The notes: generated by a model not told the origin, from the letters alone. Counted from the stretch's first letter, positions 1 through 64,000 are shown. The stretch is 64,000 bases of DNA from Nitratireductor sp. (GCA_017854535.1 JAFMHL010000001.1:27365-91364); one strand, 5' to 3'. Translations and numbers: made by a program.

Positions 1-315
1 TATATTGGCTGGTCTTTTGGATTGCAAATATCTCTTGGCATTGGCTTTTTGATTTATCGGCGAGGGCATTTATCGAAACTTCCAAGGTCAGGTTATATGG
101 CTGGCATTATAGGCGGCCTCATTTCTGGCCTTGCTTATGCGCTCGCGATTTATGCGATGAGTTTGACAACTTTAGGGACGGTTTCTGCCATTCGAGAATC
201 CAGTGTTATTATTGCCGCTTTAATTGGAGCAATATGGTTTGGGGAGCGGACTTGGAAACCAAGATTGTTTTCAACCGGATTGGTTGCATTTGGTGTGTAT
301 CTTCTCGCCCAATAA
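1..315 (+). CDS. EamA/DMT-family transporter, C-terminal part (5' end outside window)
   Basis: Frame 1 is open from base 1 to the TAA at 313-315. It encodes three hydrophobic helices with an EamA-like C-terminal pattern (SAIRESSVIIAALIGAIWFGE). The TTG at 22 in the ORF track is internal. Confidence 0.6.
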   Translation, partial: YIGWSFGLQISLGIGFLIYRRGHLSKLPRSGYMAGIIGGLISGLAYALAIYAMSLTTLGTVSAIRESSVIIAALIGAIWFGERTWKPRLFSTGLVAFGVYLLAQ

Positions 316-436
316 GGTCCTTTGACCTCATAGGAATTTTGAGATTTTGAATGATAGCTAGCGCTCAATGACTTGCATTTATCGGGGCGGGTAGGCAACC
401 TTGCGTCATTAATTAATCGGGTTTGGATATATCGAA

Positions 437-1531
437 ATGACTAAGCAATATAATATCGCAGTTTTTGATGGTGACGGCATTGGCCCCGAAATTATGGCGC
501 CAACTTTAGTTGTGATTGATGCTGTTTTGGAAAAGATTGGCGCAATCAAATTTAAGTACGAACATCTTCCAGCAGGTGCCTTGCATTATACAAAAACAGG
601 AGAGGACTTGCCCGATAGTTCTGTCGAGGCTGCAAGAGCGGCAGATGCCATCTTGCTATCGGCCATGGGACTGCCGCATGTGCGTAAACCCGATGGCACA
701 GAGCTTACTCCGCAGATTGCTATCCGCATCAAACTTGGGCTTTATGCCGGGGTGCGTCCTGTAAAGATTGTTCCAAAACAGCCAACACCTTTGAAAGACC
801 CACGCTTGGAAACTGTAGATTTTGTCTTGATCCGCGAATCCACCGAAGGTTTGTTTGCTCATATGAATGAGGGCAAGGTCGTCAATAATGAATATGCAAT
901 CGAAACGATGCGCATAACCCGCAAAACCAGCGAGAAGCTTTTTGATTTTGCGTTTCGTTTGGCAGAGCAGCGGACCAAGAAGCTAGGGCGCAAAGGTAAA
1001 GTCACTTGTGTTGATAAAGCCAATGTGTTTGCTTCCTTTGCCTGGTTCCGGTCAATCTTCGAAGAACGTGCCAAGGCATATCCAGACATAGACCATGATG
1101 CTGCTTATGTTGACGCTTTCGCCATGTGGATGGTTCAGCGTCCTTGGGATTTTGATGTGGTCGTGACCGAAAACATGTTTGGCGATATCCTGTCGGATCT
1201 GGGAGCAGGCATTATCGGCTCTTTAGGCCTCGCGCCTTCAGCTGATATTGGTGATGAAAATGCATTGTTTCAGCCATGTCATGGAACAGCGCCCGATATT
1301 GTAGGTAAAGGTCTTGCCAATCCTATCGCGATGTTTCTCTCTTCGGCCATGATGTTGGATTGGATGGCTATCGATAAAAATGACCCGTTGCTGGCAAAAG
1401 GCTCAGAAATACTGGAAGCTGCCGTTAACAAGGTGATCACAACACGTATTGGCTTGACCAAGGATTTGGGCGGCGATTGCGGAACAGAAGGTTGCACGTC
1501 TGCCGTCTTGGCGAATATTGCACAGCAGTAA
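437..1531 (+). CDS. Isocitrate/isopropylmalate dehydrogenase-family oxidative decarboxylase (3-IPM / tartrate / D-malate dehydrogenase-like)
   Basis: 364 aa. N-terminal IAVFDGDGIGPEI, plus ENMFGDILSDL and HGTAPDIVGKGLANP, which are hallmark motifs of this family. Confidence 0.8.
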   Translation: MTKQYNIAVFDGDGIGPEIMAPTLVVIDAVLEKIGAIKFKYEHLPAGALHYTKTGEDLPDSSVEAARAADAILLSAMGLPHVRKPDGTELTPQIAIRIKLGLYAGVRPVKIVPKQPTPLKDPRLETVDFVLIRESTEGLFAHMNEGKVVNNEYAIETMRITRKTSEKLFDFAFRLAEQRTKKLGRKGKVTCVDKANVFASFAWFRSIFEERAKAYPDIDHDAAYVDAFAMWMVQRPWDFDVVVTENMFGDILSDLGAGIIGSLGLAPSADIGDENALFQPCHGTAPDIVGKGLANPIAMFLSSAMMLDWMAIDKNDPLLAKGSEILEAAVNKVITTRIGLTKDLGGDCGTEGCTSAVLANIAQQ

Positions 1532-1566
1532 TGCGGTTGGTCTTCGACGTATAAGGAGTATAAAAA

Positions 1567-2361
1567 ATGTCTGACATTTGGGAAATTTTTGCTCTGAAAT
1601 ATGCGGAACGCAATAGCAGAACTCGAAACGATAGTTTTGTTATGGATCCCAATCATGATCAGCCCCATGGTATGGATTATTTTGTTTGGGTTTTAAAAAA
1701 TGGTGAGCAGACTGTTCTTGTCGATACGGGATATGACAGCGAAGAAGCTAAAACGCGTGATCGGCCAATCCTTCAAGCGCCCGCATCTATGTTGAGTGCA
1801 TTTGGCGTTGATCCGACAAAAATTGAAACCGTTATTCTGACTCATTTACACTATGATCACGCTGGTTCGTTGAAAGAGTTTTCAAATGCTAAGCTGCATG
1901 TGCAGGCTAGTGAGATGGCTTTCGCAACCGGGTCCTGTATGTGCCATGATCATATTCGTATGCCTTTCACCGGCGAGCATGTGTGCGATATGGTGCGTTC
2001 GCTGTATCAGGGCAGGGTGCAATTTGCGGAAGGTTCGCGAGAAATTGCATCCGGCGTTGAAGTTCATCTAGTAGGCGGTCACAGTAAAGGGCTTCAATGT
2101 GTTCGGGTCCGCACCCGGCGGGGTTGGGTGGTGCTTGCCTCCGATGCGAGCCACTATTATGAGAATTATCGCGAAGGAAAACCTTTTCCAATTGTTGTTG
2201 ATCTTGATGACATGCTGAACGGGTTTGATCGGTTGCGCGAATTAGCTGACAGCGATGATCATATTATTCCTGGACATGATCCTTTAGTGCGTTCTCTTTA
2301 CCCTTCAGTTGTTGCAGGGGATGACCGAATTGTGCAATTGCATGCAAAGCCTAAAAATTGA
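1567..2361 (+). CDS. MBL-fold metallo-hydrolase (N-acyl-homoserine-lactonase-like)
   Basis: 264 aa. Carries the HxHxDH motif (LTHLHYDHAGS), a later GGHSKG and a C-terminal IIPGHD. Confidence 0.75.
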   Translation: MSDIWEIFALKYAERNSRTRNDSFVMDPNHDQPHGMDYFVWVLKNGEQTVLVDTGYDSEEAKTRDRPILQAPASMLSAFGVDPTKIETVILTHLHYDHAGSLKEFSNAKLHVQASEMAFATGSCMCHDHIRMPFTGEHVCDMVRSLYQGRVQFAEGSREIASGVEVHLVGGHSKGLQCVRVRTRRGWVVLASDASHYYENYREGKPFPIVVDLDDMLNGFDRLRELADSDDHIIPGHDPLVRSLYPSVVAGDDRIVQLHAKPKN

Positions 2362-2389
2362 GAAATTTATAATCAGGATCTAATCGAAA

Positions 2390-2680
2390 ATGTTTGCTGT
2401 ATTTGTTACCTTTGAAGTCAAGCCTGAGTTTCGTGATGTGTTCGTCAAGCGCATGCATCAGCAGGCCGAAGATAGTCTTGAAAAAGAAAAAGATTGCGGC
2501 ATTTTTGAAGTGTGGCTGGATAGCAAAACACCAAACCGTGTCCAGCTTTACGAAGTGTATATGGATGCGGCGGCGTTCGACATTCACCTGCAAAGTGCGC
2601 ATTTCAAGGATTTCGATGCCACGATTGGTGAAATGATTGTCTCCAAGACAATTTCGACCTTTGACCAGAAGCTATCTTGA
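2390..2680 (+). CDS. ABM-domain (antibiotic-biosynthesis / quinol monooxygenase-like) small protein
   Basis: 96 aa, with size and pattern typical of a ferredoxin-like ABM fold (FAVFVTFEVKPE...YEVY.D..AF..H). Lies 28 nt downstream of the MBL gene. Confidence 0.55.
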   Translation: MFAVFVTFEVKPEFRDVFVKRMHQQAEDSLEKEKDCGIFEVWLDSKTPNRVQLYEVYMDAAAFDIHLQSAHFKDFDATIGEMIVSKTISTFDQKLS

Positions 2681-2749
2681 TCTAAATCTCATACCTAGTT
2701 GTCCATAAATGGACTGCCACACCATCTTATCCAGTTTGGAAATTTTGCA

Positions 2750-3952
2750 ATGTCTTTGAACTTTGGACCAAAAATACTGGCCATTCCCGGGCCATCCGTA
2801 ATGCCTGAGCGTGTGCTATCTGCCATGCATCGCCCTTCGCCAAATATTTATGAAGGCGAATTGATCGAGATCACAGAGAGCATCTATCCTGATCTTTTGA
2901 CCGTTGCTCAAACCAAAGGACAGGTGGCAATTTATATTGCCAATGGACATGGTGCCTGGGAAGCCGCGTTACGCAATTTGTTTGTGGAAGGGGATAAAAT
3001 TCTCATTTTAACTACGGGGCGATTTGCGGCCAACTGGGGTATTCTTGCTGAAAGCATTGCTATTGATGTGCAGGTATTGAATTTTGGCATGCAAGGGGAT
3101 GCTGATCCTGCTAAAGTCGCTGAGATTTTAAACGCTGATAAAAACCACACCATCAAAGCAGTTTTAACGGTGCAAACGGATACCGCGTCATCGGTTCGCA
3201 ACGATGTTCCTGCATTGAGCAAATCGATTAAGGAAACGGGGCATCCGGCTTTGTTCATGGTGGATTGCATTGCATCATTGGGGTGCGATGAATTCAGAAT
3301 GGATGAGTGGCAGGTTGATGTAATGATTGCCGCTTGTCAAAAAGGGTTGATGACACCAGCAGGTATTTCATTTGTCTACTTCAATGATAAAGCTGCAGAA
3401 GCAAGAAAACGGGCAAAGCCTGGCCAATATTGGGATTGGACCCTTCGCGGGAAATCAGAACAATATTATCAAAAATTTTGCGGCACAGCCCCGACCCAGC
3501 ATATTTTCGGTTTGCGTGAGGCTTTGAATATATTGGTGCATGAAGAGGGCGTGGAAGCAGTTTGGAAGCGGCACGAAACCATTTCAACTGCTTATTGGGC
3601 TGCCATCAAGGCATGGGGTGAAGCAGGAGAATTGGTTCATAATATCTCCGATCCGTCCAAGCGCTCTCGTGCGGTTTCAACCGTCACAACAGGTGAGGGG
3701 GATGCCGCGAATATTCGAAAATGGACAGAGCAAAATGCTGGTGTGACCCTAGGCATTGGCCTTGGATTTGGTGAATACGGCACTTCTGAATTCAATCGCC
3801 GTTTTCGGATAGGGCATATGGGCCATCAGAATATCCATATGGTTATGGGTGTGATTGGTGCGATTGACTGTGCGTTGAAAGCTTTGAATATTCCTCATGG
3901 GGATGGCGCTATGGTTTCGGCAAGCAGAGTATTGGCCAATCACGGGCATTAG
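2750..3952 (+). CDS. Class-V PLP aminotransferase (serine/alanine--glyoxylate or pyridoxamine--pyruvate aminotransferase family)
   Basis: N-terminal IPGPSVMPERVL is typical of the AGXT family, as is the later ACQKGLM (PLP lysine context). The start was moved to the ATG at 2750 (MSLNFGP), in frame with the track ORF 2699-3952. Confidence 0.75.
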   Translation: MSLNFGPKILAIPGPSVMPERVLSAMHRPSPNIYEGELIEITESIYPDLLTVAQTKGQVAIYIANGHGAWEAALRNLFVEGDKILILTTGRFAANWGILAESIAIDVQVLNFGMQGDADPAKVAEILNADKNHTIKAVLTVQTDTASSVRNDVPALSKSIKETGHPALFMVDCIASLGCDEFRMDEWQVDVMIAACQKGLMTPAGISFVYFNDKAAEARKRAKPGQYWDWTLRGKSEQYYQKFCGTAPTQHIFGLREALNILVHEEGVEAVWKRHETISTAYWAAIKAWGEAGELVHNISDPSKRSRAVSTVTTGEGDAANIRKWTEQNAGVTLGIGLGFGEYGTSEFNRRFRIGHMGHQNIHMVMGVIGAIDCALKALNIPHGDGAMVSASRVLANHGH

Positions 3953-4053
3953 GCTTTGGATTAATGACACAATGCGAAATTTCATGTCGTTGTGGCGAAA
4001 GTGATCTGGTAAAAATGATCTAACTAGACTCTAAAATCAAAAAGGAGCCTACT

Positions 4054-5157
4054 GTGTCAGCTATTTTCCCTACCGCAAGGCTTCGCCCTTCCCCCTTTTA
4101 CGATTGTGTCATTGATGAAGGGATGGTTTCGGCCTCAGTGTATAATGGCATGATTTTGCCAACGGGTTTTGGGGATCCGGAAGCTGAGTATTGGCGTATC
4201 ATAAACGGCGTTTCGCAATGGGATGTAGGCGTTGAACGCCAGGTCCAGTTAAAAGGCCCTGATGCAGGGAAACTTGCGCAAATTCTTTCGCCGCGTGATC
4301 TGACCAAATGCAAAATAGGGCAAGGTAAATATGTGGCCCTTTGTAATCATCAGGGCATGGTCATCAACGATCCTATATTATTGAAACTTGCTGATGACCT
4401 GTATTGGTTCTCGATTGCCGATTCTGATATGTGGCTTTGGGCTAAGGCGATTGCTGCAGAGCGCGGGTTGGATGTTGAGGTCAGTGAGCCAGATGTTTCG
4501 CCCATGGCGCTGCAAGGGCCTAAAGCAGAAGATGTTGTAGCTCATGTGATGGGCGATTGGGTTCGCGACATCAAGTATTTCTGGTTCAAAGAAACTGAAA
4601 TTGAAGGAATTCCCTTAGCCGTGCAACGTTCAGGCTGGTCCAAACAGGGCGGCTTTGAGATTTATCTTCGCGATGGCACAAAAGGTACCCAGCTTTGGAA
4701 TATTTTCAAAGAGGCTGGACAACCTTGGGGCATTGGTCCGGGTGCACCTGCTACTTGTGAACGTACAGAAAGCGGACTGCTTTCCTTAGGGGGCGATACT
4801 GATGGTAACACCAACCCATTCGAAGTTCGCCTTGAGAGCTATCTAGATCTGGATGTTCCTGACGATGTGATCGGGATCCATGCGCTCCGCAAAATCAAAG
4901 CGGAAGGACCAAAACGCCACCAGCTTGGCCTTGTGCTGGAAGGGGAAACGCCTGCTCCACTGCGTTTTGCTTGGGAAGATATTGAGCTTGACGGCGTGAA
5001 AGTTGGTAAAATGACCAATGCTGCTTGGTCATATCGAATGAAAAAGAATATCGGATATGCGCTTATTTCTCGCGAGGCTCAAATTGGTCAGGAAGTGGTT
5101 ATCAAACGCCAGACGGGGGATACCGCGGCTACACTGGTCGAGTTGCCGTTCCTTTAA
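4054..5157 (+). CDS. GcvT-fold tetrahydrofolate-dependent aminomethyltransferase, DmdA-like (DMSP-demethylase family)
   Basis: 367 aa. GTG start 7 nt after AAGGAG. Blocks WDVGVERQVQLKGPDA, EPDVSPMALQGP and RSGWSKQGGFEIY match my memory of DmdA-type members rather than canonical GcvT. The substrate is not provable from sequence. Confidence 0.7.
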   Translation: MSAIFPTARLRPSPFYDCVIDEGMVSASVYNGMILPTGFGDPEAEYWRIINGVSQWDVGVERQVQLKGPDAGKLAQILSPRDLTKCKIGQGKYVALCNHQGMVINDPILLKLADDLYWFSIADSDMWLWAKAIAAERGLDVEVSEPDVSPMALQGPKAEDVVAHVMGDWVRDIKYFWFKETEIEGIPLAVQRSGWSKQGGFEIYLRDGTKGTQLWNIFKEAGQPWGIGPGAPATCERTESGLLSLGGDTDGNTNPFEVRLESYLDLDVPDDVIGIHALRKIKAEGPKRHQLGLVLEGETPAPLRFAWEDIELDGVKVGKMTNAAWSYRMKKNIGYALISREAQIGQEVVIKRQTGDTAATLVELPFL

Positions 5158-5163
5158 ACGCTG

Positions 5164-5715
5164 TTAAGCAGCAGGTAATTCAATTCCAATTTTCTTTATA
5201 AGCGCGAGGATGTTGTGAACGACTTCCTCGCGTTTTCCTTTTATATCCACTGTCATTGCCAGTTCAGTTTCATCGGGTCGTTCAAGGGTTGCGAACTGGC
5301 TGTCGAGTAATTTTGTGGGCATAAAGTGGCCTTCGCGGGCGGCCATTCTTTCGCCGATCAGTTCTTTGGAACCATCCAAAAAAATGAAGGTCACAGGTTC
5401 GCCAGCGGTTTGCGTAATTTTTTCGCGATAGGCTTTTTTCAAGGCGGAACATCCTGCAAACACCATGCCGCTTCTGGCGCCCATTTCCTTGCCAATGATT
5501 GTCAGCCAAGGCCAACGGTCTTCATCGGTTAGGGGCTGACCGTTGCTCATTTTCTCAATATTGGCTTTTGGATGAAAATGATCACCATCCATGAAGCTGC
5601 CTTGGGTTGCCTTTGCCAAAGCCTCGCCAATGGAACTTTTTCCGCATCCTGCAACACCCATTACGACGAACAGGCGCCAGGGCTTAGAGTGATGCTGTAA
5701 TGCCGCCGTCAACAT
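5164..5715 (-). CDS. gntK: Gluconokinase
   Basis: P-loop MGVAGCGKS followed by DGDHFHPKANIEKMSNGQPLTDEDRWPWL, close to the E. coli GntK/IdnK pattern. Overlaps the 3' end of the upstream SDR gene by 32 nt. Confidence 0.8.
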   Translation of the reverse strand: MLTAALQHHSKPWRLFVVMGVAGCGKSSIGEALAKATQGSFMDGDHFHPKANIEKMSNGQPLTDEDRWPWLTIIGKEMGARSGMVFAGCSALKKAYREKITQTAGEPVTFIFLDGSKELIGERMAAREGHFMPTKLLDSQFATLERPDETELAMTVDIKGKREEVVHNILALIKKIGIELPAA

Positions 5716-6457
5716 AAAGCGTATGTCCGTTCACAAAGCTGGAGGCACTGGATGACAGAAAGATGCAAGCGCCGACCAGCTCGTCGACATTGCCCCAACG
5801 ACCTGCTGGGGTGCGTTTTTCAAGCCAAGCACTGAACTCAGGATCAGCAACCAATGTCGCATTTAATGGTGTATCGAAATAGCCGGGCGCAATAGCATTG
5901 CATTGGAGGCCATGCTTGGCCCAGTCTGTTGCCATGCCTTTGGTGAGATTACCAACAGCACCCTTGGTGGCGGTGTAGGGCGCTATCCCGGGGCGGGCGA
6001 GGGATGTTTGCACTGAGGCAATGTTGATGATCTTACCTGCACCCCGTTTGATCATATGTCGGGCGACTGCCTGACCCACATTGAATACACTGGTGACATT
6101 TGTTGATAGAAGCTTTTCGAACATCTCAGGAGGGAAATCCTCAAGGGTTGTCCTGTGCTGCATGCCAGCATTGTTGACCAGAATATCTATGGAGCCATGG
6201 TTTGCTTCATATGTATCCACGGCAGATTTCACAGCCGCATGGTCGGTTGCGTCAAAGGCGAGCGTATGCACATGCGCGCCATTTTCTCTCAACGCTTTGG
6301 CTGCAGCTTCCAGCTTTGCCACATCGCGACCATTTAAAACTATCTCAGCACCTGTCTCCGCCATTCCCTTTGCCAGGGCATAGCCGATCCCTTGTGATGA
6401 ACCGGTGATCAGCGCACGCTTGCCGCTAAGATCAAATAATTTAAGTCCTTTGGTCAC
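5684..6457 (-). CDS. idnO: SDR, gluconate 5-dehydrogenase / 5-keto-D-gluconate reductase-like
   Basis: 257 aa. GKRALITGSSQGIGYALA, an SDR YxxxK motif, and a C-terminal RTPAGRWGNVDELVGACIFLSSSASSFVNGHTLYVDGG that parallels E. coli IdnO/Gno. Confidence 0.7.
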   Translation of the reverse strand: MTKGLKLFDLSGKRALITGSSQGIGYALAKGMAETGAEIVLNGRDVAKLEAAAKALRENGAHVHTLAFDATDHAAVKSAVDTYEANHGSIDILVNNAGMQHRTTLEDFPPEMFEKLLSTNVTSVFNVGQAVARHMIKRGAGKIINIASVQTSLARPGIAPYTATKGAVGNLTKGMATDWAKHGLQCNAIAPGYFDTPLNATLVADPEFSAWLEKRTPAGRWGNVDELVGACIFLSSSASSFVNGHTLYVDGGITASL

Positions 6458-6599
6458 GAAATGTCCTTTTGTTTTGTATTTCGAATGGGTAAGCCTTGTA
6501 GAGTCGAATTGTTGTCAGTGTTGAATTTTGCGCTTGTCGTGTCAATTGAAACCATGGCGATGGCAGACTGCCTGTATAGACAAAATCTGGGGAAATGTG

Positions 6600-7631
6600 A
6601 TGCGTGCCATTGTAGTTCATAATGCAAAAGATTTGCGGGTTGAAGAAGTTGCCAATGAAGCACTTGGAGCAGGGCAGGTAAGAATAAAACTTGCTGCCGG
6701 CGGCATATGCGGATCCGATCTGCATTATTACAATCATGGCGGATTTGGAACTATTCGTCTCAAAGAGCCGATGATTTTGGGCCATGAAGTCTCTGGTCAT
6801 GTTGTTGAAATTGGCGCGGGTGTTTTTCATCTAGCTCTTGGTGATCTTGTTGCTGTTTCTCCATCGCGGCCCTGCGGTGATTGTCAGTATTGCCAAAAAG
6901 GTCAGCAAAATCATTGTGAAAATATGCGATTTTATGGCTCGGCCATGCCGTTTCCACATATTCAAGGAGCGTTTCGGGAGGAGCTGGTAGCAGAGGCAAA
7001 TCAATGCATAAAAGCTGATGGATTGTCTGCCGGAGAAGCGGCAATGGCGGAACCTTTGGCGGTTTGTTTGCACGCTACCCGCCGCGCAGGCGAGATGATG
7101 GGCAAACGTGTTTTGATCACAGGAAGTGGCCCAATTGGAACCTTGTCTTTGTTGGCAGCAAGAGCTAGCGGGGCGACTGAAATTGTGGTCACTGACCTAA
7201 CCGATGAAGCATTGGCTTACGCTAAAAAGCTTGGCGCTGATAAAGTTATCAATACTCTTAATGATCCTGATGGCCTTAAGGCTTATCAAGCGGGAAAAGG
7301 GTATTTTGACGTTCTGTATGAATGCTCTGGTGCTGCGCCCGCATTAGCGGCAGGCATCGTTGCTATGCGTCCGCGAGGCGTCGTCATGCAGTTGGGGCTA
7401 GGCGGGGATATGACCATCCCTATGCAGGCATTGACGGCGAAGGAGCTAGACCTAAGAGGATCATTCCGGTTCCATGAAGAATTCGCCATGGCGGTCAAAA
7501 TGATGCAGCTGGGGCAAATTGATGTGAAACCGTTGATTTCTCATTCGCTGCCTTTGGAAGATGCAGTGGCAGCTTTTGAACTTGCAAGTGACCGCACCAA
7601 AGCCATGAAAGCGCAGATTAGATTTAGATAA
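6600..7631 (+). CDS. idnD: Zn-dependent MDR dehydrogenase, L-idonate 5-dehydrogenase-like
   Basis: 343 aa from the ATG at 6600. GGICGSDLHYY, GHEVSG, MRFYGSAMPFPHIQGAF and AEPLAVCLHA parallel E. coli IdnD. Divergent from idnO-gntK. Confidence 0.65.
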   Translation: MRAIVVHNAKDLRVEEVANEALGAGQVRIKLAAGGICGSDLHYYNHGGFGTIRLKEPMILGHEVSGHVVEIGAGVFHLALGDLVAVSPSRPCGDCQYCQKGQQNHCENMRFYGSAMPFPHIQGAFREELVAEANQCIKADGLSAGEAAMAEPLAVCLHATRRAGEMMGKRVLITGSGPIGTLSLLAARASGATEIVVTDLTDEALAYAKKLGADKVINTLNDPDGLKAYQAGKGYFDVLYECSGAAPALAAGIVAMRPRGVVMQLGLGGDMTIPMQALTAKELDLRGSFRFHEEFAMAVKMMQLGQIDVKPLISHSLPLEDAVAAFELASDRTKAMKAQIRFR

Positions 7632-7736
7632 GGTTGTCCGCCAAGTTCAAATTTCAAAGATACAATTCGGTCTGGGTGCAAAAATGGAGACGCACTCACG
7701 ATCTTTAAAAAGAAAGAATAATGGGAGAGAGATTGA

Positions 7737-10016
7737 ATGTCAGATGATCGCGAAAAGAAAAAGAAGGACCGCCAAGCAGCGCTAAACTATCACGAGTTTC
7801 CCAAGCCCGGAAAACTTGAAATCAGAGCAACAAAGCCAATGGCTACGGGCCGCGATCTTAGTCTTGCATATTCTCCGGGTGTTGCTGAAGCCTGTTTGGA
7901 AATCGAGAAAGACGCATCCACGGCAAGCCGGTATACTGCCAAGGGTAATCTGGTTGCGGTTATCTCGAATGGTACAGCCGTTCTTGGGCTTGGCGATATT
8001 GGCGCGCAGGCTTCCAAGCCCGTTATGGAAGGTAAGGCGGTTCTCTTTAAAAAGTTCGCGGGCGTCGATTGTTTTGACATCGAGGTCAACGAAGATGATC
8101 CGGTAAAACTGGCTGAGCTGGTTTGCAAACTTGAGCCTACCTTTGGCGCGATTAATCTTGAAGATATCAAAGCGCCTGATTGCTTTATTGTGGAGCGTAT
8201 CTGCAAAGAAAAAATGGGCATTCCTGTTTTTCATGATGATCAGCATGGCACGGCGATTGTTGCTTCTGCCGCTGCAATCAATGGTCTGCATCTATCTGGC
8301 AAAAAAATCGAGAACATTAAAGTTGTTGCGTTAGGGGCAGGGGCAGCTGGTATCGCCTGTTTGAAAATGTTGATGACTTTGGGTGTGAAGCACGAGAATA
8401 TTTTGATGCTGGACAGCAAGGGAGTTGTTCACAAACAACGCAATGGTCTTACTGCTGAAAAAGAAATGTTTGCTCAAGACACAACGCTTCGCACCATTGA
8501 TGAAGCACTTGAAGGCGCTGATATGTTTTTGGGCGTCTCAGGGCCAGGTTTGCTAACCTCCAAGATGGTAAGCCGGATGGCAAATAATCCGATGATCTTT
8601 GCCCTTGCTAATCCTACGCCTGAAATCATGCCGGATGAAGCCCGCAAAGGTTCGCCCAATGCATTGATCGCAACGGGACGGTCGGATTTTCCAAACCAAG
8701 TAAACAATGTGCTTTGTTTCCCTTTCATTTTCAGAGGCGCGCTGGATGTGGGCGCCACGGAAATCAATGATGAAATGAAAATTGCCTGTGTCGAGGCGAT
8801 TGCTGGACTAGCGCGCGCAGTAACGTCTGCAGAAGTTGGTGAGGCCTATCGCGGTGAGCGCCTCACATTCGGGCCGGAATATCTGATCCCAAAACCGTTT
8901 GATCCGCGGTTGTTGCCGACCATTGCATATGCAGTTGCTAAAGCCGCTATCGATTCAGGTGTTGCCACCCGCGATCTTGATTTGTCGACTTATAAGGAAA
9001 GCCTGCAAGGGCAGGTGTTTAGATCATCCTTGATCATGCGTCCGGTTTTTGAAGCGGCAAGAAGCGCCAATCGCAAAGTGGTGTTTGCCGAAGGCGAAGA
9101 CGAACGGGTCTTGCGCTGCGCTCAAGCTATCGTTGAAGAGAAGGTCGATAGACCGATTTTGATCGGGAGAACGGAAGTAATTGAAAGGCGGTTGGAGCGA
9201 CTTGGCCTAGCCATCAAGCCAGGTAAGGATTTTGAAATCGTCAATCCGGAATATGATGAGCGGTATCGCGATTATTGGCAGACCTATCATACTTTGAATG
9301 AAAGACGTGGCGTCACACCCGATCTTGCAAAAGCGATTATGCGGACGAATACCACTGCCATTGCTGCAGTGATGGTTCATAAAGGCGATGCGGATAGTAT
9401 GATCTGCGGCGCTTTTGGCCAGTATCAATGGCATTTGAACTATATTCGGCAAACACTGGCTACAGATGAACTTAGCCCAGCTGGTGCGCTGTCCTTAGTG
9501 ATCTTGGAAAATGGTCCACTGTTCATCACCGACACCCATGTGAATATTGAACAGGAACCTGAAACCTTGGCCCGGACCGTGATTGCCGCCGCGCGTCATG
9601 TACGCCGGTTTGGTGTGGTACCCAAAATCGCCCTGTGTTCAGGTTCTCAATTTGGCAATTTGGACAGCCGATCCGGCCGGGTTTCGCGCGGCGCGCTTGA
9701 TATTCTTGATGCTCAGGATTTGGATTTTGAATATGAGGGCGAGATGAATTCTGATGCTGCGCTGGATGCTGATTTGCGCGCGCGCCTGTTCCCGAATTCA
9801 CGTTTGACTGGAAGAGCCAATGTGTTGGTCTATGTAAATACAGATGTGGCTGGTGCGGCCCGCAACCTCTTGAAGTCTGTTGCAGGCGGACTGGAAGTTG
9901 GGCCAATTTTGATGGGCATGGGTAATAAGGCGCATATCGTTACGCCATCTATCACCGTTCGTGGCTTGTTGAATATTTCAGCCTTAGCTGGTTCAGACGT
10001 TTCCAGTTACGGATAG
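7737..10016 (+). CDS. maeB: NADP-dependent malic enzyme (malic enzyme domain fused to a PTA-like domain)
   Basis: 759 aa. N-terminal ALNYHEFPKPGKLEI and LAYSPGVA, with a C-terminal phosphate-acetyltransferase-like half. This is the classic MaeB architecture. Confidence 0.9.
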   Translation: MSDDREKKKKDRQAALNYHEFPKPGKLEIRATKPMATGRDLSLAYSPGVAEACLEIEKDASTASRYTAKGNLVAVISNGTAVLGLGDIGAQASKPVMEGKAVLFKKFAGVDCFDIEVNEDDPVKLAELVCKLEPTFGAINLEDIKAPDCFIVERICKEKMGIPVFHDDQHGTAIVASAAAINGLHLSGKKIENIKVVALGAGAAGIACLKMLMTLGVKHENILMLDSKGVVHKQRNGLTAEKEMFAQDTTLRTIDEALEGADMFLGVSGPGLLTSKMVSRMANNPMIFALANPTPEIMPDEARKGSPNALIATGRSDFPNQVNNVLCFPFIFRGALDVGATEINDEMKIACVEAIAGLARAVTSAEVGEAYRGERLTFGPEYLIPKPFDPRLLPTIAYAVAKAAIDSGVATRDLDLSTYKESLQGQVFRSSLIMRPVFEAARSANRKVVFAEGEDERVLRCAQAIVEEKVDRPILIGRTEVIERRLERLGLAIKPGKDFEIVNPEYDERYRDYWQTYHTLNERRGVTPDLAKAIMRTNTTAIAAVMVHKGDADSMICGAFGQYQWHLNYIRQTLATDELSPAGALSLVILENGPLFITDTHVNIEQEPETLARTVIAAARHVRRFGVVPKIALCSGSQFGNLDSRSGRVSRGALDILDAQDLDFEYEGEMNSDAALDADLRARLFPNSRLTGRANVLVYVNTDVAGAARNLLKSVAGGLEVGPILMGMGNKAHIVTPSITVRGLLNISALAGSDVSSYG

Positions 10017-10018
10017 AC

Positions 10019-10813
10019 TTATCGCTCAAAGACGAACGGGAACCAATCTTCTCGCAATATCTGGCCTTGCTTCATATCATGGCTGGGGAAGGGCGGTGAT
10101 GTTGGTCCCGGGCGTTCCGTGTAGCGCGCGTCATCGCCCAGCATGCGTAGGGAAAAAGCACGACGGCGCATGGTTGAAGTGTTCCCACGTGCGCCATGGA
10201 GAATGCCGTAATTAAAAGCTACTGCATCGCCTGGTTCCATTTCCCATTCTACGATTTTCATGCCTTCGGCATCAGGGTCTGGCACTGGCATATATTTGTC
10301 ATCGACTGGGTAAAAATTGGTTTCGGAAAGCCAACGGGTTGGGACAACTGATTTCTCCCATTTGTGACTTCCCGCTACACAGCGCAAACTTGCTTCCTTG
10401 ACGGGATCAACGGGCGACCAGAAACTGATATTCTGTTTACCATCGACAAAATAATAGGGGCTGTCTTGGTGCCAAGGTGTTGGTTTTGAGGTTCCAGGTT
10501 CTTTGACCAAAATATGATCGTGGAAAACCTGAGTTTTGTTTGAAACCATCAAATCTGCTGCGACTTCTGCTGCAGGTGAATTACGAATGACATCTTCAAA
10601 ATCGCTGATACGGGTCCAATTGCAATAGTCGTCAAAAAAACGCCCGCCTTCTCCGGGTTTGAGATTTTCGGCTGCATAGGGGCCTGGATCACTCATATTC
10701 TTTTCAATGCCGGAGCGGATTGTTTCGACATGATCTTTGAACAACCCCTTTACCAAAACAACGCCGTCGCGCTGAAAGCTGTCTATCATTTCTTGGGTAA
10801 CCAGTTTGTGCAT
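10019..10813 (-). CDS. Phytanoyl-CoA dioxygenase (PhyH) family Fe(II)/2-oxoglutarate oxygenase
   Basis: WHQDSPYY (HxD iron site) and a distal HGARGN. The start is set at MHKLVTQEMIDSFQRDG; the track ORF extends to 10843. Confidence 0.7.
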   Translation of the reverse strand: MHKLVTQEMIDSFQRDGVVLVKGLFKDHVETIRSGIEKNMSDPGPYAAENLKPGEGGRFFDDYCNWTRISDFEDVIRNSPAAEVAADLMVSNKTQVFHDHILVKEPGTSKPTPWHQDSPYYFVDGKQNISFWSPVDPVKEASLRCVAGSHKWEKSVVPTRWLSETNFYPVDDKYMPVPDPDAEGMKIVEWEMEPGDAVAFNYGILHGARGNTSTMRRRAFSLRMLGDDARYTERPGPTSPPFPSHDMKQGQILREDWFPFVFER

Positions 10814-10999
10814 TTTGCGCGCTCCATGGCAGCTCATTTTCATTCAGGATTTATAACTTAGCCAAAGCTTAGGGCAAGCTTTTGATCTGGTTTATGATAA
10901 ATTCTGTTATGGTTCTACGGTTAAAAATTGCTATAGAAACATATCAAGAGCACCAACAACTTGTTTGGGCCATGAAATTTGATTGGAAGGCAGTAAGTT

Positions 11000-11743
11000 A
11001 TGAAGAAAATTGCATTGGTAACGGGCGGCGGTTCAGGGGTTGGTAAAGCCTGTGCGATAACTTTAGGAAAGAATGGTTATCATGTGATTTTAACCGGCCG
11101 CAGATTGGACGCGCTTGAGGCGGTTGTTGGTATTCTTGGAAAAGATAACAGCACGGCGATTGCTTGCGATGTGACAGATTGCGATGCTGTTGATGCGATG
11201 TATGATAGAATAGAAAAAGACTTCGGCAGACTTGATGTGTTGTTTAACAATGCGGGCAATAATGTTCCTCAAGCGCCCATTGGCGATGTGCCAGTCAGTG
11301 ATTTCGTAAAAGTGATTAGTGTGAATCTCATCGGCGCTTTTGCATGCGCGCGTGGGGCGTTTAACTTGATGCGCAAACAAACTCCGCAAGGTGGGCGTAT
11401 TATCAATAATGGCTCGATCTCGGCTTATATGCCAAGGCCAGGCTCTTCGCCTTATACCGCGTCAAAGCACGCCATCACCGGTTTGACGCGCACCATATCA
11501 CTTGATGGTCGTCCCTATAACATTGCTTGCGGCCAAATTGATATTGGTAATGCGGCTTCTGAAATGACGGCTAAAATGACAGGTGGGGTTCCTCAGGCAG
11601 ATTTATCGATCAAGCCCGAGCCTGTAATGGATGTGCAGCATGTAGCAGATTCAGTGTTGCATATGGCAAACCTGCCGCTTGAAGCTAATGTCCAATTCAT
11701 GACCGTTATGGCAACGACCATGCCCTATGTGGGGCGTGGATGA
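11000..11743 (+). CDS. SDR-family oxidoreductase
   Basis: 247 aa. TGGGSGVGKA Rossmann motif, NNAG and YTASKHA (YxxxK). Confidence 0.8.
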   Translation: MKKIALVTGGGSGVGKACAITLGKNGYHVILTGRRLDALEAVVGILGKDNSTAIACDVTDCDAVDAMYDRIEKDFGRLDVLFNNAGNNVPQAPIGDVPVSDFVKVISVNLIGAFACARGAFNLMRKQTPQGGRIINNGSISAYMPRPGSSPYTASKHAITGLTRTISLDGRPYNIACGQIDIGNAASEMTAKMTGGVPQADLSIKPEPVMDVQHVADSVLHMANLPLEANVQFMTVMATTMPYVGRG

Positions 11744-11762
11744 TCAAGCCGCATTAAACTGG

Positions 11763-12863
11763 TTATTTAATCCCAAAATACTCAACCAACCGATCAATTT
11801 CGGAACTGTGGAACTGCGCCAACCGCGCATTTGGTTGCTGGTTTGTGATCCGTTGAAGCATGGGATCTTCAATATGTACTGGGTCTCCTGACATGGCTTC
11901 CAAAACTGCATGGCCGCAGAAAGGCACATAGACTTCTGAGTATCCGCCTTCATGGGCGGTAACTATTTTACCGCCTGATTCTGCCATGACCATTTCAGTC
12001 ATTTTTCTAAATGTGTCGGATGAGCACATCATGCGCGATAATGGGTCTCCAGCTGCCGCATCATAGCCGCAAGCAACTATAATCAAATCGGGTTTGAATG
12101 CCCGAAGGCGCGGCAAAACAAGGCGTTCCATTGCTTCCAAATACAGATCATTGCCACCGCCCGGGGGAAGCGGAATATTCATATTGGAATTGGGAGCGGC
12201 TTTGCCTCCGGTCTGGTCTGCCGATCCAGTATCCAAGGGATAACAACGTTCCTGATGAAGGGATATGGTCAGGGTATTGGGATCATCGTAATAAATCGCC
12301 TCGGTTCCATTGCCGTGGTGAACATCCCAATCAACAACGGCCACGCGCTCAACCAGTTTCTCTGCCCGGGCTGCTTCAATCGCTATTGGAATATTGGCCA
12401 GCAGACAAAATCCATTTGGGAAATCAGGAAGACAATGATGGCCCGGTGGGCGGGAAAGGGCGTAGGCGTTGTTTGCCGAACCTTCCAGAACAGATTTAAC
12501 CGCCTGCTTTACAAGCCCAGTGGAGAGTGCTGCAATCTCAAAGCCACCTGGACCGAAAGGGGTGCGCAAACCCAATTCGCCGCCGCCTTGGTCTGACATA
12601 CGCTTGAATTCCTCCACATATGTTTTTGGGTGAACTCTCAAGAGATCTTCTATTGTTGCAGAGGCAGCGCCTGACATATGCAAATGACTGGCGAGCCCAC
12701 TAACCTCCAATAGGTTTTTCAACCGTCGTTTTGTCTCGGGTGCTTCCGGTAAGCCACCTGATACCAAGGGTTGAACAAAACCTCCTACTGGAAGAACCTG
12801 CGCATAATTACCGCCGCCATGCCAAAAGCAGCGCTCATCAAAATAGAAATGGGTTTTGGTCAT
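11763..12863 (-). CDS. Histone-deacetylase-family Zn amidohydrolase (acetylpolyamine / acetoin-utilisation type)
   Basis: RPPGHH, DWDVHHGNGT and a later GGY are the diagnostic HDAC/AcuC/Aph motifs. The start is set at MTKTHFYF; the track ORF extends to 12932. Confidence 0.75.
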   Translation of the reverse strand: MTKTHFYFDERCFWHGGGNYAQVLPVGGFVQPLVSGGLPEAPETKRRLKNLLEVSGLASHLHMSGAASATIEDLLRVHPKTYVEEFKRMSDQGGGELGLRTPFGPGGFEIAALSTGLVKQAVKSVLEGSANNAYALSRPPGHHCLPDFPNGFCLLANIPIAIEAARAEKLVERVAVVDWDVHHGNGTEAIYYDDPNTLTISLHQERCYPLDTGSADQTGGKAAPNSNMNIPLPPGGGNDLYLEAMERLVLPRLRAFKPDLIIVACGYDAAAGDPLSRMMCSSDTFRKMTEMVMAESGGKIVTAHEGGYSEVYVPFCGHAVLEAMSGDPVHIEDPMLQRITNQQPNARLAQFHSSEIDRLVEYFGIK

Positions 12864-12997
12864 GATTAGGCGTTCCGTATTAGTCTTTGTTTCTGTCGAC
12901 TTGAAGGTTGCGCTAAATTGGTAAATGGTCAAGAAAACAGTTTCAGTTTGTCAAACCAAACGAACTTATTCATTAAATTTTTTCCAAGGCGATCAGT

Positions 12998-14446
12998 ATG
13001 AGCAATCCCAAAACTACTTTCAGCGGTTCGAAATTGTGCGCATTGTCTGCCCGTGATGCCATTGCTAAGCTGAAATCCAAAGAGGTTTCTCCAGCGGAAA
13101 TGCTGGATGCTGTTTTTGAACGGATTGCGGCTGTTGAACCAATCGTCAATGCGACCGTTACCTTGTGCGAAGATCGCGCCCGCAATGCCATAAAAAATAT
13201 GACCCGGGATAAAACAATCAATGGCAATGAGCCTGGATGGTTGGCAGGGCTTCCCATTGCCATCAAAGATTTGACGAAAGTATCAGGTGTTCGAACCACA
13301 TTTGGAAATACGGCGCTTAAAGACTTTATTCCGGAAGATAATGACCCGCTTGTGCAGCGCATGGAAGATCGAGGCGGTGTTGTGGTGGGCAAGACCAATA
13401 CGCCGGAGTTTGGTGCTGGTGGCAATACCTTCAATGAGGTTTTTGGATACACACGAAACCCTTGGGATACGCGCAAAAATTCAGGGGGTTCTTCAGGCGG
13501 CGCAGCGGTGGCGCTTGCAACAGGTGAGGTTTGGTTGGCGCAGGGTTCAGATTTGGCCGGCTCTTTGCGCACTCCTGCCGCCTATTGCGGTATTGTTGGT
13601 TTGCGCCCAACGCCTGGACGCTTTGGCGGCGGTCCTGCTGCCACTGCATTTGCCACGGAAGGTATTGCGGGACCAATGGCGCGGGATGTGCGTGATCTTG
13701 CATTATTTCTTGATCATGGCACGGGCTATCTTCCTGAAGTGCCGACCAGTTTGGATGCACCATTAGTTTCGTTTCAAGAAGAAGTTGAAAAAGTGGATGG
13801 CAAAGTTCGCATCGCTTTTTCTGAAGATCAAAATGGCTTTTCTCCTGTTGAAAAAGAGATCAGGAATATCATGCGATTGGCAATGGAGAAAGTTGCCAAG
13901 GCAGGAGGGGAAGTTGAGGAAGCCTGTCCAGATTTACCCGATCTGGCGCGCACCTATTCTTCCTTGCGCGGCATTCACTATGGCTCCGTGAATGGATATT
14001 TGCCTGATGCTGTTCAGGCTTGTTTTAAGCCTACGTTAAAGCAGAATACTGAGTTTGGTAGAAACCTGAAGACTGAAGACATTTATGATGCTTTGCGCCA
14101 GCGGACAGTGATTTATCAAAATATGAGAATATTTCTTGAGCGCTATGATGTGCTGGCGATCCCGGTGGTCGGGCTCGAGCCGGGCATGGTTGAAGATGAA
14201 TACCCATTATTGGTTGATGGAAATAAACTGGATGATTATCTGGATTGGCTGAGATTTTCGTTCCTGGCAACCACGGCAGGACTGCCCGCACTTTCATTGC
14301 CCATCGGATTTACCGCATCTGGTATGCCTGTTGGCATTCAGCTAGTTGGTCCGCCAAGGGGCGATGCAAAATTGTTACAAGTTGCTCGCGCTGTGGAAGA
14401 AGTTGTCAAGTTTCCAGTTGGTCCGATTGACCCCATTGTGAAATAG
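12998..14446 (+). CDS. Amidase-signature enzyme (GatA-like amidase)
   Basis: 482 aa. GGSSGGAAVALATG amidase signature and an upstream catalytic Lys context (PIAIKD). Confidence 0.85.
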   Translation: MSNPKTTFSGSKLCALSARDAIAKLKSKEVSPAEMLDAVFERIAAVEPIVNATVTLCEDRARNAIKNMTRDKTINGNEPGWLAGLPIAIKDLTKVSGVRTTFGNTALKDFIPEDNDPLVQRMEDRGGVVVGKTNTPEFGAGGNTFNEVFGYTRNPWDTRKNSGGSSGGAAVALATGEVWLAQGSDLAGSLRTPAAYCGIVGLRPTPGRFGGGPAATAFATEGIAGPMARDVRDLALFLDHGTGYLPEVPTSLDAPLVSFQEEVEKVDGKVRIAFSEDQNGFSPVEKEIRNIMRLAMEKVAKAGGEVEEACPDLPDLARTYSSLRGIHYGSVNGYLPDAVQACFKPTLKQNTEFGRNLKTEDIYDALRQRTVIYQNMRIFLERYDVLAIPVVGLEPGMVEDEYPLLVDGNKLDDYLDWLRFSFLATTAGLPALSLPIGFTASGMPVGIQLVGPPRGDAKLLQVARAVEEVVKFPVGPIDPIVK

Positions 14447-14518
14447 GATAAGCGTCTTCTTTGAGGATTATACACACCTCAAGCTGTTTTCTAATAAGTA
14501 CGGTTTAAGCCTAGAGCC

Positions 14519-14584
14519 ATGTATCAAGAATATTTAAAAACAAAGACAAAATATTTGCAGTCGCGCCGATGATCGACTGGACGG
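14519..14584 (+). pseudogene. Displaced and decayed 5' stub of dusA (left junction, attL-like)
   Basis: ATGTATCAAGAATATTTAAAAACAAAGACAAAATATTTG followed by the 27-mer resembles the first 67 nt of the intact dusA at 42480. It is 1 nt shorter before the core, so the ATG is out of frame with the ...KNKDKIFAVAPMIDWT reading. Similarity ends at 14584. Confidence 0.7.
14558..14584. repeat. 27-bp direct repeat, left copy (CAGTCGCGCCGATGATCGACTGGACGG)
   Basis: Identical to 42520-42546. The flanking bases differ on both sides. Confidence 0.9.
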
Positions 14585-14610
14585 CGAACGCATATTTATC
14601 AAATGGTTAG

Positions 14611-15087
14611 AGCTTACGGCGTGCAAAAGTCCGTGCAGTTGGAAATGAAGCGCTTGATCTTGGCAATATTGTTCAGCCCATCCGCATTGCCACTGCTAGT
14701 CATCTCAAAACTCCGTTTTATGTGCAGTTTGTGATGGGTGTGAAAAACTCTATGCCCGCAGATGAGCGTATTTTTGATTTCTATATAGAGACTTTAAGAC
14801 GTGTTGCGCCTGAGGCTCAATGATGTGCTGCAGGTACTGGCGCAGCACAACTTACAATTAATGAATGGTCGATTTCCAAGTGTGGCCACGCGCGAACAGG
14901 CCTTGAAGATGATGTTAGATTAGACCGCAGTACTCTTGCTCCATCTAATGCAGCGTTGGCCAGACGAGCAGTAGAATCAAATGAAAAATATGAACGTCCT
15001 ATAGCTATTTGGCAGCAAGCCCGCGCAATAATAAAAATGAGAAGTCAGTCCAAGTTTTTCCTTGAGGATGAAGCGTTTCCTCAATAG
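14611..15087 (+). pseudogene. C-terminal fragment of a BKACE / DUF849 (3-keto-5-aminohexanoate cleavage enzyme family) gene, with an in-frame stop
   Basis: Hand translation of one frame gives ...EALDLGNIVQPIRIATASHLKTPFYVQFVMGVKNSMPADE...APEAQ*CAAGTGAAQL...GHARTGLEDDVRLDRSTLAPSNAALARRAVE...ARAII. There is a TGA at 14821-14823 where this family has Trp. The N-terminal third or more is missing. No ORF of 60 aa or longer is in the track here. Confidence 0.55.
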
Positions 15088-15132
15088 CAGCACCTTACAT
15101 TTCCCATGTAGACGGAGTCATGATTTTCGTTA

Positions 15133-16737
15133 TTAAAAGCATAATGCTGTCGAAATTAATTTTCTCATATCCGTAGTTTCAGTTCCCGCCCATGCTACAT
15201 AATGATCAGGGCGCACTAGCAAACAAGGTGCACCGTAAAATTTTTCAGCAGCACTATCTTGCCGATGGATAATGCAGATAGGGAAGTTGTTTCCCGCCAC
15301 GATCGCATTCATCTCTTGGGCACTAATGCCATCTTGCGAGAAGTCTAAGAAAGTGAAATCAGCCCCTAACTCCTCAAAAATGTTTGTACCATTTGCCAAA
15401 ATTTTAGGCGCTAAGTGATGGCCTGCTTGCGCTTTGAAAACGTGTGCTCCGCTTGCGCTAGGCGATGCATTATGATCGCCGCAAACGATACTTGAACCAT
15501 TATAGTTTGGCTCATACGCGGTCACTTCTGAGGAGTCGTTGGTTCTCGAATGCCATTTTGCTTCGAAGGCCCCTAAGTCAGTCTCCGGGCTATATGTTTC
15601 AAGAAACTCACGGTCTTCTATGATGAAGTTTTCAATAAAATCATCTCGAAGGGTTTCGAAGATAGGACGGCGCTCTTCATCATAGGTTTGAAGCAATTCT
15701 GGTTTAGAGATTCCTTTCAACACTGAAGCCAGTTTCCAACCCAAATTTCGGGCGTCTTCCAGACCTGTATTTATGCCATAGCCGCCATAGGGAGGATGAG
15801 AGTGCGCCGCGTCACCAGCTACAAATATGCGACCCTTTTTGTAGGTATTAGCTACAGCAAAGCGTAAATCCCAAAATCCCACATAATCTAGTTCCAAAGT
15901 AAATTCGGCTCCTACTGTGCGATGCAAAAATGCCGCGAAGTCATAATTATCGGCAGTGGTGTCCATTGGAACCGGCGCATGGAAAAACCAGCTTGAACCC
16001 AGATCTACACGGCCGAGAAATTGCCAATACCCTTTCATGTCAGGATGAAGTGCATTGTAAAATGACTTGGTTGGAAACCTGCTTAGCAACTGGTGCAATT
16101 CGGTAGATTTGAAAACCAAAAGCACCATCTTCTTTTCGTGGTCTTGACGCGTCTCAGTTATTCCAGCGAGTTTGCGAACCAGTGAATTGCTTCCATCCGC
16201 CCCAACAAGATATTTGCCTATGATTTGCTGTGTAACAGGTGAATTATCGTTCTTCTTCTTTCGCTTTGTGATTGTTAGAGAAACGTCTTTTTCAGTTTCG
16301 TCCAATGCACTTGCTGCCCAACCGTAAAACAGCGTAATGTTGGAAATTTGCGCGGCACGCTCCCGCAATGCGGCTTCGGTCTCATATTGAGGCAAGCGTT
16401 CTACAGCAGAATAATAATAAGGTTGAACTTTTTCGCGCGGCAGCCATTCGTATCGATGGGGACTTAGCAGATTGCCGTAACTGACAATGCCGCCATTGGC
16501 CACGCCAGCGGGCATGTGGCGGCGTTTGCGCAACTGATCTTCACATTTCCAAAAATGGATATGCTCCATGGTGCGTTGGGTTAAATTTTGACCTTTAGGA
16601 ATTGGTTGCGGCGTTTCATAGCGTTCAACAACCGCAACACTAACACCTCTTTGTCCCAACTCAATAGCCAGTCCCATTCCAACAGGACCGCCCCCTGAAA
16701 TGATTACGTCAAATCGTTTTACAGCTGCCATTCTCAA
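15133..16737 (-). CDS. FAD-dependent aromatic-ring monooxygenase (PheA/TfdB/MhpA-type, with a C-terminal thioredoxin-like domain)
   Basis: 534 aa. DVIISGGGPVGMGLA (GxGxxG), GADGSNSLVR and VAGDAAHSHPPYGGYGINTGLEDARNLGWK are the class-A flavoprotein hydroxylase fingerprints. Confidence 0.8.
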   Translation of the reverse strand: MRMAAVKRFDVIISGGGPVGMGLAIELGQRGVSVAVVERYETPQPIPKGQNLTQRTMEHIHFWKCEDQLRKRRHMPAGVANGGIVSYGNLLSPHRYEWLPREKVQPYYYSAVERLPQYETEAALRERAAQISNITLFYGWAASALDETEKDVSLTITKRKKKNDNSPVTQQIIGKYLVGADGSNSLVRKLAGITETRQDHEKKMVLLVFKSTELHQLLSRFPTKSFYNALHPDMKGYWQFLGRVDLGSSWFFHAPVPMDTTADNYDFAAFLHRTVGAEFTLELDYVGFWDLRFAVANTYKKGRIFVAGDAAHSHPPYGGYGINTGLEDARNLGWKLASVLKGISKPELLQTYDEERRPIFETLRDDFIENFIIEDREFLETYSPETDLGAFEAKWHSRTNDSSEVTAYEPNYNGSSIVCGDHNASPSASGAHVFKAQAGHHLAPKILANGTNIFEELGADFTFLDFSQDGISAQEMNAIVAGNNFPICIIHRQDSAAEKFYGAPCLLVRPDHYVAWAGTETTDMRKLISTALCF

Positions 16738-18161
16738 ACGGTTCCAGATTCCATGTAAACATGTTTGGTTTCGAGGAAGTCGTTTAGTCCCTCTACACCG
16801 TGAAGGCGTCCCAGACCTGATTGACCATAGCCGCCGGTTTCACCTTCGGCAAAGAGCCTTGTATGGGAATTGAGCCATACGGTTCCGGCCCGAATTGCCC
16901 GGCTTACCCGCATTGCGCGGTTCAAATCATTGGTGAACACACTTGCAGCCAGACCGTAAACGGTTGCATTGGCCATCATGACCGCTTCTGCTTCATCCTC
17001 AAACGTTTCGATGGAAACGATAGGTCCGAACAATTCTTCCTGAACCAATTCAGATTGAAGGTCGTCAATACGGAAAATGCTGGGCGTTAGAAATGCACCG
17101 CCGGAAATAGCTTCGCCCTTCAATAGTAACTCGCCTTCATCGCCTGCTTGCTCGATGATCTGCTGCAACCGCTTTTGGTTCGATTGATCAATCAGACTGC
17201 CCATTTGACTGCTTGGATCGGAGCCGCGCCCGACCTCAACTGATTTGAATGCTGCAATCATGCGCTCTTCGAATTTTTTCTGAATAGACTTGTGAACAAG
17301 AAACCGAGCAGCAGCGACACAGATTTGGCCGGCCATCACGAGGGCACCATGGGTAAGCTCATGAACTGCAAGATCAAGATCGGCATCAGCAAATATTAAA
17401 GCAGGCGCTTTGCCGCCCAATTCAAGGTTTACTCGCTTAAGGCTTGGCGCAGCGCCCGCCATTATCAGCTTTCCGGTTCTGCTTGATCCGGTAAAACTGA
17501 TCAGGTCTATATCTGGGCAAGCCACCATAGCCTGACCAACTTCATATCCGTTTTCGTTGATGGAATTCACAACTCCTTTGGGAAGAGACGGGCATTCAAT
17601 CAGGCACTGCAGAACCCTTGCATGAACCAAAGGTGTTTGGTCAGCAGGCTTGATGACACAGGTGCATCCGGCGGCTAAGGCTGGTGCCAGAGATCGCACC
17701 AGCAAAGTTAGCGGTGCATTCCACGGTACGATAATTCCTGCGACACCTGCAGCCTCGCGATGCATAAGTGAGAAATTGCCTGGCGCGGTCTCAATGGTTC
17801 GGCCAAGAACCGTTCGTGCAAGCCCGCCATAATAACGGGTCTCAGAGATCGCGCCGATGGTCTCCCCAAGCGCTTCGGCTCGAAGTTTCCCATTTTCGGC
17901 TACGATCAAATCAACAATTTCATCTTTTGCTGCTGCAAGTCTGTCCGCAAATTCGAATAATACAGATGCTCTCAGACGCGGTGAGGCCTGCCAAGACGTG
18001 TTAAAGAAAACACTTCTTGAAACACCTGCTGCTTGGTCAACAAGTGCTTTTGATCCAACATGATAATTGCCAACCAAACTATTGTCTGCGGGATTGGTGC
18101 TCGCGCGTTTCTCGCCCTTGTCGATCCAGTTTCCATCTATGTAATGCTTCGCAGTTTGCAT
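16734..18161 (-). CDS. NAD(P)-dependent aldehyde dehydrogenase
   Basis: 475 aa. LELGGKAP, a catalytic-Cys region (GQICVAAAR) and EELFGPI. Its stop overlaps the start of the downstream monooxygenase by 4 nt. Confidence 0.85.
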   Translation of the reverse strand: MQTAKHYIDGNWIDKGEKRASTNPADNSLVGNYHVGSKALVDQAAGVSRSVFFNTSWQASPRLRASVLFEFADRLAAAKDEIVDLIVAENGKLRAEALGETIGAISETRYYGGLARTVLGRTIETAPGNFSLMHREAAGVAGIIVPWNAPLTLLVRSLAPALAAGCTCVIKPADQTPLVHARVLQCLIECPSLPKGVVNSINENGYEVGQAMVACPDIDLISFTGSSRTGKLIMAGAAPSLKRVNLELGGKAPALIFADADLDLAVHELTHGALVMAGQICVAAARFLVHKSIQKKFEERMIAAFKSVEVGRGSDPSSQMGSLIDQSNQKRLQQIIEQAGDEGELLLKGEAISGGAFLTPSIFRIDDLQSELVQEELFGPIVSIETFEDEAEAVMMANATVYGLAASVFTNDLNRAMRVSRAIRAGTVWLNSHTRLFAEGETGGYGQSGLGRLHGVEGLNDFLETKHVYMESGTV

Positions 18162-18162
18162 T

Positions 18163-19185
18163 TTAAACTCCTATGGAAAGGCCAAGCAACTTGTTAGCAT
18201 TGTCCTGGAATACTTTGCGTTTGATCTCATCGCTGACATCTAAATCTTCAATGAGCTTGATGGTTTCGCGAATATACATCGGCCCACCTTCTGGATCGAA
18301 AGGTGCGTCTGATGCAAAGAGAACATGGTCTTCGCCAAAGAACTCGATGGCATGTTTAATTGCGCTGGCGGACCCGAAGGTAGCTGTGTCAGCATAGAAA
18401 TCTTTGAAATATTCGAGGTGAGGGCGCTTTAATGATTTTCTGACCGCAGCAAGATCTTTATCTGTAGTGCGTGCACCCATCTGGTCCCAACCGGGGCCAA
18501 CGCGCCCTTCAAAAAACGGAATCATACCGCCGCCATGGTGGGTAATCACATTGAGACCCGGATATTTGTCAAAGAGGCGTGAGAATACCATGCGTGCCAT
18601 GGCTGCTGAAGTTTCATAGGGCCAACCAAAGGTCCACCAGATTTCATATTCAGATTGCTCTTCTGTTTTGTAATCGGAAAAATTTGCGCCGCGTGCAGGA
18701 TGAAGCCAGACTGGTTTGCCAACCTTAGCCATGTATTCGAAGAATGGCTCAAATTCTGCGAGATCAAGCGGCTTGCCTGCAACATTGGTGAAAATCTGCA
18801 TGCCTACTGCGCCAAGTTCCTCAATGGCTCTTTTGCACTCCGTGACACATGCGGCAGGATTGTTCATCGGCGCAGTGCCGATAAAAGCAGGAAATCTTTC
18901 GGGATATTTCTGGCAAAGTTCCGCCATAGAGTCTGAACCGATCTGTGACAACTCCAATGCTTTTTCAGGGCCAGCCAGCAATTCTAGCGGCGGTGAGGCA
19001 AGGGAGAGAACCTGAACATAGTCTTCACCAAACATGTCCATGACCTCAAAGCGGCGATCCAGTTCGGTCATCATAGGCACAGCGCCGGAGCGTTTTGTAA
19101 TATCGCTCATGGTTCCAATATGGTCGATCAAACGATCAAAAAATGGCTTTGGCCAGATATGGTTGAATATATCAATTTTTTTCAT
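18163..19185 (-). CDS. Amidohydrolase_2 (ACMSD / gamma-resorcylate / LigW-type decarboxylase-hydratase family)
   Basis: Start set at MKKIDIFNHIWP, with AGGAA 6 nt upstream. Also has PVWLHP, ITHHGGGMIPFF and FASDAPFD (distal Asp). Lies 1 nt upstream of the ALDH start. Confidence 0.7.
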   Translation of the reverse strand: MKKIDIFNHIWPKPFFDRLIDHIGTMSDITKRSGAVPMMTELDRRFEVMDMFGEDYVQVLSLASPPLELLAGPEKALELSQIGSDSMAELCQKYPERFPAFIGTAPMNNPAACVTECKRAIEELGAVGMQIFTNVAGKPLDLAEFEPFFEYMAKVGKPVWLHPARGANFSDYKTEEQSEYEIWWTFGWPYETSAAMARMVFSRLFDKYPGLNVITHHGGGMIPFFEGRVGPGWDQMGARTTDKDLAAVRKSLKRPHLEYFKDFYADTATFGSASAIKHAIEFFGEDHVLFASDAPFDPEGGPMYIRETIKLIEDLDVSDEIKRKVFQDNANKLLGLSIGV

Positions 19186-19204
19186 GACGTTTCCTGACTG
19201 AGTG

Positions 19205-19999
19205 TTAACCGAAATTGCGGGCCGCATATTCATGCAGTTCCATTGTTGGATATTTTTCGAGGCTTTCTGAAAGCGCTTCAGCTGCCGCTTTAACTTGTTC
19301 TTTGATGATTTCTATCGCTTCGCCATCCACCGATGTTTCTGCAATGGTCATGCATAGGGCGGCAATCGGATTGCGGCTCTCGCCAAAGACAGGAGACGCG
19401 ATGCCGATTACTCCTTTCGTCACTTCACCATAGGCTGCTGCGACACCTTCTTTGCGGACGTTTTTCAAGGCTTCGGTAACTTCCTCGATATCTTCGCCGA
19501 GACCGATTGAAATCAATTCTTCAAGGTTGTTTTGAACTAATTTCTCTATTTGGCGACGAGGCAAGTTTGCCATAATAGCTCTAGAAATCGCGCCTCTGGC
19601 TAAGGGCATAGGGCGCCCACGGGGATAGCTGGATATTGGGTTTGGGATCGAGCATTCAGATGCCACACATAAGAGTTTTTCGCCATACCAACGAACCAGA
19701 AAGCCAGTGCAAGGCCATGCTTTACTCAGGTTTAAAAGATGCTCCTTGCCATATCGTACAAGTGGATCCGAGCACTGCATCAAGAAATCCATCTCTACGA
19801 AGCGAGGCCCAAGGGTCATGATGCCATTTGGCATGGCGACCAGGAAACCCGCTTCTTTCAAGAGCTTTACATAGCGATAAAGAGTAGGGCGCGAATAACC
19901 TAGTTTTTCTATTAATTCATCGGCCGTCCACTCTAGCCTGTTTTCGGTAAAAACATCCAGAATGGTCAATATTTTATCCGCGCTTCCAGTGCCGCTCAT
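19205..19999 (-). CDS. IclR-family transcriptional regulator
   Basis: 264 aa. N-terminal wHTH (LGYSRPTLYRYVKLLKEAGFL) and a C-terminal IclR effector domain (IASPVF...). Overlaps the permease stop by 4 nt. Confidence 0.8.
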   Translation of the reverse strand: MSGTGSADKILTILDVFTENRLEWTADELIEKLGYSRPTLYRYVKLLKEAGFLVAMPNGIMTLGPRFVEMDFLMQCSDPLVRYGKEHLLNLSKAWPCTGFLVRWYGEKLLCVASECSIPNPISSYPRGRPMPLARGAISRAIMANLPRRQIEKLVQNNLEELISIGLGEDIEEVTEALKNVRKEGVAAAYGEVTKGVIGIASPVFGESRNPIAALCMTIAETSVDGEAIEIIKEQVKAAAEALSESLEKYPTMELHEYAARNFG

Positions 20000-21942
20000 T
20001 GGTTTTTCTCCAAGGCAGTTTTCAATTTTTTGCCAGATAGATAATTCGTAATCATGAGAGCCAACCCGCCTCCGGCTCCAACCAAATCTGTCCAGACAGC
20101 TCCTTCAAACATTCCTGCTGGGACCAAGGCCAATAGCCCGAAAAGAGCAAATAGAATACGCATTTGCGGGCTTAGTTCGCTTGCAAAGAAACCTGCAAGG
20201 CTTGCTGAAATCAACCAAACCCCAAATGTAGCTGTGACGATTGCAATCGTGATTTCCAAAGGCTCGCCAATCAACAAGAGTGTTGGTGAGAAAACAAAAA
20301 GCAAAGGAATGATATAGGCCGCCCAGCCGAATTTCATAGCGGCCCATCCCGTTGCCATTGCGGGAGCTCTGGCAATAGAGGCTGCAGCAAACGCAGCTAG
20401 GGCAATCGGTGGTGTGATCATCGACATCATACCGAAATAGAGAACATATAAATGTGCGGCGATTGGCTCAATTCCAACCTGAACCAGGGCTGGAGCAACC
20501 AAAGCTGCAAGCAAGACATAGACACCAAGGGTTGGAAGGCCCATGCCTAATATGATGCAAACTATTGCTGATAAAAAAAGCAATATGATCGCGCTGCCGC
20601 CCCCAACTTGCACCAAAGCATAGGTCAAGTTGAAGCTGAGACCCGTCACATTTAATACGCCAATTACCAAGCCGGACGCTGCTGAAATCAGGATGATTTC
20701 CACTAATGAATGACCAGTTGTAGAAAGGCTATCAAAGAGTTTTCTCGGAGAGGGACGTTGGCCTGCATAACCAAATATGAGCGATGTAAAGATTAGGCAA
20801 AGGGCTGCCGCTAGCGCTGCTTTTTCAGGCCGCCAACCCAATGTGAATAGTGTGTAGATCAAGACTACAAAGGCTAATAGAAAATGCAGCCCAGTTAGTA
20901 CTTTGCGTTTCTCAGGCAACATCGAAGCGGGCACAGGAGCAATACCAAGTTTGGCTGCTTCAAGATCGGCCTGAATAAACAATGCAACGTAATACAAGAT
21001 GGCTGGCACGAGCGCGGCCATAACGATTTCAGAATATGGAATTGCCAAGAATTCGGCCATTAAAAAGGCTGATGCACCCATGACAGGCGGCATCAGTTGC
21101 CCACCAGTAGAGGCAACCGCTTCAATAGCTGCAGCTTTGTGAGCCGGGTATCCGTCTTTCTTGATCATAGGGATTGTTATGACCCCAGTGCCCACAACAT
21201 TTGCCACTGCAGAGCCCGAGATTGATCCGAAAAGACCAGAAGCAAGAACTGCGATTTTCATCGATCCACCGCGAAACCGACCCATTGCTAGCATCGCAGC
21301 ATCTGTAAAAAAGTAAGTTCCGCCGGTAGCGGAAAGAAGAGTGCCGAAAAGAATAAACGTGATCACGACAGTCGCAGCTACAGAAAGAGGTAAGCCCAAC
21401 ACACCGTTTGAATCAAATGCCATATAACCAGACAGAACTTGCCAGTTCTGTGCGCGTCCTTGCAAACGTCCAGGTAAAAGATCGCCGATAAGAGCGTATA
21501 ATAAAAACACAGCAATAATGATAACGAGCGCCCAGCCAGTTGCCCGGCGCAAAGCTTCTAAAAGCAACAAAGTAATGATGAGACCGGGCAGCCAAACGGC
21601 AATCGGCTTCAAGAAGATAAGGGTGACCAGATCTGGATAGTTGATCAGAATGTATCCGGAGACCAAGAAGGAGATGGCAGCCAAGGCAATATCATACCAG
21701 GGAACATGTCTGTTGCGGCTTCGTGTGGCTTTTGCCTTTGCTGGCAATGTCAAAAATGCCATGGGCATGACACATGCCAAAATCGCTGCAAAATATTGCT
21801 GCGGATAAAAACCGATGTTCAACATGCGCAGCACATTGAGTGCATAAGCGATGGCAATTACCATCATTAAAATGGCAAGACCGTCTGCTATCCGCTGAAC
21901 GAAAAGGCCTGAATTAGCCTTTTCGATTGAAGTGTCCGCCAT
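19996..21942 (-). CDS. TRAP transporter, fused 4TM/12TM permease (TAXI-type system)
   Basis: 648 aa, highly hydrophobic along its whole length. The size and its pairing with a TAXI receptor gene are typical. Confidence 0.8.
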   Translation of the reverse strand: MADTSIEKANSGLFVQRIADGLAILMMVIAIAYALNVLRMLNIGFYPQQYFAAILACVMPMAFLTLPAKAKATRSRNRHVPWYDIALAAISFLVSGYILINYPDLVTLIFLKPIAVWLPGLIITLLLLEALRRATGWALVIIIAVFLLYALIGDLLPGRLQGRAQNWQVLSGYMAFDSNGVLGLPLSVAATVVITFILFGTLLSATGGTYFFTDAAMLAMGRFRGGSMKIAVLASGLFGSISGSAVANVVGTGVITIPMIKKDGYPAHKAAAIEAVASTGGQLMPPVMGASAFLMAEFLAIPYSEIVMAALVPAILYYVALFIQADLEAAKLGIAPVPASMLPEKRKVLTGLHFLLAFVVLIYTLFTLGWRPEKAALAAALCLIFTSLIFGYAGQRPSPRKLFDSLSTTGHSLVEIILISAASGLVIGVLNVTGLSFNLTYALVQVGGGSAIILLFLSAIVCIILGMGLPTLGVYVLLAALVAPALVQVGIEPIAAHLYVLYFGMMSMITPPIALAAFAAASIARAPAMATGWAAMKFGWAAYIIPLLFVFSPTLLLIGEPLEITIAIVTATFGVWLISASLAGFFASELSPQMRILFALFGLLALVPAGMFEGAVWTDLVGAGGGLALMITNYLSGKKLKTALEKNQ

Positions 21943-21953
21943 TTATGTAGGCC

Positions 21954-22910
21954 TTATTTCAAACCGGCTTCAGCGAAAAATTTCAAAGCGCCAGGATGAA
22001 AATCGACCACACCTGGATCACCTTTCATGTCTGCTGGATTAAATGCACCAAACGGTTTGAAAGTTTCAACCATAGCAGCCTTACCTTCATGCATGGCTTT
22101 GGCCATTTGATAAACGACTTCATCAGAAACACCCGCATGAGTGAAGACAACCTGAGGAAACGCGATGTAGGTTGTATCTTCCAATACGCCAGGTGAACTT
22201 CCGGCTTTCATCACAGTAAAGAAGGCAGTCGGCCAATGTTTCTTTGCTGCTGCCAAGGCTGCATCGCTATCATCTGCAACACCAAGTGCGCGAAGGCCAC
22301 CGACCGCTGCGTCTGCTTCACGCACCTTGCCTGCGCCATGAGCGAAAATGAACCCAACGGCATCGCCTGCAATAAATGCATCTGCGCCACCCACAACTGA
22401 AGGCACATTTACCGGTGTCATGTCTGCGCGTGACATTCCTGCTGTCGAATAAAACGCTTCAAGTTGCGGCAGGATCGTGTTTTGTGCAGTAAAGCCGTCG
22501 GTCATTGGCTTCCCCTTAAGGTCCGCCAAAGTCATGATGTCACTGTCTTTACGAACGAAGATGGCTTCTTTCAAAGGCATAAGCATTCCGACGATGCGCA
22601 GATTTGGATTTTTATTGCCTTCCCACCAGGCTTCCCCAGTTAAAGCATAGTTCACTTCCTGCAGATTTGCGACGCCAAATTCAATGCCGCCGGAATTCAG
22701 CAATGGAATAAACTGGTTGGGACTTGTTGCCGGTTGAATTGTTGTATTGAGGCCAGCCTTATTTGCAGCATTAGCAACAGCCGTTCCGATATTGTGGAAC
22801 AATGATCCCGGATTTGAAGTGGCTATTCCCACTGCTTGAGCTGATGCGGTACTTACCAGGCCCAATGTTAGCGTGGCGCCAAGCGCCAATGACGCGATTA
22901 ATTTACGCAT
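21954..22910 (-). CDS. TAXI-family TRAP transporter solute-binding receptor
   Basis: 318 aa. Signal peptide MRKLIASLALGATLTLGLVSTASAQA followed by VGIATSNPGSLFHNIG, typical of TAXI (TIGR02122-like) receptors. Confidence 0.8.
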   Translation of the reverse strand: MRKLIASLALGATLTLGLVSTASAQAVGIATSNPGSLFHNIGTAVANAANKAGLNTTIQPATSPNQFIPLLNSGGIEFGVANLQEVNYALTGEAWWEGNKNPNLRIVGMLMPLKEAIFVRKDSDIMTLADLKGKPMTDGFTAQNTILPQLEAFYSTAGMSRADMTPVNVPSVVGGADAFIAGDAVGFIFAHGAGKVREADAAVGGLRALGVADDSDAALAAAKKHWPTAFFTVMKAGSSPGVLEDTTYIAFPQVVFTHAGVSDEVVYQMAKAMHEGKAAMVETFKPFGAFNPADMKGDPGVVDFHPGALKFFAEAGLK

Positions 22911-22971
22911 ATTTTTTCCTCCCGAAAAAAGTTGAAGAGTACAAATTTAGAAAACTCTACTCTGCACATAG

Positions 22972-22986
22972 TCTCATATAATGAGA
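22972..22986. promoter_or_regulatory. Palindrome TCTCAT-ATA-ATGAGA in a divergent promoter region
   Basis: Perfect 6-bp arms with a 3-bp spacer. Lies 62 nt upstream of the TAXI receptor start codon. Confidence 0.3.
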
Positions 22987-22992
22987 TTATTT

Positions 22993-23031
22993 AAAAATGA
23001 CTTGCTTTTGTTAATTTGACAAGTCATTTTT
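22993..23031. promoter_or_regulatory. 12-bp-arm inverted repeat AAAAATGACTTG-N15-CAAGTCATTTTT (candidate operator)
   Basis: Perfect arms at 22993-23004 and 23020-23031, between the divergent TAXI operon and the ThDP-enzyme gene. Confidence 0.4.
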
Positions 23032-23092
23032 TGTTTTATCGATGATGCGCCGCATTACAGGTAAATTTGGCAAGATTTTGGGAGTGAAATTG

Positions 23093-24838
23093 ATGGTGTT
23101 ATCAACAGGCGCTGAACCTGCCTCAGAGAACGAGGTGTCGACCTTTCCAACTCCCGCAAATGGTGCAGAATCAGTTCTTCTCGGATTAAAGTTTCACGGG
23201 GTAGATTATCTCTTTGCAAATGCGGGAACTGATTTCCCGCCTATCATCGAGGCGCTTTGCAACCTTCCGGCCGCCGCTATGCCAGAGCCGATCACGATAC
23301 CCCATGAAACGGCAAGTGTGGGAATGGCCCATGGCTATTTTCTGGTTACGGGAAGACCGCAGGCTGTCATGGTTCATGTAAATGTCGGGCTAGCGAATGC
23401 TGTCATGGGGGTTATCAATGCTGCCAGTGATAATGTGCCAGTTCTGGTTATGTCTGGTCGTACGCCTATTACTGAGTCTGGCCGGAAGGGTTCGCGAATG
23501 TCTCCGATCCAGTATGGTCAGGAAATGTTTGATCAGTCCTCGCTGGTTTCAGATACGGTCAAATATCATTATGAGATGCGCTATCCCGAACAGGGAGAGC
23601 CGCTCGTGTCGCGGGCGCTGGCACTAGCCAAGAGCGAACCGGCCGGGCCAACCTATCTGAGTTTGCCACGTGAACCTTTGACGGAGGTTATCAACGACGC
23701 CCAACAACTACCTTTCAATGCCAGGCCAGCAACCAGTCGTATGTTTCCCGACCCTGAAAAAATCAAAGAAATAGTCGGTCTATTAAAAAAAGCAGATAAT
23801 CCGCTTATTCTTGTTCAGCGCGGAGATGTGGAGGGAAAGCTATCCAAAGTCCTTCAGTCTATTTGTTTGAAGCATGCGATTGCCGTTTGTGAACCGTTCC
23901 CTGTTCGTAATGTCATGCCTTCCGCACATCCAATGTTTGTCGGTCATGATATCAAATCTGCGTTGACAGAGTCTGATCTGATAATCGCGCTGGACTGCGA
24001 TATTCCTTGGTTAGAGGCATTTCACAAACCACCTCTAACCACACCCATTGTGCATATTGGGCCAGATCCGCATTTCGCCAGAATGCCAATGCGCGGTTAT
24101 AAAACCGACATAGCGCTTCAATCTGATCCTATTGCCGCCATGGAAGCACTGGATCAGGCAATTCAGGACCCAATGCCAGAAACGGAGCAACGAAAGCTAG
24201 CAATTGCAAAACGAAATTCTGCAAGGCATGCAAAAATTAAAACCTTGATAGAATCTGGCAATGCATCGCCCATCGGTGCGGAATGGTTGAGCCATTGTAT
24301 TTCCGAAGCAATGGATGAAACGGCAATTGTGTTTTCTGAACTCGGCGTATTGCCGGGAATGATGCAGCTCAAAGGTCCTAACAGGGTTTTTGCCAATCCT
24401 CATTCCGGCGGTCTTGGTTGGGCTATGACTGCTGCTTTGGGCGCGCAATTGGCAGATCTGGATCGGCTGGTAATTTCCTGCATCGGAGATGGCTCTTATG
24501 TGTTTGCCAATCCAACAGCCTGTCATCAAATTGCAGAGGCGCTGCAATTGCCGTTGCTAACCATCATCAAAAATAACGGAATGTGGAATGCGGTGCGGCG
24601 ATCGGTTGTGGACTCTTACCCTGAGGGAGTTGCCGCGCGAACTAATAAAATGCCTTTGACCTCGCTAGAACCTGCTCCAGATTATCTCAAGATTGCTGAA
24701 GCAAGTCGAGCCTATACGGAGCGCGTTGAAAAAGGTGAAGATTTACCCGCAGCTCTAGCAAGAGCAATCAAAGTTATTCGAGAAGAAAAACGACAGGTCT
24801 TGCTCGAAATCAAATCAGCAGTTTCGGATACATTTTAA
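23093..24838 (+). CDS. Thiamine-diphosphate-dependent enzyme (acetolactate-synthase / benzoylformate-decarboxylase superfamily)
   Basis: The N-terminal PYR domain (NGAESVLLGLKFHGVDYLFANAGTD...HETASVGMAHGY) and the C-terminal ThDP motif (IGDGSYVF...NNGMWN) are visible. The ATG at 23093 follows GGGAG, whereas the track start at 23042 has no RBS. Confidence 0.75.
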   Translation: MVLSTGAEPASENEVSTFPTPANGAESVLLGLKFHGVDYLFANAGTDFPPIIEALCNLPAAAMPEPITIPHETASVGMAHGYFLVTGRPQAVMVHVNVGLANAVMGVINAASDNVPVLVMSGRTPITESGRKGSRMSPIQYGQEMFDQSSLVSDTVKYHYEMRYPEQGEPLVSRALALAKSEPAGPTYLSLPREPLTEVINDAQQLPFNARPATSRMFPDPEKIKEIVGLLKKADNPLILVQRGDVEGKLSKVLQSICLKHAIAVCEPFPVRNVMPSAHPMFVGHDIKSALTESDLIIALDCDIPWLEAFHKPPLTTPIVHIGPDPHFARMPMRGYKTDIALQSDPIAAMEALDQAIQDPMPETEQRKLAIAKRNSARHAKIKTLIESGNASPIGAEWLSHCISEAMDETAIVFSELGVLPGMMQLKGPNRVFANPHSGGLGWAMTAALGAQLADLDRLVISCIGDGSYVFANPTACHQIAEALQLPLLTIIKNNGMWNAVRRSVVDSYPEGVAARTNKMPLTSLEPAPDYLKIAEASRAYTERVEKGEDLPAALARAIKVIREEKRQVLLEIKSAVSDTF

Positions 24839-25584
24839 TGGATTGGCTTTCCTACAACGTTGTCTACATTTTCATTGGCTTTGCAATGGGAGGGTTGTTG
24901 AAAGGGGCTACAGGCGCTGGCGCCCCTTTGGTCGCCATTCCTTTGCTTTCTCTGTTTTACAGTGTGCCTTTGGCTGTGACTGTATTTGCTATGCCGAATT
25001 TGACGTCAAACTTGTGGCAAAGCTGGAAGCATAAAGAAGATTTGCTGCCTTATAAATTCGTATTCATGTTTGCACTGGCGGGCATGGTGGGCGCTGGGAT
25101 TGGAACCTATATGCTAGCGTCAGTTCCTGGAAACGCGTTGAAGCTTTTCACCGCATTGGCAGTATTTTGCTATATTGGATTCCGGTTGGCAAAACCCCAT
25201 TGGATTTTGTCCTTTGCCCATGCAAGTAAGATCGTTTTTCCCATCGGCGCTATTGCGGGTGTGTTGCAGGGTGCAGTGGGTATCTCAGCACCTGTATCTA
25301 TCACATTCTTAAATTCGATGAAGCTTGAACGCAGGCAGTTTATCGCAACGATTTCTATCTTCTTTTTGGCGATGGTTTTTGTGCAGCTTCCATTGATGAT
25401 ATATTATGGGCTTATGACAAAAGAGCGCTTTATTCTAAGTTGTCTTGCTATCGTCCCATTGCTTGCATTCATGCCCGTTGGTGCATTTTTGGCGCGTCAC
25501 ATATCCAAAGAAACATTTGATAAAGTCATCCTTGTTGTTTTGGGGATTTTGGCAATTCGACTGGCCTATGAAGGGTTTGTGTAA
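24838..25584 (+). CDS. TauE/SafE-family (DUF81) anion permease
   Basis: 248 aa, about 7-8 TM helices. G-rich N-terminal helix (GLLKGATGAGAP) typical of the family. The start overlaps the ThDP gene stop (TAATG). Confidence 0.7.
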   Translation: MDWLSYNVVYIFIGFAMGGLLKGATGAGAPLVAIPLLSLFYSVPLAVTVFAMPNLTSNLWQSWKHKEDLLPYKFVFMFALAGMVGAGIGTYMLASVPGNALKLFTALAVFCYIGFRLAKPHWILSFAHASKIVFPIGAIAGVLQGAVGISAPVSITFLNSMKLERRQFIATISIFFLAMVFVQLPLMIYYGLMTKERFILSCLAIVPLLAFMPVGAFLARHISKETFDKVILVVLGILAIRLAYEGFV

Positions 25585-26765
25585 CCTTCAAATCGACGTA
25601 AATGCCAACCGCCCAAAAGACAGGCAAATGAAACGAGAAGCACCAGGGGAATAGTTACCGTCCAGCTGGTGAAATGTGAAACCAGTGCTGCTACCAATGG
25701 AGGCCCTGTAAGCTGACCAAGTGCAGAACCTTGAGCGAGCATGCCGTTCACAGTAGCAAAAGAGGACTTGTTTGGAGCAATCAGCATGACGCTGGCAAAG
25801 AGCGAGCTGGGTATCAGTCCGCCGATGGCGCCATAAAAGAGTGCAGCGGCAATTCTTAAGCTAACGGGTGTGTCAGTTAGAAATACGATAGATCCAGAGA
25901 TACCAATTCCTAAAGCTGCCCAGATGATAAGCGTTGAGGACGCAAATCCCTTGCTATGTAGCCAGCCGGAAAAGGCGTTTCCAAAGGCGTTGAACAATAC
26001 CACTGCGGCTCCAAATGAGGCGGCCATAGGCAGGCTAAACCCGTCATTCTGCGTTAAGATGAGTGGGAGAAAACCCGTCAGGATCATGTAAAGGCCAGCA
26101 TATAGCCCAAAGATAGCGCTGGCGGTCAGCGGACCTGATCGCTGCATGACTGAGAAGGACTCGCGAAGAGACAGTTTTTGTTTCGGTATAGTTTCTTGAT
26201 TTGCTTGTGGTTTGCCCGCCCACCAAACAGGAACCATTACTATTAAAATTACAATGTACGCGATCCACCATACGGGCCGCCAGCCAAAACCCTCAAGGAT
26301 TGGCCCTGCAACAATCATCATCAGGAATGATCCGACCGGCATGTAAAGCCCCCAAAGGGCAAAGGCGGTCTTTTGCCGCTCATCTGACATGGCGCCAGCG
26401 ATTAAAGAGGGGACCGCGGCAACTGTCATCAAAAACCCAAGGCCTTCGACTAATCTCGATACTATGAGCATTCCTGAGCTGGGTGCAAAACTGCCAAGGA
26501 GAGATGCGCTGGCGGTCAGGAACATTCCACAAAGAACAAAACGGAGTTGTCCTGCCCGGTCTGCGAGCAAACCTATGAGCGCAGCGCTGCTCGCTGCGAT
26601 CAGGCTGAAGATTCCCATGATCCAACCAATTTCGGTCAATGAGATATTCAACTCATTTTGTATTGCTGGAATGGCTGGTGGCACTTTGCCTACTTGCAAC
26701 GCCACGGCGATGCCAGCGCCCAGGAAAATCAAAACACGCAACCAACTATTCGATGATTTTGGCAT
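25566..26765 (-). CDS. MFS transporter
   Basis: 399 aa, about 12 TM helices, with the MFS loop motif context LADRAGQLR between TM2 and TM3. Confidence 0.75.
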   Translation of the reverse strand: MPKSSNSWLRVLIFLGAGIAVALQVGKVPPAIPAIQNELNISLTEIGWIMGIFSLIAASSAALIGLLADRAGQLRFVLCGMFLTASASLLGSFAPSSGMLIVSRLVEGLGFLMTVAAVPSLIAGAMSDERQKTAFALWGLYMPVGSFLMMIVAGPILEGFGWRPVWWIAYIVILIVMVPVWWAGKPQANQETIPKQKLSLRESFSVMQRSGPLTASAIFGLYAGLYMILTGFLPLILTQNDGFSLPMAASFGAAVVLFNAFGNAFSGWLHSKGFASSTLIIWAALGIGISGSIVFLTDTPVSLRIAAALFYGAIGGLIPSSLFASVMLIAPNKSSFATVNGMLAQGSALGQLTGPPLVAALVSHFTSWTVTIPLVLLVSFACLLGGWHLRRFEGYTNPS

Positions 26766-26952
26766 TTATCCGCTTTCTCGATGTAGCCGCAGCTTTCTGA
26801 GTACCTTGGAAGATGCGTGAACCTGAATAAAGAGTTTTGCTCTTTCGGCAATTCGTTTTTGGCAAAATTCTACAAGCCTCATAAGAATTAGCTGGTTTTT
26901 TTGGGCTCAACCCACCGCGCGGAAACTCTATTTAAATGTGTCGTTGAAATTA

Positions 26953-26962
26953 TTGTATACAA
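26953..26962. promoter_or_regulatory. GntR-type operator candidate, perfect palindrome TTGTATACAA
   Basis: Fits the generic GntR-family half-site logic (GT-N-TA-N-AC). Lies between the divergent MFS and GntR genes. Confidence 0.5.
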
Positions 26963-27014
26963 AAATGTGTATTTCTTCAAATTTGACTTGCTAAAGTTTT
27001 AACATTTTGCATAA

Positions 27015-27023
27015 TTGTATACA
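27015..27023. promoter_or_regulatory. Second copy of the operator-like motif (AATTGTATACAG)
   Basis: TTGTATACA is repeated 62 bp downstream of the first copy and 26 nt upstream of the GntR start codon. Confidence 0.45.
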
Positions 27024-27048
27024 GGGTATGCTTGGAGGAGCGGAAATC

Positions 27049-27780
27049 ATGTCGAAGCAAGAACGCAGCACGCAGTTTTCCAAAGCATTGATGGAAGTAC
27101 GCTCTATGGTGCTTGACGGTTCTTTCCCTGTCGGCGAACGGCTTTCAGAAACTGCTGTTGCTGAACAGCTGGATGTTTCTCGGACCCCTTTACGTCAAGC
27201 TTTAGATCGGCTGATAGATGAGGGGCTTTTAGAGCGCATTGAAACAGGTGGCTGCCGTGTCGCCAGTTTTTCATTTGACGACATCGTCGATGCGATTGAG
27301 TTGCGTGGTGTCATGGAAGGCACTGCAGCTCGTGTTGCCGCTGAGCGTGGTGTTAGCGTTGAAAAGGAAACTGAGTGTCGGCAACTTCTCATAAAGCTCG
27401 ATGATGCTGTTTTTGGGGCCGATGAACTCGATTTTTCTTCTTATGTAAGCCTTAATGAGCGTTTTCATGAATTGCTGACAGAAATGTCAGGAAGCAAGAT
27501 TATTAAACGTGAAGTAGAGCGCATCGCTAGATTGCCTTTGGCATCGCCTAGCGCTTTTCTCGATGGGCAAACATCAATTCCAAATTTTCATGCATCGCTG
27601 AAGATTGCACAGGCCCAGCACCGCGCAATTTTTGATGCCATATGCAGACGCGAAGGAGCGCGCGCTGAAGCGCTTGCCCGCGAGCATGCGCGCTTGGCGC
27701 GACACAATTTCGATTATGTTTTGAATATCAATCCTCGACTTGCTGAGCGTGTACCTGGAATGGCTTTGGTTGCGAGTTGA
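27049..27780 (+). CDS. GntR-family (FadR/FCD subfamily) transcriptional regulator
   Basis: wHTH (LSETAVAEQLDVSRTPLRQALDRLIDEGLL) plus an all-helical FCD-like C-terminal domain. The ATG at 27049 is preceded by GGAGGAG. Confidence 0.8.
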   Translation: MSKQERSTQFSKALMEVRSMVLDGSFPVGERLSETAVAEQLDVSRTPLRQALDRLIDEGLLERIETGGCRVASFSFDDIVDAIELRGVMEGTAARVAAERGVSVEKETECRQLLIKLDDAVFGADELDFSSYVSLNERFHELLTEMSGSKIIKREVERIARLPLASPSAFLDGQTSIPNFHASLKIAQAQHRAIFDAICRREGARAEALAREHARLARHNFDYVLNINPRLAERVPGMALVAS

Positions 27781-27810
27781 ATTTAGTTTTTACCTTAGGA
27801 GGAAAAAATA

Positions 27811-29217
27811 GTGTCTAGTTTGTCTGATGTAATTGCCCAACACAAGAACCCGGTGGAGATGCTCCGCAATTCAAAGATAGGCATGTATGTTTATCCCGTC
27901 GTTGCTCCAGAATATACCAATTGGCGCGACGAGCAGCGTGCTTGGCGTGATAGTGCTGTCTTATTTGATCAGACGCATCACATGGATGAATTGATTGTTG
28001 AAGGACCAGACGCAGAAGCATTTTTGTCTCACGTAGGCATCAATAGCTTTCACAACATGGACTTGAACCGCGCTAAGCATTTTGTTCCTGTTACGCCAGC
28101 CGGTCATGTGGTTGGTGATATGATCATTTTCCGTGAACGCGCAGACAAGTTCATTCTCGTTGGTCGTGCGCCAACAGCTAACTGGACAAAATTCCAAGCG
28201 GCCATTGGCTCTTGGAAAGTGCGTATCATTCACGATCCACGCTCAGACTCCCGCCCAGATGGCAAAGCGATTTACAGAACGCATTACCGTTTCCAGATTC
28301 AGGGCCCAGATGCTGATAAAATATTCGAGAAAATGAATGGTGGACCAGTTCAAGAAGTTAAGTTTTTCCATGTTGACTGGATCAATGTAGGTTCCAAAAA
28401 GGTTCAGGCTTTGCGCCACGGCATGGCAGGTGCGCCAGGGTTGGAAATTTGGGGACCTTACGAAGACAAAGCCTATGTTCTTTCTACAATATTGCAGGCA
28501 GCGCGCGATGCCAAAGTTGATATGCGCCGAGTCGGTAGCCGGGCCTATTCAACGAACACATTAGAGTCAGGCTGGATCCCATCACCACTGCCTGGCATCT
28601 ATACTGGCGATGGGATGATGCAAGAATACCGTGACTGGCTAGGTGCAGATGCTTATGAAGCAATGGGTGCTATCGGCGGTAGTTTTGTTAGCGACAATAT
28701 CGAAGATTATTATGTGAACCCATTCGAGCTTGGTTATGGCTTTTACATTGGTTGGAAAAAGGAAAACTTCATCGGCAAAGATGCTTTGGTGAAACAGAAA
28801 GCAGCCAAAAACCGTAAAAAAGTTACGTTCGAATGGAATGCCGAAGACGTTGTTAAAGTGATTGCATCAGCTTTCAAGCCCGGCGAAGATCATTTCAAAT
28901 GGATTGATTTCCCGCAGCCGAACTATGCGTCAACAAGCGCCGATATGGTCATGAATGGTGACAAGATGGTCGGCATGAGCATGTTCAACGGTTACAGCTA
29001 TAATGAGCGCTGCATGTTGTCCCTTGGCGTTGTCGATGATGGCGTTCAAATTGGTGACGTGTTGACCATGAAATGGGGAGAGCCTGAAACAACAGGTAAA
29101 ACCTCGACAGAAAGTCACAAGCAAACTGAAATAAGAGTTCGGGTTTCTGAAACACCTTATGCAAGTGAAGCTCGTGAAAATTATGCTGACAGCTGGCGTA
29201 CGAAATCGAACGCCTAG
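27811..29217 (+). CDS. ligM: Tetrahydrofolate-dependent aryl O-demethylase, LigM/DesA family (vanillate / 3-O-methylgallate O-demethylase-like)
   Basis: 468 aa. GTG start after AGGAGGA. Long blocks match my memory of Sphingobium SYK-6 LigM: VEMLRNSKIGMYVYPVVAPEYTNWRDEQRAWRDSAVLFDQTHHM, RHGMAGAPGLEIWGPYE, GSRAYSTNTLESGWIPSPLPGIYTGD and GAIGGSFVSDNIEDYYVNP. Confidence 0.8.
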   Translation: MSSLSDVIAQHKNPVEMLRNSKIGMYVYPVVAPEYTNWRDEQRAWRDSAVLFDQTHHMDELIVEGPDAEAFLSHVGINSFHNMDLNRAKHFVPVTPAGHVVGDMIIFRERADKFILVGRAPTANWTKFQAAIGSWKVRIIHDPRSDSRPDGKAIYRTHYRFQIQGPDADKIFEKMNGGPVQEVKFFHVDWINVGSKKVQALRHGMAGAPGLEIWGPYEDKAYVLSTILQAARDAKVDMRRVGSRAYSTNTLESGWIPSPLPGIYTGDGMMQEYRDWLGADAYEAMGAIGGSFVSDNIEDYYVNPFELGYGFYIGWKKENFIGKDALVKQKAAKNRKKVTFEWNAEDVVKVIASAFKPGEDHFKWIDFPQPNYASTSADMVMNGDKMVGMSMFNGYSYNERCMLSLGVVDDGVQIGDVLTMKWGEPETTGKTSTESHKQTEIRVRVSETPYASEARENYADSWRTKSNA

Positions 29218-29326
29218 ACTGCATAAGGTTTGAATAAACCAAAATCACATGTGGGCCGGGATGTCTTGGCCCACCAAATACCTGAAACGGGAATCGTCCT
29301 GTTCAGTTTTTTCGGGAGGAAACATT

Positions 29327-30307
29327 ATGAAACTACGTACCGCTTTATTGGCAACTGCATTGGCTGTTGGAATTGCATTCCCGGTTGTTGCTGAAGAATT
29401 GAAATTCGCAAACTTCACACCACCATTTCACACAATTAATGCGTCTGTGATTGAAAAACTAAATGAGAAAGTGTCAGCTTCCACCAATGGAGCGCTGACA
29501 GTTCGTGGTTATCACGGCGGCGAATTGGGCAAAGGCCCAGTTGAACAATATGTTCGTGTTGTGCAGGGTGCCGCCGATATCGGTTGGGGTTTGCCAGGAT
29601 ATACTTCGTCTCAGTTCGGTAAAACAATGATCGTCGAAATGCCTGATGCTATTCCTTTGGATATGGCTGGCTATGATGCTTTGTGGCGTGCTTACAATGA
29701 TCATTTGGCATCTGAGTTCCCGGGTACTAAGCCATTGGCGCTTTGGACTTCAGAGCCGAATATCTTCATTATGAAAGACAAGCAGATCCGCAAGCCTGAA
29801 GACTTGAAAGGTCTGAAGATCAGGGTTGCTGGCGCTACTGCTGCTGAAGTTGCTGAATCACTTGGTGCGACACCCGTTCAAATGCCGATCAACGAAGTTT
29901 ACAACTCATTGCAAACTGGTCTGATCGACGGTGTTATCACTGGCGCGTCAACATTGTCAGATTTTAAACTGGATGAAGTAGCGAACAGTTTCACCATAGG
30001 TGCAAACCTTGGACGTCTAGCTTTTTACACTGTCATGGCAAAGTCCAAATATGACGCTTTGCCAGACGATCAGAAAAAAGCAATTGATGATGCATCCGGT
30101 ATGGAGCTATCCATGTCTGCAGAAACCGCTTGGAATGCTGCTGCTGATGCTGCATTGAAAGTTGCTCGTGAATCTTCTGACAATACAGTGATCGATTTGA
30201 GCGCTGAAGAGATCAAGGTATTTGCTGATGCGGTAGATGCCGTTACTCAGAAATACGTTAGCTCGGTTGATGGCGCTTCAACCCTCGCTCAAATGCGCGG
30301 CAACTAA
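29327..30307 (+). CDS. TRAP transporter solute-binding subunit (DctP family)
   Basis: Signal peptide MKLRTALLATALAVGIAFPVVAEE. DctP-type length, with downstream Q and M genes. The ATG at 29327 follows GGGAGGA. Confidence 0.8.
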   Translation: MKLRTALLATALAVGIAFPVVAEELKFANFTPPFHTINASVIEKLNEKVSASTNGALTVRGYHGGELGKGPVEQYVRVVQGAADIGWGLPGYTSSQFGKTMIVEMPDAIPLDMAGYDALWRAYNDHLASEFPGTKPLALWTSEPNIFIMKDKQIRKPEDLKGLKIRVAGATAAEVAESLGATPVQMPINEVYNSLQTGLIDGVITGASTLSDFKLDEVANSFTIGANLGRLAFYTVMAKSKYDALPDDQKKAIDDASGMELSMSAETAWNAAADAALKVARESSDNTVIDLSAEEIKVFADAVDAVTQKYVSSVDGASTLAQMRGN

Positions 30308-30814
30308 GTGATCCTCAAACTTAGAAACTCTGCGGACAGGCTAATCAGCCTGTCTGCCACAATCGGCTCAATCGGCTTGATTGTGGAAGTAGGTATTATC
30401 TTGGTCGATGTTATAGGTCGCGCCTTTGGAAGCCCGTTATATGGCTCTCAGGATTTGGTAACAATGACAATGGTGCTGCTGGTGTTTGGCGGCATGGCTC
30501 TTTGCGATAGGCGGGGCGGGCATATTGCTGTTGATATATTTGAACGCAAATTTCCCGATTGGCTAAACAAGATGATCGACATTTTCTCGGCTCTGCTCGG
30601 CGCATTTATTTTCATCATGATTGCGTGGACCGTTTATGAAAGTTCGCAGCTAAGTGTGATGCTCAACCTTTCAACGAACCTTCTTAGACTTCCCAAATCA
30701 ATTTTTCAGTGGGCACTTTGCGGCCTCGCTCTGCTGACAGCTTTTGCCATGTTGCTGCGCGCGGCAGAATTGACGTTTTCAAATCGTGATATTCGCCAGG
30801 AGGGCGAACTTTAA
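30308..30814 (+). CDS. TRAP transporter small permease (DctQ family)
   Basis: 168 aa, 4 TM helices. The GTG start directly abuts the DctP stop. Confidence 0.75.
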   Translation: MILKLRNSADRLISLSATIGSIGLIVEVGIILVDVIGRAFGSPLYGSQDLVTMTMVLLVFGGMALCDRRGGHIAVDIFERKFPDWLNKMIDIFSALLGAFIFIMIAWTVYESSQLSVMLNLSTNLLRLPKSIFQWALCGLALLTAFAMLLRAAELTFSNRDIRQEGEL

Positions 30815-32118
30815 TGGACGGTGGTACTATCGGGCTAATCGGCATCGCCGTTCTTCTCTTTCTGCTGCTTGTTCGGGTGCCAGTGGCGTTTGCAATGTTC
30901 CTGATTGGGTTTTTGGGAATCTGGCAGCTCAATGGTTTTGATGCGGCGAAAAGTTTGCTTGCTTCGGAAACGTTTACCCTTGCTTCTAGTCCGGAATTGA
31001 TTGTCGTTCCGCTCTTTATCCTGATGGGTAATGTGGCAAGTGTTACAGGGATGAGCCGAAAACTTTACGATGCTGCCTATGCCATGATTGGCCAAATTCG
31101 AGGCGGTCTAGCATCTGCAACTGTGCTTGCTTGTGGCGGATTTGCCGCCCTTTCAGGCTCGTCCGTTGCCTCGGCGCTTACCATGGGCAAGGTGTCACTC
31201 GTCCAGATGGATCGGTTCAATTATGATCCAAGGCTTGCAACAGGCGTGGTTGCAGCAGGGGGAACGCTTGGCATTCTTATTCCGCCATCAACTGGATTTG
31301 TGATCTATGCAATTTTGACAGAGCAGTCGATTGGGCGTCTATTCTTGGCAGGTGTATTACCGGGCTTTTTGCTTCTGACGATGTTCGTATTGACGATTAC
31401 TATCCTTTGCTGGCTAAAACCTGAATATGGCCCACCTGGGCCAAAGACAACTTTCTTGGAAAAAGGCAGGTCTCTAATTGGTGCAATGCCGATATTGATT
31501 GTTATTCTTGTCACGATTGGCGGTATTTATGGCGGGCTGTTTTCCCCAGTTGAAGCTGCTGGTGTCGGGGCTGGTCTTGTTATCGTTTATGGCGCTCTGA
31601 CACGAACTTTGTCCTTTAAGGACCTCTGGTTTTCCGCGCGCGATAGTGTGGTAACGACAGCAACTGTTATGTTGATCCTCATTGGCGCTCATATGATCAA
31701 CCCGTTTTTGGCACTAAGCCATATACCGGATGTCGTCGGTAATGCGTTGACCTCATTAGAATTGGGTGTATTTGGAACCTTGTTTGTAATCCTCGGGATT
31801 TACATGGTTCTTGGCTGCTTTCTCGAAGGCTTTGCCATGTTGGTTCTCACCCTTCCGATTTTCTTTCCAGTTACACAACAGCTGGGCATTGATCCAATCT
31901 GGTTTGGCGTTCTGGTTGTTCTAACATTGGAAATGGGGCTGATTTCTCCGCCAGTTGGTATCAATGTATTCATTGTGAAATCGGTAGCGCCAAATGTAGA
32001 GCTGGGGCAGATTTTCAGAGGCGTTGTGCCGTTTTGGTTAGCCATGCTTGTTACGTTGGGTATCCTAATTGCGTTTCCACAACTGTCTCTCCTGCTGCCT
32101 GATACGATGTTCAACTAA
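30814..32118 (+). CDS. TRAP transporter large permease (DctM family)
   Basis: 434 aa, 12 TM-type. The start overlaps the DctQ stop (TAATG). Confidence 0.85.
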   Translation: MDGGTIGLIGIAVLLFLLLVRVPVAFAMFLIGFLGIWQLNGFDAAKSLLASETFTLASSPELIVVPLFILMGNVASVTGMSRKLYDAAYAMIGQIRGGLASATVLACGGFAALSGSSVASALTMGKVSLVQMDRFNYDPRLATGVVAAGGTLGILIPPSTGFVIYAILTEQSIGRLFLAGVLPGFLLLTMFVLTITILCWLKPEYGPPGPKTTFLEKGRSLIGAMPILIVILVTIGGIYGGLFSPVEAAGVGAGLVIVYGALTRTLSFKDLWFSARDSVVTTATVMLILIGAHMINPFLALSHIPDVVGNALTSLELGVFGTLFVILGIYMVLGCFLEGFAMLVLTLPIFFPVTQQLGIDPIWFGVLVVLTLEMGLISPPVGINVFIVKSVAPNVELGQIFRGVVPFWLAMLVTLGILIAFPQLSLLLPDTMFN

Positions 32119-32132
32119 CTTGGGAATAGGGT

Positions 32133-32819
32133 ATGACTACCACGATACTTATTCCGGGATTGTTATGTGATGCATTCGTGTGGGAGCCGCTTGTCAAAAA
32201 AATAGAAAGGGCAGTACGGGTTGCCGATCTTTCAACTCAAGATGATTTGACTGTTATGGCAAAGGACTGCCTTGCCATGGCAGAAGGGCAGCTCACCCTT
32301 GCTGGACACTCTATGGGTGGGCGTGTTGCGATGGAGATGGCGCGCCTGGCACCAGAACGTATCGAGCGAATGGTTTTGCTGGATACTGGCATTCACCCGT
32401 TGAAAGAGGGCGAGTTAGAAAAACGTAATGAGATCGTTCGTTTAGCTCATGAAAATGGAATGCAAGCACTCGTTGAAAACTGGCTGCCCGGAATGGTGTA
32501 TGAGCCCAATCAAAAAAACAAAGCTTTGATGGATGGGTTGAGCGAAATGATTTTACGCTGCGATACGGAGATGCATGAAAGGCAAATAAGGGCGCTGATC
32601 AATCGTCCGGACGCGTCAGCTTATCTTCAACATATTTCTTGCCCTGTGATGCTGGTTGTAGGTCGTGAAGATTTATGGAGCCCGGTTGCCCAGCATGAGG
32701 AAATGCTGGCATTGTTGGCCAGTGCAAAATTAGGAATAATAGAAGATGCGGGACACTTTGCTCCGGTAGAAAAGCCGGATGAGTGTTCTGAATTATGTGT
32801 AGAATTTATCAATCAATAG
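32133..32819 (+). CDS. Alpha/beta-fold hydrolase (esterase / enol-lactonase-like)
   Basis: 228 aa. Nucleophile elbow GHSMGG and a late DAGH (catalytic His context). Confidence 0.7.
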   Translation: MTTTILIPGLLCDAFVWEPLVKKIERAVRVADLSTQDDLTVMAKDCLAMAEGQLTLAGHSMGGRVAMEMARLAPERIERMVLLDTGIHPLKEGELEKRNEIVRLAHENGMQALVENWLPGMVYEPNQKNKALMDGLSEMILRCDTEMHERQIRALINRPDASAYLQHISCPVMLVVGREDLWSPVAQHEEMLALLASAKLGIIEDAGHFAPVEKPDECSELCVEFINQ

Positions 32820-32964
32820 GGAGGTTTTGATCTAACATTCGACTAAAATTAGTTTTTCAAGCAAGTGAGGGTTTTGCTGATTGCCAAGCTTTGGAAGAGA
32901 TGCAAGACTATATTTAACGCCGATATCTGAGGAGGTATAACGGCTTCATTCTAGGGAGAAAAAA

Positions 32965-34176
32965 ATGATTAGAAGAAATGTTCTTAAGGTGCTCGCATCG
33001 ACTTCGATTGCTGCAGTAACCGGTCTTACAATGACATTTGGCGCCTTTGCCGCCGACACTATTAAAATTGGTGCAGTTGCCCCAAAGACTGGTCCATTGG
33101 CTGGCGGCGCTGTCATTACTCAATGGCCAAATGTTGAATTATGGGTGAAGCAGGTGAATGCTCGTGGTGGCTTGAAACTCAAAGACGGTCAAAAAATGAT
33201 CGAGCTGATCGAGTATGATGACAAGACCAATCCTGCAGAGCACATCAAGGCGGTCCAGCGTTTGGCTACGCAAGATAAAGTTGATTTTATCATCGCTCCT
33301 TATGGTACTGGTTTCAATGTGGCCGCGGCCCCAATTTACGCCAAATATGGCTATCCACAAATTGCAGTCAGCGCCATCTCGGACAAAATTGAAGAGCTGA
33401 CTGAAAGATATCCTACATTGTTCTTTACATTAGGAACTACCACTTCATTTGTTGAAGGGGTGAGGGATATTCTTGTTAAGATGAAAGATGAAGGTAAGAT
33501 CGGTAACAAGATTGCGATGGTCAATGTGGCCGATGCATTTGGTATTGAACTGGCCGACGCAGCTCGTCCGATTTTTAAAGATGCGGGATTTGAGCTCGTT
33601 TATGACAAGTCGTATCCGCTTGGAACGCCTGATCTTTCTCCGGTTATGAAGGGTGCCAAAGCTTCTAACCCTGATGCCTTTGTAGCGTGGTCTTATCCGC
33701 CGGATACATTTGCACTCGCAGAGCAAGCCATCATCGAAAATCTTGATGTGAAAGCTTATTATTCTGCGGTCGCAACGTGCTTCCCAGCATTTGCTGGAAA
33801 GTTTGGATCGAAAATCAACGGGGTACTTGGCGCTGGTGGCGTTGATCCGACGACTGAGAAGATGATGTCTTATCGTGCAGAGCATGAAAAGCTAACTGGC
33901 AAAGTGCCGGACTATTGGGCATCAGCGAACACCTATGTTTCTTTGCAAATTCTTGAGCAGGCAATAGAAGGCGTCGGCTCAACTGACAAGGCAGCTGTCA
34001 CTGAATTCATCAAAAGCAACACATTTGATACCATCATGGGTGATATCAAATTTGAGAACCAATTCTCCAACAAGTTTTGGACCGTTGGACAATGGCAAGA
34101 TGGGGTCTTCAAAGGCGTTTCGTCCATCAATGTTGATGGCGCTGTTCCTGTTGTTGAAAAATCCGGCTGGAATTAA
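32965..34176 (+). CDS. ABC transporter periplasmic binding protein, LivJ/Peripla_BP_6 type
   Basis: 403 aa. Signal peptide ending FAADTIKIGAV, with the typical PKTGPLAGG start of the mature domain. Confidence 0.8.
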   Translation: MIRRNVLKVLASTSIAAVTGLTMTFGAFAADTIKIGAVAPKTGPLAGGAVITQWPNVELWVKQVNARGGLKLKDGQKMIELIEYDDKTNPAEHIKAVQRLATQDKVDFIIAPYGTGFNVAAAPIYAKYGYPQIAVSAISDKIEELTERYPTLFFTLGTTTSFVEGVRDILVKMKDEGKIGNKIAMVNVADAFGIELADAARPIFKDAGFELVYDKSYPLGTPDLSPVMKGAKASNPDAFVAWSYPPDTFALAEQAIIENLDVKAYYSAVATCFPAFAGKFGSKINGVLGAGGVDPTTEKMMSYRAEHEKLTGKVPDYWASANTYVSLQILEQAIEGVGSTDKAAVTEFIKSNTFDTIMGDIKFENQFSNKFWTVGQWQDGVFKGVSSINVDGAVPVVEKSGWN

Positions 34177-34235
34177 GCGCATTGTAAACAGTTGCGGGGG
34201 ACATAGCTCCTCCGTGATTGTGCGTGGATAATTTG

Positions 34236-35099
34236 ATGGATATTCTTGTTTCTGGATTTTTGTTGGCCGGAACCTATGCGTTGATCGCAATGGGGCTGAA
34301 CTTACAATATGGTGTCGCTCGCATCATGAATCTTGCCAATGGTGAGATGATTGTGCTTGGGGCGCTAGCAGCCTTTTGGGCATTTACATCTTACCAGATA
34401 TCACCACTGCTTACCTTGTTTTTGGCCGCTCCACTTTCGTTTATTGGGAACTGGTTGATCTACAAATTCTTGCTAAGGCCGCTTGTGAAACGAGCGAAAA
34501 ATCAAGGGCAATTGGAAGTGGATTCCATCTTGGCAACTTTCGGTATTTCATTTGCTTTGGTGGGTATAATGGTCTCCATCCATGGCGAATATTTCACATA
34601 TTCATTTTTAGCCAATCCTATCGAGGTCTTAGGATCGACAGTTGCTGAAAACAGACTGGTAGCGTTTTTCATTGCACTTGCAATCGGCCTTGTTCTTTAT
34701 TTGTGGCTTAATCACACGCGCGCTGGCACCTCAGTAAGAGCAGTTGCGGTCAATGCAGATTCAGCTCGGTTGGTTGGCATAAATGTTGATAAAGTAAGCG
34801 CGCTTACATTCGCTCTAGGCGGTGCGATAGCAACTGTCGGGGGTGTGTTGATTTCAACGTTTATCACCCTTGATGCATCTATTGGCGTAATTTTTACCAT
34901 GAAGGCTTTGATCATCGTGATCATGGGCGGGGTAGGTGATATCAGAGGCGCCATAATTGCTGCGCTCATTTTAGGTATCGTTGAAACTGGGGTAGCCACT
35001 TTGGTTGATCCCGGGCTTACTTTGGTTGCCGCATATTTCATCTTTTTGCTGGTTCTACTTTTCAGACCACAAGGTCTGTTTGGGAGGAGGAGTACATGA
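34236..35099 (+). CDS. Branched-chain-amino-acid-type ABC permease (LivH family)
   Basis: The start at MDILVSGFLLAGTYALIAMGLNLQYG is the canonical LivH N-terminus. The track ORF begins at 34218. Confidence 0.8.
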   Translation: MDILVSGFLLAGTYALIAMGLNLQYGVARIMNLANGEMIVLGALAAFWAFTSYQISPLLTLFLAAPLSFIGNWLIYKFLLRPLVKRAKNQGQLEVDSILATFGISFALVGIMVSIHGEYFTYSFLANPIEVLGSTVAENRLVAFFIALAIGLVLYLWLNHTRAGTSVRAVAVNADSARLVGINVDKVSALTFALGGAIATVGGVLISTFITLDASIGVIFTMKALIIVIMGGVGDIRGAIIAALILGIVETGVATLVDPGLTLVAAYFIFLLVLLFRPQGLFGRRST

Positions 35100-36022
35100 G
35101 TGAAATGAAATGGGGATGGCCAGTTATCGGAGCGGCTCTATTTTTACTATCCGCTTTTATTCCATTAATTGCAGATGGATATTGGATGTCGATCGCAGTG
35201 ACCATTGCCATGTACACAGCACTGGCGACCAGCTGGGCGCTGTTTTCCGGACCAACCCATTACATCTCATTGGCCAGCGGGGCATTTTTCGGAATTGGCG
35301 GTTATTTGGTCGCTACCGCCATGAGCGATTATGATCTTTCGTTTTGGCTGATGTTGGTGGTTGCACCATTAGTGTCTGCTCTTGTGGCGGCACTGATAGG
35401 CTTTGCTACCCTTCGCCTTTCGGGCGTTTATTTTGTTATTTTCACTCTTGGCCTTGCCGAGATGATCCGCAATCTTGTTTCTTGGGTTCAGAACAATTTC
35501 CTGGGTTCGCGCGGACTATACGTCCTTACAGATTTTACAGAAGCGCATATCTATTGGATGCTGCTTGTTGTTTGTCTCGTTATTTTCGTTTTTGGATGGT
35601 GGCTGTCGCGCAGTCGCCTAGGTTTTGCCTTGAAAATTATTGGTAATGACGAAGAAGTTGCAAAACATGTGGGCATTAATACAGCGCTTGCCAAAGTTCT
35701 TGTATTTACGACAACTGGATTTTTTGGCGCTCTTGTGGGTGTGATTATTGCACCGCGTTATTCGTATATTGAACCCAATCAAGTGTTCTCGCCTGAGCTT
35801 AGTTTCATGGTGGTTATCATGGCATTGTTAGGCGGTGCACATCGCTTGTGGGGCCCGTTGGTCGGCGTGATCCCATTTGCGTTGGTTTGGGAAACGATAA
35901 CAATTGCTTTTCCGAATTCAACTACGTTTTTTCTTGGGTTGGCATTCCTGTTTATTGTCTATTTCATTCCGCATGGATTTGCCGGTTTGATTGAGAAGCA
36001 TTGGCTGAGGTTGCGATCATGA
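35096..36022 (+). CDS. Branched-chain-amino-acid-type ABC permease (LivM family)
   Basis: 308 aa, polytopic. Overlaps the LivH stop (ATGA). Confidence 0.8.
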   Translation: MSEMKWGWPVIGAALFLLSAFIPLIADGYWMSIAVTIAMYTALATSWALFSGPTHYISLASGAFFGIGGYLVATAMSDYDLSFWLMLVVAPLVSALVAALIGFATLRLSGVYFVIFTLGLAEMIRNLVSWVQNNFLGSRGLYVLTDFTEAHIYWMLLVVCLVIFVFGWWLSRSRLGFALKIIGNDEEVAKHVGINTALAKVLVFTTTGFFGALVGVIIAPRYSYIEPNQVFSPELSFMVVIMALLGGAHRLWGPLVGVIPFALVWETITIAFPNSTTFFLGLAFLFIVYFIPHGFAGLIEKHWLRLRS

Positions 36023-36750
36023 CAACAGGCCGCACACTTTTGAAAGTCAATAACATCACCAAGCGCTTCGGTGGTTTAGTGGCAGTAGATAATGTAAGCT
36101 TTGACGTGAAAGAACATGAAGTCTTGGGCCTGATTGGACCTAATGGCTCGGGTAAAACGACCATTATGAATTTAATTTCTGGCGCGTTTAAAGTTTCGTC
36201 GGGAACCATTTCAATGCAAAGCCGCCGCTTGTCTTCCTTACCAGCTCACCAGATTTCTCGTGCTGGGGTTGCGCGCACGTTTCAGTTGGTTCGTATTCTT
36301 CCAAGCCTGACTATTATTGAAAATGTCATGGCAGGATCTGGCTTTGGTCATCGGCGCCAATGGGGCCGTGAAGCGTGCCATCAGGCAGAGGCTTTGCTTG
36401 AACGTCTAGGCTTGGGTGCGCAAATGCATGATCCGGCTGCATCACTTACCTATATTGATCAAAAGCGATTGGAGCTTGCCCGTGCGTTGGCTGGAGAGCC
36501 GCGCGTATTGCTGTTGGATGAGTGGTTGGCGGGGCTCAACCCGACCGAACTTCAAATCGGTATTGATCTGGTTTCACAGCTGCGCAAAGAAGGTCGTACA
36601 ATCATTTTGGTCGAGCATGTTATGGATGCTATTCGCTCTTTGTGTGATCGATGTGTCGTGATGAACTCTGGTGAGAAAATCGCTGAAGGAACGCCTGCAC
36701 AAGTACTTTCGGACAAAGAAGTCATTCATGCCTATTTGGGAGATGACTAA
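36019..36750 (+). CDS. ABC transporter ATP-binding protein (LivG family)
   Basis: Walker A GPNGSGKTT, signature-region context and Walker B LLLDEWLAG. The ATG at 36019 overlaps the LivM stop (ATGA). The track lists a TTG at 36001. Confidence 0.85.
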   Translation: MTTGRTLLKVNNITKRFGGLVAVDNVSFDVKEHEVLGLIGPNGSGKTTIMNLISGAFKVSSGTISMQSRRLSSLPAHQISRAGVARTFQLVRILPSLTIIENVMAGSGFGHRRQWGREACHQAEALLERLGLGAQMHDPAASLTYIDQKRLELARALAGEPRVLLLDEWLAGLNPTELQIGIDLVSQLRKEGRTIILVEHVMDAIRSLCDRCVVMNSGEKIAEGTPAQVLSDKEVIHAYLGDD

Positions 36751-38000
36751 TGCTTAGTGTTTCCAATATTTCAGTGGTTTACGGGGCTCATAGGGCGCTT
36801 GAGAAAGCTTCGATTCAAGTCGATGCAGGTGAAATCGTTGTTATCCTTGGTGCCAATGGTGCTGGGAAAAGTTCGCTTTTGAAGGCGATCTCTGGAACGT
36901 GCGAAGGAAAAGTACAAGGCAAGGTTGAGCTGGATGGTAAATCTCTGTCTGGCCTTCCTGCAGAAATCATTGTTGTAAAGGGGGTGGCTTTTGTTCCTGA
37001 GGGGCGAGGTATTTTCGGCGATTTGACCGTTAAAGAAAATCTGTTGCTCGGCGCTCATGCAAAGGAAGCGCGAAACCATCAAGAAACAAACCTGTCCCGC
37101 GTTTATGAGCTATTCCCCAAGCTCCAAGAGCGGGAGAAGCAGATTGCCAGAACGATGTCTGGTGGTGAGCAGCAAATGGTAGCCATTGGACGTGCTATTA
37201 TGGCCAACCCAAAAATTCTAATGCTGGATGAACCTTCGCTTGGATTATCACCATTGCTTTGCAAGGAATTGTTTCAAAACCTTGCTCATGTTCGCGATAC
37301 AGGCATCGGCGTCTTGATGGTTGAACAGAACGCTAAACAATCCCTCGCTATCTCTGATCGTGCATATCTTTTGGAAAATGGATCTATCACTGGTGAGAAT
37401 TTTGCCAAGGCTATGATGAATGATCCGGCAGTTCAGGCAGCTTATCTGGGTGGAGCGAAATCAACTGGCGCTCCTGAAAAGCAAAAAGTAAGTTTGCCAA
37501 GTGAAGCAGTGCGCGATGCTCAAGCAATAGCCATTCCCGATATTGCCACCATGCCATCTCATAAATTTATCCAGCCCTCTGCGTCTAGAAATGGCTCATC
37601 AATTGTTGGGAATGTTTCTGGCATGGATATTGCCTCGATGGTCAGCAAGGCAGATGCTGTTTCCAAAATTGCCAATGATGGAATACCCTATAGTGCCGAC
37701 AAAAAAACACCAGGCGCGACACAAGCGCGATCGAGTGCAATGGCTATGATTTCCAAAACGCCAAGCCTTCTTTCGTCGAATGATCCGGAGGTCAGAGACT
37801 TGCTTGCGAGTTTTGAAAATGCGGCATCCAGTGTGCGAACGCCTACAAATGAAAGTTCTCACAGGGCGCAAGCCGGGATGCAAAAAGAAGTAGAAAGTGC
37901 TGGTGAAATTTTACCCGAAATACCGGTCTATAGACGTTCAAAGCTCGAAGTATACCGACGAACGCCTGATGGCGAATTGGTGAAAGTGGAGATTAGATGA
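36750..38000 (+). CDS. ABC transporter ATP-binding protein (LivF family) with a ~175-aa low-complexity C-terminal extension
   Basis: Residues 1-~238 form a complete LivF-type NBD (GANGAGKSS, MSGGEQQM, LMLDEPSLGL, ...AAYLGG). The frame then stays open for ~175 more codons that are Ser/Ala-rich, ending ...IPVYRRSKLEVYRRTPDGELVKVEIR. Confidence 0.8.
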   Translation: MLSVSNISVVYGAHRALEKASIQVDAGEIVVILGANGAGKSSLLKAISGTCEGKVQGKVELDGKSLSGLPAEIIVVKGVAFVPEGRGIFGDLTVKENLLLGAHAKEARNHQETNLSRVYELFPKLQEREKQIARTMSGGEQQMVAIGRAIMANPKILMLDEPSLGLSPLLCKELFQNLAHVRDTGIGVLMVEQNAKQSLAISDRAYLLENGSITGENFAKAMMNDPAVQAAYLGGAKSTGAPEKQKVSLPSEAVRDAQAIAIPDIATMPSHKFIQPSASRNGSSIVGNVSGMDIASMVSKADAVSKIANDGIPYSADKKTPGATQARSSAMAMISKTPSLLSSNDPEVRDLLASFENAASSVRTPTNESSHRAQAGMQKEVESAGEILPEIPVYRRSKLEVYRRTPDGELVKVEIR

Positions 38001-38001
38001 A

Positions 38002-39465
38002 ATGACTTATTTTACACCTAATGGGTTTTATTCTGGTGGCCAATGGCGACGTGCCTCGAGAAAATTCAGTGATCTAAATCCAGCAGACGGTTCTATTTGG
38101 GCGGAAATAGACGATGCAGATTTGAGCGATGCAAAAAGTGCCATCGCCAGCGCCCAGGCTGCTTTTCCAGCTTGGGCAGCGTTACCGTTCACGGACCGCG
38201 TCGATTATATGCTTAAATTTGCTGCTGAGATTGAACGTCGGCGCGATGACCTTATCAAAGCGGTGCAAGGCGAGGGTGGCGGTTGGTTCGGCAAAGGCAT
38301 CCATGAAGCCAATGCCCTGCAAGAAATTTGCAAAGCAGCTGCTGGTGCTGCCTATGGCAATATTGGAGAGATTCTTCCCTCTGCAAGCGGAAAAATGTCA
38401 TTCGCCATGCGCCGTCCAATGGGTGTTATATCCGTTATCAGTCCCTGGAATGTTCCAGCACTTTTGTCTGCACGCCAATTCGCGTTTCCATTGGTTGCTG
38501 GCAATACGATTGTTCTAAAACCTTCCGAAGAAACACCTTATTGTGGTGGCCTTTTCTTTGCTGAAATCTGCGATGCCATAGGACTGCCTGCAGGCGTTTT
38601 TAATGTTGTTACATGCTCCCGGGACAATGTGATGGCAGTTGGAGATGAGCTGATAGAAAACCCAGCGGTTAAAGGGATTTGCTTTACAGGGTCTACTGCC
38701 GTTGGTCGCACGATTGCTGCCAAAGCGGGCGCGCATTTAAAAAAATGCTGTATAGAACTCGGCGGCAAAGATGCCTTGATTGTTTGCGATGATGCGGATC
38801 TCGACAGAGCGGCGCAGCTCGCGAATTTTGGATCCTTTATGCACCAAGGCCAGATTTGCATGAGCGTGGAAAAACTTTTGGTTCATGAAAAAATTTATGA
38901 GCCATTCATGAAAAAGTTTATTGCCAGGGCAGCGAAACTTAAAGTCGGCGATCCACTCAAAAGTAATGACAATGTCATCGGTCCTTTGATCAATGACAAA
39001 CAGGTAAACATTGTCAGAGAGCAGCTAGAAGACGCTGTTGCAAAAGGTGCGAGGATAGAACTAGGTGGTAAAATTAATGGCCGCTATGTTGAACCCACGA
39101 TCCTGACTGGAATCACGCCCGATATGCTTGTCTATCAAAACGAAACTTTTGGACCAGTGGCTCCCGTGATCCCCTTTAGAACTGATGCTGAGGCCATCGC
39201 CATCGCGAATGATACTCCTTATGGATTGTCATCAGGGGTCTGCACAACTAATGAACAAAGAGGGTTGAGCATTGCCGAGGGTTTGCAGACAGGGATGTCA
39301 CACATAAATTGCTCCCCTGTAAATGATGAGCCGAATGCGCCATTTGGCGGTGCCAAATCTTCAGGGGTAGGGCGCTACGGCGGACGTTGGGGTATGGAGA
39401 ATTTTACTGAAACACGTTGGATAACAGTTGAGCGGGGCGGTAAAAAAATTCCGCCTGCGTTCTAG
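38002..39465 (+). CDS. NAD(P)-dependent aldehyde dehydrogenase (aromatic-aldehyde / vanillin-benzaldehyde dehydrogenase-like)
   Basis: 487 aa. VISPWNVP, ELGGKDA, GQICMSVE (catalytic Cys) and ETFGPV. Starts 1 nt after the LivF stop. Confidence 0.8.
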   Translation: MTYFTPNGFYSGGQWRRASRKFSDLNPADGSIWAEIDDADLSDAKSAIASAQAAFPAWAALPFTDRVDYMLKFAAEIERRRDDLIKAVQGEGGGWFGKGIHEANALQEICKAAAGAAYGNIGEILPSASGKMSFAMRRPMGVISVISPWNVPALLSARQFAFPLVAGNTIVLKPSEETPYCGGLFFAEICDAIGLPAGVFNVVTCSRDNVMAVGDELIENPAVKGICFTGSTAVGRTIAAKAGAHLKKCCIELGGKDALIVCDDADLDRAAQLANFGSFMHQGQICMSVEKLLVHEKIYEPFMKKFIARAAKLKVGDPLKSNDNVIGPLINDKQVNIVREQLEDAVAKGARIELGGKINGRYVEPTILTGITPDMLVYQNETFGPVAPVIPFRTDAEAIAIANDTPYGLSSGVCTTNEQRGLSIAEGLQTGMSHINCSPVNDEPNAPFGGAKSSGVGRYGGRWGMENFTETRWITVERGGKKIPPAF

Positions 39466-39474
39466 GAGGACGAT

Positions 39475-40299
39475 ATGTCAGATCAATCCTGGACCAATGG
39501 TAAATTGTTGGATGGCAAGACAATTGTTGTCACCGGTTGCTCCTCGGGCATCGGCAAGGAGATCGCTCGTCTGGTCAAAAAACTGGGTGGAGATGTTCTT
39601 GGTGTCGATGTCAATAAAAGCGATGAATATGTCGACGAATTGTATATCGCTGACTTGTCTGATCGCCGCACGATAAAAGCACTGGTGCAAGCCTTGCCAA
39701 CACGCATTGATGGAATCGCCAATAGTGCCGGGCTTCCTCCTACAGCACCAGCCAATAAAGTTATCGGTGTGAACTTGGTAGGGCTTAAATATTTTACGGA
39801 ATTGATGATACCCAAACTCAATGATGGGGCATCAATTGTGAATGTTGCATCATTGGCCGGGTTTGGATGGCCTCAAGCTATCCCAGCCATAAAAGCGAGC
39901 GAGAGCCTTGGGTTTGAAGATATTGATGACTTCATAACCAAGTATGGTGTCACAAATGATGGGGGGCGTAGCTATTTCTTCTCTAAAGAAGCGCTAATCG
40001 TTTGGACAATGAAAAATAGATGGACCTGGCGAGATCGCAATATTCGTATGAACTCGGTATCACCTGGTCCTGTAGATACCCCTATCTTGAAAGATTTTTT
40101 GGAAACGCTAGGCGACAGAGCCGATGAGGATCGCAAAGTCATGGATAGGCCTGGTCTTCCTGAAGATATTGCCCCTGTCGTTATCTTCCTTTTGTCTGAT
40201 ATGACCCATTGGATTAGAGGCACAAATATACCAACCGATGGCGGCATGTCATCCCATCTGCACTGTAAAATTCATATGCTTGAGGAGACGAAACAATGA
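39475..40299 (+). CDS. SDR, coniferyl-alcohol-dehydrogenase (CalA)-like subfamily
   Basis: 274 aa. VTGCSSGIGKE, IDGIANSAGLPP, YFFSKEALIVW and SPGPVDTPIL mirror the atypical CalA-type SDR layout as I remember it. Confidence 0.65.
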   Translation: MSDQSWTNGKLLDGKTIVVTGCSSGIGKEIARLVKKLGGDVLGVDVNKSDEYVDELYIADLSDRRTIKALVQALPTRIDGIANSAGLPPTAPANKVIGVNLVGLKYFTELMIPKLNDGASIVNVASLAGFGWPQAIPAIKASESLGFEDIDDFITKYGVTNDGGRSYFFSKEALIVWTMKNRWTWRDRNIRMNSVSPGPVDTPILKDFLETLGDRADEDRKVMDRPGLPEDIAPVVIFLLSDMTHWIRGTNIPTDGGMSSHLHCKIHMLEETKQ

Positions 40300-41906
40300 G
40301 TGGTATTATCACCTCCCTCATTATTGCAATTATAGTCATTGCAGTTCTTGTGGTTTTGGCAGCCTATTTCAACCAACGATCCAGTCGTGAAGTCAGCTTG
40401 ATACGAACTGGACTTGGTGGGCGAAAAGTTGCGCTGGATGGAAGTCTTTTGGCCATTCCATATTTTCACGATGTATCCCGCGTAAACATGCAGACACTGC
40501 GTCTTGAGGTTCGCAGAATTGGTGAAAGTTCGCTTATCACCAAAGACCGTTTGCGCGTTGATGTGGGGGCAGAGTTTTATGTCTCGGTTGATCCGACCGA
40601 AGAAGCCGTTGATCGTGCGTCACAAACTTTGGGTGATCGAACATTTGACGCTAATCGTTTGCGCGAACTGATTGAAGGTAAATTGGTGGATGCCTTGCGT
40701 TCAGTCGCAGCGCGTATGACCATGGATGAGTTGCATGAAAAACGGGCAGAATTTGTTGCAGAAGTAGGTGAACTTCTAAATACACCTCTTATGCGGAATG
40801 GCTTGGCATTGGAAAGTGTATCTCTTTCTGCTTTAGATCAAACGCCGTTTTCAGCACTGGATGAAAACAATGCCTTTAATGCTGTTGGTATGCGCAAACT
40901 TGCTGAAGTGATTGCGAAATCCAAGAAAGAACGCGCAGAAATTGATGCTGATGCGGAAGTTTCAGTGCACCGTTCGTCAATGGAAGCCTCGAAGCGTAAG
41001 CTCGAAATTGACCTCGAACAAGAAGAGGCACAGATACGCCAGACACAAGCAGTCGAGAGTTTGCGTGCTGCCCAATTGGCAGAAGTTGCCGCTCGTAAAG
41101 CAGATAGTGAGCGGTCAATTCATGAGTCTCGGATCAAAATGGAAAGAGATATTCGTTCTGCTGATATCGAACGGGAAAAGACCATTCGTCAGGCTGAAAT
41201 TGACCAGACGAGAGATATCGAGATTGCCGAACAAGATCGTGTCATCGCGATTTCAAAGAAGACACAAGATGAAAGTAAAGCGCGTGCATCTGCTGATTTG
41301 GCAAAAGCGGAAGCTGTATCCGCTGCTGAGGCAATAGGCACGGCCAGGGCAGTTGCAGAAGCGCAACGGAAAAAGCAAATTGCGATCATGCATGCTCAGC
41401 AAGAGTCTGAAGTATCTGCCGAGAAACTGATCGCGGACGCGAAGACTCAAGCAGAAGTTTCAGTCGAAATTGCCAAGCGCACGCTTCAAGACGCGAAAGC
41501 GCAAGCAGAAGCCTCTAAACTGCGCATTGCGACTATGAATGACGAGATGGAGACAAAAGCGAAAGGGCAAAAAGCGCTCAATGAAGCTGAAAATGTCTTT
41601 AGCAAAGAGATGATTGCTCTGAAAGGCGATATTGCAAAATTGGAGGCATTGCCGAAAATTGTTGAGCAGATGGTCAAGCCTGCTGAGAAAATTGAATCCA
41701 TTCGTATCAACCATCTCAGTGGTGGACATTCTGGTGGCGGAAACGGGGGCACAAACTCTAAACCGCCGGTCAATCAGGCTTTGGATTCCATCATGGAGAT
41801 GGCTGTCCAACTTCCTGCTTTGAAAAAAATTGGTGAGGAACTTGGGATTAACATCGAAGAAGGAATGAGCGGTATTTCCAAGTCAAAATCCAAGGGAAAC
41901 AAATAG
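40296..41906 (+). CDS. Flotillin / SPFH (band-7) family membrane protein, YqiK-like
   Basis: 536 aa. N-terminal TM helix, an SPFH domain (TKDRLRVDVGAEFYVSV), a long Ala/Glu/Lys-rich coiled-coil and a Gly-rich tail. The ATG overlaps the SDR stop (ATGA). Confidence 0.8.
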   Translation: MSGIITSLIIAIIVIAVLVVLAAYFNQRSSREVSLIRTGLGGRKVALDGSLLAIPYFHDVSRVNMQTLRLEVRRIGESSLITKDRLRVDVGAEFYVSVDPTEEAVDRASQTLGDRTFDANRLRELIEGKLVDALRSVAARMTMDELHEKRAEFVAEVGELLNTPLMRNGLALESVSLSALDQTPFSALDENNAFNAVGMRKLAEVIAKSKKERAEIDADAEVSVHRSSMEASKRKLEIDLEQEEAQIRQTQAVESLRAAQLAEVAARKADSERSIHESRIKMERDIRSADIEREKTIRQAEIDQTRDIEIAEQDRVIAISKKTQDESKARASADLAKAEAVSAAEAIGTARAVAEAQRKKQIAIMHAQQESEVSAEKLIADAKTQAEVSVEIAKRTLQDAKAQAEASKLRIATMNDEMETKAKGQKALNEAENVFSKEMIALKGDIAKLEALPKIVEQMVKPAEKIESIRINHLSGGHSGGGNGGTNSKPPVNQALDSIMEMAVQLPALKKIGEELGINIEEGMSGISKSKSKGNK

Positions 41907-41924
41907 GTTTTTGTAGATTCAGCT

Positions 41925-42361
41925 AAGACTTCCTTGGATATCTCGATTTTGGACCAACCAAAGGATGTTTGATTTCTTATTGCTGACTCGGATTTGAGTT
42001 CTGTTTAAGCCATCATTGCCAAAGGGCGCTTGGTGTTGTGTGCTCTGGGGAAATTTCAGTTGTTTAGAGGCCCGATTAGGAAGGCAAGATAAAACAAGTG
42101 GTGTCGGGGGAGGCGTAATCGCCAGTATAGCCTTGTCAATTTTAGTGTCATTTAGATTTCCAGGGCGTCGAAAATCTAGTAAGTAATTGATATTTAGTCG
42201 TTATATTGGCTCGTAAAGCCTTCGGTTTAGATTCAGCTTTATTCTGAACTTATTTTATCACCTATCATGATACCCGCTTCAAACTGCCCGTAAAGGCGCT
42301 TTGCCCGCTTTCGCGGCGGGTCTTCAACCCAGCCTTGTCTTGTTTTATAGATTGTTGCCAT
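41925..42361 (-). pseudogene. Possible remnant of a tyrosine-integrase gene (N-terminal region only, frame-disrupted)
   Basis: The minus-strand ATG at 42361 opens a 40-codon ORF (MATIYKTRQGWVEDPPRKRAKRLYGQ...). A different minus frame at about 41940-42120 reads ...LKFPQSTQHQAPFGNDGLNRTQIRVSNKK..., reminiscent of the core-binding/SAM-like domain (P.FG...L..IT). No catalytic domain is present. This is weak, pattern-level evidence only. Confidence 0.35.
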
Positions 42362-42393
42362 GATCCATACAGTCCTTTAAATATGTGCGAAAT

Positions 42394-42453
42394 CCGTACA
42401 ACAGGAGATCAAAAAGGATCCAAACCCGTACAATTCTGTCCATTTCCGTACAA
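42394..42453 (+). repeat. Three direct copies of CCGTACAA (42394, 42426, 42446) between the integrase remnant and the dusA start
   Basis: The copies read aatCCGTACAAca, aacCCGTACAAtt and tttCCGTACAAat, with spacings of 32 and 20 bp. They could be arm-type recombinase sites or promoter elements of the surrogate dusA 5' region. Confidence 0.45.
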
Positions 42454-42479
42454 ATTTGTTCCTGATTTATACCATTGTA

Positions 42480-43502
42480 ATGTATCATAAGAAATTGAAA
42501 AATAAAGATAAAATATTCTCAGTCGCGCCGATGATCGACTGGACGGATCGCAATTGCCGTTTCTTTCATCGGGTACTGACGAAGCATGCGTTGCTGTATA
42601 GTGAGATGATTGTGGCTGATGCGGTTATCCATGGAGATCGCGATAAGCTGTTAGGCGATGACACAACCGGACCTGTAGCATTACAGTTGGGCGGCTCGGA
42701 ACCGCAAAAACTCGGCGACGCGGTTCGGTTTGCCGCGCCTTATAACTATGGGGAAATCAATTTGAATGTTGGCTGTCCGTCAGACCGCGTTCAATCAGGA
42801 ACTTTTGGGGCCTGCTTGATGCGAACTCCAGAATTGGTTGGAGAATGTGTTGCAGCCATGAAAGCGGAAACGGATCTTCCTGTTACTGTGAAATGCCGTA
42901 TTGGGGTGGATGATCAAGATACGGGCCCAGCCCTTAATGATTTGGCGCATGCGGTTTGGAATGCTGGATGTGATGGGCTTTGGGTTCATGGGCGCAAAGC
43001 ATGGCTTGAAGGGCTTAGCCCAAAACAAAACCGGGAAATCCCTCCCTTGGATTATCCAAGAGTGCATCGTCTCAAGCAAGAGAATCCAAGTCATTTCATC
43101 GGTTTAAATGGCGGCATTCAAACTTTGATTCAGGCGAGGGAAGCGCTTACGTCGGATATGGCTGAATTGGATGGGATCATGGTAGGACGAGCCTCCTATC
43201 AGTCACCTTCTATTCTTCGAGAGGTTGACCAGACATTTTATGGCGATGCAGCCGACCCTAAATCATATGAAGAAATCATCGATGTGATGACTGCCTATGC
43301 TGCGCAACATTTGCAAATGGGTGGAAGGCTGCATCAAGTTACCCGCCATATGATTGGGTTATTTCAGGCGGTTCCTGGCGCGCGACGCTGGCGGCAAATA
43401 CTCAGTAGTGAAGCGACCCAGTTTGATGCAGGTGTGGATGTGATTGAGCGAGCCTTCAGCGAAGTTGATCTTACAGGTTCATTATCTGGTGAGGCGGCCT
43501 GA
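42480..43502 (+). CDS. dusA: tRNA-dihydrouridine(20/20a) synthase
   Basis: 340 aa from the ATG at 42480. FSVAPMIDWTDRNCRFFHR, INLNVGCPSDRV and TVKCRIGVD are DusA hallmarks. The track ORF begins at a TTG at 42456. Confidence 0.9.
   Translation: MYHKKLKNKDKIFSVAPMIDWTDRNCRFFHRVLTKHALLYSEMIVADAVIHGDRDKLLGDDTTGPVALQLGGSEPQKLGDAVRFAAPYNYGEINLNVGCPSDRVQSGTFGACLMRTPELVGECVAAMKAETDLPVTVKCRIGVDDQDTGPALNDLAHAVWNAGCDGLWVHGRKAWLEGLSPKQNREIPPLDYPRVHRLKQENPSHFIGLNGGIQTLIQAREALTSDMAELDGIMVGRASYQSPSILREVDQTFYGDAADPKSYEEIIDVMTAYAAQHLQMGGRLHQVTRHMIGLFQAVPGARRWRQILSSEATQFDAGVDVIERAFSEVDLTGSLSGEAA
42520..42546. repeat. 27-bp direct repeat, right copy (inside the dusA 5' coding sequence)
   Basis: Identical to 14558-14584. 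Encodes SVAPMIDWT of DusA. Confidence 0.9.
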
Positions 43503-43590
43503 TTGTAAATTGACGTTTGGTAACGCCCGAGATAAATTGCATGAAATCAAGATACTAAATCAGCCAAAATGGCGGACGGGAACTATTGCA

Positions 43591-44127
43591 ATGTTACGAA
43601 GAGAATTGATCAAAGGTGTGGGCGCGGTATTGTTGGCAGGCGCTGCCCAAACAGCGATTTCCAATCCAGCCTTTGCTGCGAGTAAGAAATTCGTGGTTGA
43701 TAAAAAATATCGGCCTCAGCGTGTCTTATATTCTTCCAAGTACAAAAAAGGCACTATCGTCGTCGATACACGTAAGAGGTTTTTATATCTGGTCGAAAGC
43801 CCTGTTTCTGCACGGCGTTATGGTGTTGGCGTCGGCAGAGATGCGCTTGCATGGTCTGGCACCGCGACAATTGACGTTAAAAAAGAGTGGCCGGGCTGGC
43901 GTCCTACTGATGAGATGATTGCTCGTGAACCGGGCAAATATGCAAAATACAAAAATGGGATGCCTGGCGGACCGAAGAACCCTTTAGGATCGCGAGCTCT
44001 TTATTTGTTCGACAAAGGCTACGATACCTTTTACCGAATTCATGGTACAACGAATCCCAAGTCCATCGGCACCGCCGCTTCAAACGGATGTATTCGTATG
44101 GTCAATGAGCATGTGGAAGATTTGTAA
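43591..44127 (+). CDS. L,D-transpeptidase (YkuD domain)
   Basis: Signal-like N-terminus MLRRELIKGVGAVLLAGAAQTAISNPAFA, and the catalytic motif IHGTTNPKSIGTAASNGCIRM. Confidence 0.8.
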   Translation: MLRRELIKGVGAVLLAGAAQTAISNPAFAASKKFVVDKKYRPQRVLYSSKYKKGTIVVDTRKRFLYLVESPVSARRYGVGVGRDALAWSGTATIDVKKEWPGWRPTDEMIAREPGKYAKYKNGMPGGPKNPLGSRALYLFDKGYDTFYRIHGTTNPKSIGTAASNGCIRMVNEHVEDL

Positions 44128-44248
44128 AAGCGGGTTCCACTTGGCACGAAGGTTGTCGTGTTATAAATGAAGTTTACCTGCTTTTGCCGTTAGCCTTGAC
44201 GCAACGCATTGTGAGGCATAAGCGGTTGGCACTTATTTAATTGCGAAA

Positions 44249-45085
44249 GTGCCAATCGTGGAATTTCTGCCGCCTCTCAACGAGCTTTATCCTTTTATTC
44301 TTGCTTTGATTGTAGCGGGGATTGTTGCCGGTTTTTTGGCGGGTTTATTCGGGATTGGCGGTGGGGCAATTCTCGTTCCGGTGTTTTACCAAATGTTGGG
44401 CGCGCTTGGGTTTTCAGAAGCCCATAATATGCATGTCGCAGTCGGCACTTCACTTGCGATAATTGTCCCAACATCTATTCAAAGCTTCAGGAAGCATCAT
44501 GCGCGCGGTGCGGTAGACATGGACTTGCTACGATCGTTTATGTTCGTTGTGCCGTTGGGCGTTGTTTGTGCGGCTTTGGTAACGGCATATATCTCTGGAG
44601 CAGGCCTACGGGGTATCTTTGCCTTGGTTGCCTTATTGATCGCTATTCGGCTTTTGTTTGCAAAAGATGGATGGAAGCTTGGCAATGACATTCCAACGGG
44701 TTGGATACGACGTTTTACTGGCTGGCTGATCGGTTTCTTATCCACTTTTATGGGTATTGGTGGCGGAGTGATGAACAATACGTTCATGACCGTATTTGGC
44801 AGGCCTATGCACCAAGCTGTTGCCACCAGTGCTGGCACTGGCATTTTGATTTCAATTCCCGGCGTCATCGGCTATGTATGGGCAGGATGGGGAATTGAAA
44901 ATCTCCCGCCGTTTTCGATCGGATTTGTTAACCTGCTAACCTTTGCCATGATGATACCCATCACAATGTTCATGGCACCCTTTGGCGTGAAGGCAGCGCA
45001 TATTTTGACCAAACGACAATTGGAAATCGGTTTCGGTATCTTTTTGCTGATTGTATCGATCAGGTTTTTTGTCAGTGTTTTGTGA
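44249..45085 (+). CDS. TauE/SafE-family (DUF81) anion permease (second copy, outside the island)
   Basis: 278 aa, about 8 TM helices, with two GxGGG repeats (GLFGIGGGAILVP and FMGIGGGVM). The GTG start is uncertain. Confidence 0.7.
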   Translation: MPIVEFLPPLNELYPFILALIVAGIVAGFLAGLFGIGGGAILVPVFYQMLGALGFSEAHNMHVAVGTSLAIIVPTSIQSFRKHHARGAVDMDLLRSFMFVVPLGVVCAALVTAYISGAGLRGIFALVALLIAIRLLFAKDGWKLGNDIPTGWIRRFTGWLIGFLSTFMGIGGGVMNNTFMTVFGRPMHQAVATSAGTGILISIPGVIGYVWAGWGIENLPPFSIGFVNLLTFAMMIPITMFMAPFGVKAAHILTKRQLEIGFGIFLLIVSIRFFVSVL

Positions 45086-45100
45086 GAGTTTTTCAGAGTT

Positions 45101-45802
45101 TCATTCAGTCAAAATCAAACGATCACCGCGCATCTCAAAACTCCAAAGGGTGTTGAGATAATTCATTCCGAGTAGACTTGTCGAAAGATTGCCCTCGCGC
45201 GCTACCATCACGGGTATATTGTTACGTTTGATGTCACCGATATCTAAAGTAGCTAAAGAGGCACGCGCTGTTTGTGTCATTCCATTCGCGGTAGATACAG
45301 GTATTGAGTAACTTAGGTTTTTGGTGTCAATTCCCGCACGCACGGCATCGAAGTGGGATAGCACCACAGAACTTGCGCCTGTATCCACCAAAAACCTGAC
45401 TTCAGTGCCATTCACCGCGGCAGTTAGTTCAAAATGACCGTTATTGTCGCGAATTAGCATAACCTGATTTCGGCCATTTGCTGCCTGACTGGAAATTGGA
45501 CTGCCTGGAATTAGTCCAGCCGTTAGACGTGAACCAACATCTTGCAGTTCGAAACGATAAATATAGCCGGACATCAGCACCAGAATGATTGCGATCCATG
45601 CCACAGCATTGCGGGCAGCTTGTTTCAATCCGCCTGATCTTGGGATAATGGCTGCGCCGATTATGGTGCCCCAAATGCCCAGAAAAACTGCGCTTGCGAA
45701 TTTATCGTTTGAAACGCCCAGCAGTGAACCCTTGTCCGAATTCGTAATGAGCAAGATCAGGACGATGCCGATTATACCAAGAATTATCCAAAGACCGCGC
45801 AT
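45101..45802 (-). CDS. Membrane-anchored retropepsin-like (clan AA, TIGR02281-type) aspartic protease
   Basis: Start at MRGLWIILGIIG, three N-terminal TM helices, then FLVDTGASSVVLS (DTGA active site). Confidence 0.7.
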   Translation of the reverse strand: MRGLWIILGIIGIVLILLITNSDKGSLLGVSNDKFASAVFLGIWGTIIGAAIIPRSGGLKQAARNAVAWIAIILVLMSGYIYRFELQDVGSRLTAGLIPGSPISSQAANGRNQVMLIRDNNGHFELTAAVNGTEVRFLVDTGASSVVLSHFDAVRAGIDTKNLSYSIPVSTANGMTQTARASLATLDIGDIKRNNIPVMVAREGNLSTSLLGMNYLNTLWSFEMRGDRLILTE

Positions 45803-45809
45803 GACGTGC

Positions 45810-46073
45810 TCAGTCTCCCAATGGAAAGCGGGTAGGGCGATGCGGTAACTCTCCGCGTTCACTTGCAATCTTCTGGCGTCTGGTTTCACGCCTCGGCTTT
45901 CGCTCTACAGTTTCCAATCGCTTTGATAGACTGTCCATGATCTCAGCACGTTCTTCGTGAGAATAATTCATCCAACGGCCTATTTCATCGCGGGTGCGAC
46001 CGCAGCCAAAACAATAGCCGCTTTTGGTATCCATGGAACAAACCAGAATGCAGGGCGAGGCGATATAAGACAA
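45810..46073 (-). CDS. DUF1289-family small Cys-rich protein
   Basis: SPCILVCSMDTKSGYCFGCGRTRDEIGRW is the characteristic DUF1289 motif. Confidence 0.7.
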   Translation of the reverse strand: MSYIASPCILVCSMDTKSGYCFGCGRTRDEIGRWMNYSHEERAEIMDSLSKRLETVERKPRRETRRQKIASERGELPHRPTRFPLGD

Positions 46074-46239
46074 TGAAACGTCCTTGCGGTGAAGTTGTTG
46101 ATACTGCTTGAGTTAAGAGCTTAATGCGTGTTTCGCAAGCATTCTGCGACATTTACGCTAGAAATAATATTGAAAGCGCCATGTTGTCTTGTGTAGTGAT
46201 GCTCCAACGGATAGGGCAGGCAGCAGAAATGATAAATCA

Positions 46240-47250
46240 ATGCGAAGTGGAAACAGCGTGTCTCTAAGCGGCTTACCTTTTGACGATATACGTGACTTGA
46301 TCCAGCAATTGCCAGACGGGGATATGGCTGCGGGACAGCTTGCAGCAACACGGTCGGATGACTTGACAAAAATCTTTGGCTCACAAGAACGACATGCGAC
46401 CTTAGCTGAATGGCTGGCGATATGGAGTGGGAAAAGCCCTAATGTTTCGCGCCCGATGTTGGCGCTCTTTGCAGGCAATCATGGCGTTTCAGAGCGCTAT
46501 CAAGGGAATATGGGTGAGGAGACCCTAGATATTGTAACGCGGCTCGCTGCAGGCGGAAGTGCTGCCAATCAGGTTTGTTCAAGCTATGATATTGGGTTGA
46601 AGGTTTTTGACCTTGCCCTGCAATATCCAGTTGATGATATCAGCTCTGGCGATGCGTTGGACGAGAAGGGTTCTGCTGCAACGATTGGCTTTGGTATGGA
46701 GGCGATTGCTGGCGGTGTGGACCTTTTGGGACTGTCGGCATTTGGTAAAGGAAGCCAAATAGCAAATGCTGCCTTTATGGATATTTTGTTGGATCAAAAA
46801 CCGGGTATCAACAACGATAACGATGATAATGCATTGAAACTCAGATCGGTAGTTGATGAGGTTGTTGATCGACATAGCAGCGCGCAGGGTAATTCGCTTG
46901 AATTGTTGCGGAGAATTGGTGGACGAGAGCATTCGGCAATAGCTGGAGCGATTTTGGCTGCCAGAGTGAACCATGTGCCTGCAATATTGGAGGGAATGAC
47001 CGCGACTTCGATTGTTTTGCTGTTACAAAAAATGAACCCGGGTCTCTGTGACCATTGTTGTTTTGCCGGGTTGCCTAGTGGGGCAGATGTTGATGCAGCA
47101 ACCTATCGTGCGGCGATAAAACAAAGTAATCTGCATGTTGTTCTAGATGGATTTGGAATGGCTCACGATGGTGCAAATGCCGCTTTGGCGATTGGCGTTC
47201 TCAAATCGGTAGCAACACAGCACAGCGATAACGTTATCGTCGGATCTTGA
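46240..47250 (+). CDS. CobT (nicotinate-nucleotide--dimethylbenzimidazole phosphoribosyltransferase) homolog with degenerate catalytic motifs
   Basis: 336 aa. LPFDDIRDLIQQLP, LALFAGNHGV, GLKVFDLAL and GGREHSAIAGAILAAR align with alphaproteobacterial CobT. The KPPGSLGRLE, GE[LM]G.xNTT and LGEG[ST]GA motifs instead read KIFGSQERHATLAE, SAFGKGSQI and AHDGANA. Confidence 0.65.
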   Translation: MRSGNSVSLSGLPFDDIRDLIQQLPDGDMAAGQLAATRSDDLTKIFGSQERHATLAEWLAIWSGKSPNVSRPMLALFAGNHGVSERYQGNMGEETLDIVTRLAAGGSAANQVCSSYDIGLKVFDLALQYPVDDISSGDALDEKGSAATIGFGMEAIAGGVDLLGLSAFGKGSQIANAAFMDILLDQKPGINNDNDDNALKLRSVVDEVVDRHSSAQGNSLELLRRIGGREHSAIAGAILAARVNHVPAILEGMTATSIVLLLQKMNPGLCDHCCFAGLPSGADVDAATYRAAIKQSNLHVVLDGFGMAHDGANAALAIGVLKSVATQHSDNVIVGS

Positions 47251-47258
47251 AGTTTGAA

Positions 47259-48806
47259 CTAAGACGCTTTTTTAACGGTTTTATCAGACTTGAAAGATGG
47301 CGGCGCATTTTTTAGCTCTGCTTTTGTCATAATCTCCAGAACCCTTGAGCGGGGGAAGGTCGCAATGGCTGTCGTGCCTTGCCTGAGTTTTGATCGCAGA
47401 TCGAAACGCCCGTCATGCATGTGCATCAAGGCCTGAACAATTGGTAGGCCGAGGCCGCTGCCTTGTTCCGCGCTTTTGATCGCAATGGAACCCTGACCGA
47501 AAGTGGATAAGACGATTGGAATTTCATCTTCTGGAATGCCCGGTCCTGTATCGGTTACTGAAAAATATTGTCCCCCAAGACTTGTCCAGCCAAGTGTAAC
47601 TGTAATCTTGCCGCCCGTAGGGGTGAATTTCACAGCATTTGAGAGCAGGTTCAAGGCAATCTGACGAACCGCTTTTTCGTCCGCCCAGATTAAGGGCATG
47701 GTCTCTTCAGCTTTTAGAGACAAAGTGATTTCTTTGTTTCTGGCTTTCAAACCAACCATTTGTATGGCTTCTTCAACGATATGCGCCAGCTGCAGCGCTT
47801 CTTCCTGAAGATCCTGACGCCCGGCCTCAATTCGAGAAAGATCCAAGATTTCATTGATTACATTTAGAAGATGGGCGCCGGAATTGTTGATATCCGTTAC
47901 ATATCCTTTGTATGCTTCATTGCCGAGTGGCCCTAGCACTTCTTCCTTCATGACTTCAGAAAAACCCAAAATGGCGTTTAGAGGTGTGCGCAATTCATGG
48001 CTCATGGTTGCCAGAAAGCGAGACTTGGCCATATTGGCTTCTTCGGCGCGTCTGCGGGCTTCCTCTGAAATTGATTTTGCGGTTTCAAGTTCGGCAATAA
48101 GGTTTTCACGTTCGGCTTTGCTAGCCAACTCGGACATCATGGATAGCCGGAAACGGTTTGCGATAATGTAGAAGAACACTTGCGAGCTGATCAAAATGCC
48201 GCCCATCAAAGCTGCCGCAGGGTCGTAGCTTAACACCATTTGCAGGGCTAAAATGATTGTTGGCGGTGCGGATGTTATGAGCAAACCGGGGCCAAATCCG
48301 TAACACAGGATCATGGTAATGGCTTGCAGAACCAGAATGGTAGAGAACTGAACAATGAAATAAGTGCTGGCAATGCCGCATGTGGAACAGTTGTAAAGCG
48401 CGATTAATGACCAGCTGAATGCAATTAGAATTTGGCTGTACAGGAAAGCCCGACGCCACTTTTTGAGATCAATGCCGGTTTCTTGGCTGTTCAATAATCT
48501 TGAGCAAGATGACAGCAATACCCCATAGGATAAAAGCGTGACGCATGCCCAGTAAAACGCAATCATGGGACCCACCCATTTGCCAAGCACCACAGCTACG
48601 ATTAAAACGAAGACAGGGAGGGTAAATTTGGCATTGATGTTGTTTTGGGCGTAGGCAAATAGGCGCTCAGCTTCATACTTCAAAGGCTTTGAAGAACCTG
48701 AAGATACATTTTTACGGGCGTCATTGATCACCCGCGAAGACGCGGATTTTTTCTTCGTTCTATCGACAATATTTTTGTCGCTAGAGGAGGATTGGTTTGA
48801 TGACAT
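47259..48806 (-). CDS. Membrane sensor histidine kinase (HisKA + HATPase_c)
   Basis: About 6 TM helices, then the H-box ATMSHELRTPLNAILGFSE, the N-box LLSNAVKFT and G-boxes DTGPGI / GSGLGL. The start is ambiguous (ATG at 48806 or TTG at 48836). Confidence 0.85.
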   Translation of the reverse strand: MSSNQSSSSDKNIVDRTKKKSASSRVINDARKNVSSGSSKPLKYEAERLFAYAQNNINAKFTLPVFVLIVAVVLGKWVGPMIAFYWACVTLLSYGVLLSSCSRLLNSQETGIDLKKWRRAFLYSQILIAFSWSLIALYNCSTCGIASTYFIVQFSTILVLQAITMILCYGFGPGLLITSAPPTIILALQMVLSYDPAAALMGGILISSQVFFYIIANRFRLSMMSELASKAERENLIAELETAKSISEEARRRAEEANMAKSRFLATMSHELRTPLNAILGFSEVMKEEVLGPLGNEAYKGYVTDINNSGAHLLNVINEILDLSRIEAGRQDLQEEALQLAHIVEEAIQMVGLKARNKEITLSLKAEETMPLIWADEKAVRQIALNLLSNAVKFTPTGGKITVTLGWTSLGGQYFSVTDTGPGIPEDEIPIVLSTFGQGSIAIKSAEQGSGLGLPIVQALMHMHDGRFDLRSKLRQGTTAIATFPRSRVLEIMTKAELKNAPPSFKSDKTVKKAS

Positions 48807-48947
48807 GTCAGTCCGTAGTGTTGTTGTGCGAGGCAAATCAGCTTAATAGCTGCGTGATTACCCGCTTTCTTGTTCGTAAAAGTATAGGGATTTGGTTAAT
48901 ATCGTATTTAGAATTGGCTATTTTGCCCAAGCAAAGCAGGAAAATAA

Positions 48948-49550
48948 GTGGCTCGCAGGCGAGGAAAAAAGGGAGTTTTATCCAAGATTGCGGACTACGT
49001 GTCGGTTGCTACGTTGTTGCTTGGCGTTGCCATTGCGGCAGCCTATTTCGGCAAATTGGGCGAGAGAGAGTATCAAGGCAGATTTATCGTTATGGATGGG
49101 GATAGTTTGCAACTTGATGGAATCCGGTTTCGTCTTGAGGGCATTGACGCACCTGAAGCGCAGCAAATTTGCCGTAGGTCGGGTAGTGACTGGTTTTGCG
49201 GGCGCGAGGCAACTTTGCAACTTCGTCGGCTTATGAATGAGGGCAGTGTCGTTTGCCGAAGCCTTGGCCTTGATAAGTATGAGCGGATATTGGCACAGTG
49301 CGATGCGGGATCGCTCAACATCAATCAGGAAATGGTTGCCAAAGGCTGGGCGGTTTCATTTGGTGGTTATTTCTCAGATGAAGCACGCGCAAGAGAAAGC
49401 AAACTGGGATTATGGGCTGGGGATTTTGACCGCCCGAGTAATTGGCGGAAAATATATGGTGATGTGTTGGATGCGGGAGATGAACACGGTTTGATTAATG
49501 GGCTGACAAACAAAGTTCGAATGGTTTGGCGATGGCTGATGGCTTTATGA
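48948..49550 (+). CDS. Thermonuclease (staphylococcal-nuclease-like) family protein, membrane-anchored
   Basis: N-terminal TM helix, then VMDGDSLQLDGIRFRLEGIDAPE and ...AKGWAV..., which is the SNase-fold pattern. GTG start. Confidence 0.7.
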   Translation: MARRRGKKGVLSKIADYVSVATLLLGVAIAAAYFGKLGEREYQGRFIVMDGDSLQLDGIRFRLEGIDAPEAQQICRRSGSDWFCGREATLQLRRLMNEGSVVCRSLGLDKYERILAQCDAGSLNINQEMVAKGWAVSFGGYFSDEARARESKLGLWAGDFDRPSNWRKIYGDVLDAGDEHGLINGLTNKVRMVWRWLMAL

Positions 49551-49578
49551 GTTTTTACAAATAGTGAGGAGTATTTAA

Positions 49579-50193
49579 ATGAAATTATATGATGGGGGCA
49601 AAGCGCCAAACCCACGGCGTGTGCAAATATTTTTGAAAGAAAAGGGTATCGAGATTGAGAAAGTTCAGTTGGATATCAATGCCTTGGAGCCACGCACTGA
49701 AGAGTTTGCAAAGCTAAATCCGACAAAGACAGTTCCTGCATTGGAACTTGATGATGGTACTGTGATTTCTGAAACCATTGCTATTTGCCGCTATTTTGAA
49801 GAAACGCATGCTGAACCAAATCTGTTTGGTCATTCAGCTCTTGAAAAAGCACAAATTGAGATGTGGCAGCGGCGCGTTGAGTTCTATTTTTTGATGCCGA
49901 TCGCTTTTGCTTTTCGTCATCTCCATCCAGGGGCAATAACCATTGAACCTGTTCAAGTTGCAGAATGGGGCGAGATGAACAAGGGGCGGGCCTTGAACTT
50001 CGCGTCGGTTATAGACAGCCAACTTCAGAAAAATGCCTATATTGCTGGTGATCGCTTTTCCGTTGCTGATATTACGCTTTTCACTGCCTGCCAGTTTATG
50101 CGTCCTGCGCGCCTTGCTATCCCTGAAGAGTGTGCTGCTTTTACCGCTTGGTTCGAGAAGATTGGTGCGCGCCCAAGTGCTGCATTTGATTGA
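49579..50193 (+). CDS. Glutathione S-transferase
   Basis: 204 aa. N-terminal thioredoxin-like domain with VPALELDDGTVISETIAICRYFEE. Confidence 0.8.
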   Translation: MKLYDGGKAPNPRRVQIFLKEKGIEIEKVQLDINALEPRTEEFAKLNPTKTVPALELDDGTVISETIAICRYFEETHAEPNLFGHSALEKAQIEMWQRRVEFYFLMPIAFAFRHLHPGAITIEPVQVAEWGEMNKGRALNFASVIDSQLQKNAYIAGDRFSVADITLFTACQFMRPARLAIPEECAAFTAWFEKIGARPSAAFD

Positions 50194-50199
50194 TGTGTC

Positions 50200-50808
50200 G
50201 TGGCATTGCTGAACAAGCTTCACGCAGAGATAAAAGCTTGCCGACTATGTGTTGAAGCGCCTAGGCGGCAAGTGCTACCCCATGAGCCAAACCCAGTAGT
50301 CGTGCTTTCCAAAGTTGCAAAGATTGCCATATGCGGGCAAGCGCCGGGAAATAAGGTGAATATTTCCGGCGTTCCTTTCACAGATCCATCAGGAGACAGA
50401 TTGCGTGACTGGCTAGGTGTTGATGAGGCACAGTTCTATGATCCAGTAAAATTTGCCATCATCCCGATGGGATTTTGCTTCCCGGGTTATGACAAGCATG
50501 GGGGCGACTTGCCGCCGCGCATAGAGTGTCGCGAACGCTGGCATGATCGTGTGTTTGCAGCCATGCCGCAAATTGAATTGAAAATCGTTATAGGTGCCAG
50601 TGCTCAAAAGTATCACTTAGGGCGAAGCGCTCTGCAATCAGTGACGGAAACGGTTCGCCATTGGCGAGAGATATATGAGGCTACGCAATGCATGCCAATG
50701 CCACATCCTTCTTGGCGCAATACGGGCTGGATAAAGAAAAATCCTTGGTTTGAGAAGGACTTACTGCCAGTGCTTCGCGATCTGATTCAAGTGAAGTTGA
50801 AAGATTAA
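50200..50808 (+). CDS. Uracil-DNA glycosylase superfamily protein
   Basis: CRLC..., GQAPG motif A and HPSWRN motif B. GTG start. Confidence 0.65.
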   Translation: MALLNKLHAEIKACRLCVEAPRRQVLPHEPNPVVVLSKVAKIAICGQAPGNKVNISGVPFTDPSGDRLRDWLGVDEAQFYDPVKFAIIPMGFCFPGYDKHGGDLPPRIECRERWHDRVFAAMPQIELKIVIGASAQKYHLGRSALQSVTETVRHWREIYEATQCMPMPHPSWRNTGWIKKNPWFEKDLLPVLRDLIQVKLKD

Positions 50809-50927
50809 GTGCCTAAACGAGCGTTTTGGTGGGAAAATGTTCTAAAAATCAGACAAATTTTGTTGACTTTTGGAATATCAATCCATCATTTAATGCCGTG
50901 AGCAACAAGGAACAGAAGTGACACCCC

Positions 50928-51401
50928 ATGGACCGCACAGACAAAAAAATACTGGCAATATTGCAGACTGATGCAACGATTCCTGTTGCAGATATTGCCC
51001 GCAAAGTAGGCCTTTCCACAACACCGTGCTGGCGGCGCATTCAGAAAATGGAAGAAGACAAGGTTATTGAGCGCCGTGTGGCTGTTCTTAACCCGGAAAA
51101 AGTGAATGTTGGCGTGACCGTTTTCGTCTCGATCAAAACTGACAAGCACAATGGAGAGTGGCTAAAGCGTTTTTCAGAAGTCATTACAAAAATGCCCGAA
51201 GTAGTCGGCTTTTATCGAATGAGTGGTCAGGTTGATTATCTGCTGAAAGTGGTGGTGCCTGACATCGCGGCATATGATCTCGTGTATAAGCGGCTGGTCT
51301 CTGATATTGAGATTGAGGATGTGTCTTCAGCTTTTGCCATGGAGCGCATCAAAGATACTTTGGAAATCCCGTTGACTTACCTGGATGTTTCCAAGTCGTA
51401 G
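50928..51401 (+). CDS. Lrp/AsnC-family transcriptional regulator
   Basis: MDRTDKKILAILQTDATIPVADIARKVGLSTTPCWRRIQKMEEDKVI plus a RAM/ACT-like C-terminal domain. Confidence 0.85.
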   Translation: MDRTDKKILAILQTDATIPVADIARKVGLSTTPCWRRIQKMEEDKVIERRVAVLNPEKVNVGVTVFVSIKTDKHNGEWLKRFSEVITKMPEVVGFYRMSGQVDYLLKVVVPDIAAYDLVYKRLVSDIEIEDVSSAFAMERIKDTLEIPLTYLDVSKS

Positions 51402-51408
51402 TGTGCGG

Positions 51409-52101
51409 TCAATCTAATCCTAATTTCGTCTTCAAGGCTGGTTTATCAAATTCGCGAATTGCATCCTTGCCGATCCAGGGTGCTGATGCGACATGACTGT
51501 TAGCTAATTCTTCTGCCAACGCATAGGCGGGATGATAAAGGCTCAACCTGCGCTTTCCAATTTGACGCAATGCCCAATTGACGGCTTTTTTGACGAAATT
51601 TCGTTTATCGTTTGATGCATTTTTGATTAACGGAAAATAGGCGGTGAAATCCTCATCTGGTTCCTTTTTTAGATGAACTGCTTGCCAGGCAATCATAGCA
51701 AAGGCTGCACGTTTCACGAATTCCCGCTGGTCTATACTCCAATCATTTATTGCTTCTCTTGCAAAAGGGAGGCGGTCAAATAGATTTCCGCAAACCTGAT
51801 CACAAACATCCCATGATTGAAAATTGCCAGCCCATTCGTCCATTTGACCGCGGGTAACGAGTTTGGGGTCTTCAACCAATGAGGCTAGAATTCTTGCTTC
51901 GTGAATTTCAGATTGCCAGAGCTCCAAAGCCAATATGTGATTTTGTTTGGTGGTTTTTGCGATCTGGCGAATATTGGGCATAGAAACGCCCAGTGCTTTT
52001 GAAGTATCAATTCCAAACCGTGCCATGCCAGACAAATTTTCGGACACAGATTTTGCCTTCAATTCATCTAAGCACTGTTTTGTTGTTTTGGTCTGTCGCA
52101 T
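51409..52101 (-). CDS. DNA alkylation repair protein (AlkD-like HEAT-repeat family)
   Basis: All-helical, with LW.S..HEARILA, W..D.CD and NFVKKAVNWALRQIGKR, typical of the family. Start set at MRQTKTT. Confidence 0.65.
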   Translation of the reverse strand: MRQTKTTKQCLDELKAKSVSENLSGMARFGIDTSKALGVSMPNIRQIAKTTKQNHILALELWQSEIHEARILASLVEDPKLVTRGQMDEWAGNFQSWDVCDQVCGNLFDRLPFAREAINDWSIDQREFVKRAAFAMIAWQAVHLKKEPDEDFTAYFPLIKNASNDKRNFVKKAVNWALRQIGKRRLSLYHPAYALAEELANSHVASAPWIGKDAIREFDKPALKTKLGLD

Positions 52102-52253
52102 AGTATTTTCGTCGGTTTGTCTTTGAAAGTTTCGTTTGATAAAATTCCATGAATTCAATGGCACCTTGCCATTTGTGAGGGCAAAGCGCAAAACTGTATC
52201 AATTGAAATTTTATCTGGAACAAGCTTATTTTGAGAGCTTGTTAGGGGGAAGA

Positions 52254-54734
52254 ATGAAAAAGCTGTTTCGCTGGGCGGGTTGGATAATATTGAGCTTGGT
52301 TTTTCTTGTTGGTTCTATTTCAGCGGGTGCTTATGGTCTGCTGACACAAACAGTAGCCAGCCCTAATGGGCAGGCAAGTGTTTCTGGCCTTGGCAATGAT
52401 GTGAAAATTGTCCGCGATGCACATAGCATACCCCATATTGAAGCAGAAAGCCGCAGCGATGTGTTGCATGCTCTGGGTTGGGTGCATGCCAGTGAGCGCA
52501 TGTGGCAAATGGAAGTTTTGCGCATGGCCGGGCAGGGTCGTTTATCTGAAATGTTCGGTGAGAAAACGGTTTCATCCGATTTGTTTTTGAAAACGTTGGA
52601 CATCGCAGATGCTGCGCAGAACTCAGTGAAGGTGCTTTCCCCTAAAACATTGGAATATTTAAACGCTTATAGCGCTGGCGTTAATGCATGGATCAATCGA
52701 GAGACTGGCGCGTTCGAGCCTTCATTGCCTGCAGAGTTTATCATTCTGGGACATAATCCAGAGCCTTGGGAACCTTGGCAGAGTCTCACAGTTTTGAAGG
52801 TTATGGCGCTGACATTGGACGCCAATATGGATGAGGAAATCGGCCGTTTGGCGCTTGCTGGGAAAGGGTTTGAACCACAGCAAATTGACGAGATTTATTC
52901 AATTGGTCCAAAAGATAATCCACCGCAATTACCTGATCTTAGAGCGCTTTATGGGTTTGATAAAAAAGGTAAGAATGGCAATAGTGGTAAGAAGGCTAGT
53001 GTCAGTGAAAATGAGCCGGCAATGCTAGCGACTGCTCCTTGGACGCTACAATTGCCAGCTTCGAACAATTGGGCGATATCTGGACGCCGCACTGAAAGCG
53101 GTAAACCACTCTTGGCAAATGATCCTCATTTGGGGCTGACGTCACCATCGGTGTTTTATCTAGCCCATATGAAATGGCAGGATGCTGGCCAAGAACGTAA
53201 TCTTATTGGAGGAACTTTGCCGGGAACGCCGCTGATGTTGTCTGGACGTAATGACAATGTGGCTTGGGGGCTAACCACCACTTATTTAGATTCTCAAGAT
53301 TTGTTTCTTGAGCAAATCAATCCTTTGAACCCTGATGAATATCGCACTGAGGATGGGTTCGTTGCTTTTGGCAAAGAAGACGTTGTGATCAAGGTCAAAG
53401 GGGGCGAGGATGTTCCGTTTGTACGCCGTACTTCCCGCCATGGCCCAGTGTTGCCTGACGGATATAAAAAACTGTGGGAGCGACTTCCTGACAACCACGT
53501 AGCAGCACTTTCTTGGACTGCTCTGGTAAAAGACGATACAACAGTGGACGGGATTTTTGCTATTGCTGATGCAAGTGATGTTGGTGATTTCATGATCCGT
53601 TCAAGGACGGTACATTCTCCTATGCAGTCCATTGTTGTTGCAGATGTGAACGGCAAGATTGGTGTTATTGCACCTGGCAAAGTTCCTATCCGATCCCGCT
53701 TCAATCAGATCGCAGGAAGAGCACCTGTTCCTGGATGGATACCGCTATTTGGATGGCAAGGATTTCTGGGGCCTTACGAGCAGCCTATTGTTGTGGATCC
53801 GCTATCTGGTGCGGTTGCTACCGCGAACGCCAATTGGCTTCCAGAAAAATATAAACACCATATTACGTTCGATTGGGCTGAGCACTTCCGTCAAGATCGT
53901 GTTGAAGAATTGTTTGTGAAAAGTAATTCCAAACATTCAATGGCTAGCATGATTGCTGGACAAGGCGACACCAAGTCGACAGCGCTCACGGAATTTCGTG
54001 ATGAGATTTTACGCCAGCTTCCCCAAGGTGTTTTGATCAATGAGCAGATATTGAATGCAATGGAGCGCTGGGATGGCGCGATGCTTCGCGATAGTTCGCT
54101 TCCTTTGATCCTGACTGCTTGGCATCGTCAATTGGAAATCTTGATGCTGAAAGACGATCTTGGTGATGATTTTGAATTGGTAAAAAAAGGAAATATAACC
54201 CGAATTCTTGCGATGTTAAGAAGCACTGGAGCGCGGGACTGGTGCAATGATTTACAGACACCGGAAGCTGAGAGTTGTAGTGATATTCTCTTCAAAGCAG
54301 GGAACCTAGCTTTGGAAGAACTTGAAGAAAAATATGGACGCAATTGGCAGGAGTGGCGTTGGGGAACAGCAAATTTAACCTTGCATGAGCATCGCCCTTT
54401 TACTCAGGTTGATTTGCTCAATCCGTATTTCACCATCCGCCAGGAGATGGATGGCGGTAAGTACACATTGCTGAGAAATTCTTTTGATTTCTCCAAGGAC
54501 GAACCTTACGCCGGGACGCATGGCTCAGCGCTCAGAACCATTTATGATTTTTCTGATTTTGAAAAGTCGCTGGTTATCATATCAACAGGACAAAGTGGCA
54601 ATGTAATGTCGCCTCACTATGACGATCTTTCTAAGCTGTGGGGCGAGATGAAATATGTGCCATTGGTTACGAAGCCTGAGAATTATGAGAAGGGTGCATT
54701 GGGTACTTTGATTTTGAAAGCCGCATCAAACTAA
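52254..54734 (+). CDS. Penicillin-acylase-family Ntn hydrolase (AHL-acylase-like)
   Basis: 826 aa from the ATG after AGGGGGA. N-terminal TM/signal, IVRDAHSIPHI, and the beta-chain nucleophile context LPASNNWAISG (Ser-Asn-Asn-Trp). Confidence 0.8.
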   Translation: MKKLFRWAGWIILSLVFLVGSISAGAYGLLTQTVASPNGQASVSGLGNDVKIVRDAHSIPHIEAESRSDVLHALGWVHASERMWQMEVLRMAGQGRLSEMFGEKTVSSDLFLKTLDIADAAQNSVKVLSPKTLEYLNAYSAGVNAWINRETGAFEPSLPAEFIILGHNPEPWEPWQSLTVLKVMALTLDANMDEEIGRLALAGKGFEPQQIDEIYSIGPKDNPPQLPDLRALYGFDKKGKNGNSGKKASVSENEPAMLATAPWTLQLPASNNWAISGRRTESGKPLLANDPHLGLTSPSVFYLAHMKWQDAGQERNLIGGTLPGTPLMLSGRNDNVAWGLTTTYLDSQDLFLEQINPLNPDEYRTEDGFVAFGKEDVVIKVKGGEDVPFVRRTSRHGPVLPDGYKKLWERLPDNHVAALSWTALVKDDTTVDGIFAIADASDVGDFMIRSRTVHSPMQSIVVADVNGKIGVIAPGKVPIRSRFNQIAGRAPVPGWIPLFGWQGFLGPYEQPIVVDPLSGAVATANANWLPEKYKHHITFDWAEHFRQDRVEELFVKSNSKHSMASMIAGQGDTKSTALTEFRDEILRQLPQGVLINEQILNAMERWDGAMLRDSSLPLILTAWHRQLEILMLKDDLGDDFELVKKGNITRILAMLRSTGARDWCNDLQTPEAESCSDILFKAGNLALEELEEKYGRNWQEWRWGTANLTLHEHRPFTQVDLLNPYFTIRQEMDGGKYTLLRNSFDFSKDEPYAGTHGSALRTIYDFSDFEKSLVIISTGQSGNVMSPHYDDLSKLWGEMKYVPLVTKPENYEKGALGTLILKAASN

Positions 54735-54756
54735 CTTGACAAAATGCACAAGGAAA

Positions 54757-56550
54757 ATGTCCAAGATGAAACCAAGAGAAACAGTTTTGAAACAATTGGT
54801 GGATGTTGCATCTGGCCGGAAACCTGCTGATTTGGTCGTTCAGAATGGATGCTGGGTTAATGTTCATTCTGGTGAGATCATCCCTAATTCTGATATTGCC
54901 ATCGTCGAAGGGAGGTTTGCCTATTGCGGGCCGGATGCGTCCCATTGCATTGGCCCCAAAACCAAAGTTGTGGATGCTAAGAACCAGTATCTGGTGCCCG
55001 GTTTGTGTGATGCGCATATGCATGTTGAAAGTGGGATGTTGACGGTCACGGAATTTTCGCGCGCCGTCATCCCTCATGGCACTACATCAATGTTTATTGA
55101 TCCTCACGAGATTGCTAATGTGCTTGGTCTTGAAGGTGTTCGATTGATGCATGATGAGGCGATGGGCTTGCCGATCAATGTGTATGTTCAAATGCCATCT
55201 TGCGTTCCCTCAGCGCCCGGTCTTGAAAATGCTGGAGCTTCGCTTGGCCCCAAAGAAGTTGAGGAAGCGATGGGTTGGCCGAACATTATTGGTCTTGGGG
55301 AAGTGATGAATTTTCCCGGAGTTGCGGCAGGCGATAGGAAAATGCTGGGTGAAATTGCGGCGACAAATGCTGCCGGTAAAACGGTGGGCGGACATTATGC
55401 GTCTCCTGATCTTGGCACGGCGTTTCATGCTTATGCTGCTGGCGGACCTGCCGATGATCATGAGGGCACCCGCGCTGAAGATGCCGCCGCTCGTGTGCGC
55501 CAGGGAATGAAAGCGATGTTACGGCTTGGTTCAGCTTGGTACGATGTTGCTGAACAGATAAAAGCCGTTACAGAAATGGGGCTTGATCCGCGAAATTTCA
55601 TTTTGTGTACTGATGATTGCCATTCTGGCACATTGGTCAATGATGGACATATGAACCGTGTTGTTCGCCATGCCATTGCACAGGGATTGAAACCGGTTAC
55701 GGCAATTCAAATGGCTACGCTGAATACGGCGGAGCATTTTGGCTTGGAACGGGAATTGGGCTCTATTACGCCCGGCCGCAGGGCAGACTTTCTATTGGTA
55801 TCGAATTTGGCCGAGCTGACAATTAATGCGGTCTATGGGCGAGGCAAATTGCTGTTTGATGGAAGCCGCCTGACTGCGAAAATGCCGAAATTTGATTACC
55901 CAGAAACTGCAAAAAATACAGTCAATATGAAACGCGATCTCGTTTCAAAAGACTTCCTGATTAATGCACCAAAACAAAGTGCCAAAGCAGATGTGAATGT
56001 GATTGGCGTGATTGAAAATCAGGCGCCGACCAAAGCCTTGATCAAGTCTGTTGCAATCAAAGATGGGCTTGTGCAGATGGATCGGGCGAATGATATTTGT
56101 CAAATCGCGTTGGTAGAACGCCATAGGGCGAAGGGCACAGTTACTAACGGGTTCGTTTCAGGTTTTGGTTATAATAAGGATTGCGCCATTGCTTCAACGG
56201 TCGCCCATGATAGCCATCATATCATCGTCATTGGTACTAACCATGATGATATGGCTGCTGCGGCCAATCGGCTAAAAGAAGTGGGCGGCGGTGTATGTGT
56301 GTATTCTCAGGATGAAGAATTGGCGCTAATTGAGCTACCAATTGCAGGGCTGATGTCAGATGAACCAGCAGAAGTAGTTGCAGCAAAAGCGGACAAGATG
56401 TTTGCTGCCATGGAGGCGATGGGATGCACGCTAAACAACGCCTATATGCAGCACTCACTCTTGGCCTTGGTCGTTATTCCTGAGTTGCGAATTTCAGATA
56501 TCGGTTTGGTGGATGTACGAAAATTTGAGAAAATTGACCTATTCGTCTGA
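54757..56550 (+). CDS. Adenine deaminase
   Basis: About 597 aa. DLVVQNG..., LVPGLCDAHMHVESGM and later amidohydrolase metal ligands, with length typical of Ade. The start is uncertain (54736 TTG, 54757 ATG or 54766 ATG). Confidence 0.75.
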   Translation: MSKMKPRETVLKQLVDVASGRKPADLVVQNGCWVNVHSGEIIPNSDIAIVEGRFAYCGPDASHCIGPKTKVVDAKNQYLVPGLCDAHMHVESGMLTVTEFSRAVIPHGTTSMFIDPHEIANVLGLEGVRLMHDEAMGLPINVYVQMPSCVPSAPGLENAGASLGPKEVEEAMGWPNIIGLGEVMNFPGVAAGDRKMLGEIAATNAAGKTVGGHYASPDLGTAFHAYAAGGPADDHEGTRAEDAAARVRQGMKAMLRLGSAWYDVAEQIKAVTEMGLDPRNFILCTDDCHSGTLVNDGHMNRVVRHAIAQGLKPVTAIQMATLNTAEHFGLERELGSITPGRRADFLLVSNLAELTINAVYGRGKLLFDGSRLTAKMPKFDYPETAKNTVNMKRDLVSKDFLINAPKQSAKADVNVIGVIENQAPTKALIKSVAIKDGLVQMDRANDICQIALVERHRAKGTVTNGFVSGFGYNKDCAIASTVAHDSHHIIVIGTNHDDMAAAANRLKEVGGGVCVYSQDEELALIELPIAGLMSDEPAEVVAAKADKMFAAMEAMGCTLNNAYMQHSLLALVVIPELRISDIGLVDVRKFEKIDLFV

Positions 56551-58026
56551 TTTTTTCGTTTTTGATTTACGCGCCACCTTTGGCACATCAATCAAGTGCG
56601 TGATTGAGTTTGCATAGTATTCCAATAAAAGGCGCTCATTTGGATTGGCTTTGTATAGTCCGTCTTCATCTGTTGTGAGTATATGGCGAAGGGTCAACAT
56701 TCTAATGCCTGTCGTGAGCGTGTAGTCTCGATCCTCGCGGGGAATGTGGACATGGCTCCCATGTTTTTCCAGCTGCTGGATCAATTTGAAGACGAGCGAC
56801 TTCAGTTCCAACTCGCCAATCGATTTGTCCAGATTTTGCAAAAGAACGGTGCTTACAAGCGCAACCGGCAGGACCGGGATAATTGCACCAATTTCGCGCA
56901 ACAATTCTTCGCCAAGTTTTTCGACGCCATCAAAATGGGCTTTTCGGTTTTTCTGATTGATCGTGACATCATTCTCAGAGTGTTTCGAAAAGTCGACCTT
57001 GTTGTTATTTGCAAATGTTGCCAGTGAAATGGGCTTTCCAAAACTCACACAGGCATGGCCATAGCGATATAGCCGCCCTTGAAATCGCAACTTGATCAAG
57101 TTCCAGACGAAGCTTGCAATTGCAGAGAGTTTCACACGAAAGTCTCTTCCCGTTGCTTCTTTTTCCTTTTTGGAAGTTAATATGCGATCTTCCAACACGC
57201 GATCATAATTTATCCCGACCGGGATGAAGATGATATCGCGGTCTTTCTCTGCGTTGAACCCTGCAATCATATAGGATATCAACCCTAGTTTGGGAGCGGA
57301 TAATTTGCCATCCCGTGACAGCCCACCTTCTGGAAATACCGCTTGAGTTACGCCCTCCTTCGTTGCCTTTTGCACATAGCTTGCAAGCACTTTTCGATAA
57401 AGCGGGTTCTTGGAGTTTCTTCGAATGAAATAGGCGCCCATAGAGCGGAACAGGCTTTGTAAGAGCCAGACATTTGCCCATTCGCCTACAGCGTAGGAAA
57501 GGGATGCGCGGTTTGATGCCATATAGGTCACCAACATATAGTCCATGTTAGACCGATGGTTCATAACGAAGACGACGGTTGCGTCTTTTGGAACTTGTTT
57601 CAGTGCGTCATCATTGGTGTAGCCAAGGCGAACCCGATAGACGAATTCTGAAATCCAACGCGCGCCTCTGGTGCCGATGCCGAAATAGGCCAGAGGCGAA
57701 AAAGACGGGACGATTTCTTCGGCGTATTTCTTGGCTTCTTTCATCAACACCATGCGCGGTTTACCGGTGTTTTCATGCTCTAACTCAACCGCATCAATCA
57801 CGTTTTGATCATAGAGTAATTGATCAACCAGCGTTTGTTTGCGCGTGAGTTTGAAAGGACGGATGCGCAAATCAAGTCGGCTGTTCAATTCGTCAATTGC
57901 ATCATTCACGCGACGGCGAAAATACCAACGGACACTTGGCGCAAATATGCGGTCCACCAGTGCTATGGCCGTAAAAATCGCTAGGACGATTACCAGCCAG
58001 ATTGGAATGTCGATGGATTGCGTCAA
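56539..58026 (-). CDS. Phospholipid/glycerol acyltransferase (PlsB/PlsC superfamily)
   Basis: N-terminal TM helix, acyltransferase motif I NHRSNMDY and motif III FPEGGLSRDG. Confidence 0.75.
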   Translation of the reverse strand: MTQSIDIPIWLVIVLAIFTAIALVDRIFAPSVRWYFRRRVNDAIDELNSRLDLRIRPFKLTRKQTLVDQLLYDQNVIDAVELEHENTGKPRMVLMKEAKKYAEEIVPSFSPLAYFGIGTRGARWISEFVYRVRLGYTNDDALKQVPKDATVVFVMNHRSNMDYMLVTYMASNRASLSYAVGEWANVWLLQSLFRSMGAYFIRRNSKNPLYRKVLASYVQKATKEGVTQAVFPEGGLSRDGKLSAPKLGLISYMIAGFNAEKDRDIIFIPVGINYDRVLEDRILTSKKEKEATGRDFRVKLSAIASFVWNLIKLRFQGRLYRYGHACVSFGKPISLATFANNNKVDFSKHSENDVTINQKNRKAHFDGVEKLGEELLREIGAIIPVLPVALVSTVLLQNLDKSIGELELKSLVFKLIQQLEKHGSHVHIPREDRDYTLTTGIRMLTLRHILTTDEDGLYKANPNERLLLEYYANSITHLIDVPKVARKSKTKKSDE

Positions 58027-58091
58027 TCCAGTTCCTTCACAGTTGCCTCTTGCAAAGAGCCTAGCGTGAAAGAAGGATCAAAGGCAATTTC

Positions 58092-58619
58092 TTATCTGCC
58101 GCCTGAAACAGGTTTAAACATGCGAGCCATGATGCCGTCTTTGTTGATGATGAGGTGTTTTAAAGCACCTAAGATGTGTAGGGCGATGAGCGGCATTATG
58201 ACATGACCAGAGATGTCATGGACTTCCTCGAAAAACTCATGAAGGTCGCGGGATCCGCTTATGGGTGAGGGGATTTGAACCAGCCCAAATAGATCCAAAG
58301 ATCGACCAATGCTCCAAGGCAAGAGGTAACCGGTAACCGTGACGACGAGTATGCTTGCTAGAAGTCCCCAAAGTACGATTTGGGAAATCAGATTTAAAAT
58401 TGCGGGTTGATCTGGCTTTTGGTCAAACCCTCGAACCGGCCTGCGGAATACGCGCCAAAGTAAAAACAACCCCAATAGGGCGCCACCGCTAATATGGAAT
58501 GTTTGCATGAAACTTCCGCGATCACCCTCATGGGTGAAGAACAACGCAATTACTGTAAAGGCAGCAATCCAATGAGCGATAATTGAAGTTCGCGAGTAGC
58601 CACTTGAATTTGAAGACAT
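58092..58619 (-). CDS. Cytochrome b561-family membrane protein
   Basis: 175 aa, 4 TM helices, with conserved His residues in TM1 (HW), TM2 and TM4 (HVIMPLIALHILGALKH). Confidence 0.7.
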   Translation of the reverse strand: MSSNSSGYSRTSIIAHWIAAFTVIALFFTHEGDRGSFMQTFHISGGALLGLFLLWRVFRRPVRGFDQKPDQPAILNLISQIVLWGLLASILVVTVTGYLLPWSIGRSLDLFGLVQIPSPISGSRDLHEFFEEVHDISGHVIMPLIALHILGALKHLIINKDGIMARMFKPVSGGR

Positions 58620-58729
58620 CGTTGATCGCTCCTAATTATGTCCATGCAATGTCCAATAAGAATGGATTATACACTCATCTTCAAGTTAGAAAGTTGTAAT
58701 GTTCGGGATGTCGATAACAGCAAAATGTT

Positions 58730-60016
58730 TTAGATGCCGAACTCTGACCAAGGAATAAAATCCAATAAGTCGCCTTTGGATACGTTCGTTACTGCTTCAG
58801 GTATTTCAATTAAACCGTCAGCTTCGCGTAGCCCTGTGATCAATCCAGATCCATCACGGGCGAATTTCTCAAGACCAAAAGCTCCATCGGTGGGAGCATA
58901 TATGCCACGCCAGAATTCACGGCGGTCCGGTTTCTTGTTATTAAAATCAAACAGGGCCGGGACCTTGAAGCGTTTTGGTTCATGCCAATCTGCGCCAGCC
59001 AAGCGAAGCAATGAAGGGCGAACATAAAGCAGGAAGCAGACGAAACAGGCGACAGGATTACCGGGTAATCCGAAGAATAGCGTATCGCCAATTTGCCCAA
59101 AGCTCATTGGACGTCCGGGTTTAACGGCTAACTGCCATAGATGACGCGTACCGAGTTTCTCCAAAGCTGCGATTATATGATCTTCTTCCCCAAGGGATGC
59201 ACCACCGCTGGAAATTACAATGTCATTTGTCTTAGCTGCTTCAGCCAGTTTCGTTTCTATGACATCATAATTGTCAGGCTGAATGCCAAGATCTGTGATT
59301 TCCACCGGAAGCATTTTTAACAGGGATTGAAGCAGGTAACGGTTTGAGTCAAATACCTGTCCAGCTTGGGCTGTTTGCCCCGGTTCTTTGAGTTCATTAC
59401 CACTTGACAAAATAGCAATTCGTAATGGTGAATAGACCTCGACTTTGGACTGCCCTGTAGAGGCGATAGCTGCTATCAGTTGCGGCGTGACTTGCTCACC
59501 AACTTTCGCAATTAGATCGCCCTGCATTAAATCCTCGCCCATGCGTCTTCGGTTTGCGCCCGGTTTCAAGCCTTGGGGAATGACAACGAAATCAGTTCCT
59601 TCTTGGGCATGTGTTTCGCAATCCTCTTGCATGGCAATCGTATCTGCGCCCTCTGGCATAACGGCACCAGTAAAGATGCGCACCGCTGACCATTGGGGAA
59701 GAGGGGACGGATTGATGTCGCCAGCGGCGATGCGTGCAGCAATTAGGAAAAACCCTCCGGCATCATCAAAATCTGAAGCGCGATAAGCATAACCATCTAC
59801 GGCAGAATTATCTGTTGAGGGAATGTTGCGCGTTGCACGGATATCCTCAGCAAGAATTTTGTCCTGCGCTTCGCCTATATTTACCGTCTCTTTCGAAGTA
59901 ATGCCAACCAGCCGTTCTTTCAGAATCTCCAAAGCTTCGTGATGGGGCAAACGTTCTTTGTCATGCAAGAAGCAATCGTTCAAGAGTTTGGAGGCTTTGG
60001 GTGGCTGCTTGCTCAT
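58730..60016 (-). CDS. moeA: Molybdopterin molybdenumtransferase
   Basis: 428 aa. SAVDGYA, TGAVMPEGAD, SGGASLGEEDH and GLPGNPVA are MoeA hallmarks. Confidence 0.85.
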   Translation of the reverse strand: MSKQPPKASKLLNDCFLHDKERLPHHEALEILKERLVGITSKETVNIGEAQDKILAEDIRATRNIPSTDNSAVDGYAYRASDFDDAGGFFLIAARIAAGDINPSPLPQWSAVRIFTGAVMPEGADTIAMQEDCETHAQEGTDFVVIPQGLKPGANRRRMGEDLMQGDLIAKVGEQVTPQLIAAIASTGQSKVEVYSPLRIAILSSGNELKEPGQTAQAGQVFDSNRYLLQSLLKMLPVEITDLGIQPDNYDVIETKLAEAAKTNDIVISSGGASLGEEDHIIAALEKLGTRHLWQLAVKPGRPMSFGQIGDTLFFGLPGNPVACFVCFLLYVRPSLLRLAGADWHEPKRFKVPALFDFNNKKPDRREFWRGIYAPTDGAFGLEKFARDGSGLITGLREADGLIEIPEAVTNVSKGDLLDFIPWSEFGI

Positions 60017-60528
60017 CCGTCAGCCTTTGCACTTTTTAAAATGAAATTTGCGATCTGCCCGATGTCATTGTGTTGAAAGACGGGAAGCTTTGTTTGCGAA
60101 ACTGAATCGGAAGAAATGATGGCTTTTATGCTATTATCATCTGGCCAAAGCGGAGCATCTTTGGCGGCTTCTTTTCTTATCAACTCAATCTTAGAATGGC
60201 CTTCGCGTTTGAACCCCTCAATAAGGATAAGGTCGCACGGAGAGAGTTTGTTCAGAATTTCTGATAGTGGAGGTTCATCCTCGTCTTTCAGCTCATGCAT
60301 CAGGGCCCAACGATTTTTAGAAACCAATGCAACTTCGCCAGCGCCAGCTTTGCGATGTTGCCACGAGTCGGTTCCTTCATGGTCGATATCAAAACTATGA
60401 TGAGCATGTTTAATGGTGGACACCTTCAATCCACGTGCTGAGAACTCGCTGACCAGAGCTGCAACCATTGTGGTTTTACCGGAATTTTTCCATCCAGTAA
60501 CTCCGAAGATAATTGGCTTGTCATTCAT
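60013..60528 (-). CDS. mobB: Molybdopterin-guanine dinucleotide biosynthesis adapter protein
   Basis: 171 aa. GWKNSGKTT P-loop and IKHAHH. Has 4-nt overlaps with both neighbours. Confidence 0.8.
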   Translation of the reverse strand: MNDKPIIFGVTGWKNSGKTTMVAALVSEFSARGLKVSTIKHAHHSFDIDHEGTDSWQHRKAGAGEVALVSKNRWALMHELKDEDEPPLSEILNKLSPCDLILIEGFKREGHSKIELIRKEAAKDAPLWPDDNSIKAIISSDSVSQTKLPVFQHNDIGQIANFILKSAKADG

Positions 60529-61190
60529 AGTGGATTGGTCTCGATGATTTGCTCAGCACGCTTTAAATCGGCTTGGGTATTGATGTTAAAAAATGGATCC
60601 AAAGTTTCGTCGTTGGCAATATGCATGGGGAAATCAACTTTGATCAATGTAAAGCGTTGAACAAAAAGCATCACCTTCCGTTCGTTCTCTTTAACCAGAA
60701 AATTTTCTAATTCTTCAGCCAATGCAATGGGCCATGAGCCAAATACCGGATGGCGATTGCCGTCGCTATAAGCAAGGCAGATCGCTTGATCCTGTTCTTC
60801 TTCCGGCAAGCCTCTCAGTTCTGCTTCAAACCGCTCAACCAAATCTGTCGGAAAAAAGGGTGTGTCAGCAGGAATTGAAATCACCCGCTGGCAGTCTTGT
60901 CTATTTGCTTTTGCCCAAATCATTCCCGCAAGAACGCCAGCCAATGGCCCGGCAAAGCCTTCAACCGTATCTGCCTGAACAGGTTTTCCCATAAATTCAA
61001 AGCGTGTCCCGTCGCCATTGGCGTTGATGATGATTTCGCCTATTTGTACTTTTAGACGCTCATATGCGCGCGAGATAAGCGGTTTACCATCTAGCGTCAT
61101 AAGGCTCTTTTCAGGCCCTTCCATACGCCTTGACAATCCACCAGCCAGAATAACGCCGAGCGTTTTACCGTGTTCGTCTTGATCAGTCAT
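60525..61190 (-). CDS. mobA: Molybdenum cofactor guanylyltransferase
   Basis: Start at MTDQDEHGKTLGVILAGGLSRRM (the LAGGxxxRM motif) and GPLAGVLAG. Overlaps the fdhD stop. The track ORF extends to 61289. Confidence 0.8.
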   Translation of the reverse strand: MTDQDEHGKTLGVILAGGLSRRMEGPEKSLMTLDGKPLISRAYERLKVQIGEIIINANGDGTRFEFMGKPVQADTVEGFAGPLAGVLAGMIWAKANRQDCQRVISIPADTPFFPTDLVERFEAELRGLPEEEQDQAICLAYSDGNRHPVFGSWPIALAEELENFLVKENERKVMLFVQRFTLIKVDFPMHIANDETLDPFFNINTQADLKRAEQIIETNPL

Positions 61191-62064
61191 CGGACGATTT
61201 TCCTTTGCGTCCTGACTTTTTGTCTTCATCTGGAATTGAGGAAGGATCGATATCAAATTCGATACGGTCCAGCCCTGCCAAGGCGACAAACCGCTTGCCT
61301 CTGGCTCGGCCGATAAGGGTCAGATTTGCTTGTTTGGCCAGTTCCACGCCCCAAGCGGTAAAGCCTGAACGGGAAACCAAAATCGGAATGCCCATCATTA
61401 CCGTCTTGATGACCATCTCCGAGGTGAGACGGCCAGTGGTGTAAAACATCTTGTTTGATGGATCGATTTTGTTTTGGAACATCCAGCCAGCGACCTTATC
61501 AACTGCGTTGTGACGACCAACATCTTCCATATAAACCAATGGCTGCTCGCCTTCGCATAGGACGCAGCCATGAATTGCTCCAGCTTTGAGATAAAGACTT
61601 GGTTCGGTGTTGATGGCTTTCGTCAGTTCATAAAGCCATGATGTTTTGAGTTTTGTGTTGCTTGGTAATTTGATGGTTTCAAAAGCATCAATGACATCGC
61701 CAAAGATTGTGCCTTGAGCGCAGCCGGAGGTGCGTACTTTCTTTTTCATTTTTTCTTCAAAATTGGTTTTGTGTCCGGTTCTAACAACAACAACACCAAG
61801 GTCTTCGTCATAATCAACGGCTGTTACTTCATCGCCAATTTTGAGCATATTTTGGTTGACCAAATATCCCAACGCCAGAAGATCAGGCTGGTCCCCGATG
61901 GTCATCATGGTGACTACTTCCTGAGCATTGAGATAAAGCGTCAAAGGGCGTTCTGTAACAACATCAGTGGTTACAGGTTGGCCGTTATGATCAATACCCG
62001 CAATTTGGGTGGACAGGGCAGGGTTGTCCGGATTTGGGCTAACGAGAAACTTGTTTTTCATCAT
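61183..62064 (-). CDS. fdhD: Formate dehydrogenase accessory sulfurtransferase
   Basis: 293 aa. EDVGRHNAVDK and TSGCAQG-type Cys loop. Confidence 0.85.
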   Translation of the reverse strand: MMKNKFLVSPNPDNPALSTQIAGIDHNGQPVTTDVVTERPLTLYLNAQEVVTMMTIGDQPDLLALGYLVNQNMLKIGDEVTAVDYDEDLGVVVVRTGHKTNFEEKMKKKVRTSGCAQGTIFGDVIDAFETIKLPSNTKLKTSWLYELTKAINTEPSLYLKAGAIHGCVLCEGEQPLVYMEDVGRHNAVDKVAGWMFQNKIDPSNKMFYTTGRLTSEMVIKTVMMGIPILVSRSGFTAWGVELAKQANLTLIGRARGKRFVALAGLDRIEFDIDPSSIPDEDKKSGRKGKSSDD

Positions 62065-62346
62065 AACTAACTAGGGTCTGCACTCAATTGGGAGGTCGAT
62101 TTTGTGGAAGACAATTTGTTTGACAGTTAGGCGTAAAGTCGCAGGAAACCTTTCGGTTTTCAAGGGTTTACAACAATGCTGACGATCAAATTGGCCACAC
62201 CGCTTGCGGCGCTGCTAAACGGAAAAACTACTGCGTCAACGCTCTTAACCATGGGATAAACCATGCTTTGCGAGCGTTTCCTAGGATTTTTACCGTTTAT
62301 CAAGCGCAAAATTGATCTCCCAATTGAGTACAGACCCTAGTTTGTT
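62065..62346. repeat. ~280-bp element bounded by 30-36-bp imperfect terminal inverted repeats (MITE-like or a long regulatory palindrome)
   Basis: 62071-62100 reads CTAGGGTCTGCACTCAATTGGGAGGTCGAT. The reverse complement of 62311-62340 reads CTAGGGTCTGTACTCAATTGGGAGATCAAT, a 27/30 match that extends outward 5/6 more. An internal AGGAAAC/GTTTCCT pair is also present. Confidence 0.6.
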
Positions 62347-62425
62347 TGTCTGTGGAGAAAACGCCAAAACAGTTGCGGTTTTGATGATGATGCGGTTTTC
62401 CTCTACCTTCATTTTGGGAAATGCG

Positions 62426-63040
62426 ATGGCAAAACTCTATTTTCATTACGCGACGATGAATGCTGGCAAATCTACTTTGTTGTTGCAGGCATCTTACAAT
62501 TACCGCGAACGTGGGATGAATACGCTGTTATATACGGCCAGATTTGATGATCGCGCTGGGGCGGGGAATATTGGGTCGAGAATTGGCCTGACTGCCGAGG
62601 CGCGAACCTTTAGCAAGGATACAGATCTCTACGTTGAGATCGGCGATCATTTGCTCCATGAGAGGCTCCATTGCGTTTTTGTGGATGAGGCGCAGTTTCT
62701 CAGCAAAGACCAAGTTTGGCAATTGGCGAGGGGCGCTGATCGTTTAGGTGTTCCAGTCATGTGTTATGGCCTTCGTACTGATTTTCAGGGTGAGTTGTTT
62801 GAAGGCTCCAAGGCATTGCTGGCAATTTGCGATGAGATGCGGGAAGTGCGCACGATCTGTCGGTGTGGAAAACGCGCCACTATGGTCGTGAGACTTGGGC
62901 CAGATGGTAAAGTTGTCCGCGATGGGGAACAGGTAGTGATTGGCGGCAATGACCGCTATGTTTCCCTGTGCAGGCGCCATTTTGAAGAAGAAACTGGACG
63001 CTGGCCATCGGAAGATATGGTAGGCTTTAAAGGAGAGTAG
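62426..63040 (+). CDS. tdk: Thymidine kinase
   Basis: 204 aa from MAKLYFHYATMNAGKSTLLLQ (P-loop), VDEAQFL and the Zn-ribbon CxCG...CRRH. Confidence 0.85.
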   Translation: MAKLYFHYATMNAGKSTLLLQASYNYRERGMNTLLYTARFDDRAGAGNIGSRIGLTAEARTFSKDTDLYVEIGDHLLHERLHCVFVDEAQFLSKDQVWQLARGADRLGVPVMCYGLRTDFQGELFEGSKALLAICDEMREVRTICRCGKRATMVVRLGPDGKVVRDGEQVVIGGNDRYVSLCRRHFEEETGRWPSEDMVGFKGE

Positions 63041-63189
63041 CAGAGCTTTCAGGTGATGCCCTTTGAAATTTATCCTTTCAAAAAATTGCTTTTACGAAGG
63101 AATGCAGATTGCCATTATTGGGTGAGGTAAATATGCTTTGCGTAGTTTAGAATTCACCGTCAAAACAATTGATTAGGATTTGGGCAAGC

Positions 63190-63819
63190 ATGGCGCATGA
63201 TCATAGCCAAGATGAACATCACGATCATTCTCATTTGGATGAAATGGATCTGAAGGTTCGTACTTTGGAATCTTTGCTGGTTGAAAAAGGCTATGTGAAG
63301 TCCGAAGCCCTAGATGAAATTGTTGAAACTTATGAATTTCGTGTGGGGCCAAGGAATGGCGCGCAAGTGGTCGCTAAAGCTTGGACTGATAGCGCTTATC
63401 TGGATCGCCTTCGCAAAGATGCTACCGCTGCAATTAGTGAGTTGGGTTTTTCAGGCCGTCAGGGCGAGCATATGCGGGTTGTCGAAAATACGGATGAAAC
63501 CCATAATATGGTCGTTTGCACGCTTTGCTCTTGTTATCCGTGGTCAGTGCTGGGTTTGCCTCCTGTCTGGTACAAGTCCGTGCCTTATCGCTCACGCGCT
63601 GTTATAGAACCAGAAGCAGTACTTGCTGAATTCGGGTTAAAATTGCGAAAAGGCAAAACCATCAAAGTATGGGATTCAACGGCAGAAATGCGATATCTGG
63701 TTATCCCCGAGCGCCCAGCTGGCACCGAAGGATGGAGCGAAGAGGACTTGGCTAAACTTGTGACGCGCGACTCGATGATCGGGACAGGTTTGGCGTTAAA
63801 TCTGGACACATTGTCATGA
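63190..63819 (+). CDS. nthA: Nitrile hydratase alpha subunit, cobalt type
   Basis: [22 protein letters not shown] is the metal-binding claw. Thr in CTLCSC marks the Co type, whereas Fe types have CSLCSC. The ATG at 63190 gives 209 aa. Confidence 0.9.
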
Positions 63820-64000
63820 ACGGCCCGCATGATATGGGCGGCATGCAGTGTTATGGCCCTATCAATCCTGAAACGGACGAGCCGATTTTCCATGGTGAGT
63901 GGGAAAAGAAGGCAATGGCTTTAACGGTCGGCATGGGTTTCACGGGCATGTGGAATATTGATGCTTCGCGGTTTAAACGGGAAAGCTTGCCGCCGGTTCA
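63816..64000 (+). CDS. nthB: Nitrile hydratase beta subunit (N-terminal part, truncated by the window end)
   Basis: The ATG overlaps the alpha stop (ATGA). [34 protein letters not shown] is the canonical beta-subunit N-terminus. It is absent from the ORF track because no stop lies inside the window. Confidence 0.8.

Follow-up and report, generated by a model that had tools for sequence, protein, structure and literature searches.

The target of the elements considered here is dusA, a tRNA-modification gene. Islands specific for this gene, as described by Farrugia et al. (NAR 2015; PMC4482086), range in size from 4.7 to 185 kb, include metabolic genes in their cargo, are bounded by att sequences of 26–28 bp with a 21-bp consensus, and supply a new dusA 5' end, which the integrase gene adjoins. 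Their hosts include Alphaproteobacteria (Sinorhizobium, Mesorhizobium), and their integrases form the DAI clade, which is marked by RHRH/Y residues and has Rci as its nearest characterised relative (Farrugia 2015, PMC4482086). IMEVchUSA3 and other SGI1-like, dusA-specific integrative elements of Vibrio give dusA a new promoter and exchange its N-terminus for one of equal length (Durand et al., PLoS Genet 2021; PMC8409611), and SXT/R391 ICEs integrate at the prfC 5' end with a replacement promoter and N-terminus (PMC8409611).

A 28-kb segment of the window (the whole 64,000-nucleotide stretch of Nitratireductor sp. DNA analysed here) is built of a dusA stub, cargo, an integrase relic and a reconstituted dusA, an architecture that the original prediction had described and that agrees with published dusA-specific islands (PMC4482086, PMC8409611). 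Judged from its sequence, this segment is very probably (probability about 0.85) the fossil of a dusA-specific integrative element of the DAI-mobilised family, a reading based on an observed repeat, homologies, gene content and strain differences. The island is a real but ordinary example of an already known integrase-driven kind, and the DAI gene next to dusA is reduced to traces, so that the window holds a relic rather than a functional member of the dusA-specific islands. Its features, with the basis of each assignment in brackets, were as follows:

14519–14557, plus strand: displaced original dusA 5' end (stub), out of frame (sequence)
14558–14584, plus strand: left att core copy, at the junction distal to the integrase (repeat and pattern searches, 182-locus check)
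14585–14650, plus strand: left arm, at the end of the island (conservation in variant strain L179)
14647–15087, plus strand: BKACE pseudogene, C-terminal half of a beta-keto acid cleavage enzyme (PF05853 positions 145–273 of 274, E 1e-29)
15133–19233, minus strand: FAD aromatic-ring hydroxylase, aldehyde dehydrogenase and Amidohydro_2 protein (decarboxylase/hydrolase-like) (profile matches)
19205–22910, minus strand: IclR regulator and TAXI-type TRAP transporter (fused DctQM plus TAXI binding protein) (profile matches)
23042–26765, no single strand: ThDP-requiring enzyme (PRK08327), TauE/SafE exporter and MFS transporter (minus strand) (profile matches)
27007–32819, plus strand: GntR regulator, LigM O-demethylase, TRAP DctPQM and alpha/beta hydrolase (profile matches)
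32965–38000, plus strand: Liv-type ABC transporter (binding protein, two permeases, two ATPases) (profile matches)
38002–41906, plus strand: aldehyde dehydrogenase, coniferyl-alcohol dehydrogenase-type SDR and flotillin/SPFH protein (profile matches)
41907–42331, unstranded: degenerate non-coding backbone, presumably left by integrase loss (homology block, strain breakpoints)
42332–42361, minus strand: tyrosine integrase codons 1–10, MATIYKTRQG (homology to integrase starts at related loci)
42362–42479, plus strand: integrase–dusA spacer, apparently brought by the island (conserved sequence in integrase-linked loci)
42480–42519, plus strand: apparently island-borne surrogate dusA 5' end, MYHKKLKNKDKIF- (N-terminus type shared with integrase-linked loci)
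42520–42546, plus strand: right att core copy, inside functional dusA (repeat search, sequence)
42547–43502, plus strand: native remainder of dusA (profile match, locus comparison)

The 27-mer CAGTCGCGCCGATGATCGACTGGACGG occurred exactly twice in the whole window (14558–14584 and 42520–42546, both on the plus strand), with no third site there even at up to 3 mismatches and a chance expectation of 0 matches in 100 shuffles, and the degenerate dusA core pattern GCNCCNATGATNGANTGGAC had no sites in the window beyond the same two. A repeat search extended the core to an ungapped 53 nt with 91% identity (14532–14584 cf. 42494–42546), the spacing between copies being 27,962; the insertion therefore lies in the dusA 5' end, with the displaced 5' end 27,962 nt upstream of the intact copy. 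The ~40 nt 5' of both core copies were related, with ATGTATCA...AAAATATT preceding each, and the distance from ATG to core was 1 nt shorter in the left copy than in the right. Likeness stopped right after ...GACGG, the next letters being CGAACG beyond the left copy and ATCGCA beyond the right one. The perfect, unique repeat and its sharp 3' edge, both claimed beforehand, were thus borne out, and the refuting case of a dispersed repeat did not apply, as in 182 of 182 fetched loci the 27-mer was confined to the dusA start or stub, once per junction. The right copy begins at the second nucleotide of codon 14 and ends at the first of codon 23 (S-VAPMIDWT-D), and its 27 bp fit the published att range of 26–28 bp, a comparison made by length.

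The stub is out of frame owing to the loss of 1 nt in an A-run. Its reconstructed peptide, MYQEYLKNKDKIFA-, resembles in residues 3–5 the closest integrase-free relatives, L171 (MYEEYLK) and L172 (MYQSSLK), and its first 21 nt equal those of L171 at 20 of 21 positions; in L179 the stub is in frame (MYQEHLKNKEKIFSVAPMIDWT). The present DusA start, MYHKKLKNKDKIFS, is like that of the integrase-linked loci L011 and L014 (MYHKSLKNKEKIF), and this surrogate N-terminus type is also found in integrase-linked L013. Most differences between the stub and the current 5' end are synonymous, and the two are of different N-terminus types; the motif KNKDKIF is present in both, so the assignment of one end as native and the other as island-borne depends on a few residues and the linked spacer. 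The intact DusA ORF of 340 aa contains a full Dus domain (PF01207, E 8e-71) and, taken with the N-terminus types, indicates an island-supplied replacement 5' end that kept the ORF whole. Gene order after dusA is conserved across Hyphomicrobiales. Upstream of dusA, synteny breaks down across this order in any case.

The integrase-like remnant reported next to dusA was partly upheld: its first 10 codons are those of an integrase and the spacer beside them is conserved, but the rest of the 40-aa ORF that MATIYKTRQG opens (42239–42361) had no significant integrase similarity and no Pfam or PHROG match. These codons equal the integrase start in L011 (a pseudogene), L014 (an intact 349-aa tyrosine recombinase) and L180 (a 62-aa remnant, MATIYKTRQGHWRVQVRRKGKYVSRTF...). 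Together with the spacer and the dusA 5' end, they are homologous to Hyphomicrobiales loci in which an intact or broken tyrosine recombinase gene is divergent from dusA, and an integrase or its fragments lay directly upstream of dusA, in divergent orientation, at 15 of 80 Hyphomicrobiales dusA loci. A 48-nt block (42056–42103) was 85% identical to DNA just 3' of the L011 integrase; what remains beside the dusA 5' end in place of a DAI gene is 10 codons, the spacer and this post-integrase block. A search with the L014 integrase found homologues in 426 phage records, including one with the annotation shufflon-specific recombinase, and matches in 2,379 plasmid records, most of them from conjugative plasmids of enterobacteria.

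The distance from integrase start to dusA ATG was 118 nt in the window, cf. 116–119 nt in L011 and L014, and alignment with these integrase-linked loci showed the spacer sequence to be conserved; MATIYKTRQG and the spacer were absent from the integrase-free L171 and L172. Within the spacer, CCGTACAA occurs three times (42394, 42426 and 42446), with no other copies in the 64 kb, and repeats lie at equal aligned positions in L180, L011 and L014. We consider these repeats candidate arm-type integrase sites, and CGTGCAA (14620–14626) and CCGTGCAG (14631–14638) in the left arm may be sites of the same type. The repeats of the right arm are CGTACA-type, cf. CGTGCA-type in the left arm and in the arms of L180, L011 and L014. 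The spacer presumably carries the replacement dusA promoter; a sigma-70 consensus search of the plus strand upstream of dusA returned no match.

Profile searches of the cargo ORFs agreed with the cargo originally listed; they gave LigM, a CalA-like SDR, a hydroxylase, two aldehyde dehydrogenases and five transporters. The LigM vanillate/3-O-methylgallate O-demethylase (27811–29217) was called by a score above the NCBIfam equivalog cut-off and matched NF047885 over its full length at 622.8 bits (cut-off 580), the coniferyl-alcohol dehydrogenase-type (CalA-like) SDR matched NF009092 at 290 bits (cut-off 242), and the TAXI binding protein matched TIGR02122 at 132 bits (cut-off 84). Overall, the cargo makes up a host-like module for breaking down and taking up methoxylated, lignin-derived aromatics, served by TRAP, TAXI, ABC and MFS transporters. 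As had been claimed, mobility genes were absent: none of the 23 cargo ORFs had a Pfam match to excisionase, phage or transfer families, nor to the RDF gene rdfN (a PrtN homologue), and with 97.6% of the cargo coding, a further gene of ~100 aa would not fit. The translated BKACE pseudogene has an in-frame stop at 14821–14823.

Most likely, a circular element produced this arrangement: its attP would have joined the surrogate dusA 5' end to the 27-bp core and would have recombined site-specifically with the same core in codons 14–23 of the chromosomal dusA. The host dusA start would thereby be moved ~28 kb upstream, behind the amidase gene, and the remaining dusA would be joined to the promoter-proximal spacer and replacement N-terminus of the element, so that DusA would still be a full-length ORF. 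Deletion of the integrase gene down to 10 codons would come later, and the content between the att copies would have been remodelled within the lineage. In-silico excision left no in-frame dusA start upstream of M18; because of the stub frameshift, excision would no longer restore dusA, and the island would be fixed. The domesticated, immobile state proposed in the original prediction is consistent with the deleted integrase, the lack of an RDF and an excision product in which dusA has no usable start.

Other histories of the same locus have to be weighed against this one. It is unlikely that a single element brought the whole 27.9 kb essentially unmodified and that the integrase alone has decayed since. 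By geometry, all DNA between direct att copies belongs to the circular element unless inserted later, and the cargo is densely coding, has no IS, transposase or second integrase, and is colinear over window positions 17812–42037 with L180 at 92–93% identity. However, related strains share the junction ends of the island but depart from the window at breakpoints (near 14650, 42037 and 42192), which makes the content mosaic and partly deleted and one untouched acquisition improbable. L179 is homologous to window positions 12244–14650 and then diverges, carrying GST, dehydrogenases, an amidase and DctM instead beyond ~14650, and the 5'-truncated BKACE pseudogene begins exactly where this homology ends; a deletion probably starts where the left arm stops and reaches into the BKACE gene. 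At the other end, L180 has its breakpoint at 42037, and its integrase-proximal module is only 76% identical to that of the window, cf. 92–93% for the cargo, and is nearer to that of L011 (79%); L170, 96.5% identical to the window, diverges left of 42192. The mismatch in repeat type between the two arms argues in the same direction, and the 28 kb is thus probably not one unmodified acquisition.

Two checks attached to the original prediction gave no support for an insertion. Composition showed no foreign sign, with a GC of 0.470 in the island vs 0.474 in the flanks and a tetranucleotide distance inside the null distribution (reached by 27% of equal-sized segments), so the donor may have been a close relative or the cargo a long-term resident. 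No close relative retrieved had an empty site, in which dusA would come straight after the amidase gene; all 16 of 16 retrieved contigs with an identical amidase or DusA sequence were in the integrated state, relatives with the amidase at 75% identity had other neighbours, and no attB-type, attP-type, circular or empty junctions were present among the contigs retrieved. The shared composition, the lack of an intact mobility gene and the synteny break already present upstream of dusA would also suit an origin without any integrase, in which the stub is the scar of a segmental duplication or rearrangement and the 28 kb is ordinary chromosome. This already disfavoured account is hardly tenable: the integrase start, spacer and post-integrase block have homologues at dusA loci that carry an integrase, the two 5' ends are of different N-terminus types with mostly synonymous differences between them, and the sharp core boundary falls at the published DAI crossover region. 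We also see little chance that the 28-kb catabolic module could still be mobilised in trans by a related DAI together with RdfN from a second element. The cores are identical at 27 of 27 positions despite decay elsewhere in the stub (in L179, the core of the stub departs from that of the window at 4 positions), arm-like repeats lie at both ends, and related integrases are common in Hyphomicrobiales; against this, the arm repeat types of the two ends do not match, dusA would lose its start on excision, and the 16 contigs above were all integrated, with no excised form among those retrieved. The identical 27-mer is moreover kept in the dusA of L171, so core identity can reflect coding constraint and modest age.

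The fossil of a dusA-specific element thus remains the preferred reading. A broader proposal, that the dusA site in this marine Hyphomicrobiales lineage is a recurrently used, additive hot spot with module swaps, cargo shuffling and possible trans-mobility, is quite doubtful. If it were true, integrase modules of different arm-site specificity would have replaced one another (the three aligned right-arm repeats would have changed together from CGTGCA to CGTACA, the left arm keeping the older type), lignin-aromatic catabolic cassettes would have been shuffled among close relatives, and a relic with perfect cores might be excised by a related integrase in trans.

Among known systems, SXT/R391 ICEs follow the same principle, entering a housekeeping gene at its 5' end and supplying it with a substitute promoter and N-terminus, but have another target gene, another integrase family and full conjugation machinery. 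Temperate phages with DAI-type integrases are exemplified by Escherichia virus mEp460_4F5 (LR595868), in which a homologous integrase, 40% identical to that of L014, diverges from a surrogate 5' end of E. coli dusA. This surrogate end breaks off at ...SIAPMLD, within the APM(L/I)D codons of the same crossover region; unlike the window, which has no phage genes, mEp460_4F5 has a complete phage genome, and its integrase is intact. IMEVchUSA3 and the other SGI1-like elements likewise provide dusA with a replacement N-terminus and have attL and attR around the same dusA site, but they possess int, rdfN, mobilisation genes and promoters responsive to AcaCD, all of which the window lacks, and IncC plasmids mobilise them. 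Compared to the islands of Farrugia et al., the present one has an integrase of 10 codons, no PrtN/RdfN homologue, a frameshifted stub, host-like composition and a purely catabolic and transport cargo; it shares with them a place within the start of dusA, att sequences of 21–28 bp repeated directly over the conserved APMxDWT coding segment, an island-supplied new 5' end, an integrase site adjoining dusA, and metabolic genes in a variable cargo.

The 28-kb block of catabolic and uptake genes inside the 5' end of dusA is a true dusA-specific island in a decayed state. The 27-mer CAGTCGCGCCGATGATCGACTGGACGG occurred in exactly two copies in the 64-kb window, with no third site at ≤ 3 mismatches and 0 in 100 shuffles, and a degenerate dusA-core pattern returned the same two sites only, with no internal third att-like site in the window. 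Upstream of each copy stood an ATG with related sequence (ATGTATCA...AAAATATT), ungapped extension lengthened the repeat to 53 nt (91% identity), and the likeness broke off directly after ...GACGG. Exact matching, extension and the 3-mismatch search thus confirmed a 27-bp repeat with related 5' flanks and a sharp 3' edge, as described in the original prediction. The right copy lay inside an intact 340-aa DusA ORF (PF01207), where it formed codons 14–23 (S/A-VAPMIDWT-D) and, as had been proposed, encoded the conserved dusA segment. At the left copy, downstream of the amidase gene, the stretch from ATG to core was 1 nt shorter, which put the short ORF out of frame with a stop within the core. 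The two 5' parts differed mostly at synonymous third positions of ...KNKDKIF..., which argues that both copies evolved as coding dusA starts. The features concerned are:

12998–14446, amidase gene
14519–14557, stub, taken as the displaced dusA start
14558–14584, left copy of the 27-bp core
14585–14650, left arm
14647–15087, pseudogene of a beta-keto acid cleavage enzyme (BKACE), C-terminal half only (PF05853 positions 145–273), in-frame stop at 14821–14823
15133–41906, 23 cargo ORFs, 97.6% coding
42056–42103, 48-nt non-coding block
42239–42361, minus strand, 40-aa ORF adjoining dusA, first 10 codons MATIYKTRQG
42362–42479, spacer between the integrase start and dusA
42520–42546, right copy of the core, within dusA

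The original prediction also placed an integrase-like remnant beside dusA, which held for the first 10 codons of the 40-aa ORF and not for the rest. The ORF had no Pfam or PHROG match, and MATIYKTRQG matched the start of ORFs that adjoin dusA on its upstream side in divergent orientation, in the Rhizobiaceae MAG L011 (an integrase with one stop and one frameshift), in Chelativorans xinjiangense L014 (an intact 349-aa tyrosine recombinase) and in the sister strain L180 (92–93% nucleotide identity), which retained a 62-aa remnant, MATIYKTRQGHWRVQVRRKGKYVSRTF..., with clear homology to the integrase N-terminus. Judged from this sequence match, the remnant is integrase-derived in its first 10 codons. 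Past codon 10 the ORF did not significantly resemble the L014 integrase (local alignment score 26), and the apparent matches RKRAKRL and FEAG were rejected as chance because 35% of shuffles reached that score.

The distance from integrase start to dusA ATG was 118 nt in the window and 116–119 nt in L011 and L014, with which the spacer aligned in conserved blocks. The motif CCGTACAA occurred three times in the spacer and nowhere else in the window; in L180, L011 and L014 repeats stood at the same aligned positions, reading CGTGCA(A/C), and these would be candidate arm-type integrase sites. The 48-nt block was 85% identical to L011 8658–8705, which lies immediately 3' of the integrase there, although the two genomes differ by 10 points in GC (47% vs 57%); it had no Rfam match, the window as a whole containing no tRNA and no Rfam family, and it may be a conserved signal of the island backbone. 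Since start codons and post-integrase block are both present, the two ends of the integrase locus survive in the window and the gene itself is lost; the island has neither an integrase gene nor a recombination directionality factor (RdfN/PrtN type). Across the Hyphomicrobiales dusA loci retrieved, 15 of 80 had such an integrase, whole or fragmentary, at the dusA-upstream position. Deletion began after codon 10 in the lineage of the window and the close strain L170 and after about codon 55 in L180, which indicates independent decay in the two. A separate, ~1.15-kb miniature dusA-island relic was seen in a Pseudorhodoplanes MAG (L083 8858–10032), with two dusA cores 1,149 nt apart; the interval between them holds TGTAGCAC repeats towards its left side, the inverted repeats GTGCTACA towards its right side and a sequence resembling a tRNA.

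DusA now begins with MYHKKLKNKDKIFS, an N-terminus of the type found together with the integrase in L011, L014 and L013 (MYHKSLKNKEKIF; MHHKSLENQEKIF). With the lost base of its A-run restored, the stub read MYQEYLKNKDKIFAVAPMIDWT, a reconstruction confirmed by the sister strain L179, in which the stub is in frame (MYQEHLKNKEKIFSVAPMIDWT). Its first residues resembled those of the closest relatives lacking the integrase spacer, L171 (DusA 82% identical, start MYEEYLK, first 21 nt matching the stub at 20/21) and L172 (DusA 75% identical, start MYQSSLK). A first MAFFT alignment had placed the stub closer to L011 than to L171, and this was overturned by manual realignment and the in-frame L179 stub, which showed that the stub had lost 1 nt in an A-run. 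Discriminating characters were few, being confined to residues 3–5, as KNKDKIF was common to both types. These few residues fit with the current 5' end being physically joined to the integrase spacer, in that the stub would be the native start and the current end island-borne.

The 23 cargo ORFs had no Pfam match to phage, transfer, excisionase or transposase families, which, for phage, transfer and excisionase genes, bears out the earlier statement that they are absent. The cargo comprised:

Enzymes: FAD aromatic-ring hydroxylase, two ALDHs, Amidohydro_2 enzyme, ThDP enzyme, alpha/beta hydrolase
LigM, above the NCBIfam equivalog cut-off
Coniferyl-alcohol dehydrogenase-type SDR, above the subfamily cut-off
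Transporters: TAXI-TRAP, TRAP DctPQM, Liv-type ABC system, MFS, TauE
Regulators: IclR, GntR
Flotillin

From these family assignments, the cargo likely serves to take up and funnel methoxylated aromatics derived from lignin. Its content differed between strains. L179 shared with the window the amidase gene, stub, core and the 66-nt left arm to 14650 (CGTGCAA + CCGTGCAG) and then continued into different genes (GST, dehydrogenases, amidase, DctM); the 5'-truncated BKACE pseudogene begins exactly where this homology ends, and a deletion has probably removed cargo in the lineage of the window. L180 and L181 were colinear with window 17812–42037 and then differed, their integrase-dusA module being 76% identical to that of the window and 79% to that of L011; the size of the unread part of the L180 contig would fit predicted DctQ, DctP, BKACE and hydroxylase genes. 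L170 was 96.5% identical from 42192 onwards, with the same integrase deletion junction, and differed left of 42192. Repeats in the right arm were CGTACA-type in the window and in L170, and the left arm was CGTGCA-type, a mismatch that suggests either that another integrase module took the place of the original one or that an additional integration occurred and a deletion came after it.

Neither GC (0.470 in the island vs 0.474 in the flanks) nor tetranucleotide distance (inside the null distribution) set the island apart. Between strains the cargo was at least as similar as the left flank (92–93% vs 88% identity). Composition and strain identity together imply that the cargo has been resident since before the strains split or came from a very close relative. 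No empty site, with the amidase gene followed directly by dusA, was found: searches of DusA against 185,579 species genomes gave relatives at ≤ 67% identity with conserved downstream synteny and unrelated upstream sequence, the amidase reached ≤ 62% identity without synteny in JGI metagenomes, amidase homologues at 75% identity (L174, L175) did not adjoin dusA, and every contig retrieved by the exact amidase or DusA sequence of the window contained the island. The reading as a dusA-specific island is supported by the integrase-start and spacer homologies, with the amendment that its content is mosaic and partly deleted (L179, L180, L170) and compositionally native.

The downstream order dusA-YkuD-TauE-protease-CobT-HisK... 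was conserved across the order, and distant relatives were not syntenic upstream. The dusA-upstream region was variable throughout the clade; L173 1–5030 (DusA 74% identical) carried a type I CRISPR-Cas set (Cas7, Cas5d, Cas3, Cas6b) 5–10 kb upstream of dusA. In L175 (7445–11470), kinase-SDR-ADH genes were followed directly by the amidase, compared with window 5164–14446, where an extra 5.3 kb (malic enzyme, PhyH, SDR, histone-deacetylase-like) separates ADH and amidase, so the left flank of the window is itself variable. L172 1–193, ~1.4 kb upstream of its dusA, resembled window 3722–3914 within the class-V aminotransferase gene (2699–3952), a faint trace of the far-left flank having once been near dusA. 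The longest YkuD (L,D-transpeptidase) ORF, 43444–44127, shared 59 nt with the 3' end of dusA; on identical contigs the gene is called from a later start (178 aa). Elsewhere, 40-nt inverted repeats (62065–62104 and 62307–62346, 90% complementary) flanked 202 nt between FdhD (minus strand) and thymidine kinase (plus strand), and 62065–62346 looks like a MITE or large palindromic regulatory element.

In-silico excision joined the frameshifted stub to dusA, with no in-frame ATG, GTG or TTG upstream of M18. The product would thus lack the N-terminal beta-strand region, which is considered necessary in DusA (PMC4482086). These results explain the duplicated gene start and attribute ~28 kb of catabolic genes to an element that was once mobile, in an uncultured marine alphaproteobacterium with a GC content of 47%. 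They provide a clear case of domestication, in which sister strains lost the integrase by independent deletions, the displaced start decays and excision turns costly. They also suggest that genes for catabolism and uptake of vanillate and coniferyl-type aromatics travel within the lineage via the dusA hot spot.

The dusA-island system is already well described, and the present case adds no new mechanism. Farrugia et al. (2015) reported that the integrases adjoin dusA at its 5' end, which derives from the island, and that the att sites measure 26–28 bp with a 21-bp consensus; the islands span 4.7–185 kb, their cargo is highly varied and extends to metabolic genes, and Alphaproteobacteria are among the hosts; Rci was the nearest characterised relative of these integrases (PMC4482086). 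Among phage records, 426 held homologues of the L014 integrase, one of them bearing the annotation shufflon-specific recombinase; the integrase also matched 2,379 plasmids, mostly conjugative enterobacterial ones. In phage mEp460_4F5, the homologous integrase and a surrogate E. coli dusA start are arranged divergently, and the latter ends at ...SIAPMLD, the same crossover region as in the window.
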